The notes under the pieces are model-generated. The model searched no databases. It had not been told where the DNA came from and saw nothing but the letters and a program-made list of their open reading frames with translations. This document shows positions 1 to 64,000 of a DNA stretch of 64,000 bases, piece by piece. Source of the DNA: Yuukianura sp. NJ FZ-2021 (lineage: Eukaryota); NCBI GenBank assembly GCA_046563655.1, contig CM102287.1:4216001-4280000 (forward strand). Reading direction: 5' to 3'. Each line of letters starts with the position of its first letter. The first letter of the stretch is position 1. A program made the position numbers and the translations under genes.

Positions 1-3000
1 AACGCTGGACGAACTGGATGAAGAAGAGGATTACTTGATACCGAAAAACGGAGTTATTCAGAGTCTGACTGTGACGATACCGGAAGCATCGCTGGAAGAT
101 TTGAGAATATTTACGGAGTATTTCATCTGGGTGGTGGCGATTAACCCGAATGGACCGGGAACAAATTCGGACCAAGTTCGGGTTACGACACTTTCCGATG
201 CTCCGACCGATACGCCTCACAATGTCTCGGCTGAACCGGCATCGTCTACCGTAAGTTGACCAGTACCGTTTCGGTATTATATAAAGTGCTAAAAAGTTTT
301 TGAAATTTTTCATTTGAAATGAAATTTTGCTTTTTAGAGTATCGTAATCCACTGGGATCCTCCACCACTGGAATTCCGAAACGGAATTATAACTGGATAC
401 AAACTGAAGTATAAACAACGCGGACGGAAACGAGCTGAAACGCTGACGACCGATGGAAACAGTCGATCGCTGGCGCTGAATGACCTTGACAGAGGTGTGG
501 AGCATCAAATCAAAATCGCTGCGCTGAATGTCAATGGCACTGGGCCGTTTACAGAGTGGGTCAGTGCTACAACTTTTCCAAGAGATTTGGACGAATCACA
601 GGTTCCAGAAAAACCGAATTCCTTAACGGCTCAAGCCAATGCTGACAGCATCACCATCACGTGGTCTCCACCGCTGAATTCAAATCAAATGATTAGAGGT
701 TACACAATTGGTTGGGGTACGACATTTTGAAAGTACATTTTCAAAATTTTGAAAAATGGATTTTAATTTTTTCTTTTTGAATTCCAGGCAAAGGAATTCC
801 TGACGTCTACTCAAAAGTTGTTGACGGGAAGAAGCGATCGTACACCATAGAAAAACTGCAGCCGAATTTTGAGTACGTCATAAGCCTCCGAGCGTCAAAT
901 CAAGTCGGAGATGGAATTCCAATCTACGAAAATGTCCGAACACGAGAATCAGCGTTGGACGAAAGTGACGACGGCCACCATCCGCGGTTTCGCGGTCCAC
1001 AACTGGCCACTCCGACTGGACTTCGAGCCATCATCATTTCGTCCAGCTCAGCAGTACTTTCTTGGACAGATACTTCGTTAAGCAAAGGTCAAATCGTTAC
1101 TGACCGAAGACATTATACTGTTCGCTATGCTCCGACAGACATTCTCGGTCTATCCAGGACAAAACCAGCGTACAAGTACATCAATTCCACTGCTCTCAAC
1201 TTGATCATCAACAATTTAAAAGGAAACACAATGTATGAATTCAGCGTCAAAGTTTCAAAAAGTTGGTTTTCATCGGAGTGGAGTCTGGTTGTGCTGAATA
1301 AAACGCTGGCAGCATCTACTGCTGCTCCGCCGCTTCCAGATTCCAGCTCAGCGATGCCTACGACTCCGAGCGGACCAGGGTCACACACAAGTGCGCAAGA
1401 TTTGACCTTGTTGGCAGTTACAGGGTAAGATCAAAAATTAAAAATGAAGTTTTTAATTTTTGATTGAAATTTTCAAAATTTTGAACTTGAGGTCTGAACT
1501 TTGGTTTTTAGCACTGATGAAACTTCTACTGTAATTCTGAATTGGCAACCACCGAAACTGAGCAGAAGTGAAGACCTGCGTGGCTATATTATCTTTTACA
1601 CCACGAATCCTCAGAAAGAGTGGGTGCAAGAGGCTGTTCCGGACGATGCTTTGACGTATCAAGTGTCCAACTTGACCCCTGACACGAAGTACTTCTTTCG
1701 TATGGTGACACGACTTAATAAAAGTGTCAGTCCATATACTGAAACTAAGACCGTGGTCACACCAACTACAGCGTCAGCCAAAGGAAATCCAGGAATTGTT
1801 CCTGGTGGAAACGGAAAAATCTCAACAGGTTGAAATCTGATATTGATCTCTGTTATGATTACTTTGAAATCATGAGATAGTAGTCCGTTATGATTACAGT
1901 TTTTGAATTTTTAGTTTCGATTTTCCGATTACAAATGTAATTGAAATTCACTGCTAACGTTTCAGTTTTTTTTGATTTTTTCAGATCCGGCAGCCAAGAC
2001 GAATCAAATCATTCTGTACATTTTGATTGCCCTATCCGTGACCTTTGCCCTCGGAAGCGTTTTTCTTTGTGTTTACTACAGGAAAAAAGGGCTGGAGTCT
2101 TCGCCAAAACATGGATCTCTGAAGTTAGTTTCGCACATGTTTCTGACATAACTTTCAAAATTTTGGAAAAAAAAAAAGCTCGGAAGTAAAATATTTTTTG
2201 TTTTCGATTTTGAAGGAAAGCAAAGAAACAACAGGAATTGAAACCTCCAGATCTGTGGATTCATCATGACCAAATGGAATTGAAGGGAATTGACAAAGGC
2301 AGAAATTCAAGGGCCACGCCCCTGAGCCCTTCAAATGGTTCCTTTGAATTTGGTGACTTGGAGGAAAAAGTGCCCTTGCAGCATTCTACAAACTCCCTTG
2401 AGAGGGGGGCAACTTACATGTCATCCTATGCCGGTGAGTGTCAATTAAGTAATTAGGTTAGTTAATTACTGAAAGTAATTAGTAATTGCAGGGTAATTAC
2501 TTTGTATTTCTGTGTTGTCAGCATTTTCTGTAAAGTTATGCTCATTCATGTAGCTTTTTTGTAAGTGTGTGCTTATTTGTTTGTGTTTTGTCCATTTTTT
2601 CGCATGTTTTGTGTAACTCGTTGATGCTAAAAGAAAATCAAGTGCATCAGAGTCACTCGCTTGGCAGACGAAAACCGAAACCGATTCGGATACCGACGGA
2701 ACCGTTCGTTTCGGATAAGGCTGGAAGTAAGTTTTTGTGTCATCGCTGAATCGCTTGATGGAATGACGCTGAATTTTAGTTTAGCTTTGTAAATTGATAG
2801 ATTATGCATTTATTTTTAACATGTTTTGCTTTTTTTTTTAGATAAGCGAGGCAACCAAGCACAAAACTTGCAGTCGCTTCCCGGAATTGACGCAGGGACG
2901 AAAACGTACGACAGTTTTCAAAGCGGTTCGTCAACAGCATCAAGCCAAAATATCAACGCCGTGGGGCAGTACGCAAGTGCAGGCTCCGATTATGCAACGC

Positions 3001-3425
3001 AGTCCGGTGGCAGCAGCTTAGGAACGCTCGGTAGACGAACAAATTCGGGACTTCGCAGTTTTACAGTTCCCACCCCACCGACGACCCACCAACCACCGAA
3101 TATCGTCAGTATACCAGCCAATTCCAAAGTAATTAGACCCACCACGACCGGTGGGCCCCACCATCTTGCCTCTACGTCCGGTTCACCCGTCCGAAGAATC
3201 TCAGCCTCACAGTTTCCCATGTCCCCGCCTGGTGGGTACAACCACCTTGGTGGCTCTATGTCTCCTGGCATGAGCCCCACTTCCGGTGGGACTTCAGCTT
3301 CCGGTGGGCCAGCGTCGCCACTCCACAAGTCCTACAGCACGGAGGACCTCTCTCAAGAGATCTCAAACCTTGAAGGGTTAATGAAGGACTTGAATGCAAT
3401 TACTGCCAGTGAATTTCAGTGTTAA
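1..3425 (+). CDS. fra: Frazzled/neogenin/DCC netrin receptor, 3' part (FN3 domains, TM, P1 and P3 motifs); 5' end lies outside the window
   Basis: GT-AG exons 1-250, 338-716, 788-1424, 1512-1828, 1985-2123, 2216-2433, 2634-2726 and 2842-3425 join in frame. They encode FN3 repeats (WDPP..NGIITGYKLKY; GYTIGWGKGIPD), a TM segment IILYILIALSVTFALGSVFLCVYY, the P1 motif KPPDLWIHHDQMELK and the P3 motif EISNLEGLMKDLNAIT. Confidence 0.95.
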
Positions 3426-3429
3426 GATA

Positions 3430-3610
3430 GGTTCCATGTAATTTGGTCAAAAGCAATTTGGTCAACAAGTGAAAAGGTCAAAAAGTGAACAGGTCAAAAA
3501 GTGAAAACATCTAACGTAAGAAATGCTAGCCTAGCCAAACCTAACTTTACTATTTGTAATGGTTGATTTTCACTTTTTGATCAAATTATTTTGACCATTT
3601 CACCTGCTAC
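3430..3610. mobile_element. Mutator-like foldback MITE (degenerate)
   Basis: A 9-bp direct repeat GTTAAGATA lies at 3421-3429 and 3611-3619. Imperfect inverted arms (TGGTCAAAAGCAATTTGGTCAACAAGTGAAA vs the reverse complement of TTTCACTTTTTGATCAAATTATTTTGACCA) surround a CCTAGCCAAACCTAAC core. Confidence 0.7.
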
Positions 3611-6043
3611 GTTAAGATACTTCCAAGTATTAGTTTTTTGAAATTTTCAAATTTTGAAGAAATTTTTATTTAGAATTGAAAATTTTATTTAGAACAAAAC
3701 TCGGTTGATTTTTTAGGCTTTAAAAACTTGTACAAAGACTCCCGCCCCCTAGAGACTGATACTGAGTTTTTAGAACAAGCTTTTTTCTAAGCAGCTTATG
3801 GAATTAGTGCAACTTTTTAGCTCAACCTGCTTGTACAATTTAGAATTTTAGAATTTCATTTTTTAGAATGTTAAAATTTTAGAATTTTTAAAAATTTATT
3901 GCTCTCTTGCATTGTTGTGTTCAAAATTTTGAAAAAAAAACTCATCCTGCCTACAACTGTCAGAGCAGAGTCATAAAAATGCCAAACTTGTTTGTAAATG
4001 TTCCTCTTTTTACACTAACATTTTTCTACCCTGTTTTTCTACTACTCTTAATCGTTGTTAAAACTGTAAATGTTTTTAAAATTTCAAAAAAACATCACAA
4101 ATTTTGAAACCAGAGTTTCGATTTTTCAAAATTTGAAAAAGGCTAGGCTTCTGTGTGAATAATAAATCGGGTTCCTGCCAAAAATGAAAAAATTCGACAA
4201 TTTTTTAGATTCTGTGTTATGAATTCATATGATTTGGGGTTCAAAATTTTGAACCAAGTTTCAAAATTTTGAAAACTGTTTCTTAACTTATGATTTCAAT
4301 TCTGTTTTTTGTTCTAGCTTTGTGGCGACAGACAGTCGATTCTGGATCCGGCCGCCCTAGGTGGAATTCTTGACTTTTACTTTTGCAAAAGTTTTAAGAA
4401 GCCACTAGGCTTCCGTATTCTCACTTTTCAATGCAATTCACACTCTCGTCAAGCAACTTTTTTTTGTGTCGTGCAATTGCTGCGGAGCGTTGGTTTGTGC
4501 AAAAAAACAGACACTGGAATGCAATTCGGCAACAATTTTGGAAGGGAGGAAAAAAGACAAAGAAAATGTCTCATCTGTTACGTAAACATTCGATGGTGTG
4601 AAAAGTGTAGCAGAAGTGACTCAAACTTTGTTTAAAACAAAAAAAATTGTTACGCGCGAAAAGCGCGAAAATAAATTTTCACGTCCTTATCAAAAATTTT
4701 ATAAGGAAGAATCCGTTTTGCAATATGTAATAAAAGAAGCTAAGGCTTTTAGATGCTTTCGAAAGCTTGAAACATGCTGTATAAACGCTATTGAAAATTT
4801 ATGTTTTTGGAAATTCTTGAAACGCCAAAGATTTTCCCAGTCTTTCTCATGAATTTTGAAGGATTTCCCGGTTTTTTTCTCAACCTCGGCGATTTTGAAG
4901 AAATCTTGGCTGGGGCAGGTGAAAATCGTTATTTGTGAGTTTATGAAATTGGAAATTTTGAAAATCAAATTTGAAAATTTGAAAAGTGAAATTTGAAATT
5001 TATACAGTGGTGATTGTTAAGTTCCTGGTAAGGAGAAAAAAGGCAAGGACGGAGACCGCGGCGCCAGGAGAGGAGCAAGGTCGAGGTGGCGCCGGCTTGG
5101 CCAAACGTGCAAAAAAATTTACTTTTTGTGTATGTGAGTCCATTATTGCATGAAAGAATTAAAGTGGGAAGATCAGAACGTTCTCAGAGAACACTCAGTT
5201 CCTATTCTCTCTTCTTACTGAAAACTGTACAACTTACAACTTTTTTCAAAATTTTGAAAAATATTGAAATAAGTTGTTTAGTAAGACTTAGTTCGACATT
5301 CTCAAATTCCGGAAAAAATCAAACATGAAAAGAGAAAAGTTATTTCATCCGCTTCTGTTTTAAAAAATACTTCGATCAGGTGAACTTTTTTTTCATTTTA
5401 CTTTTTGTTAAAGTTTTAAAATTCAAAAACAACTTTCAAAATTCTTTTTTTTTAATTTTAAAATTTTTTGTAGAAACGCGGGAGAGGCTGATGGCTCATC
5501 AAAGAGTTTAGAATTTCAGCGCCTCAAAAAGCGGCGTCCTTTATAAATTTTTTTTGTGTTTAAAATTTTTTCTTGATTTTTGTACAAAGTTGCACAAGAG
5601 TTAAGTTTATTACTTGCATCTGATACGAGAAAACATATCGGCCGGTGACCTTTGACCTCTTAGCGAAATCGTGACCTCGTGACCTTTGACCTCTTGTGCC
5701 AATTGTACATCAGCTTTGGACAGGATTTCTTGGAAGTCAGAATTCTCGCGAAGTCTCAATTGACAGGTACCCTTCTTCTGTGCAAAATTCTTGAGAAGCG
5801 ACGCTTTTCAGTATTGACAAGTGAGCAATTGATGTGAAATTCCCATGAAGTGAATTCTATTGACAGGTAGAATTTGTGCAAATTATTTGCACAGTTTTTG
5901 CACATTCATCGTCATTCACGTATTTGTAAGGAGTCTAAAAACATTCATTTTGTGCCAAGTTCCAACTAAACCATGTGAGATCCTAAATCCGGGTTGACGT
6001 CTCTCCGCGTCTTTCTCAAAACAACTCTTCTCTTGTTCCTCTC

Positions 6044-6449
6044 CAGTGTTGCTGGATGCTTAAACGTCCAGTGGCTTAATTGCCACTTCCACTGGATATC
6101 CAGTGGATGAAATGGGGTCCTACTGGACGGTGGATGGAAGAAATCAGCTGCGCTCAGAAAATAAGCGCAAATTTCAAATAACTTTACATTATAAATTATA
6201 AAATAATGACCTAAATATTAATTATTTAATTACATTAAATTAAATTCCTTAACGCAATTTTCCGTTTTTTTCGGAGCTTATTTGAATTTATTCCATTTGT
6301 TAAGTTTCAAACAATTCAAAAACCGCTGCTGTAACTCCACCCTTTTGGGTCTAGCTCCACCCTTTTGGATTCATCCATTTCGTCCATTTCTTCCACTGGA
6401 TATCCAGCCGTGGATGAAATGTCAAAAAAGTGGATATCCAGCAACACTG
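6044..6449. mobile_element. Non-autonomous hAT-type element (MITE)
   Basis: Perfect 14-bp TIR CAGTGTTGCTGGAT...ATCCAGCAACACTG; 8-bp TSD TTCCTCTC (6036-6043, 6450-6457); subterminal TGGATATCCA repeats. Confidence 0.9.
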
Positions 6450-7521
6450 TTCCTCTCTCAACAAAACAAGTTTTCGCATTTTTTATCATTTTGAAAAACA
6501 CTTTTTCAATTTTGAAAATAAAAAGTTTGTTTTTATTTCTGCAGCTCCCTTCGGGATCAGTTGAAAACTGGACCAGGATTTAAGGCGTTTCTGTTGTGAA
6601 TTGAAGCGAAAACGGAAATTTCCATTTTTGAAGGTTAGTCTTTGGATAAATGTCCTTTTTTGCGAGTTTGCAAAAATATGCGAATTTTTTGCGAATCCAA
6701 GTGCAACATCCTCTACAAACCGGAGATCCGTCTTCTGTGGAATTCCTGAATTTATTTCTTTGTTTTCTTTAATTATTAACAAACGCGTCTGTTTAAACTA
6801 ATTAATTTGCAGACACAAACAAAAATTGCGAAAAAAAAATTGGCAAATCCTGGTTTTGCAAAATTCGCACAAACGATTACAATCTAAACTCAAAACGTAA
6901 TCGTTTAGACTATTGTACTTTGTGAATTTCAGTTGGCGTCTCTGTACATCAAACACCTTGAATCACGTTCAACAACATTTGTACCGGTTCGCATTTTCCG
7001 CTTATACTGTTCCGAACCTACTTGGATTTTGTTCGGTATCAACTCGGTTTCCAACACATCACGTTTGCGTTTCACGGTTTGTCGAAATAGCCTCTCCTAG
7101 GCTTTGTCTTGCAATTTTTTTAAAAAATGAGACTGAGTTTACGAGAGGCATTCTTTGCACGACCGTTTGGACCATCCCGTACATCTTCCTTACAAAATTT
7201 CAAATTCGGTGACCTTTGACCTCGGCCAAGCAAAGGTCATCGTCATCTTAAAAGCTTGAATCTGATTGGCTAATCTGTCGCCTTATTAGCATCAACTACC
7301 GGTACGAGAAACTTGGTACGTTTGGTTTACAATCATAATTTTATTTCTATTCTTACAATTGACATTGAACTTTCTCGTTCATTTTTTGATTTTTATAAAA
7401 ATGTTTTCAAAATTTAGATTTTTACACAAAAATGAAATGTTTTGTGTCAGTTCTCGATTTTTCTCATGTCCATCCAATAAATTATGATCTACCCTTCAAG
7501 TCTTCAGTGTTCTGAACAAGA

Positions 7522-10500
7522 TTACTCTTTGTAAACGGTGTAGAATGGCCTTGACCTGCTTGACCTTCTCCTTTGACCCCCATGTCGTCTAGTCCTATGT
7601 ACACTTTGAACAGGTCGAGAGTTAATGTACTGGTCCAGAAAGTGATTGACGAAGGAAGGAGGAGCAGGGACGTATGAGGGATATACTTCCTGGGGTGCCA
7701 TTCGCATGCCCTGGGGGAACCGTGACCTTGAACGACCTCGGCTGGGGGGAGGGGTCAAGTAGGGGGAGGGATTGTCTTCGTCTTCAGAAACAAGTGAAAT
7801 GTATTCAGGGGTGTGATGGGGGTGAGAATCTGGGGAGGGGGAGAGGTCACCCCTGGGGAGGTCAAAGGTCATTGACCTTGACCTCTGTTGTTGGTGTTGT
7901 TGTTGTTGTGTATGATCCTGTTGTTCCTGTTGGAAAGGAGGCTGGTAAGATTGTGAAGGAGTGAAGGTCATTGACCTCCGAGGAGGGGGCGGAGTATAAG
8001 TGGGCGTGTGGGGCTGCGGATAATTTTGGCCGTATCGTTCCGTCACTTGTTCCGGTTCGACTTCTTCAAATGCCATGTACTCTAAATCCAAAAATTGAAA
8101 ATTGAAAAAATGTTATCAAAAATTTCAAAACAAGATATATTTTTACCGTACCGTCTAGAATGGGTTGCTGTGTCGTCGATTTGGGTTCGGTTCGGAACCG
8201 CATTCGTTGTTTCTCGGCTTGTGCCGAAACTGTTTCCAGTGGGAGTCTTGTATCGGTATCGAACGTCGGAAATCTTCTGTTGAGGCCATCAAAAGTTGAT
8301 TCAAACGGCGACATTGGTGGCTCTGAAGTGGTCGTTGTTGTCGCCAAGCTCGTGGTCTCCTTTTCCGTTGTCAATGGAATCAGCATGTGAGCATTCTTGA
8401 CAAAAGATGGGCGTGGCTTGTTATGATAAGGAATGCGCAGAGAAGTTAGAGTTGGTGCTTCAAGGGCTTCGTTAATTTTTTGATGTTCAATGCCCGGAGC
8501 TCGTCTTCTGTCTTCTACGTGAGCGCTTTCTTGACGCTGCTGGAGCTGAAACCGCCGTGAGCTGAGTAAATTTCGCGCCGTGGAAGTCGCGGTGACAACT
8601 TCCGGTTTTATAGTGGTCGTGGTGTCGTCATAATCTTCGTATTCGTATTCATATTGCGGTTCTGTTGGAGGCGGAGCCTGAGTTGTCAACGGTGTTGTGA
8701 ACTGTGTTCTGAACTGCGTTGTGAACGGTGTTGTCAACGGCGTTGTGACTGTTGAACTCCGAGTCCCGGAAGATGGCGTTGGAGGGTAACTTAAAATAAC
8801 GTTATTTCTGTAAGTTGTAGGTGGCTCCACTTCGTCTTCATAGTATTCATCATAATCCTGTTGTGGTGGCACCGTTGGTGGGATTGTAGGTGGGGCAGTA
8901 GTTGTTGGTGGGGCCCTTGTCGTTGTAGTTGTTGTGGTAGTTGTCACAATTGCATCTTGTTTTCTTCCTTGGAGGGCTCCGTACTTTAACTTTTCGTGAA
9001 TCGGCACTGGCGGCCGAATTTTCGGCGGCGCACGACTCTTCGAAAATATTTTGTCGCGATTTGACAGTGGCTCCAACGGTGCATCACCTGATTGGTTCCC
9101 CTCGACGTTGCTGATTGGTGGAGTCGGTTCCACGGCTTTGATTGGTGGAGCCTGTTGCACCGCTTTGGCTCTGGATACTGGCGATCTCGTACTCGCTCCA
9201 AGTCTACTTTCAAAGTCTTCCTTAACCTTTGACCGTTGACCTTTCTTAGCTGGTGCGACTTTTTCAAGGTCATCAGCTGACCCTCCACTGTCATAGTCTT
9301 CGTAGTCGTCATATTCTCTATCTCTGTCACGAAATTTCGGTTTTTTGGGACGATCTGTGTCGTAGTAGTCGTCATAGTCGTAGTAGTCGTAATACTCCGG
9401 CCGAGGCCTAGGACGGCGACATCTTCTGCGACGACCTGGACCACACCTACGACGATTTCGACGTCGTTTGGGCCGAATCGGATAATCCACGTCGGTTTCT
9501 TCGTAATCCCGATCTTTTACATCTTTTACCGAATCTTCTTCGGCATGTTTTGGAGCCTGTGTCGCAACTGGCTGCTCTTCGGTCCGCACTGCTTTAGTCC
9601 TCTGGGGAAACGGTGAAGGTCTAATTCGACGTCCGCTGGGACCAACGTAGATGACCACTGGAGCTACAGTTGTAGTTGACGCTGATTTGTACAGAGCATC
9701 GTTCCTAATTACAAAATAGTAATTAGATTTTGAGGTAATTACTTCGTAATTACTTGAATTACATGAATTACCTGTGAAAAAATAGAGCTGAATTTGGACA
9801 ATCGACTTCAGACACAAATTGACAAATGAAAGTGCGTTGGTCAAAGGCAGTGTAATTGGCACACAGGAAATCATAACGGGTTCCAAAGAGGCAGTGATGG
9901 TACAACTGAAAAAAAATTCGAAAAATGAGTTTCAAAAATTTCAGAAAACTATTTTCAAAAATTTCGGACTAAAAATTTCATCCATTTTGTTCAAAAATCA
10001 AGCTTTCTTTTCCTTGTAGTACGAATTGGCAAAGTTGTTCTGTCTACTTTTTTGCGAATTCTTTGAAGATGAAGATGATGTAAAAAGTAAAAGTGACTTT
10101 AATTACAACTTTATGCACAAAACAAAATCAAAATCTTCTTCATCATACTCATCATCATCATCGTCATCATCATCATCTTCATCCTGTTGAGTAAAAGTCT
10201 TATGCATTGTGTGACGTGACGACAGGTCAAGTTGATGCGTCTCAAAAAAATTCATAACAAAAAGCCTCCGTAACGTCGTTACGCTTTTGAATTTGAAAAA
10301 TGGAGCGCGCTTTGAAGCGAATCCAACTTCTGAGTATCTTTTGTCATCTTTGTCACAAACTTAAAAGAGTGTCATCCTCTCCATTGTGTCGTGTTTAAAT
10401 AGCAACGCTGCAAACATTTTCAGTTGTGGTCAATGACCTGTGGTCAAAATTTCAAAAATTTTGGAAATTTTTGAACTTTCAAAATTCACCCGAAGCTTGA

Positions 10501-10912
10501 AATATGTTGGGTAGCTTGAAATATCACTAGCATTTTTTTTTCGGAGAACTATTTATTCAAACATTTTCAAATTTTGTTCTACGCAGGTCATTGACCTTTG
10601 ACCTTTGACCGCTCACCTGACATTTGTGTTCTACACTAGCATAGAACCCGTCCTTGAGTCCATCACATGAAAAGTTAATGTTTTTTGGAATTTTGTTGAA
10701 GAATGGATACGTTGACAAGTTGTAGCCATTGAGTTCTCTTGGTAGATTCGGATCATGGACGTAGTCGATTTGTGGAATACCGGTCAAAGTGTAGTTTCGT
10801 TTCACGGTACCGTTGATGACGTTCCATTCTTCCGGTTCTCCGGTACCGGTACCACTTTTCGTCTCAGTTCCTTTGTCTGCTTCTCCACTAGCAAAGTTCG
10901 GTGGATCCAACC
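7522..10912 (-). CDS. Chitin-binding type-2 (CBM14) protein with long mucin-like, Tyr/Asp- and Arg-rich tail (CPAP1/peritrophin-like); 5' exon(s) unresolved
   Basis: Exons about 10912-10617, 9905-9772, 9704-8152 and 8081-7522 splice in frame. Six-Cys domain: FSCDGLKDGFYASVEHKCQ|LYHHCLFGTRYDFLCANYTAFDQRTFICQFVSEVDC. A possible extra upstream exon lies near 11028-10972. No signal-peptide exon was identified. Confidence 0.85.
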
Positions 10913-13900
10913 CTGAAATTCCAAAAAATGTGAATTTGCAAAAATCAAAATTTGCAAACTTGCAAAAATACTTCCGCCTTTGCCCAGCCTATAATTTGCG
11001 GATCTACTCATGCGTATACTCATCCGGTCTTAATTAATCAACGTGTTAATCTCTAAAGCACGTGCCTCAAGCTACACTTTTTAATTTTGTGCGAATTGGC
11101 TAAGCATGAGTGAAGTTTAAGGGAAAATTAGGAAGGGCCCTTGAAGGGAAGGAAAAGTAAAGCCAAGGACCCCCCAGGGGCCCTTAATTACTGGTGTGAA
11201 ATCCCTTAATTAAGGTGTGAAATTGTGATTTTAACCTACAGCTTGTACAGGAAAGTAAAACTTCAGGAAAAGATTTCTTTAACCTCGGAAAAGGTTTTTG
11301 TTTTGATTTTTGGAGCCTTGAAGGGACGCTATTTTTAGACAATAAGAAAAAAAGGCACTTAAGCGATCTAAGGGAGAGTTTTTGGCATTGAAGGGATTTT
11401 CAAAATTTTGAAAGGGAAGGTGAAAATGACCTTTAAGAAATTTTCACTTTTTCGAGATGTAAACAAACATTTCACTTTCGATTTCAAATCAGATTTCGAA
11501 AAATGAAACACGAAATGAGTGAAATCAAAATAAACTGGAATGTGTTGGACAAATTTTGAAACTAAATATTTATTTTTTGTAGATGTTTGTAATGAATCAA
11601 AATTTTGAGTTTTTACCAAAATTGAGCAGAAGAAGAATCCAAATTGGCAACCAGAAATCCATGATTTTGCAAAAATTGTTCAGCAATTCGGTCCTCTGCG
11701 TGAAGTAATCCAGATTTCCAAAAAGAATGCAAAAAAAATGGAAAAATTGAGTTAATCGCAAATTTAATTCTGCTATGCACATAATTGCTGTGCAAATTTG
11801 CCATTTTGCTAATTGCACCTTCCGCCTTGTTCTAATTTTAGCAAACCAGCCACACCCTCGATGGCCTCCACTTTGCTCAATTGCAATTCCTTATTTTCGC
11901 TCGATTTGCAAATTTGCAAAAATGTCATTTAATGTCTAGCCGCTGCTGTTGTAGTTGTTGTTATTGTTGAAATTAGGGAAAGTTTCGTTTTGTTGGTGCC
12001 TGCTTCTGAGCATCGCGCATGCGGCTGAGCTGTGCCAAATTGTTGCAAAAATTTCATTCTTAACAGAGTTGCACTAATCACCATTTCCAACGTGCAAAAT
12101 TCTTGTACAAATTTCAAATTTACATACTAAACAACTAACCACCCTATAACATAACAAAATCAACTTTAAAAGTTACACCTCACAAGTGCCTCTGTAATGC
12201 CTGTTACATTACGTGTGAAATGTTTCGTCACTCTGAGCTAATATTTGCAAAGTGCTTTTCAATTTGAATTCGAAAATTTTGTAAAATTTTGAAAAATATT
12301 TCAACCAAATAATTTTTTTTATTAAAATTTTTAGTAATGTATATGGTGGGTTAGGTATTTCACCTTCTCCCACTCGCAAAAAAGTTTTAAAAAAAAATCT
12401 GTCAAAAAATCAGGAACTGGAATTTTTTTTTCAAAAATGGAATTTTTTATGTTGAAAGGAAATTTGCAATTAGCGTGATTAATTTGGCTTCAAATTTGGG
12501 TCGAAATGGAAAAAAAGCTTGTTGGATTTATTAGTTCGTAAATTGCAAATCGTAAATCTTAAAAGCAAGGAAAAACTCTTCAGAGATTTTTGTTGAAAAT
12601 CGTATAAAGAATTTTTGCACCTTGAGTGATTACAGAGATTGATTAGTACGAAGGAAGTCGGTAGGCAACAATGAAATTTTTTCTTTTACAGTGATCCGCT
12701 CTAGTGATTTGCTCAAACAGTTTTGAGTCGAAGTCAAATCACTGCTCTGCTAAATTTGATTTCTCATATGAAAAATAATAAGATTTCATTTCGATTTCAT
12801 GTGGAGTTGCAGGAACACACTTCAACCTGAACCCCATTTCTTCCTTGTGGGTTTCCAAAAGTGAATTCAACCAAAAAAATACTGTGGGGAACGTTTTTTT
12901 GAAAGGGTTTAAAATTTCCACTAAAAACTCTGATTTGTGAAAGTTTTTGGTTTTATATTGTGAAATTTTAAGACTTTTCAATTTTAACGTTTCAATTTTT
13001 TTCAGTTTTATCAATTTTGCCGAAAGTTGCGTAAACTCTCTCCCCATAGTTTTTAAAATTCTTCGCTGCCACTGGCCACTTTTATGCTTGTTTTAAAAAC
13101 TAAATTTAAGCAAAACGCTTCATAACTGGAGCAAAACGCAACAAAATAAATTCCTGAAATTAATTAATTTAAATTCAAATAAAAATTAGAACTAAATCAA
13201 ATTTCGAAATTACAAAAACAATTTTTTGAAAATCAACCTTATCTCTTCAGCCCAAGTCCAACCAAAATTTTGAGAGTCGGTGACATTGGTTTAAATTTTT
13301 TCACTTCCCTTCCATTATGGAGTCTCACAAAACACTTCCTGGATGAAGGGTGGAAGAGGGAGGGGGTGACTTTTTGCACACTTTTTTTTAACTATAATTA
13401 AGACACTTTTGACCCAATTTAAACTTTAGTAATTCACTACTTATTTCACGTCACTTTTCCACAGAAGTTACAATATTTTGAAAGGAAGAGCAAAAGCAAG
13501 AGTGTTTCTCTGCCAAACCACAAGCACCCACTCCTAACTCCTCCAAAGTGATCTTGCACTGATGCAGATATTGCAGAAGAAGGCAGTGGAGTAGGGGAGA
13601 GGGAGGGGTTATCCCCCCATACTAAGGGGGCTATTTGGGGGTGGGGAGTTTATATGCACTTTTACACTAAGGATTTATATGGGGGGATGAAACGGGGGCG
13701 GGGGATGTTGAATGCCTTGGACTCTGTCTTAAACTGCTCAGTTGCTCCCTTTGTTTTTTTGGTAACTTTGCTATTCCTTGAAGGCAAAAATCCTTTCCCT
13801 TTCAATTGTTGCACGAATGCAACAGTGCAGAGTCCTTACGACAGTTGTGAAGGGAGTAACTATAGCTTGGACGTGCACTTGTACTTCAAATGAAACTGAA

Positions 13901-14369
13901 GTAAAAATAATAATAATTTGAAAATTCAATTTAATATAATTTTTGTTACTCAATATTTGTTTGAACCCTAAAACCTCTGATTTCCACCTTCCAAAATTTG
14001 GTTTTGAACGAAACTTGTACTTTACAGTATTTTTCCTGAAACTTTTTAATAGTACTTTTTAAAAGGTATTTTTTATTTTATTTATTATATAATTAATTAA
14101 TTTAATAAAAATTTGAATTTGATGCATGTTTAAATTAATCCATTCCCACTCCAACTCAATGCTTCGAGGTTGAAAACTGCGAAACTTCAACTAGAATTAT
14201 CACGTCATATCGCCATCTTTCGCAAAATTCCAAAGGCGTTACTCTGCAAGTTGCAAAAATGACGCATGTTGTGGCCAATGCCTAACCTAAATTGACCTTA
14301 ATTAACTTCATCTTTAAGTTAGTTTAACTTAATGTTTTTTAACAAAAGGTAGTTGTGTAAATTTTTTAT

Positions 14370-15054
14370 TTACATTCTAAATATTATTTTCCTGTTTCTG
14401 GAATTCTTTGCCTTGTCGGTGTAGAGGTCTTCGTTGACATTGTACAAGTTCGGAGCAAGAGCACAATCTACGTTGAACCTAAAATTTGAACAGAATTAAT
14501 GAATTACATAATATATTTATAAAAGTATATAAATGCTGTGAATTAAATAATATATGAAAAAAATTTCATCTAATGTAAAACAACGAAGTTTACCACCAGT
14601 CGCATATCCTGTGGAGTTGGTTGAAGAGAGTCCCATTTGGACAGAGGAAGCTGTACTTGTAGCCTCCGTCAACACACCAGTGCCAGGCCTAACACAAGGT
14701 CAAAGGTCAATCATACTTTTCTAAATTATAATATAAAGTATATGTAAAAATCTGTGTATTGAAAGTTTGCTAGTCACTTGACAGTTGGTTTCTGGATCAG
14801 CGAAATATCCAATTCGATTGAAACAAGAAAAATGAAGACGCGGAGGTATGGCAGAGTATGCAGGAAAATCAATCCCTGGAATTCCTTCCCTACTCTATAA
14901 AAAACGAAAAATTTTGAAAAACAAGACAAAAGTTTGCACTTTTTGGTTTTTGAGAAAAACTAACCTTTGCAACTCCCAGAACTTGCAGAGTCAGAGATGA
15001 AATGAAAACGAGCACAACGATAGTTCCGACACTTTGCAAAATCCAGCAGCTCAT
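14370..15054 (-). CDS. Small secreted chitin-binding type-2 protein (CPAP1 / U-scoloptoxin(01)-like)
   Basis: Exons 15054-14965, 14894-14778, 14688-14594 and 14478-14370. Signal peptide MSCWILQSVGTIVVLVFISSLTLQVLG is followed by GIPGIDFPAYSAIP..FSC..GYFADPETNCQAWHWC..SFLCPNGTLFNQLHRICDWWFNVDC. Confidence 0.92.
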
Positions 15055-17602
15055 ACCCGAAAACTTATCCCAGAAACTTTTCGTCCCTGTTCGTAAATTT
15101 TTCAAAACCAAAAAATTTGCAACATTTTGCAAACTTTTGCAACCTAGGACCCTCTTCCTCCTGCTCGACTGCTTGTGATGACAGTGAAGATGAAATTGGC
15201 AAAAACAAAGTGATCTCAACGGAAATTTAAGGGCTTCTCCACCCTCAAAAAAATTATACGGCCTCTCTGATTCCATAAGTTAAGGCCCACGTTCAACCCA
15301 GTTTCAACAAGATCATATCTCTCAGGTCACAAATTACACAATTCATTGCACAATTAAAAAAGATGACCCAAAAAGTCAAAATTCTGACACCAAAAAGTTC
15401 TTTTTGAAATACATTTCGAATTCGAAGATATTCATTTTTAAAATTATTCAATAACAAAATTTTAGTGAAACCTAACAGGTGCACGTTTAACACAGGCGGT
15501 TCAACGTGAGAAATTGATCATTTTCAAAGTGGCTTTCCGATTTGAAAATTCAAATTGGAATTCGCGAGTTCGAAAAATCGCGAGTTCGAATTCGCGAATT
15601 TGGTGCCAGGGATTTCGCGTTTATGAATTTAAGAATTAGTATTTCAATTAGAAAAGCCCTAGAACTGTAATTATGTTTTAATTAAGTTAATTGTGATTGA
15701 TAGTTGGTGGAGCTAGTTAACTAATTAATTAAAGTTAGCCATTTGTTAAAGCGTCATCTTCACAACAAAAGAAACAAAAAGAGTTTGTGCAAAAAATAAT
15801 TGCAAAGTGTGAATTCCATTTAGCCCGTCCAAATTAGGCTTTTAACAAGCATTCGCAATAATTTAAAACACCAAAGTGTCACTTATTTTTAATTGCCCAA
15901 ATTTAGACTCAAGGTAGACACAGTGTATTGCACAACTTCGCCAAAAAAAAAATCAGTGTACAAACAAATTTTTGTGTTTAGTTTTTTAGCACATTGCAAA
16001 TAAATTTTGCAACATTCCTCTGTGTCAAATTTATTTATTGCTCCAATTTAACACTCGAACTTTCTCGCCTCAAGTTGTTAATATTGCACCGAATGGAATC
16101 ATTATCGTTGGTCACGACGTTTGGCACGTAAACTCGTGACATTTGACACGTCCAACGCATCAGGAAGAACTTATGTGCAGAAAATTCGCGAATCCAATTT
16201 CCAGTTTTTGCAAATTCGCAAAATTTCGTCATAACCGTGTGAGAACCTATTCACAATTTTCCGTAATATTAAATCTAAATTTGCAACTCAACACTACAGT
16301 TAAATGTCTTCTGCGAGTTTGCCAAATTTTGAGTTTGGATTGTGATTTTTGTTTGAAATTATCAAAATTTAATTTTTTTTGCACCTAATGATACAAATGA
16401 CAACAATGTTACATTTGAATTTAAATAGACCACACGATTCGTCAATTTAATCAATTGCCGCTACCGATTTAAATGGATTGTGCAAATTAGTTTTTAGCGT
16501 AAAGTGCCTCCGTGCAAAAACTTCTGCCAAAATGACATTTCGCACTGAATCATTAGGATCGCTTTCTCTTCCAAAAATTTTTAATTGCTCTTAAGTATCC
16601 ATATTACGCATGCGCAGAAAAGCGATAAATGTGGTCTCAAAATTATTGCCAATTGTTGCCAAATAATTTGAGAGTTGTGAATGTGATCGCTATGGGTGGG
16701 GCTACCTTCTGAACAAAAAAAAACGATTCACAATGTGTTGTGTTGCACATTTAACTGGAGCTCAATTGTTTGTAAAAATAAAATTGCATTGAAGTGATTC
16801 ATCACGATTTTATTTCAGTTTGGTTACATCACCATCAAAAGATCATCTTCAGATACGAATCTAAGAATACCAAATCATCATCAACCTTCCACTTCTCAAT
16901 CTCAATCAAATATCATCTTAAGTACTACTTCACACTTTTCCAAAAAAAAATTGATCAAATTTTGAAAATTTTTAAATTACAGTTTTGATATTCGAATTGT
17001 GTAAGTTCTCATCCGATCAAACTGGATTCTAAGAAATTTCATGTTAAAATAAAAAAAAATTAGTTCGATAAGTGCTGCTAGCAAATCAAAATTGTAAATT
17101 AAATTGAATTTAGGATTTTTTTTATAAAATAAAAAAATAAATTATAATTTGTTAACTAAATTTATGTCTTGGTGTGTCACCAACGCTGCTGAATCATCGA
17201 TTTGCGTAACCATGTTGTCATTGTCATCCTATCCTCTGGATAAGATAGTCGGAAGTCTATTATTGCCTAAGTACATTTCACATCTGCTAATCGCTGCTCG
17301 GCGCTTATCTTCACACTATTCTGACTCCACTTAGCTTCTAGTAGTGTCAAATGACACTTCATTCCTCCAGAAAGTCCAGTTTCGGTACTCACAATTTATT
17401 CACAGCACAAAAAATTACACGATTTGCACCTCCTGTATTTGAAGTTTTGCTAAAAAGTGATCTAAGCACTAATTCATCAACAGCGACACTTTTAGTTCAG
17501 CCGAAGCCTAATTTGTCATTCCATCATTCATAAGATTTTGAAAAGTTGAGTTTTTCAGTTTTTGGAAATTTCATCGAATTTGAAATTTCGAAACACTTCA
17601 AA

Positions 17603-19037
17603 ATGGAAGACGATTTTGAGCTGAGCAGTGACCGGGGACCTCTTCTCAACGGAACCTCATCTCCTGGTAAGCGTTTAGAAGGAATTCAATGAAAGTACGA
17701 TTGCGCAAAAGTGAGTGACTGTGCATGACAATTTCAATTTGGAATTGACAAAAGAACAACGGGATTTCTATGATGAGCAATTGAGGCTAACTAAAAATTG
17801 ACTTTTACAAAAAATTGTGATCTCCGCCCGCTACGTCAGATCCTGTTTCCGCTTCTATTCTTTACACTTTTCGTCTTTCAAAAAGTTCAAACTAAAGCAG
17901 TCATTGTTGACACGCTCGTTTCAAAAGAACTGCTGTCCATTTTGAAAAAAGGAGCAATTTTTGAATAGAGTTGATTTTTGAAACACGGCAGACACAATTT
18001 GTGGCTCAAAAGAATCAGTTTTTCAATCATAATTTTGGAATTTCGACTTTCGATTTTGGAAAGTTCATTAAACTTTGGTGTTTGCAAATTCCTGAGTGTC
18101 GTGTGCTATCTCGAGGAAGTACAAATGGTTTGAGTTTTTCAAAATTTTGGTTTTTGGTGCAGAAATTCCAGATTTTCAAAACGACATGCTCAAATATGCA
18201 CTCAGACGGAGAGGCAGCAGTGATTCAGCTAATAGCCAAAATGACAACAAAGGTCAACAGCAACAGCAACAGCAGAGGTCAAAAGGTCAAGAAATTCAAA
18301 TTCCATTCGACTCAACTGCAATGCCGTTACCACAAGTAAGTAAAATCCAAAAATGAATCCTCTACGACCGAAGCGAAGAACTAGAAAATACACCAAAAAC
18401 TTAAAGTAAATTCAAAAACCGAATTTCGAGTGGTATGAAACAAATTTTCAAAATTTTGATCAAATTATGAATGAATTTTGTTTTGATTTAGCGTTTTGTG
18501 GTGAAGTACTTGGGCGTGCGGGAAACTTCAAATTTGTGGGGCGTGAAGCACACGAGAGGTCCAGTGGACGAAATGGTGGCCGAATCAAAACGGATTTTGT
18601 CCACCACTTCCGGAACTCTGCCACTTTTGACCTTGGAGGTCACCGAATCCGGGGTCACCGTTGGCCCGATGCCCCAAAATGTCAATCCGAACTTTCCGCA
18701 AGGTCGATTCCCCATCGAGTCAATTTCTTATGGCGTCCAAGACTTGGTCTACACACGCGTCTTTGCTATGATTGTCGTAAAGCCCAACAGTGGTACGCAG
18801 ACGCCTGCGTCAGAAACGGAATCGACGCAGCAAAAACTAAGGCAAAATCTACCACCTTTTAGATGTCATGCGTTTGTTACAGACAAGAGAGAGACAGCAA
18901 AGAATTTGACCTTTGCTCTCCAAGCAGCATTTCAAAAATTTAGTCAAAAAGTGGCCAGTAGCAAAGTCAAGTCAAAACGAATTTTGATTGACTTGGGGTC
19001 AGGTCAAGCTCATGAGCAGATGGATTCAGAGGCATAA
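17603..19037 (+). CDS. PTB/PID-domain adaptor protein
   Basis: Exons 17603-17666, 18163-18335 and 18492-19037. PTB hallmarks: FVVKYLG, ISYGVQDLVYTRVFAMIV and FRCHAFVTDKRETAKNLTFALQAAF. Confidence 0.85.
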
Positions 19038-19142
19038 TCTCGTAAAAGCAGTTTTTTTTAAAGAAAAATTTAAAAAATCAAAAACGATATAATTTTTATT
19101 TAGATTTTATGCTTAACTTTTTACTTTTCTTTTTTCCAAGTT

Positions 19143-21674
19143 TCAGTTTTCAATTTTTTCAGGAATTTTTCCAAAATTTTCATTGAGGCTGTAGAAAGTG
19201 GCTGCGTCTTGACATGGCACAGAGTCCTCTGCTCGTGCACAAGTGAAACTCTCCTGTGTAAAAGTTAACGTAAATTGTAAATTTTACGTGAATTTTTGTA
19301 AACTTGTAAATCCGTAAATCCGTAAATTTATACAATGGAAATACCTGATTGAAAATCGTGTCTTGTGGACAGATGAAACTCCACTTGTACATTTTTGCTG
19401 TTTCGTCTGGAAAGGTCACCGGAAGACAAACGTGGAACACCTAATAATATATAACAAAATAAAATATATTAATAAAACTAAACTATTTTATAGAATAATA
19501 AACATTGCATAACATATTATCACAAAGACTATGATATTTCATGTAGAATAGGGAGAAGTTATGATGTAGAAAAAACGAAAAGCCTGGAAGCACTTAAAGA
19601 TCACGAAATTCCTTAAAATTCTACAAGAATCTTTAAATGCACAACACGTTCCGTTTTTTAAGTAAAATTTTAAAATTTTCAGTAAAATCGAAACTTTTTT
19701 TGTAACAACGAGTTTCAATCTGCTGTCAAATTTTGATTTTCCGAGAGATGGAAAAATTGATGTATAAGATTTCGGAGTGTCAAGCTGTCAAAACTTGACG
19801 TTGTCAAACAAAATTTTGTGATCGATCATCGTCTTGAAACTGACAAAAACTCAGATTTGATGAATTGGCATAAGGCAAGTTCGTACATGATGCTGAAAAT
19901 CCTCAAAATTTTTGCCATTTTGGAATGCTTTTTGGAAAAATTTATTTTTTTAAGGTGTTCAATCACTCACCTGACATTCGTTGTCTACATCTGCATAGTA
20001 TCCATAGGCTCTTCCTGGAAGTCAGAAGTCAGAAGAAATATGTACAAAGCTTCATTTTTTACTTAAAAAAATATGAAAGATTTTAATTTTTAATTTTTTT
20101 CATACCATTACAGGAAAAAGTGTCGACGATATTTGCCCTAATGGAAGTGGAATTGCTAGGAAGTCCGAGTGGTTCCAACTGGACTTCCACCCCTTCATCA
20201 TAGTCTCCCGCCCGTGCAAGTCCTTGTGGGGCCTGTTCCACGTCCTCGATTTGTCTTGCTCCACGACCCTAAGCAACAGAGAGGTCAAACTGAGGTCAAT
20301 TTCGTCACTCCTGCGCATGCTCTTGCCCAACCACAAACATTTTCATTAGTTAACACTCTTAAATTAAACCTTTATCCACTAATTGAGTGACTCAAATTGG
20401 ATTCATTTATCCTGACACTTTCCCTTTTAAGGCTCCCCGTCCTCATCAACGCCACAAGTCCCCCACCCATGAATCCCCAGCCACCTTATGCAATTTTCCA
20501 TGCTATTCAACCCCCCCCCCCTAAAAAAGAAGGGGGGGGGGTTCAGAAGTAGCTTCAGTTTCAGCTTCCTAAGGGGGGGGGGGGTTCATGACAGCTAAGC
20601 TTATTATTATATGTAAAAAATTATTATTCGTGTCAATTACATGGACTTTATTGTCTTTGGGAGTTGAATCTGAAGACTTATAGACATGGCACATGCGCAG
20701 AAGTGGATGTTGCAATTCTGAGCAGAAGCAGATGAAACTATTATTGATTTTACGCAATAGCATTATAATCAGACAGCACGAACAAGATGAAGCGACATCT
20801 TTGCATTGGAGAGGGGGCGGGGTAACAATGCAGATTGAAGAGAACTGTCACGTCGTTAATGTGAGCTGGCGGACGGCATGACATGCGCAGTTAATAGAAA
20901 TCATGGTCTGCGGGTGCTCTCAATTGGATTTTCACTCTATTTTTATAAACATACTTTGCACAATGTAACAAGGAAGCGTGATACTTGTGAATGTACTGGC
21001 AAAATACTGGCAAGTAGTTTAAGTAGCATGTTGATGTGTCCATTGTTTTGGACTTTGGGGAGCAACTGGGCTTCACGGGTGTTATGCGGATTGTGCTCAT
21101 GCTCACAGCATTACGAAAACAAATTTGAGTCAGAAACTTTTCACTTTTCTTTTGTTCCCAAATTAGTTCAGACCAGTATTAAAATAAATTAGGTGGAATC
21201 AACTATTTAGGTGTTGTGGTACAACAATGGGATAATCCATTATAATTTATATAATATAATTTTAATAAATCTATAATAACTATTATTATAAATAATTGAA
21301 TTAAACTAAATCTCACCGTCAGATATTGGGGATTACTCAGAGCAGAATTGAGACTGAGGAGAACGCCAACTGAAAAAAAGCAAATTTTTGCAAATTTAAA
21401 AAAAAAAATAGATGTATACCAGTTCTGTGTGGAAGATTGATTTCAGATTGAATTGGATTTTCGATTTTCGAAATTAATTTTTGAAATTTTCAGAAAATTA
21501 AAATTCGAAAACTTAGTTTGATGTCTCTTATAACTTATTTTTGAACATGCATACTAAAAAAAATCACATTCAGTTTTCTAATAAATGTTGGATCAGACAA
21601 AAATAGTTAGCATTTTTAAAAATGTGTATATTTTTTTTTGACTTACGACACAGTGTAAGGAGCGTCCTGGTCAT
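19143..21674 (-). CDS. Small secreted chitin-binding type-2 protein (U-scoloptoxin(01)-like/CPAP1)
   Basis: Exons 21674-21647, 21369-21317, 20268-20106, 20014-19971, 19440-19345 and 19253-19143. Signal peptide MTRTLLTLCLGVLLSLNSALS is followed by LPSNSTSIRANIVDTFSCNGRAYGYYADVDNECQVFHVCLP..WSFICPQDTIFNQESFTC..PC. Confidence 0.92.
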
Positions 21675-24600
21675 TTTGACAACAGAAAATTTCCGATTGG
21701 AGGAACTTTAAGCCGTCTTCAATTCAGCAATTGTTTCCTTTTCAAAATTTCAAATCCAATAGCTACTATACACCGTTTAAGAATCTGTTTTTAAAAAATT
21801 CCGAAATCTTCAGCTCAAGTCGAGGTTTGTTGCTGCCAGAAACAAGGAAGTTTGTGGAACTGTAAGAAATACGTTTTTCTTTCTACGTAGATTTTAAAAA
21901 TTATTTTCTAAATTTTGAAAAATTTTGGACTTATTTTGAAAAAGTTTATGTTAAGATGTTGTGGTTGGGTGGACTGTCGGAGTGTCAATGAGTGAGGCAT
22001 GAAGTGGTTCCAATCAATTTATAAGGAAGAAGGGACGTTGAAAGTGAATCTCAATCCGCATCTTCCTCTCCCTGCATACCTTCAAGATGCACATCCCAGA
22101 AGCACAACATGTGCATCTCCTAGATTGTGCACATCTTGAAAAAAATGTACAGGAATTCCATTGGACAGCACACTCCACACCGAAACAGAAAAACAACATT
22201 TTTTAGAAAAAGTTTTCAAAAAGAATTCAGTTTTTTTGAAAAACATTGCCAAAATGCCGCACAACGAATTACTGACCTTTTTAATTTTTAGAATAGCAGC
22301 GAAAACATAAAAACATTTCCAAGCGGCGAGGAAACATCACAAAATTTTGAAAATTTTGAAACGAATTTTGAACTTTCAGTAAACCGACATTTCTTACCTT
22401 GAAAATTACAAAAATTTAAACGTTTTTGTTAAATACAAAAGTGCTATGCATGGAGGACGAAGATGGACGTGACAAAATCGATTGGCTAAGATTTCATTTG
22501 GTCATAAATGCAATTTTGGATTTGGTTTTTCAAGGTCAGGAAAATTGGAAAAGCCTTCTTTATGAATCACTTATGCTTAAATGATGTTAATTGCAAAGAT
22601 GATTAAGTTAACAGCACAATCTACAGATGTGCGAATTGCAAAATTTGCACATGTGAAAAATAGACTTTAAAAGGGGCGTGTGTGTTTGTGTTTGGACTTG
22701 AATTGACCATGTTTTCCGCTTGAGTTATTAATTGACTCGTCACTTAATTTAAACCTTACTATAAAAAACCATCTTCACGTTAACGCAAATCCGCGCATCT
22801 CCCAGTGCCAATTTTTGGCACACTTAAATTCTCAAATTGACAAACTGATTGAAACCCGCACCAAATCAAAGATTTTCCAATTCTTTCCTATCAGGGTCAC
22901 TGCGTTATTCGTGTCCTTTAATTGTTCCTTCACTCACATTCTCAAAACCGAAACGAATCATTTGAAGAACAATTTTTTTGAAAACTTGAGTTTTTTTGTG
23001 ATTTTATTTCTTTATTTTAACTTTAGTTACATAATGCCAATTTTTTAGGTATATTTTGACATGCATGTTACGGAACATGCAGACGCCAACTACTATGATT
23101 ATGAGCCACCACCATCAGTAGTTTCCTCCTTCCACTTCATTACAAGTTGCAAATTGCTAAAAAATTGCAAAGACAGGGAGAAGTGTCGTGATCTGGGCTT
23201 GCTGAGCAAATTTGCAAAAATTGCAAAAATATTCGCAAGGCAGCCGCCCTGGTCCAATATCCCTTTTCCCTACTTATGATCACTATGATTTTGTGCAAAA
23301 AAATCGCGCAACATAATCTTAAAGTGATCCAATGCAAAAGAGGAAGGAAAAAAATTGACACCTTTTCAAATGACTCAATTTCCACTTTTTTAAACTCAAA
23401 AGTCAAGCCATTTTCAGTGTTGAATTTCAAAAAGAAAAAAAAATCAAAATTTTTGTGTCAAAATTTTTCTTTTCAAGATCTCACTTCATATTCATCGTCA
23501 AATTCTAAACTTTTCAACAACCGTTCAGATTGCTATAATAAAAACGCAGAAAAACTTCGAACGGTTTGAGACAAGAGGAGGTTTTATAAAATCATAAAAT
23601 TTTTATAAAATTTTCAAAATTTTGAAATGAGTTAATTTATGGCATATTTCATTGCAGAAAAGTTGAAGAAATTGGAGGAGGTCGTTGGATGACCTTTCAC
23701 TTGCCTCTTTTTTGGCAAAAAGTGTAAAAACTAATTCCTAATTTCAATAAATTAAGTTAAATTAATTTTTGCAATAACCAAATTGAAGTGTTATGTCGAA
23801 TGATGTATATACTTTGATCTCTCGTTGCAAAAATTAATTTGCAAATTCCCTCTCCCTCTTCTGATCCCTGACATTAATTTTTAAGTTGCAATTTTTAAAG
23901 TTGTTCTTAAGCCCTCCTCTAACATACTCATAAAAACAATAAGTTTGTAGATACTAATTATTTTTAACATGTTACGTTAGGTTTTACTCCCTCGTGATGC
24001 AGCAGCAGCTTACCTTGACACAAACGATCAAGACCTCCTAAATCTTCATCAAAATGTTAAATTTTTTTCAAATTTTTTAATTACTATAAGTTTAGCCCAT
24101 TTGCATAAATTCGTGTCTTGACGTCTTCATTTTTTTGGTAGAAAAGTGACGTGACACTCCTCGCAAACCGCAAATTATTTGCATTGAAAAATCGCCAATT
24201 TGCACAAAAGTTGCAACGGACAAGGACAAGGTTACCTACATTCGCTATTTCAAAAACTAAATAATCACGAAATTTTTTAAAAACTCATCTTCAGTTAAAT
24301 ATTTTTAGCTTTGAATTCATCAAAACCTGAAATTGAAAACTTCCTGCAAAAGCAATTTCCTTGTTGCCAATTTCAGATTTCATTTTCGGCATTTCTTCAA
24401 TAAAACGTTTTGTCTAGAAACCTTGAGGGAAAAATTGTAGTTTTTGTATAAAAAAAACACCGACAAGACAAAAATTCTCTCAAGAATTCCGAAATTTGAA
24501 ATCGAACTTACTAAAAATAGTTGTAACAAAAATTTCCAAAAAGTTGGTCACCCTTTTAATGACACTTCAGGGAAGATTAAGGCTTGTTTTGGCGTTAAGG

Positions 24601-25720
24601 TTAATCCGTACAAGGGTGAGATACAAAGAGTGTCTAATGAAGGTGAACAAATTTTAATTGTTGCGCAGTCGTAGTTCACTTTGTGCAAAGAGTGACTCTT
24701 AACTTTTTAACTTAGGTTTAGGTTAGTTAGGTTAGCTTAAATGCACAATGCAAGTCAAAATGGATTTAGTTATGCAACTATTGTGAGGAACAATAAACAC
24801 ACAAGAAAAGTCATCCCCACCCTCCGGTGGCAGTGGAATTAACCCCAATTTAATAATTGACTTTCAATTCAAAGAGATCTTCAAAAGTACCCCCCTGTCA
24901 AAAGTACCCCCAAAATCAGGGGTTTGAGGGGGGGGGGTTCAAGATGCTCTCAGAATAAGGGGGGGTACTTCGTCCATTCTGAATGAGCAATGAGCATCTT
25001 GTCACGTCATGTTCGTGTCCCATTTATCTTAACATTGTCGAATCCTCCTCAGATTTAGTCAAGATCCTAATCAAAATCAAAGTCTTATGAGGACATAACT
25101 CTTCGGTTAGACTAGGTTCAACACTTTAGATTAGATTAGGGGAATAACCTATAGTCGCATGCTAAAAAGTGTCACAACAGGCGCTAGGTGATCAATCACG
25201 GGAATTGAGGTGAGAGTCATGTAATTAAGAACCTTAAACCATAAAAGAACTCATCTTCTCCTGTAACAAGGCAGAGACACGTAAATAAAAAACAAACCAA
25301 TCAAAGCCACTTCGTCACTCAATCCGTGGCGTAACATTGGATTTGTTCATTTGAACGCAACTTTAATTAGTAACTGATCTTCTGAAATTAAAACTTGAAT
25401 CAAACTTTGATTAAGATTATCAAAGTTAGGCCAAGATTGCAGTTAACTTAAGTGAAAAACCATAAGCCCACCTCTCATTCTTTAAATATCATTGCTCAAG
25501 TTTGCCAGTTTTTAGTTTTCAAGCGTGAATAACAATCGTTCGTTAGTTGGATTTACATTTAGAAAAATAAACAGTTGACTAAAATATGGAATCTGTATAA
25601 AAATAAAATTTCATGCATGTAATTGCTTGAATTCAATTTTCAAAATAATTTTATTTGTTTTAGTTCACTGAAATACTTTGATTTAGCCCATAAATACATG
25701 AGAAACTGGGTGGTCAGGGT

Positions 25721-25930
25721 AGGTGTGAGCTTTCACACCTTCAAAGTGCGATAAAACACTCGATAAGTGTGACCTTTTCACACTACCCAAGGTGTGAGAG
25801 ATAACACCATATAAGTGCGGATTTCACACCATTTAGGTGTGAGATAACACCCGATAAGTGCGACCTTTTACGCCTCGAGGGTGTGATAAAACGAGATAAG
25901 AAAAAGGGATAAGTGGGCCCCAAGATAAGC
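25721..25930. repeat. Degenerate tandem array of about 45-bp units with AGGTGTGA/TCACACC and GATAA(G) words
   Basis: AGGTGTGA occurs at 25721, 25790 and 25835, with an inverted pair AGGTGTGA-GCTT-TCACACCT at 25721-25740. About nine GATAA words are interspersed. Confidence 0.8.
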
Positions 25931-26192
25931 GTGGGTGGTCCAGGTAACAGTTTGCAAACACGCAGTCATGTGACCAGCCTGCGTACAACAAGCTGCGCAG
26001 TGAGTTGGCGCCATTTCCTTATGTTCCCGCTTTTGCAAAGAAAAGCTAAAATTCAGTTAGCTTTTGTCTTGATCTCTGGCACATCATCTTCATTAGACTT
26101 TTTATCACTTGGTTTTAAGAGTTATAACAGTTAATTAACATTTTTGGACTAATTAACATCGCGAAGAGTTTGATTAGGAGGAGTTAAGTCAT

Positions 26193-28300
26193 ATGAGTAC
26201 GCGGCCTACAAAGCTGCAAGCGAAGTTTGAGGAGTTGAAGGACAGGATTATGATACGGAAGTTCAGTAGCAAGTTGGGTCTTGGGTCAAAGAAGAATCTA
26301 GCTGAAGATGATGTCACTGGTACCGATACCCCGGGCACGGGTACTAGTGCTACTGGGGTTGGCGATGTTCGTACTGGCACAGCGAGGGAGACAAAGGTAC
26401 TGTCAATACTTACATATTCTTACATGAAACATTATAATAACATGGGTGGATTACGATTACATTCAATTTCGGTAATTGATGAAGTTGATGATTGGTTGTA
26501 ATTTGGATTTCCATTGTGTTTACAGCCGATGGAAATTGGCGAGGGCGAAGGGATAACCGATGTTCAGCTGCCGTCTATTCTTGTTGGCCGAAAAACGGAG
26601 GTGAGCTGTCTGTTACTAACGGTAGTCAACGACGAGTGTATGATATACACTGTATCTTGATCGTTTCTGTTAGATAACCAAGTAATTAATATTTAACTCC
26701 TAGGACGAAGACGATCTTAGTACTAAGAAGTTGGCAAGTGACAGCGGGATTACGCCTGTCAGCTCCAGAGGACCATCCACTAACGTCGGCAAACGGGTAT
26801 CAAACCAAAGAGTTCATTTTTATTACGTGATTCCTGGTCTTTTATTAATAATTGGTTCACTTTTTGCTTAGATCATGGAGCCTCCTGCTAAATTATTCGT
26901 TAGACCAAACGACGACGTTGTTGATTCTACTGTGCAAGCTGGAAAAAACATGCCAGTGTTTTCTGCACGCAACAAAAATACTAACGTAAGACTTGGTTTA
27001 TTTCGGCGGTCAATAAGTTAATTCTAATCACTATTACTAAAGGCATTCTGTTTTATTTACTTGTTTACAGTTTACCAGAGATGTAGGAACCGTTACCACT
27101 CCACTCCCAACTACAGCTTCTACTTCGTCAACTCGCGTTCTGAAGGGGGTGAGATATACACATACAATTCAAGTTTTTTTTTTAGAAATATAACTTAAAA
27201 AATGTATTTCAAGTCCAGATTCTGAAAAGTTCGACTCCAAAGTTACCGGTACCGGTTGAGGTTCATGACGGAATGGCGCAATTACCACTGCTTGGAAAAC
27301 CACTACCACTTGCACTTCCGCATCTCTTTACTTGTGATGACGAAGGAAAGGAACTTCTGGACAACTTACGAGAAGGACTTCGTGAACGTATTACTGCAAA
27401 AAGCCAGCTTCAAACGGAGTTATCGGAAGAACGTAAGTCGAATTCCGGAACTTAAAAGAAAAAGATAAAGTAAAGCGGTCTATTTAAACGATTATCGATT
27501 AATTCTCTCTCCGCTGGTAGGAACAAACTTCAAAGATTTGCTTGCTACTCGAGAATGTGTGTTCCGAAGACAAGCAGAGGAATTGCAATTGAAAAACGAT
27601 CAGCTGAAGGATGCTGAAGCAATTCGGAAAGCCGAGGAAGAAAAAGTGAAAAAGTTGGAAGCCGACAAGACAGAAGTGGCGAAACAGAAACTTTTGGCCG
27701 AAAACACAAATGCTGTGCTGGAACAAGAGGTTATGAAATCACAAATCAAACATCATGAACGCAGTACCTGTGTTTTTTAAAGCATTGTTCTGTTTTTGAC
27801 AGGTTGCTGAATTGCGTCATAAACTTGCTGCTTTGAAAGGAGCACAAGCCGAAGAAATTGATCGTGTCAATGCAGACATGGAGAAGGCACGAGAGTTGGA
27901 CGAGCTAAAGGCAAATCGTTTGTTGCAACAAGAAGAGGCACGGCTCAAGGCTGGATGTAAGGTCAAGGAAGCTACATTTGCTGCTGTCCGTAACCTTGTC
28001 ATGAACACAGAGATTGAGAAGGCACGACGTCAACGTCGCCGCCGTCGTCGTCGTGGATCTCAGCTAGCTTTGGACCCGAACTCTTCAAGATCCAGGGGAA
28101 ATAGTACTCAGTCAGACAGCTCTTCATCGTCCGAACACATGACTGTCATCAAGGCTCCCCCGCTCGCGACTGCTTCATCCGTCAAGACAATGGATTCAAG
28201 GGCACGTTCTGAACCAGTACTTCGCGAATCACGTTCGCCTTCGGCAGTCGCCAATGTTTCGCGTGTTCCGCCTACGAGTATCAAGCGCCTTCAAAAATGA
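26193..28300 (+). CDS. Uncharacterised 8-exon protein: disordered N-terminal half, coiled-coil, poly-Arg tract, Ser-rich tail
   Basis: Exons start at about 26193, 26526, 26704, 26872, 27071, 27219, 27521 and 27803. All have GT-AG boundaries that maintain one open frame ending at TGA 28298-28300. An E/K/A-rich heptad region and RRQRRRRRRR are present. Confidence 0.75.
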
Positions 28301-28874
28301 AAAAAAAAACACCATGGCTCTCAACTCGTAGCACTTCATTACATCAGTTCAATTGCGTAAGTGACATTTATATAAGTGACAAATACATCAGTGGTAATTA
28401 CATCAGTACTACAATTACATCAGTATGCAAATATGTCCAAAGCATTTTGTTTAACATCTTCTAATGAGTTTGGTAGTTTAATTGGTTTGTTAGAAAATAG
28501 AAATTCAAAGTTTAATTAAAAAACTTATTTGCTCAACTTAGACTCCACTTGATCACCTTTGGTGTGCTTACGGTCAATTCGAAATAATTATAGTGTTAAT
28601 ACTCCTAATTAATTTTCCGTTTCAGGCTAATTATGAATTGATTTTTGAATTAGTGACACTGCTGCTTATTGTCACAAGAAGTTTTAACAAAGTTATCGTT
28701 TATTGTCTCAATTTGTGGATTTCAAAAAGGGCGGGAGCAGCTGATGGTTCAAATTTCAGAAAAAGTAAAAAAATAAAAGAAAGATTTGTTTTTGTTTTTT
28801 GCATTTTGCGAAACTTTAATCGATTAATTTGGTGTTAATTTGTTAATTAACGCTTAACTGACAGATTTGTAATA

Positions 28875-31071
28875 ATGGTGATTACGAAGGACACGTATCT
28901 ACCGGAATTCAAGGATCTCGAGGTCGAAGAATGTAACTTGGGAACATCGTATTTACTGGCTGGCGCTTTTCATCTGGGAAAACAATGTGAAGTTGAAAAC
29001 AACGTAAGTAAACGATTTATTAGTAAGTGAGTTTAAGTCAATTAACTGTAAGCGAAAACATAAACTAGGTTTAAGGATTCATATTCCTTCCACTTTGTTT
29101 GCTAATTGTTAACTTGTTGGATTTCTAGGAGTACATGCTGTGTCGACAAGAGTTGAAGGATCCACGGAAGTGTTTAGCCGATGGAAAAGCCGTGACTGCC
29201 TGTACAATGAATTTCTTCCGAGCAGTTAAGAAGAGCTGTGCTCAGGAGTTTACGGATTACGCTACTTGTCTGGACAAATCTAGCCGTGATTACGAAATGC
29301 GTCTGTAAGTTGACCTGTCGTGAACAATTTCTAATTCGTAAATGATTATTGCTCAAGGTGACTACTGAGCAACTTTCCAAGAACACCTTCTGTGCATGTG
29401 CAACGTACTTAAAGTATTATAACTCTGGCTGGTCATGAATCTTGGTTCATCTTACTGAAAAATAGGACACGTTGTTGAAATTAAGGATAAGGAAATAAGG
29501 ATATACCCAATATTCAGCGAACGAAATCCAAATCCTGTGTTTAGTACCAATTAAATGTTGCATTCATGCATTCCACCATTTCTTAAGTACCCCGACCCTC
29601 TAGTACTTAAGGAACTGTGCTACATTGTCAGATGCTTACCAAGAATTCATGAAAATCCTTAGCATAAGTACCCAACAAAACAGCAGTAGGATCAGAGGGA
29701 GGTATCCGATGATTAATTTTATTCGAATCTCAACTCAACTCTCCCTTTCATCATTTCCATCGTATTAGTTTCTAAACCCTTAAAAACGTTTTTATGTCTC
29801 CGCCACAACAATATCTTCCGCCTTCTCAGTTTTCACCAACAACCATTGTTCATTTTGATCCAGTTTTGGACTTGTCACCATTATCAACCCAGACGATATG
29901 TCATTGTCTCTGTGTCTTAACTTCACAAACCTACACAACTTTGATTTATGACGGTCTAAACCTTGTCATTAGCTGAGCTCCTTGTTTTGAAAGGAAAAGT
30001 AGCAAAATATATCTCGAAATGCTTAGCTTTCTTTAATTTTCATTCCACAATTAGCCAAAAGTGTAACACTCTTTTTGTTCCTCCGCACCGACAAGTACTT
30101 TAGTAAGACAATTTTTTTACGAGTGCCAATTAATATTCTCAGAGTACAACTTTACTCTACTTTGCTTAAGTTTGAGTCACGATTTTGGAAATTGGAGTTA
30201 GTACTACAAGTGTGTCTTTCGTCATGAAAGTGATGAAGCAGTTTTGTTGAACCAAATACTGGCAAGTATCATCGTAAATATGCTGCTCAGAGGAAGCACA
30301 ATCATGCGCAGAAATAGACTTAAGGAAGGATCCGTTACACAACTGAGAGACTCTTGAAACGAAAGAAGAGTAAAAGTGTAATAATCACAACAATGAGATT
30401 TTTGACTCGTAAAAACCAATTGTTCTTTGACAGGTTTTGAGTTAAATTTATGACAATCAGATGAAGATACTAAGATTTATGATAACTAAAGTGTAGGCGG
30501 AGGGGTAGGAAGTTCAATTAGCAAACGATTGAAATTGAGGAAGCGATTCAAAAGAGCGCCAGATTTTAGTCACAACTTGACCCAGTTCTCAAAATATTGA
30601 ATGAACTGCTGCGGTGCGGTCATTAGGCTCATGAGACTGTCAGGATTTATGCAACAAGTTATGATTTATGATCCAATTACACTTGATTTTAGGTTAGGTT
30701 AGCCTAACTAACGTAATTTGCTAAGATCGCGACAGATAATGTCAATTCACCCGGAATTGGAACAAAATTTGAATTTTATGATGCTAGATTTTAAGATTGT
30801 TTTTGAAAAGTGTCTGAATTTTGTGTTTTTGAATTTTTGAAGGTGCCGGAACACTCAAGCGATCTTCGATACTTGTATGAAGGAGAAACTCGGTATGGAC
30901 CGACCGCATATTGGATACCACACGGAAGCTAGAGTTCACGATTCGATTCGACCGAAACCGGATCCACCGAAACCGAAATACTTCCCAGGAGCTCTACCGG
31001 ACTTACCGTCGGAGGATATCGAACGAGCAAGGGCTGGACGACACAGTGGACGAGGAATGATGGGTGCCTAG
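28875..31071 (+). CDS. NDUFA8: NADH dehydrogenase (ubiquinone) 1 alpha subcomplex subunit 8
   Basis: Exons 28875-29003, 29129-29304 and 30843-31071 give MVITKDTYLPEFKDLEVEE..LLAGAFHLGKQCEVENNEYMLCRQELKDPRKCLADGKAVTAC..KKSCAQEFTDYATCLD..CRNTQAIFDTCMKEKLG. This has four CX9C-type pairs. Confidence 0.95.
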
Positions 31072-31565
31072 ATTTGGAAAATACTGGCAGTTTTTTCATG
31101 GCGAATGACATGGAGGTCAAAGGTCATGAAGTAAGCAGTGCTCAGAATTCGCCTCGTTTCTCGTAGTAAACTTGTGAGTCAACGCGATTGTAAATCAAAA
31201 CTGTTCAAAGTAGTCAGAAAATACGAAATTAAAAATTTGTTTTAGAGTATATCTGTTTTCGAATCATTTTTTAAAATTCCAAAGTTTCCAAAAAAAAGTT
31301 TTACTTTTTCAAAAGCGAGTCAGGCTTTATTTCAGTAGGAAACTCTTCAACAGTTGCGGGAGTTTGGACACGGGGGTATCAAAAAGTGAGTAAAACTTAA
31401 TAACTTAACAAACTTAACTTAATTAATAGTAGAACTTTAACTTTAACATTGGTCTTAGGATGTCAACGGTGGTGACTGCAACGTCAATCTAAAGATGTCA
31501 ACGGTAACTTCAACGTCAGCTGTATAGCTTGAACGTCAACCTTAGGATGTCACCGTCAACTGACG

Positions 31566-34500
31566 TTACGTTAGGCCAAGCGTCTCCAAGTTGTGGTTGA
31601 TGATCATGTGATGAACGTCTTCAAACACTGTTTGAATGTTATTGGTGTCAGTTGCCGTGGTGTAGTGCCAGTAGCAGTCGCGTTTTGGACGCCACTGAAG
31701 GTGAGAACTGGACATGTCGTGGTGATTCTGCATTGGATGGTGATGTGTCAGCCCAAGCACTGGAGTGAAACTCATCTTACGCGTGGGCGTCACTGGCGTA
31801 GTTTCCTTGGCGTACTGAAAGCACAAAAGAAAAAGTTGAAGGTCAAGAGGTCACGAACTTTTGAGATTTTTGACATAATTGATGTTTTTATGTAATTCAT
31901 GTTTTTATGTAACTAATTCATGTTTTTGTGTGTGTAATAGATGTTTACCCAGAACAAGTCACGGATGAAGGACCGAGTTTTCAAGTACTCGCTGTTTGTG
32001 TTCTCTGGTTGGAGTGGTTCCTTGTGATGATTAATTGAATTGGAGGGAGTGTATGAATAGTAATCTGGAAAGTAATTTCCAATTGACGATCCACCGTGAC
32101 TAGCTGCTGCCTCGACCTTCTTCTTCAGTAAGTCTTGTTTGTTTAGAAAAATTATGAAACCGGAGTCCTGTAGGAATCTAGAAAAAAAGTTAAAACAAAA
32201 CACAAAATTAACACAATTTGTTTCATTTCCAGGTTCGTTTTTGGAGTCTCTGAACTGGGTGGAAGAATGGAAGATTTTGTCTAAAACTTTTTTGTCTTCC
32301 TGTTTTGGAATTTTTGTAAGTTTTTGATTTTTTTTTTTTGTAAAAGTTATACCTGCTACTCCAAACGTCTTTGAAGAGGTTAATTGACTCTTGTAATCTG
32401 TTCAGTTTAGGATCTTCTGCTGTAAACTGGTCATAGACGTTGCAAGCAACGAGGAACAAGATCATGTGAATTCCGTCAAAAACTTGGATCCACTTTCTCC
32501 TCTCTCCGCGCTGACCTCCAACCTTTAAACGGGAAACCATAAGTTTTAGAGTCTTGGACTGTCAAAATCGAATTCAGCATCGAAGAATCTATAGCAATAT
32601 GTAATGTATTTTTTCCAAACATCAAACATCCAGAAATTCTGCACTCCGCCGCCATATTTCTTTGGAACTTTCATCTGGAACTCAATCTTCTGGATATCAG
32701 TGGTCGTCCGACGCGAGTGAAGAATGTCCTACAATAACAAAAAAGTAAGTTTACATTTTGAAAAGTTGTGTTAACTTTACATCAATTCTCTTTTTGGCCA
32801 AATTTTGAAAACTGAAAAGTTGACATCATGTCTTTTTTTGATACAGGTTGACACTTGACAATCATAAAAGCTCTTAGTCAGTCATTTGAGTCATGGAGGC
32901 TACATGGAGCTTACAGCGTCCGGCTTTTTCTGGAGGTTATCTCTGCGCAGGGTCAGAACGCATGCAAACTTGTGTTACATGACATGAGCAGCACAAGTAT
33001 GAGCACTGACCACTTGAGTCGAGGATTAGTATTTGCACAACTGTAGTGCCTGTACTTGTACTTTTTCGTGTTCGCTGACTGACTGACGACGCAATGTTAT
33101 GATATTACTTTGTTAAGTGTCAACTTTATGTCAATTTTCAAAATTTTGACAAAGTTGTAAAATTTCGGAAATTACCTCATCTGATGGGACATAGTCTGGG
33201 TGACCAACCTGGGAAATCCGGTCTAGAAAACTAGATAAAAAAAATTGTAAATTAGAAATTGTCAGTTTTTGACTTTTTGAATTTAAGTTTAACCTTAAGC
33301 TAAAGTTTAGTTAGCTAATCTCGCGGTGTGATTAGTAGAGATTAACCTTTGCGCAAACTTGTGACAATGAGGATTTAAGGCTACGTGTGGGCGTCGCAAA
33401 TTTTAGATAAACTGGTCCAAGCGAGATTAATCAAGAGCAGGAAAAACGTTGGCGAATTTCGCAAATTTGTCACGGACATGTTTTGGAACAAATTAAAGTA
33501 GGAACTTCCCGCAAGGCAAGTTAGGAAATGTTTTGATTCGTCAATTTGCGAAACCGGAACATGCTAAATTTGGCGGAACCGTAACATAGTACTAAAAATT
33601 TGCAATTTAGGCAGACTTACTATTTAGCACAGTCTGGTAGTTGGAAGGAATGACCCCGTTCGTAGCTAGCTTGTACCCCTGGATCCTCCCATATGTTTTT
33701 GACATGCTCAAAGAATTCTGGAGTGTACTGGAACTTGTCTTGGTCCAGGTCAAGGTTACGAATGTAATTGATACTGGACGAAGTAAATTTATTGCCCAGC
33801 GGAATTTCAAATCTGGTCATTTCGCGAACGATTATAACGATACATTCCAGGACGTTGGTTCGAATCTCGCGAGCTTTTTCCAATCGTTCTCTAAAAAAAG
33901 AGCGTCAATTAGCATTAGCCTTATGAAAATTTAATTAATTCAATTATAATTTAATTAATATTAATTCCACTACAATTTAATTAATTTTAATTTAATTATA
34001 ATTTAACTAATTTTAATTTAATTCTAAAGTCATAGGTTATGGATGTCACGTGATCAAATTTGACATTGAGTGGCAGCACAAAGTCACTGTTGACGCAATT
34101 GAGTGACTGACAGTGAATTGTAAATTTTAATTTTTACAAAAAAAAAAAACGTGTATTTTTAGAAAATTTTTGGTCACGTGGGTACAAGATGCAACTGTCA
34201 GCCCTACTTCAACCGGAAACACTTTTTAATGCAACTGGGTCGCACTAATTAGAAACTTTGACACTTAGAAAGTTACGACTTTTTTGAAAACAGAAAAGTT
34301 AAAACTTATGTCAAAATTTTGAAATTTCTCATCCAAATGTGTTTCTTTCAGAGGTCGAGGTTATAAAAGGTCAAAATTTTAAATTTTGAAAATATCAAAG
34401 TTTTTTAGAGAGTCCATTTCAAAAGTTTTTTGTCTTTGTAACTTACGCTGGTGTGAATCCTTGAAAGTGCAAAATTTTCATTTGTTTGATAATTGTTGTT

Positions 34501-35100
34501 TTTCCAGACTCTCCAGCTCCTGTGAATGGAAAAAACCGTCGCTAAATTAAAAATCTGGACCAAGCTGGACTAATTTTTTGCAAAACTGCAAATTGGCACA
34601 CACAAAAAACTTTTTGACAACAATAGACATGACGACATCAGTTCCAGTGTAGCCTTCAAAGGATTATCACCAAGGTACGAAAATACCGGAACTTTTTGCA
34701 ACATTGCGAAAAAGTTGCGAAAAAAAAATTCCGATACAGATTAAGTTATTGTGAGGTTTACCGAGAAGCAGAATTTTGATTGCTTTGTTGTACGATTTCA
34801 TCCAAATTGCCAATTTTTTTTCTAGGTCAACCGAAGCCCTGCGTTCAGGAGTTCCAAGCAGCTTCGGTTTAAAACAGCCCAAGATCTACAAAAGTCAATG
34901 TACCGAGGTCAGAGGTCAGATTTCCAAAATCTTAAAACTTGAATTTCAAAATTTTGAAAATTTCATTCTTGAATGTTATGTTAAAAACTTACTTTGTGAA
35001 CTTTTGAAGGCATTTTGCGCAAGCCCTTTGGATTGTTCGTGAAATCCGGGAGTTCTGGAAGATCTTGGGCACCAGAAGACGATCTTTGCAAGGAAATCAT
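31566..35100 (-). CDS. Galphaf: Heterotrimeric G-protein alpha subunit, G(f)/Gs-related
   Basis: Nine exons. Motifs: KILLLGAGESGKTT (G1), DILHSRRTTTDI (G2), MFDVGGQRGERRKWIQVF (G3), IFLNKQDLL (G4) and HYTTATDT (G5). The subfamily call rests on the Gs-like NKQD and RRKWIQ motifs; the f subtype is less certain than the G-alpha call. Confidence 0.88.
32847..33124. mobile_element. Possible small TIR element in a G-alpha intron
   Basis: 14/15-bp inverted ends GTTGACACTTGACAA...TTGTTAAGTGTCAAC enclose a GC-richer interior. No TSD was found. Confidence 0.35.
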
Positions 35101-37496
35101 GGGAAACGGAATGTCAAGAAGTCACTTTTTCTGAAGATGCTGTCCAGCACAAGTTATGTAACAAGTTAATTGTAACTTTAACTGTGATTAGTTAACTGTA
35201 TTTCAGTTAGTTAACAGCAGTACATGTTCGTTTGAAGTCGACACCTCCTCACCTGATACTGGGCTGATAATCAGTGTGAGTCGCTACTAAATCCTCTTCA
35301 AAACTGCCAACGTTTGGAGAGGCAAAATCAGGAGACCCAGCACTCTTTAGGAATAAATTGTGGGGAGCCTAATTGTAATTTGACATGGAAATGGACACAT
35401 TCAATTCACTCCCACGTTCAATACATTCTGCACAACTTTTTAGAGTGTATAGACGCTTTGTTTGCAAATTTAACACAAGTTTGCAAGTCCAAAGTTTGAT
35501 AGACTCAGAGTTCTCCCTCTCTTGAGCTAAAGAATGCTCACAAGCACTGAATGAGTTTGCAAATTAATATTTGCAAATCGGGCGTTAATTTTTTAGCAAA
35601 AGTTAAGTGTTTAACACAAGTTAAGTTTTAGCAATGATGATTGATGATGCTGTTGAGGTGTTTTAGTGGTGATTGAATCAGTGAAGCTAAAAATATTCAG
35701 TTTATGATTAACGCTTGTATTTTTCCAATTTGCAAAAATTTTGTGAATGTGCGAATTATCTAATTTGGGGAAAAGTGGTTTCCGGTGGAACAGTCCTCAA
35801 CCAACCTCAAAAACGTAAAAGTAAGGAAGGGGAAAGGAGGAAGGAAGTTTTTTGCAAGTTTGTGGAAAAAAGTTTTGATTTTTGCAAATTACGAACTTTA
35901 TGCTGTAAATTGTGTAAACAAAAATCCCAGCTTACTTACGGGTACAAAGGGTGAGAGGGAGGATTTAGATTTACTCGTGACAGAACTGAAAAAATGCGTA
36001 GTTGAAATTGCGAATTCATTTTCATGCAATTTTGCAAATTTTGAGAATTGAGTTGCAGGAAAGTTCGTTGTATTATTTTTGCAAGTTTGTGCTGGATCCT
36101 TAATTTTCGCAAGTTAATTGTTTTCTCAGCACGAATGGCAAATAAGGGAGAGTCTATTTCTAGCATGTGCAAAAAATTTTTTGCAAACGACAAATGACTC
36201 TCTAGTTGAATCCGGAAAAGTTGCAAATTATTCGAAAATTGCACTTTGAAACAATGCTTCGTAAAGGTGTAACATTGGTCTTTTGCATAGCAATTTTTTT
36301 CTGAACTCGGTTTTCTCTCAGCACTGGACTTGCAAAAATTAAAAATTGCAAGTAAAGGTCAAAAAGTCAAAGTCATAAAAATTGTTACACGTCAGAATTG
36401 CACATGATTCAGACCAAATTTTTGCAAACCGGTGAATCAAGTGTCATTCCTCAAATTAGGAAATTTCAAATCCAAAGGTTCTCTGTGTGGTTGACCACGC
36501 CGCTGCGTGACAAGTTAGTGCTAAAATGATTCATTTGCAAACACGAATTCGCAAATAGGAGATTTGCAAAAAAAAAATTGCAAAGGGATTTGCAAATTTC
36601 CGGAACCACTTCTGTCCAGTGAGTCTCTCTCTTTTCTGTTCTTGAGTGGAACGACATTGACCATGACTTCATCATTGCCCATTCTAAACCTTTTGAAGAG
36701 CCTACTTGAACGAATGAAGAGCTCTTCTAAGTTAACGTAGTAGCTAGATGTGCATTAATTTTGCAAATGATTTTGCATGTGCCAATTTTCTATTCAAGCA
36801 CTATGTAGTTCTCATGTCCTTGGAAATCTGATCTGGACATACCCACTTCTGATGCTAATCATGCCCACTATCTGTGCAAAAAACTTGCAATTTTAATAGG
36901 CAATTGACGAAAGAGTTTTTGTATCGGAATTTAAACTGTTAGGAGATGGTCTATTGTAAACTTTAACTCATATGATGTTGCTATACTATGCCTTTATTTG
37001 GTTGATGATTGTGCAAAAAGTTTTTGCAAACTTTTTTTTTGCACTGTTTGATAAGTACTATACAAGTATGTACTACAAGTAACTAAGCGATTTGGATTCC
37101 CAAGGTTTGTCCAGCAGAAAACCAAACTAGGCGATTATAGTTAACACTAAATATTGGCTAGACAGCTGATAATCGCAATTCGCAAATTTTGAATTTGCAA
37201 TTTTTGCACATTGTTCATTCTAAACATAACAGTCAGACTGTAGTCACTAATTCACTGTTTGCTGGCCAATATTTCCAGTTCCATTTTGTGCAAATATTTT
37301 TTTGCAACTTTGTCTTGAGTGAATTTTTTTTGCGAATTAAGTTTCATAAGCACAGGCTGTTGGGTACCATTTTGCCTTTGGTGGAATACTTTTTTTTTTT
37401 TTTTAAAAAACGAAGTTTGAACATTTTCAAAATAACCTAGATGGAAATACTCCAACTTTTGAAATTTTGTTAGTTTGAACGAATTAAAGTGCAAAA

Positions 37497-39598
<2,102 letters not shown>

Positions 39599-39921
39599 CA
39601 CTTTGCTTTTTCGAAATTTCAAAATTTTTAAAATTCCAACTCTCAATTGTTCAGATTTTTTAAAGTAAAGTTTAATCCGACTCATTTCTGCTAAAATTTC
39701 AAATTCTATTTCTTTTTTGTTGTTTTCTTTTTTAGTTTTGTTTCCAAAAATAAGCCTTGTTTGAACAGGAGGGAAACAGAAAGAGCAAATACTAAAAATA
39801 GCACGCTTCTTGCTAAAATTTTTAAAAAAACAGAACATGTTCTGTTCAAAATTCAAACCAAACTTGAAACTTTTTCTTAACCTTGATGATTTACAGCTGC
39901 AGAAGTGAGTGTGTCGACAGC

Positions 39922-40849
39922 ATGTTTTGGATTTTGGTACAATTTTCGCCAAGGTTGGCCAAATTTCGCTTAGAACACAAATTTCAACTCGTCGTTGTCA
40001 ATATTTTGACTTTGGTTTTCGCTACTTTTACGGAAGGTAAGTTAAAATGCTAAAATTTTAACTAAAAGTTAAGTTAGTGAGTTATGTTATGTTAGCGTTG
40101 AAGTTTCACATTTTTCATTTGATCTTTGACCTCAGGGAGAAGATGCTACGTGTGTTCAACTGCGTTTGAATTGGATCAGAAGGACTGTCTCTACAATGTT
40201 GAAAATTTAACGGAAAGCTGGAACAACATTAGCGTCGTTTACTGCCAAAATTATTGTACGATACGGAGACAAGAGTATTCTGACTTTCCAGGTACACCGA
40301 AAATTGGTTCTTGACCTTGTGACCTTTCGATCTGCGACGTTTCGATTGTTGACCTTTTGACATTTTGGCCTTTCGATTTTTTGAGCTTTCGACCTTTTGA
40401 CCTAGGTGGGATCAACTACTTTAACAGAAGTTGTGAAGATGAGAAACTGGATGAAGTCATAATCGGTGACTACTTCATAACTTACTTGCGCTCTTGTCGT
40501 AGTGACCTCTGCAATTCTGGAAACGGAATCCAAAGTAAGCTCAAACTTCAAACTTCACATTTTGTGAAATTTCGGTTTTTAAATTTTGATTTTCATACCC
40601 CAAATTGTAAAATTTTGCAAACTTTAGTGTTACCTAAATTCAGAATAATCGGATTTCTTCGGTTTTTTCTCTACAGGCCTCAAAGATATGCCAGAAGATG
40701 AGTTCAAATGGCCAGTGGCCACTGTTCACCATGCAGAAACTGCTGACCCCAACATCAGTGCTCATCGTGACCTTGACCCCTTGACCTTTTCATTCTTATT
40801 CTTAAACACTTTAATCTCCGTAGTACAAAGCATGGAAATCTTTTTGTAG
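39922..40849 (+). CDS. Ly6/three-finger (quiver/sleepless-like) protein, probably GPI-anchored, copy A
   Basis: Exons 39922-40036, 40136-40291, 40406-40534 and 40677-40849. Hydrophobic leader, then CYVC..C..CQNYCTIRRQE..RSC..RSCRSDLCN, then a hydrophobic C-terminus. Confidence 0.8.
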
Positions 40850-41108
40850 ACTCTGATGGATTAAATTTTTCAGTTAATTTTCTAATTTCAGAACTTTGGA
40901 TTCTGTAAAAACGTTAATTTTCCAAAAGTTATCTTTGGTTTAGATACAGATGCAATCACATGCGTCAGTTTTCTCTTATCATTAACCCCGTAGCATTGAC
41001 TTGATTAGATAAAACTACAATTTTCACTTTTGCAAAGTTATTTGCAAACTGAATTTGCCAATTTTTGGTATTGTTTAGTTAGGAAACTGCAAAAAATCTT
41101 AATTCAAC

Positions 41109-42522
41109 ATGAAATCGTTCAAGCAAAACTTGATTTTGCTTTGCATCTTTGCGGCTCTCACCATTCACAAGGCTGTTGGTAAGTACTGAAATTTTTCAAC
41201 AATATTCAGTAAGGGTGTTCATATTAAATTTAAAAACCCAAGCATTTGACGTTGAGATACATCGATTTTCCGACATTTCAATTCCTTTGGAAATTTTAGA
41301 TGTCAATACAAATATGACTTGCCTCCAAAATTTTACCTATTGTAGTATTATCTTATTATCAGGGCTGCAAGAAATATTTTCTTAAATATTAAATATTTTT
41401 ATATTTAAAAAAATATTCCGATATTTTAAAAAATATAAGTATTTTTCTAAATTTTTGGCTGTTTTTGAAAAATAATAAATAATTTTTGTAAATATTTCGC
41501 CATTTCAGTGTTTTTCAAACCAAAATTTAGGTATATTGGTGATATTTTTCGCCCAAGGTTAACAATTTTTTCTCTTTCAACCGATCAAGAAACGCCAAAG
41601 GCATCTTTGAACAAATTCGACATCCTGTTAACTTTTAAGCTAAGCAAGAAAATATAGTACAGGTACAGAAATACTCAAAATCCCAGTTGCGCTAAAAGTA
41701 TCACCTATATTCTAACCGAATTTACGTGGTTTCAAGACAAAATTTTGTAAATATTGACTTTGTTAGTAAAATTTTCTTAAATATAGTGCCGTTTTTTAGT
41801 AGATATTTCAATAAATATTTTGGGTTTTTTTTAGTAAATATTTTTTCCAGCCCTGCTTATTATAACCTAAAGGAATTGATTTTGTGTATTTTATAGGTCA
41901 GTATCCTGACTTACAATGCTACAGTTGCCAGAGCTTCCCCACTGACTTGACGTGTCTCAATGACCCTACGTTGGTCACTGGTCAAAATATTGTTGCTTGT
42001 CCAGACGGTTGGTGTACCATAAGGAGACAAGAAGCAATTGAAACTCCGGGTAAATGAAACTTAACTTTTTTGAAACCCAAAACATTTTGAAAAAGAAATT
42101 TTTGAAGTTGACCTTTGACATTTCAGGTGAAATTTTGTCGTTTCTCCGCGGATGTGAAAAGACGGAACCAATGTTTCTGGATGAAATTGTAGTTGATGCT
42201 CATCAAGTCAATTTTTTCCGTAGTTGTCGACGAAATCTTTGCAATGTTGGGGATGGTGTAGACTGTAAGTCTCGGTTTTAAAATTTTGGAAATTTCGAAA
42301 TTTCATTTTGAAATTTTGTATTTTGAAGCATTTGGTGGACCTGGCGGCAGTGGACCGGAGGGCACTGGACCACATATTGTTAACCTTGACTGTGACTATT
42401 TGCCTGAAGAAAAAGATTCTTCTGTTGTAGTTCCCGAATATTGTTTGAGTGCTGCTACATCTTCTGTCACTCCAACAATTTTCTTCTTGCTTTTACCACT
42501 TTCACTTTACAACATTTTGTAG
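41109..42522 (+). CDS. Ly6/three-finger (quiver/sleepless-like) protein, probably GPI-anchored, copy B
   Basis: Exons 41109-41178, 41897-42049, 42127-42264 and 42329-42522. Signal peptide, then CYSC..C..CPDGWCTIRRQE..RGC..RSCRRNLCN, then the tail IFFLLLPLSLYNIL. Intron phases match copy A. Confidence 0.85.
41360..41855. mobile_element. Non-autonomous hAT-type element (MITE) in intron 1 of Ly6 copy B
   Basis: TIRs CAGGGCTGCAAGAAATATTT and AAATATTTTTTCCAGCCCTG; 8-bp TSD CTTATTAT (41352-41359, 41856-41863); AAATATT subterminal repeats. Confidence 0.9.
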
Positions 42523-42654
42523 AAAGTTTATGTAATTAAAAGTACTAGAATTTGATTTTTCACAATAAATATAATCTTCATAAATCAAAGGTTCGTAGGT
42601 GTTTTTTTTAATGCCGTCATTGCTAACTCTCCTTAGCATTGTTAGCCATGCTTC

Positions 42655-42899
42655 GGTTGGGGTAAGCTTTAACGACCGTCATTGTAGCCGCACAGTGTAG
42701 CCGCTCCGCCATTTTTCGTGGCTACAATGGGTGGCTACACTGTGTGGCAACTTATGTTGCCACTTTAGGTTAGGTTACGTTAGGTTAAAGTGGCTACTTA
42801 AGTTGCCGCTCAGGTGTAGCCACCTATTGTAGCCACAAAAAATGGCGGAGCGGCTACACTGTGCGGGTACAATGACGGTCGCTAATCCTTACCTCGACC
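42655..42899. mobile_element. Mutator-like foldback MITE
   Basis: Inverted arms of about 110 bp (GGTTGGGGTAAGCTTTAACGACCGTCATTGTAGCCGCACAGTGTAGCCGCTCCGCCATTTTT... mirrored at the right end) surround a TAGGTTAGGTT core. 9-bp TSD CCATGCTTC (42646-42654, 42900-42908). Confidence 0.93.
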
Positions 42900-43065
42900 C
42901 CATGCTTCAGAAGGATTTATTTTCCAGAATTCGCCTTATAAATTCTAAGTTCTGCCAAATTTTTCAAAATCAGGCGGCTTTCCCTCCCAGAACCGTTGCA
43001 AAATTTGAAGTTTGGTAGCATGTTTCTGTCCCAACCAGTGTACTAATGCATGTCAGGAGGATGGT

Positions 43066-43201
43066 CCTTGACTGTTACTATTTGCCTGAAGAAGATTCTG
43101 CTATTGTTGTTCCGGAACATTGTTTGACTGCTGCCAAAACTCCCGCCACTCCCGCAATTTTCTTCTTGGTTTTCCGACTTTCACTTTCCAAAATTTTCTA
43201 G
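43066..43201 (+). pseudogene. Duplicated fragment of the last exon of Ly6 copy B
   Basis: Reads LDCYYLPEEDSAIVVPEHCLTAAKTPATPAIFFLVFRLSLSKIF*, versus LDCDYLPEEKDSSVVVPEYCLSAATSSVTPTIFFLLLPLSLYNIL* at 42384-42522. The 5' part of the exon is missing. Confidence 0.85.
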
Positions 43202-43390
43202 CAAGGTTGCTACGATCTCATTACAAATTTTTTCTAAATAAAAAACAGCTTTACTTGGTTTTACTGCATTTCCCTCTTTTTTTTAAGTTTTTGCTAAGTT
43301 TTTCAAATGAAAACGCTTTCCCTCCCAGAAGCGTTGGGAAATTCAGGCTCAAGTGGTATACTTGTATCATGTCCGTAACACCAATGCACA

Positions 43391-43474
43391 GTCAGGATGG
43401 TCGAGTGGTCTAAGACGATAGATTTAAGCTCTATTTCACAATCGTGAGCGTGGGTTCGAACCCCACTCCTGACA
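43391..43474 (+). tRNA. tRNA-Leu (anticodon TAA)
   Basis: Acceptor stem GTCAGGA/TCCTGAC plus discriminator A; D-arm GGTCGAGTGGTCTAAGAC; anticodon arm ATAGA-TTTAAGC-TCTAT; long variable arm TCAC-AATC-GTGA; T-arm GTGGG-TTCGAAC-CCCAC; T-run terminator just downstream. Confidence 0.96.
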
Positions 43475-46443
43475 ATTTATTTTTGCAATCTTTTTTTGCA
43501 AAAAAAGACGGGCCTGGTTGGGTTTAGTTTTGAGGAAAACACGGAAAAATCGAATTAAACATGTTAAAAATTATGTGAAAATTAATAAGTTGTTAAGGTG
43601 TATGTTGTAGATTTTTAAGCCGCGAGTTCGAATTCCGCTTTCCTCGAAAATGCTGCTGCTACATGTAGTGGACACAGGAATGAAATTCCAGATTACTTCA
43701 ACCCATTTTCCAAATCACAATTTTTGCACAACGTCGTCGCCGCAGATTTAATTTCTGGGTGCTTTTTTTTTTAAAACTTACTCTCATAGTTTGGTACTCA
43801 CTGCCAACTGCCGATTTGAAAGTGTTTCATTTTCAAAATTTTGAGATTCGTTTAAAAATTTATAACATTTTGAATTTTTGAAGCAGAATTGAATTGCGTG
43901 AATTTGATTAATTGGCGGTGGACGTTGGTTTGGTAGTAAATTGGCGGAGGTAAGGGAGGATGAGATTTTTTTTCAATTGTTGTCTGAAGCCTGTAGGATT
44001 GGACAAGGCTACGGGAGTTCATTCACTTCATCTTCCCAAGACACTCACCCCCATCATCCCATCTTAACATAACAACACACTCATCCATCACTTGAGTTAA
44101 TCACAATTAAAACTTAATACAACCCCAATTAAGTAAATTAAACATTTAATTCAATTCAATTCTATTCTATTCCATTCAACTGCAACCCATCGCCAAAATT
44201 TCATCACCGATTTTACTTCCTCTTTTTCACCGGCGAGAATATACCGCGTCAATGTCAATGTCAATGTCAAAAGGTCATCAAGGTCACAGCCTCCAAGGTT
44301 TCGCTTCCAAAAGTTACACCAAGCACACCAAAAGTCAACTTTTTGAAATTTTATAAAATTTCAAAATCAGTAAACTTGATTTCATCGTTTTTTTTTTCCT
44401 AATCTAATCCAAAACTGAAAACTGCATCAGCAAAAATTTTGTTCTTCCTGTTTTAGTACGTTGGTCAGCGTCCTGGCCCAGTTTTGCATTTTGAAAATTT
44501 CCAAATAAAGTTAGGTTTTTCCAAAATTTGAAATTTTGAAAAACGTAAAGTAGTGCAGTCCTACCTAGCAAGTGCGAGGTCGTCTGAATGCAAATTGACA
44601 TTGTAAGTGAAGGGGGTTGTTGATTGTTGCCGGAGGAGAAGGTAAGAAACCAGGGGAAAGGTAAGGAAGAGAACAATAGAAGTTTCTTACCTCCTCAACT
44701 TACCTGCTCAAACTTCAAACACTTCTGGTACACTCCACCAACCATCAACATCAACATCAGTCTGCATAAAAACACCGAAAAAAGTAGTGTCAAAGTTCAC
44801 ACCTTTAAAAATTTAAAAATTACAACTTAACTTTAATTTCATCTTTGAACTGGAGCTGGAGAAAGTTCAAGTCCAGGAAAAGTGAAAGCGACGCTCAAGT
44901 GAAAACTGTCTAAACTCAAAACTTTTTTTTTCTGGAAATCTTTGAACTAATTTTTGGGTAAGTAATTTTTGGAATTCTTAATTTTTGAGTTTCGAAATTT
45001 TGAAACTGGTTAATACCGGGATAGTGCTGGGGTTCAAAGACCCGGAGAGCTGAAGATGTTTGGATTCCCTTCCTGTTAGTCGGCTTTTTTTGGTCGAAGA
45101 TGCTCAAAGGGTTGAGAAATGTTGTTTCACCTTTGGAAAATGTTCGTTCCAAACCTGTTGTTTACTTGGACGGACACAGGACAGGTCTAACGGAACTTTG
45201 AGAGAGATGTACTAGGCATAGAAACACTTTGGACACGAAATTCAACTAAAACAATACTAACATCAATCATCATCCATATAAACTGCATGACAGATTCACA
45301 TTTGCAGGAGATCAGAACAAAGTTGGACGCTAGGTCAGAATTTCTGGACGAAGAAGAAACTTTCTTCCAAAAATTCGGAAATTGACTAAAAGTTTACTAG
45401 TTGAATTGTGAAATTTTTTATATACGAATTACGATTGAGCAAGAAATTTCAGAAACGATTGCAGGAGTTGCACGGTGGTAAAATTTTTTACTATTTGAGT
45501 CATCGATTCGTCCGGAATTTTGCAGTTCCATTTGGCACCAGGGTTGGGCATTCTGAAAATTACAAAATCTGACAGTTTTAATTTAAAATTTTGAAGCTGA
45601 AAATTTTAAGTTTTTAGTTTTTACAACTAAACTGCATATAAAAAGTAACTGTTTTGTTGGTTTTGTGTTTGGATTGTCAAATTCAAGGTCTAGGTCAATA
45701 AAATTTATGAACAGGAACAACGGAATGTTTTTTTTATTTTATTGACCTTTAGAAAAAACTGGACACAAAGTTTAAAACGGTGAAGATTTATTGACCTTTG
45801 ACCTTTAAAAAAACAGAAAAGCCTTTTACAACAGTTTGTAAAAGTGAGAAAGTTTTATAGGAATGAGGAACTGGACTTTTTGTGTAACCTGCAAAGTGTA
45901 ATGGCTTAAGATGGTTTTAAGCTAAGATGATAAAGCAGGTAGACTAATTAAGAAGATGAACAAGGTGTGAATGGCCCCTCAAAAGTAAAAGTGACCAAGA
46001 TGAAACCGGAACGGAAAAAATCACAAAGATTCTTGCTCCTTTCATTATCATTTTTTACAGTCATTTCCTCATTCACTTTAAATTACTGCCACCACTTAAT
46101 TTACACTGTTGTGCTTTTATAAAAGTAAAAGCAAATTAAAAAAAAACAAACATTTTTTTTGTTTTGAAATTCGTGAAAACGAAATTCGAAATTTAGTGCA
46201 GCGTTTGAAACAATTTAAATCATTTTCATGACATTTCCGTCATTACAACTTAAAAATTAAATAAAATTTCGTAGAAAATATTATTTTTTTTTTGACCGGG
46301 GTTTTGCCTTTGAAAATCAATTTTTTAAGACTCAATTTTTCATAATTTGAATTAATTTTTTCATTTCAGAGACTGATGAAGCTTTGACCAAGGTTTGGAT
46401 TTTTTAACAAATTTTGGAGATTGGGTTTCTTGCGACAAGAAAA

Positions 46444-55826
<9,383 letters not shown>

Positions 55827-56528
55827 AAACAATTGACCAAAATTCAAAATTTGCCCCCTTCTTCAACGCTCAACACTGTGATGAACCAAAGGTCAAAGGT
55901 TAAGCGATACGACGATACGAAAGTGACGAACGTCAAAATGACTTTAATTTATTCGTAGCCTAACAAAAACGAAAACTAACGTTTCAGTGCCAATTTTGAC
56001 TAAAAAGAGAAACAAGTTTTAGAGTAGAGCTACCGATTTTCAAAATATTCGTCTAAAAAGTTAGTTTTAGTATAAAAAATTAATTTAACTTATTTTAAAT
56101 GTAATTAGGGGGAGAGATTGTTAAATTAATGCGGTTTTGGGATGGCGAGGGTCAAAGGTCATCTCTCCCTAGTTTGGTGCTCAAGATTCTTAACCCCTCT
56201 CCCAAATCTACTTAAGTAGACATTAATTTTTATAACTTTATAACTATTATAATACTTTACACATAATTTAATAGTCAATTTAATTAAATTAACATTTATA
56301 ATGATTAATTTATTAAAGTAAAACTGTGGACAACAGAACAGGAGTGAAAGTTTTTTAAATAAACAGTTTTTACACAAAAATGAAACTTCCTGATTTTTTC
56401 TCGCAAGTGTAAAATATTTTTGTTAGCATGAATTCATTAGCACTTTCAAAATTGATTATTCTCAAATAATTATTATATATAAATAAATAACTATTTATAT
56501 TGTATTTATATTGGACCTTAATCACAAG

Positions 56529-57482
56529 ATGTCGGCCGACACGGTTTCAGCGATTGCAAAGCGATTCAAGAAGCAGCGTTTGGCTTTTGAAGAATTTGAA
56601 CAAGCCGCGAAAGTGAGGCACTTGCAGCGATCGGCTCAACTGTCGCATGTATTGATGCAAAAGGAAGCACAAATCCAGCGCAAGAAGCAGTATCTCAAGA
56701 GCTGCGTTGACCAAGCCAAACTTGCAGCGCTTTTTCCGCCTGCAAAATCAGCCTACTTTTTGAAAAAACTCATGTCCGCTAGAGCTCAAAATTCAAACCA
56801 AAGCAATACCACCGATACCGAACGCGGAGCACGACTTCCTGCAGAGCCAATCACAAACCGCCGTTCTTCTGTCCAGCCAATCACAGCTCGAGAGTCTGTC
56901 AAGCCAATCATAGCCCGTGAAAAGCTTCCCACAATTCTGGAACGCAAAGCACAAGACACCGATGAAGTTTTGACTCAAGGTCGGAAGTTGCTCGGAATCG
57001 GCTCAAAAGCGGAACTGAAAAATTTCAAATTTGAACCGTCGGGACCATTCCCACAAAATTTTGAATCAACTTCCAAAAAGAAGTTTTCCATGGAATCATT
57101 TCCTTTAGGAGCAATTCGGAAGCCAATTCGACTTTGGCCGGTACAGAATCAGAGCATGACCTTTGACCTCCAGGGAAGAAACGGAACCAGTTCGAGTCAA
57201 ACTGTCGGTAGACCAGTTACATCAAAAAATTCCAAGAAACAAGTACTCATGCGTAACTTTTTGACTGATCTGCTTGCTCCTGCTCCTCCTGCTGACTCCG
57301 CCTTCTCTCAGCGTCTAAACTTGGCCTCTTCAGGGTCAATGACCTTTGCAAGAAACCAGGTCAAAGGTCAAGAAACAGACGATTACTTTACTCCAGACAA
57401 AACAATCATGGATGCCATGGGCGGAAAAATGCTCAAACCATTCTCGTTTCTGCGTGGTAGTGGTGATGTCACTGCAGGCTGA
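56529..57482 (+). CDS. Uncharacterised basic protein, intronless ORF of about 317 aa
   Basis: Long ORF with GC content above the flanks, first ATG at 56529, helical N-terminal part, and AATAAA about 100 bp after the stop. No domain recognised. Confidence 0.65.
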   Translation: MSADTVSAIAKRFKKQRLAFEEFEQAAKVRHLQRSAQLSHVLMQKEAQIQRKKQYLKSCVDQAKLAALFPPAKSAYFLKKLMSARAQNSNQSNTTDTERGARLPAEPITNRRSSVQPITARESVKPIIAREKLPTILERKAQDTDEVLTQGRKLLGIGSKAELKNFKFEPSGPFPQNFESTSKKKFSMESFPLGAIRKPIRLWPVQNQSMTFDLQGRNGTSSSQTVGRPVTSKNSKKQVLMRNFLTDLLAPAPPADSAFSQRLNLASSGSMTFARNQVKGQETDDYFTPDKTIMDAMGGKMLKPFSFLRGSGDVTAG

Positions 57483-59297
57483 CTCAAAGGCCAGAGGTCA
57501 ACGCATTTTGAAATTTCGAAAAGTACAAAAATTTCCTAAATTGTTGATTTTTTAAATTCAAATTTCTTTTCTACAAAAACTAAATAAATTTTTAATTTTC
57601 TTTTTAGTAAAATCTGTTTTTACTCTACTATAGAGATAATTCATACGAGTTTGTCTGTCTGTCTGTCCATATTTTTAAAAATTGAGCTGTACCATACCAT
57701 AACATTCAATTCTTAAACGAATTACGACACGGTTTTCAATTATCATGCAGTGATTTACGAACGTGTTAAAAATGAGTTCTTCACTTATGAATCTCATCTT
57801 CTCTCAGAAGATCGATCCACCTTACACTTCATCTCTGTGCAAAAACCAGAAAGTTCTCTGTGGACGAGGCCTAGTGACCTCAATTCTAAAACCAAATTCA
57901 AACAAAATGCTAAGGGCAAAACTTAACAAAAAAAAACACACACAGTTTACTATAACTTACTTAATTAATACATTTAAATATACTGTGTTATATTAAAATA
58001 AGACAAAAATAAAACAGTCAAGCCAAATCAAAAGTGCCGTTTCGTAAGATGATCTATCTTTTGGACGAAGTTAGAATAAGAAAGCAAGCACGGAAAAGTT
58101 TAGGCAGCACTGAACTCTGGTATACTTTGAAAATTGAAAAATGAAATTTTGAAGTTTTTTTTTGAAAAATGGAAAATCGTGAGTTTTGTAGGTAGGGATG
58201 AAGATGATGATGAGTTTAAGTGGTGTGTGGATCTTGTTCCCTCATTCATTTTTGGTTTGTTCTTGAAACCAAAGTGAAAAGTTGTCTTCAGTTCAGGTCA
58301 TTCCTCTTCCCAAACAACTTCCTTACCCAACACTACTCTCCGCTACACCTTAACTACAAGGAATTCAACAACATTTTGAAAAAAAAAATCAGTTTTTTGA
58401 AATTTTAGAACAGAACAAACTAGTTTTAAAGTGGAAGAAGAAATGGAACAATCTCGGGACGAGTTGGATGGCGTTAAAATTTAACGTAGGCCTCGGACAA
58501 AATAGTTTTTAAAAGACAAGTATTTTTTAGTTTAAAAATTTTTTAGAGTTTAAAAATTAGAGAAGCGAATTTTAAAAGTAGCGCAGAAAGTGGAATGCTT
58601 AAATGAAGATTGACGGCGGATATTTTGGTTCAAAATTTTGTGAAAAGTGGAATGATGAAGAAATTTTGGAAATCTGTTCAGCAGCAGTAAGCAGTAGGAG
58701 GATTTCCTCATGCAGTTCCAAGAGGTAATAAAAATTTCGAAATTTGAGATTTCGAAATTTTGAAATTTTCATACAAAGACAAAAATGCTCTTTATCTTCA
58801 AACTCCGAAAAGCCAGTATTTCATGACACCAATCTGAGCATTGTAAATGAAACACAATCACGAAAAATATTTTTCTGATGTGGGCGTTAATTTCCTCAAG
58901 TTATAAAATTTCACAAAAACAACAACGCAAACTAAAAATTTTGAGAAAAATCCGAACTTTCGTTTTGTAGAAACTCGATTATCACTTCGATTACTCTGAT
59001 TAGTACTCATTCAGTTTAAAGAATCAGATACTGAAAGTCAAAAATCATATTTTATTTCACAACAAATCAAAATCAGGAATTTCAATTCTTGCTTATCCGC
59101 GAATTACTTGAGTAATCGTTTCGATTACTCCGATTACTCTTGTTTTTAATAAACCTAAGATACAAAATCAGGCATAAAATTTAGATAAACATTGAAAAAT
59201 GTTAGTTTTTATTTGTGATTGTTTTCTAATTACTTGAGAAATAGTTTGGATTACTTCGATTACTGAAACACTTTCTTATAATTTTGTAGGGAGAGTC

Positions 59298-62200
59298 ATG
59301 ACTCGAAGTTATTTTTGTTGGCCTAGGAAAAGACACGACCGAGCAGCAGGCACAGCAGCGGTACTTGTCCTCATTTCTTCCCTACTTTCTGCTCAAGGAT
59401 TTTATGACGGTAATTTCCTCATTCTCTCTTCACTTACTACACAGATCAAAAATCTTTACATCGTTTTCAAAATTTTGAAAAGTTGCGGAAGTCCATGGTG
59501 ATTCTAAAAATAAACTGCTTTCAATTCCACCCCGCCCCTCTTTTTTCCAAGGGGCGGTCAACTGTCAATTGACCTCAATTCTCCCTTAGGAACACTTTTG
59601 GTTTCCGTCATTCCCCAATTCAGAATTTTACACTTGAATCTCACATTCCAAAATTTCAAGTCACTTTTTGGAAATCAGGTGAATCACTTTCGTCTCAATT
59701 CAAAGTACATCATGAATTTTAGAAAATCAAAAATTAAAGTCAGTATAGTCACTCTCGTGCAAAATGAAGTGAATCATAAACCGTGTCTCAAAAAATCAAA
59801 GTCTCAAGAGGATGAAAATGTTTAACTTTTTGTACAAAGTATGTCACACTTTTAAAACCATGTATGTTTCTGCATACAAAATTTCCCTGAACATCTCACA
59901 CTCTTGTCGCTTTTGAGGACACTAACCTACAATCTAATATGCATCTTTAACATTGTTTCCATTGTTCAACAGTTGCACGATTGCACCAACGTTACAAAGT
60001 CAAAATCATCTACGTTGCACCGCTGTGCCAAAATGATTCACGAAAATCAAAAAATCAAATCAAAAATTCTGAAAATCACGGTTGCACAGCTACACAAAAA
60101 TCATTTTTTGAAAAAACATCAAAATTGTATTTTTTTAAAAGCAAAATGATTCAAGAGCGTCACGCCTTCGCCTGTCAGACGTCAAAATTTGAAGGTTTTG
60201 CAGAAAACATGGAAGGTTAAGGTGAAGGTCAACTTTAGGTTAGTCATTCACCGTGGCATTGACCGTGACCTTCAGGATTTGTTAAGAACTAAGGTCACTT
60301 TGATCTTTGAATGTGAATGTGAAGGCCCTTGCAGTTCCTTGGCTTCTTTTGAAGGGACTTGAAGCATAGAATGTTGTGCCCTTATTACCTCATCCTGCAG
60401 GAAAAATGAAAAAAAACTTCAAAGTCGTTTCCTGTGGCTGATTTCTTTCCTTATTCAGAAAACCAACCTCGTTATGTCTTCATTTCGGTCATTTCCTTCC
60501 AAACTGTAATTTTTCAACAGCAGCAGGAGGTGCAATGAATTTTGTAAAGGAAAAATCGAAACCGAAGAAAATTTAAGAGGAAATGCTCCAGGGGGAAGAA
60601 CATTAAGTGGGCTTAAGTGAGCTTCAGGCATCTCCCGTACCATTAAAAGTTGATAAGAGACCTGTTTTCCCCTTAACTTTTGAAAAAATTCGAAATTTTT
60701 AAATCGTTTTTTGAAGTTTTTTTGTAATCTTTGGTATTTGGTTAGAGAGTTTTAAAATCTTTGACCCAATTCTGGTGAAGATTTTTGCGTCTGAAAAGTG
60801 AGCGGAGCGAGACCAAGATTCATAAGGATCTTTTCTTGACAGGAATTTTTTTAAGTGTGAAAAAATTGCGAATTGGAATCAGTGCAGGACGGCAGAGGAA
60901 GATCAGTTTTGATAAATTTTGAATTTGACTGTTCGGATGAACAAGATTGTGAAAAACTTTTCCGTTTTGAGCATGTGAAGTTGCATGACAAAAGTCCATT
61001 GTCTTGGGAATCAGCAAAAGGAAAAAGGAATCTGCAAAGGAAGACTATGTGTTGTGTGCATAGAGCCGTGGAGGATGATGCACTTTGCAAAAACACCGTT
61101 AAATCCACACTAACTGACTCAAACAAAGTCATCTTCAACAGTTTCCACACTTATTTGAACACAAAACGAAAATTTATGGTCACAGTGGCACCACAAGCAT
61201 CAGTTTTGCAAAATTTTGACCCACATTTCAGTTTTTCCATGGTCGCAAAGTATTTCGTATTCAAAATTTTGGTGAAAACGGAAGAAACATTTTAGTGCAA
61301 TTTTTTTTCTATTTTGAGGTAATAAAATCCGTAACCTTCAAAATTGTTTGTAAAATTTCACAAATTCTGGATTTCAGAACGTGAAGCTTTTTTTTCTACA
61401 AATGAGTGTGAAATTTTTTTATTTTTGAACTTCCAGTTCAATATGATTTGGAATTTATTATGAAAACAAAATTCTTGGTTTTACATGAAAAATTCGCAGA
61501 CATGCGTCGAGTTTTAGTTAAACTCGGTTTTTACCAGTGATTTCAGGATTTTAATCTAGATTGATTAGGATTCCATATGAAATTGATGACGCCATGAGAG
61601 ATGAAGTTGAATTTTATTATTGGAAAGCTTCAATACGCCTAAAGTTGTTTGAAGGCCACATGATCTTACGTCTCTTTTTTCCACTTTTTTAATGGATTTG
61701 CGTAATATACCGTGCAAATTGGAAATTCTATTGAGGGATTTGAGCTTTTTTTTTTTCATTTCATTGTGCAAAAAATATTTGCACACAAAGAACTTTTTAT
61801 ACTAAAGTCATCACTCTCAGGTCAGTCATCTCCTGCCTCCGGTTGTTAATACAACTCCAAATAGAGAGTCCAGAAAACACTTACGTTTTAATTGATTTCA
61901 CTTTTTTTGAAAAGTGAAACTCAAAATTTTGAATTCATTCAAAAAATTCTGAGAACATAAAACCACTTCATGGTTTGATTCAAAAAATTATGAAAATGTA
62001 AGAACACTTTTAAGAGGTTGACCTAACCTTGTGTGTTACAAAGAAAGTAAAAAAGTTGCTGCTGAAATTTCTTAGACTTTAGAGAAATTTTATTGAGAAA
62101 AAGAATCAGTGGGATTTTGATTTTTTCAGAATTTTTTTAAATCTAATTTTGTTTTGTTTTTGTTTTTTTGCTTTTTAGTAACTTCGAGACGCTTGGAAAT

Positions 62201-64000
62201 TGCACCAAAAGACTGCACGTCCCTTAAGTACCCCTCGGCCGTGGGTACTTGCATGTTCAACTTGAAGTGCAAAGAAAAACTTGGAATTGTCATCGGAGCC
62301 TGTGTCGATCGTTTTCTGTTTGGAGCTTGCTGTCACTTTCCCGCCACTGAAGAACCAATCACAACTCCCGGTTCCAAAAATGTTTCGGTTTCAACCGAAG
62401 GAGTTTTTCCGACGCCGCAGTTCGACTCATCTCGTCCAGCAGTCGACGCAGAGCCTATCGCTGCTTCTCCAGCGTCTAATTCAGTTCAAGCGTCGTCTTC
62501 ACTACAACTTCCTGACGCTTACAGCCCAAATCCAGATCCTCCAGCACTGCCTTCTACCAATCACAGTCCTGCTCTTCTTCCTGTCACTCTGGAAAGTGTC
62601 CAAGATGGCAGCACTCATCACTCTGTCGGTAACCATGGAAATGTTCATCATCAGCCTCATGTCCATAGCGGACTATTTTTCCCTCTGGAGTATACGACAC
62701 TAACATATGGAGGAGGAGCAGAAAGTGGAGGTGGAGGAGGAGGAGGAGGTGGAGGAGGAGGAAGGGATCCCAGCGTTGTTGAGTATACGACGCTAAACTA
62801 TGGAAATGGAGGAGCAGGGAGGAACCCCAGTGACGAATTCTGGAAGGGAGCCCTTAAACCGCCCTCTTTCGACGGCTGGAAGACTCAGTCCGAAAAAATC
62901 TGGACAAGCGCTGAAGTGACTACTGAAGAACCTACGAGATTGTCAACGTTTATGTACGTGAATGGCCCAGATGGAACCCTGTACGAAACCACCCCAAACC
63001 CCACGCCCGAAACCCCACCGCCCCGAAACCCCGTTCCGGGGTTTCAGCAGTCAGGATATCCTGACCCCTGGAAAAGTTCAGAAGTTCTGACCTCCGATAC
63101 AGACAAACCCCTTTGGAACAGTCAAACTTCGCCGACTGATGACCCCTTGACAACACAAGACCCGAACCCCACGGGGTCTGAACCCCTTTGGTCCATTGTT
63201 CATCAGTTAGTTCCGTACCCCCCGTCACCCCAAACCCCACCACCCGAACTCCCGCTCAATTCAGACGAACTCTACACGGTTCTCAGTGCTTCGGAACCAG
63301 TCGGATCCCTAATGGAAAACCGAATTCAAGTCATCCCGCCCCCAGAAAATCGTCCGCCTCCAGAAATTCTCCCGCCTGTAAAAAATCGTCTCCCCACAGA
63401 AATTCTCCCTCCCGTAGAAAATCGTCTGCCTCCAGAAAATCTTCCACTTTCACCCTGGAAGCTAAGTACAGAGAGCAGTGTAAGTGAAACGCTGAAACCC
63501 ACGACGCAGCCCCCTCCACGCATGCCTACAAGCAGACCTTGGGCATCCTCTACTTACCAAATCCATACTTTCAAGTATCCAGCATTGCCATTAGACACAA
63601 CTCCGTCTCCTGGAATTGGTGGTCTCGTGACATGGCATGGAGCTGCAGAAGAGCCAGCTACAAAGGAATCAACGCAGCAGAGTACCACATCTACTACGAC
63701 TGCGCAGACTCAGAAGATTGTAACTGCCCAAATAGAAAAAGTTACAATTCCGCAGACACAGAAAGTTTCAACTGCACAAATCGAGAAAATTACAACAGCG
63801 CAGACACAAACTACACCGATGACGATTCCGTCAAAATTCCAGCCAATTTCCAGCTCAATCCAAAATGTCGCTTCGACTCCGACATTTTTGAAAACAACGG
63901 CAAAACCAGTGGCGGAAATTACAAAACCGCCAACATCAACAACTACAAGTACAACAACGACAACAACCAAAAAGCCCACGACCACTTCGGCCACAACAAC
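59298..64000 (+). CDS. Second Stubble/filzig-family protease, 5' part (anchor/signal, disulfide knot, Ser/Thr/Pro stalk); continues beyond the window
   Basis: Exon 59298-59409 has the hydrophobic segment AAVLVLISSLLSA. It splices in phase to an exon starting at 62179 that encodes DCTSLKYPSAVGTCMFNLKCKEKLGIVIGACVDRFLFGACC and a T/P-rich stalk open to 64000. The protease domain itself is not in the window. Confidence 0.8.

What the first reader, a model, noticed from the sequence alone, without database searches (positions are those of the whole stretch)
5646..57370. Exact nuclear-receptor DR1 13-mer (AGGTCAAAGGTCA) dispersed across introns, UTRs and coding exons
Seen: exact copies on either strand start at 5646, 5680, 7210, 7859, 10592, 14697, 31114, 45792, 54465, 57157 and 57358, with near-copies at 18277, 31841, 34906, 40391, 42110, 55890 and 56149. 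Under equal base frequencies a given 13-mer is expected about 0.002 times in 64 kb on both strands. The flanks are unrelated, so this is not one transposon family. Several copies sit within about 25 nt of splice sites in short introns. Two unrelated genes encode the same peptide SMTFDL through the motif (7859 minus strand, 57157 plus strand). Known: AGGTCA-n-AGGTCA is the DR1 site of USP/RXR, HNF4 and Svp/COUP-TF. Inference: either a locus-wide hormone-receptor code co-regulating cuticle genes at moulting, or a genome-wide structural motif strong enough to shape protein sequence.
Basis: partly seen in the sequence, partly recalled or inferred. Interest (0 to 1): 0.72.

Follow-up and report, generated by a model that had tools for sequence, protein, structure and literature searches.

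The report
Genome-wide nuclear-receptor word shapes codons
A short DNA word identical to the classic docking site of hormone-receptor-type proteins is scattered in thousands of exact copies across this arthropod's genome, even steering codon choice inside genes, so it is a genome-wide feature of unknown purpose and not a switch special to this locus.

Summary
The 11 exact copies are real (shuffles give 0.01). They are not locus-specific: the 98.7-Mb genome holds 4585 exact copies (reversed control 52), and the next 50 kb holds 13. The 13-mer is the peak of a family: DR1 5846, DR0 2373, DR2-5 3163, IR1 1427. The spacer is A in 78%. One-mismatch variants gather at receptor-tolerated positions, and 20 of 80 sites lack the flank that a fresh tandem duplication leaves. 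AGGTCA is the top hexamer at synonymous positions (159 vs 61), also within Pfam domains. In motif-rich regions exact-site density is about equal in coding and non-coding DNA. Sites clump in megabase domains and are scarce in the centres of two large chromosomes. Best reading: NR2-type receptors (Svp/COUP-TF best fit, with HR78 or USP; EcR-USP for IR1) bind these sites and a weak per-site force keeps them exact. Binding, function and conservation are untested. Repeat seeding and conversion drive remain open. The scan noted this word before in other windows of this genome; the genome-wide counts, domain map and duplication test were run here.

The parts
5646..5658 (-). exact DR1, non-coding, first of a cluster of five half-sites (5646-5692)
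   Evidence: flank single-copy in genome
5680..5692 (-). exact DR1, non-coding
7210..7222 (-). exact DR1, non-coding, downstream of the minus-strand gene
7859..7871 (+). exact DR1 inside ORF 7522-8112 (-), read as SMTFDL
7866..7878 (.). IR1 palindrome sharing a half-site with the 7859 DR1
7965..7977 (.). IR1 palindrome in the same ORF
10585..10611 (-). array IR1 + exact DR1 (10592-10604) + one-mismatch DR1 (10599-10611), 6-13 nt into an intron after an inferred donor at 10616
   Evidence: splice site inferred from sequence
14697..14709 (+). exact DR1, intronic, 6 nt from an inferred acceptor of the minus-strand gene
18276..18289 (+). exact DR2 in a coding exon upstream of the PID-domain exon
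31114..31126 (+). exact DR1 after a stop codon and 5 nt before a GTAAG; 3' UTR or small exon, unresolved
31840..31853 (+). exact DR2 at an intron/exon edge of the G-alpha gene
34906..34918 (+). DR1 with G spacer
42109..42121 (-). one-mismatch DR1 in a short intron
45792..45804 (-). exact DR1, non-coding, upstream of the serine-protease coding region
54465..54477 (+). exact DR1, intronic, 10 nt before an inferred acceptor of the serine-protease gene
55890..55902 (+). one-mismatch DR1 just after the serine-protease stop
56149..56161 (+). GGGTCA-type DR1, intergenic
57157..57169 (-). exact DR1 inside orphan ORF 56487-57482 (+), read as SMTFDL
57333..57370 (+). IR1 (57333-57345) and exact DR1 (57358-57370) inside the same ORF

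Best explanation
The 13-mer is the commonest member of a genome-wide family of paired AGGTCA half-sites (DR1 >> DR0 > IR1, DR2-5) that is recognised by the animal's ordinary nuclear receptors, most likely Svp/COUP-TF, with HR78 or USP possible for DR1 and EcR-USP for IR1. Shown: counts, geometry, variant spectrum, codon imprint, megabase clumping, presence of the receptor genes. Inferred: the sites are bound; a weak force acting on each site, wherever it lies, keeps them exact (selection for bulk receptor occupancy of chromatin, not gene-by-gene switches); new sites arise by point change, local copying and repeats; the force is weaker or less efficient in the centres of large chromosomes, perhaps through low recombination.
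For: 4585 exact vs 52 reversed control; 6323 one-mismatch sites over 39 variants, 162 each, so exact is 28-fold commoner. Spacer A 4585, G 830, C+T 431; an A spacer is the known DR1 preference (PMC6555819, passages). IR1 1427 vs 73, while IR0 0 and everted 0-7 in 624 kb: slippage does not make palindromes. Of 72 distinct variants 18 are at position 1 (16 G), 12 at the spacer, 0 at position 13; chi2 56.9, 12 df. 20 of 80 sites have neither flank A. Third-position shuffle conditioned on the next base: 159 vs 60.8, rank 1 of 2080, above null in all five readable frames; Pfam stretches alone 20 vs 8.7, rank 1. Exact sites 0.106/kb coding, 0.119/kb non-coding in rich regions. USP and Svp DNA-binding domains confirmed by best solved-structure hits; COUP-TF prefers DR1, unliganded RXR prefers IR0 first (PMC10345098, passages).
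Against: No binding, expression, polymorphism or cross-species data. Equal density in coding and non-coding DNA is unlike ordinary enhancer use and gives no hint what the benefit is. Total one-mismatch sites (about 5700 above background) are of the size that neutral decay would give; only their distribution argues otherwise, on 72 sites partly from motif-centred loci. Same-strand half-site pairs outnumber opposite-strand pairs at 15-35 nt (156 vs 73), which fits local copying. G-spacer sites have a 5' G in 6 of 11 against 27 of 80 for A-spacer sites, a slight duplication signal. In other animal-like contigs the same arrays sit in repeat families. Dipeptides that could carry the half-site are not enriched as a class (GQ 76 vs 76, RS 133 vs 138), and the control hexamer ACTGGA is also enriched in codons (rank 9-58).
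Confidence: 0.5

Rival explanations
1. Molecular drive: a protein bound to the word biases meiotic break repair or gene conversion in favour of the site-bearing allele (the reverse of hotspot erosion), so sites pile up wherever recombination is high, with no benefit to gene regulation.
For: Indifference to coding status; sharp exact-match peak; depletion in centres of the large contigs C3 and C4: 3 of 103 sites vs 17 of 70 control sites, P 3e-5, bounds set on an earlier sample. The same signature is known from bacterial uptake sequences (PMC2817400, abstract).
Against: No recombination map or allele-frequency data; no such mechanism recalled for a nuclear receptor; more efficient selection in high-recombination DNA predicts the same map.
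Confidence: 0.17
2. Functionless copy products: transposons and short local duplications seed AGGTCA arrays that then decay.
For: 8 of 30 C1 sites lie in repeat or paralogue families; same-strand clustering; in a capped metagenome scan 36 of 44 loci from one series of animal-like assemblies share sequence with each other, i.e. are repeats carrying DR0/DR1 arrays.
Against: Cannot produce synonymous-site enrichment in Pfam domains, IR1 excess (0 IR1 in those 44 repeat loci), the position-biased variant spectrum, or 20 of 80 sites without the duplication flank; window 5560-5960 is single-copy (a search that skips simple repeats).
Confidence: 0.13
3. A chromosome-architecture mark (pairing, loading of a chromatin complex, domain identity) read by a nuclear receptor or by another protein with the same specificity.
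For: Megabase clumping, chi2 184 on 58 df; contig C8 low (5 of 103 vs 10 of 70 control, P 0.05); a lineage-odd gene with C2H2 fingers and five receptor-type DNA-binding domains exists.
Against: No strand or chromosome exclusivity; C8 result borderline and not repeated in the independent sample (4 of 38, P 0.77); the five domains have degenerate recognition helices unlike the AGGTCA-reading type (read by eye).
Confidence: 0.12
4. Locus-specific hormone code co-regulating cuticle genes at the moult.
For: Window holds 11 against a genome mean of 3.0; IR1 sites typical of EcR-USP are present.
Against: Right flank is denser than the window; thousands of sites elsewhere; mixed gene content; the degenerate TGAAC form recalled for natural ecdysone elements is rare (2 vs 16 perfect IR1).
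Confidence: 0.04

Closest known systems
Nuclear-receptor DR1 response element (COUP-TF/Svp, TR2/TR4/HR78, RXR/USP, HNF4)
   Same: Identical consensus, 1-nt spacer, A preferred in the spacer, G tolerated at the first base (PMC6555819 and PMC10345098, passages). Fly and human receptor specificities are largely conserved (PMC4362205, passages; its motif figures not seen).
   Different: About 46 perfect copies per Mb, as dense in coding as in non-coding DNA of rich regions, with an imprint on codon choice; GT-type half-sites and the HNF4-type word are rare (AGTTCA forms 0-2, AGTCCAAAG 5 in 624 kb); no target-gene logic seen.
Ecdysone response element of EcR-USP (IR1)
   Same: IR1 is the only enriched palindrome; 88 of the first 100 listed have an A/T centre.
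DNA uptake sequences of Haemophilus and Neisseria
   Same: Thousands of near-perfect copies, both strands, inside genes, shifting codons and short peptides (PMC2817400, abstract).
   Different: Animal genome, no uptake machinery; the word is a transcription-factor site; peptide effect here rests on 8 vs 0.7 cases.
Repeat-spread receptor sites (HNF4alpha sites in Alu)
   Same: Some sites ride in repeats; DR0/DR1 arrays fill repeat families in other animal-like contigs. PMC3252374 seen as search listing and start of abstract only.
   Different: Most sites here have unique flanks, and single half-sites are favoured at synonymous positions, which a repeat cannot deliver.

Membership tests
Nuclear-receptor DR1 element | two RGKTCA half-sites, direct, 1-nt spacer, preferred over other spacings | tested here: met
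   DR1 5846, DR0 2373, DR2-5 together 3163
Nuclear-receptor DR1 element | adenine preferred in the spacer | tested here: met
   4585 of 5846; PMC6555819 passages
Nuclear-receptor DR1 element | cognate receptors encoded in the genome | tested here: met
   38 zf-C4 matches, 30 translated; USP and Svp by best solved-structure hit; HR78, HNF4, EcR named from recalled sequence features
Nuclear-receptor DR1 element | bound by the receptor in vivo | not testable with these tools
   needs ChIP or footprinting
Nuclear-receptor DR1 element | lies in regulatory DNA and controls nearby genes | tested here: inconclusive
   5 exact in 47 kb coding vs 27 in 227 kb non-coding; no expression data
Nuclear-receptor DR1 element | conserved between related species | not testable with these tools
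   no relative genome held; orphan protein has no homologue
EcR-USP element (IR1) | palindrome with 1-nt centre enriched over other palindromes | tested here: met
   1427 vs 73; IR1 16, IR0 0, IR2 5 in 624 kb
Transposon-derived repeat | copies share flanking sequence | tested here: not met
   none of 11 window copies; 8 of 30 C1 loci fall in three families
Tandem-duplication micro-repeat | spacer base repeated at one flank; variants even across positions | tested here: not met
   20 of 80 lack it; variant chi2 56.9 on 12 df
Uptake-sequence-like driven motif | perfect copies dominate and reach into codons on both strands | tested here: met
Uptake-sequence-like driven motif | biased transmission of motif-bearing DNA | not testable with these tools
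   needs crosses or population data

The most novel reading that the evidence does not exclude
An animal counterpart of bacterial uptake-sequence drive: a conserved nuclear receptor, by sitting on its site, biases recombination repair or protects it from change, so the site spreads through recombining chromosome domains and rewrites codons and some peptides without any regulatory benefit.
Probability: 0.17. Interest if true: 0.92.

Novelty: new variant of a known kind. Interest (0 to 1): 0.6.

Why it matters
If the sites are bound, tens of thousands of half-sites and thousands of perfect dimers' sites would act as a sink or scaffold for receptors that normally time moulting and development, and a transcription-factor word would be a leading determinant of synonymous codon choice in an animal. 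The strong, mappable contrast between rich and poor chromosome domains makes a long-standing question directly testable: whether binding sites accumulate by selection for function, by repeats, or by biased repair.

Tried and rejected
Locus-specific code: rejected. One transposon family: rejected for the window. Branch-point or other RNA signal: rejected, since both orientations occur near inferred splice sites and in codons; 53 short gaps between coding segments (9101 bases) held 13 half-sites and 0 exact copies, a crude proxy that shows no intron concentration. Telomere-type repeat: 5-nt spacing 3 vs 7-nt spacing 60, no correlation with TTAGGT. HNF4-specific or RXR-homodimer pattern: not favoured. 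Correlates of half-site density over 46 loci: GC, poly-A, TTTCAAAA not significant (best P 0.07). C8 depletion: inconclusive. Conservation of SMTFDL: no homologue (0 of 1890 candidates; 1 weak hit to an unrelated repeat protein; 0.75, uninformative). Sequencing runs: no RNA holder listed; no read-level comparison was obtained, so splice sites and polymorphism stay untested. Pfam did not confirm a chitin-binding domain in the two exons tried. Rows left out: satellite loci L035, L060 and tandem-repeat locus L056 from most tallies, L050 (retrotransposon) and the window's P/Q-rich exons from codon tests. Literature: ten searches (one search listed 40 of 71, 21 of 22) listed no paper on genome-wide AGGTCA saturation in an arthropod; subscription papers are not covered.
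Full report
Observation. The 13-mer occurs 11 times at the stated places; 100 dinucleotide shuffles give a mean of 0.01. With up to two mismatches there are 27 against 2.5. The window is an arthropod gene-dense stretch: fibronectin-III receptor, PID adaptor, G-alpha, serine protease, a tRNA-Leu. Best named relatives of the PID protein are crustacean and collembolan. Labels such as frazzled-like, chitin-binding-like and sulfide:quinone reductase are my recall from sequence motifs and come from no call.

Not a locus feature. The genome (98.66 Mb, eight large contigs) holds 4585 exact copies against 52 for the reversed word. Forty-nine spaced 10-kb samples hold 15 in 490 kb. The window exceeds the genome mean (11 vs 3.0), but thin samples put its neighbourhood at about 17 per 64 kb (13 of 204 sites in C5:3.7-4.8 Mb), and the flanks hold 2 (left 50 kb) and 13 (right 50 kb).

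A family with receptor geometry. Genome counts, control in brackets: DR1 with A spacer 4585 (52), other spacers 1261 (86), of which G 830; DR0 2373 (228); DR2-5 together 3163 (468); IR1 1427 (73). In 624 kb not chosen for the motif apart from the window (46 spaced loci, flanks, window): DR0 37, DR1 60, DR2 21, longer spacings 7-16; IR0 0, IR1 16, IR2 5; homogeneous expectation about 1 and 0.5. AGGTCA is the most over-represented hexamer against an order-3 model (2.49-fold); of its 18 neighbours only GGGTCA (1.4) and AGGTTA (1.6) stand out. Passages of PMC6555819 give RGKTCA half-sites and an adenine preference in the DR1 spacer. Passages of PMC10345098 assign DR1 to COUP-TF and IR0-first to unliganded RXR; IR0 is absent here. 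The genome carries an ordinary, apparently single-copy receptor set, with Svp and USP confirmed by their best solved-structure hits. Passages of PMC4362205 support carrying such specificities over to arthropods; its motif figures were not visible.

Kept exact, not just copied. One-mismatch sites total 6323, 162 per variant. Among 72 distinct variants not overlapping an exact site, 18 fall at position 1, 12 at the spacer, 0 at the last base; the other eleven positions average 3.8. A fresh 7-nt duplication must repeat the spacer base at one flank, yet 20 of 80 distinct exact sites have neither flank A, close to independence. Against this reading: same-strand pairs outnumber opposite-strand pairs at short range, G-spacer sites lean to a 5' G (6 of 11), and 8 of 30 C1 sites lie in repeat or paralogue families. 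These 80 and 72 sites include motif-centred loci, many from C1.

Imprint on coding DNA. Coding segments were predicted by codon score (219 segments, 214 used). Shuffling synonymous codons: AGGTCA 88 vs 23.8, rank 1 of 4096; its complement 71 vs 25.8, rank 5. Shuffling third positions only, conditioned on the next base: 159 vs 60.8, rank 1 of 2080, DR1 8 vs 0.3. Without the window and with trimmed ends: 74 vs 26.4 and 102 vs 33.5; in 34 Pfam-hit stretches 20 vs 8.7; rank 1 each time. In motif-poor regions the effect is weaker (20 vs 10.9, rank 20). At protein level the half-site effect is slight (655 vs 583 compatible peptides, and the control word shows a like excess), the DR1 effect larger but thin (8 vs 0.7, 5 use the exact word, some segments low-scoring).

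Chromosome domains. Sites from thin samples are over-dispersed per Mb (chi2 184, 58 df). Central C3 (2.2-11.5 Mb) and C4 (5.0-13.7 Mb), delimited, hold 3 of 103 sites in the independent samples against 17 of 70 for the reversed word, P 3e-5. Those centres hold ordinary genes as well as repeats. C8 is borderline. A link to recombination is inference; no map was available.

Elsewhere. A capped metagenome scan for paired DR1 gave 120 stretches, 80 examined; 44 come from one series of assemblies with 39% GC and low CpG, where 36 of 44 share sequence with another locus and DR0/DR1 arrays abound but IR1 is absent. So repeat-borne arrays of the word exist in other, probably animal, DNA; that such elements are common in marine invertebrates is my recall.

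Mechanism and verdict. Shown: a dispersed, exact, receptor-shaped site family that ignores the coding/non-coding boundary and follows chromosome domains. Inferred: binding by NR2-type receptors with weak per-site selection (0.5); conversion drive (0.17); functionless copying (0.13); architecture mark (0.12); locus code (0.04). It works like a nuclear-receptor element in sequence and like a bacterial uptake sequence in genomic behaviour (PMC2817400, abstract and outline). Membership as functional response elements is unproven, since binding, regulation and conservation could not be tested. Ten paper searches listed no description of this in an arthropod. Earlier notes of this scan report the same word in other windows of this genome; they are not independent evidence.

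Noticed in passing
L099:1-3023 (G000:C1:1920226-1923435, +): One gene with a C2H2 zinc-finger array followed by five tandem, divergent nuclear-receptor-type C4 DNA-binding domains, one per exon, and no ligand-binding domain before the apparent stop; an exact DR1 follows just after it. Two-domain receptors are in print (PMC1810520, listing only).
   Followed up: partly
window 56487-57482 (+): Single-exon orphan ORF of about 317 aa with two exact DR1 and one IR1; no credible relative in three searches.
   Followed up: yes
window 43391-43474 (+): tRNA-Leu (TAA) gene.
   Followed up: no
window 42674-42880: Small element with inverted ends, seen by eye, containing TTAGG-like units; likely a miniature transposon.
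   Followed up: no
window 6044-6449: About 400-nt element with 14-nt terminal inverted repeats and inner 24-nt inverted arms.
   Followed up: no
window 48466-54365 (+): Very long P/Q/G- and S/T-rich repeat exons ahead of a trypsin domain, with about 162-nt internal repeats.
   Followed up: no
window, introns throughout: The palindromic word built on TTTCAAAATTTTGAAA is the commonest long k-mer of the window and varies widely between genome samples; weak, non-significant link to AGGTCA density.
   Followed up: partly
L035, L060 (G000:C5 0.5 and 2.0 Mb): Both 10-kb samples are pure satellite of one family, with no GGTCA at all.
   Followed up: no
L001-L003 (G000:C1 227-281 kb): A roughly 1.4-kb repeat with nested inverted structure that carries DR1 sites of both spacer types.
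   Followed up: no
L034:3956-4879, L041:3037-3636, L059:6230-6715: Cyclopropane fatty-acid synthase, GH5 cellulase and gp5-trimer-like domains in random samples; candidates for transferred genes.
   Followed up: no
coding segments genome-wide: A second codon-level bias around CTGGA/TCCAG words on both strands, unexplained.
   Followed up: no
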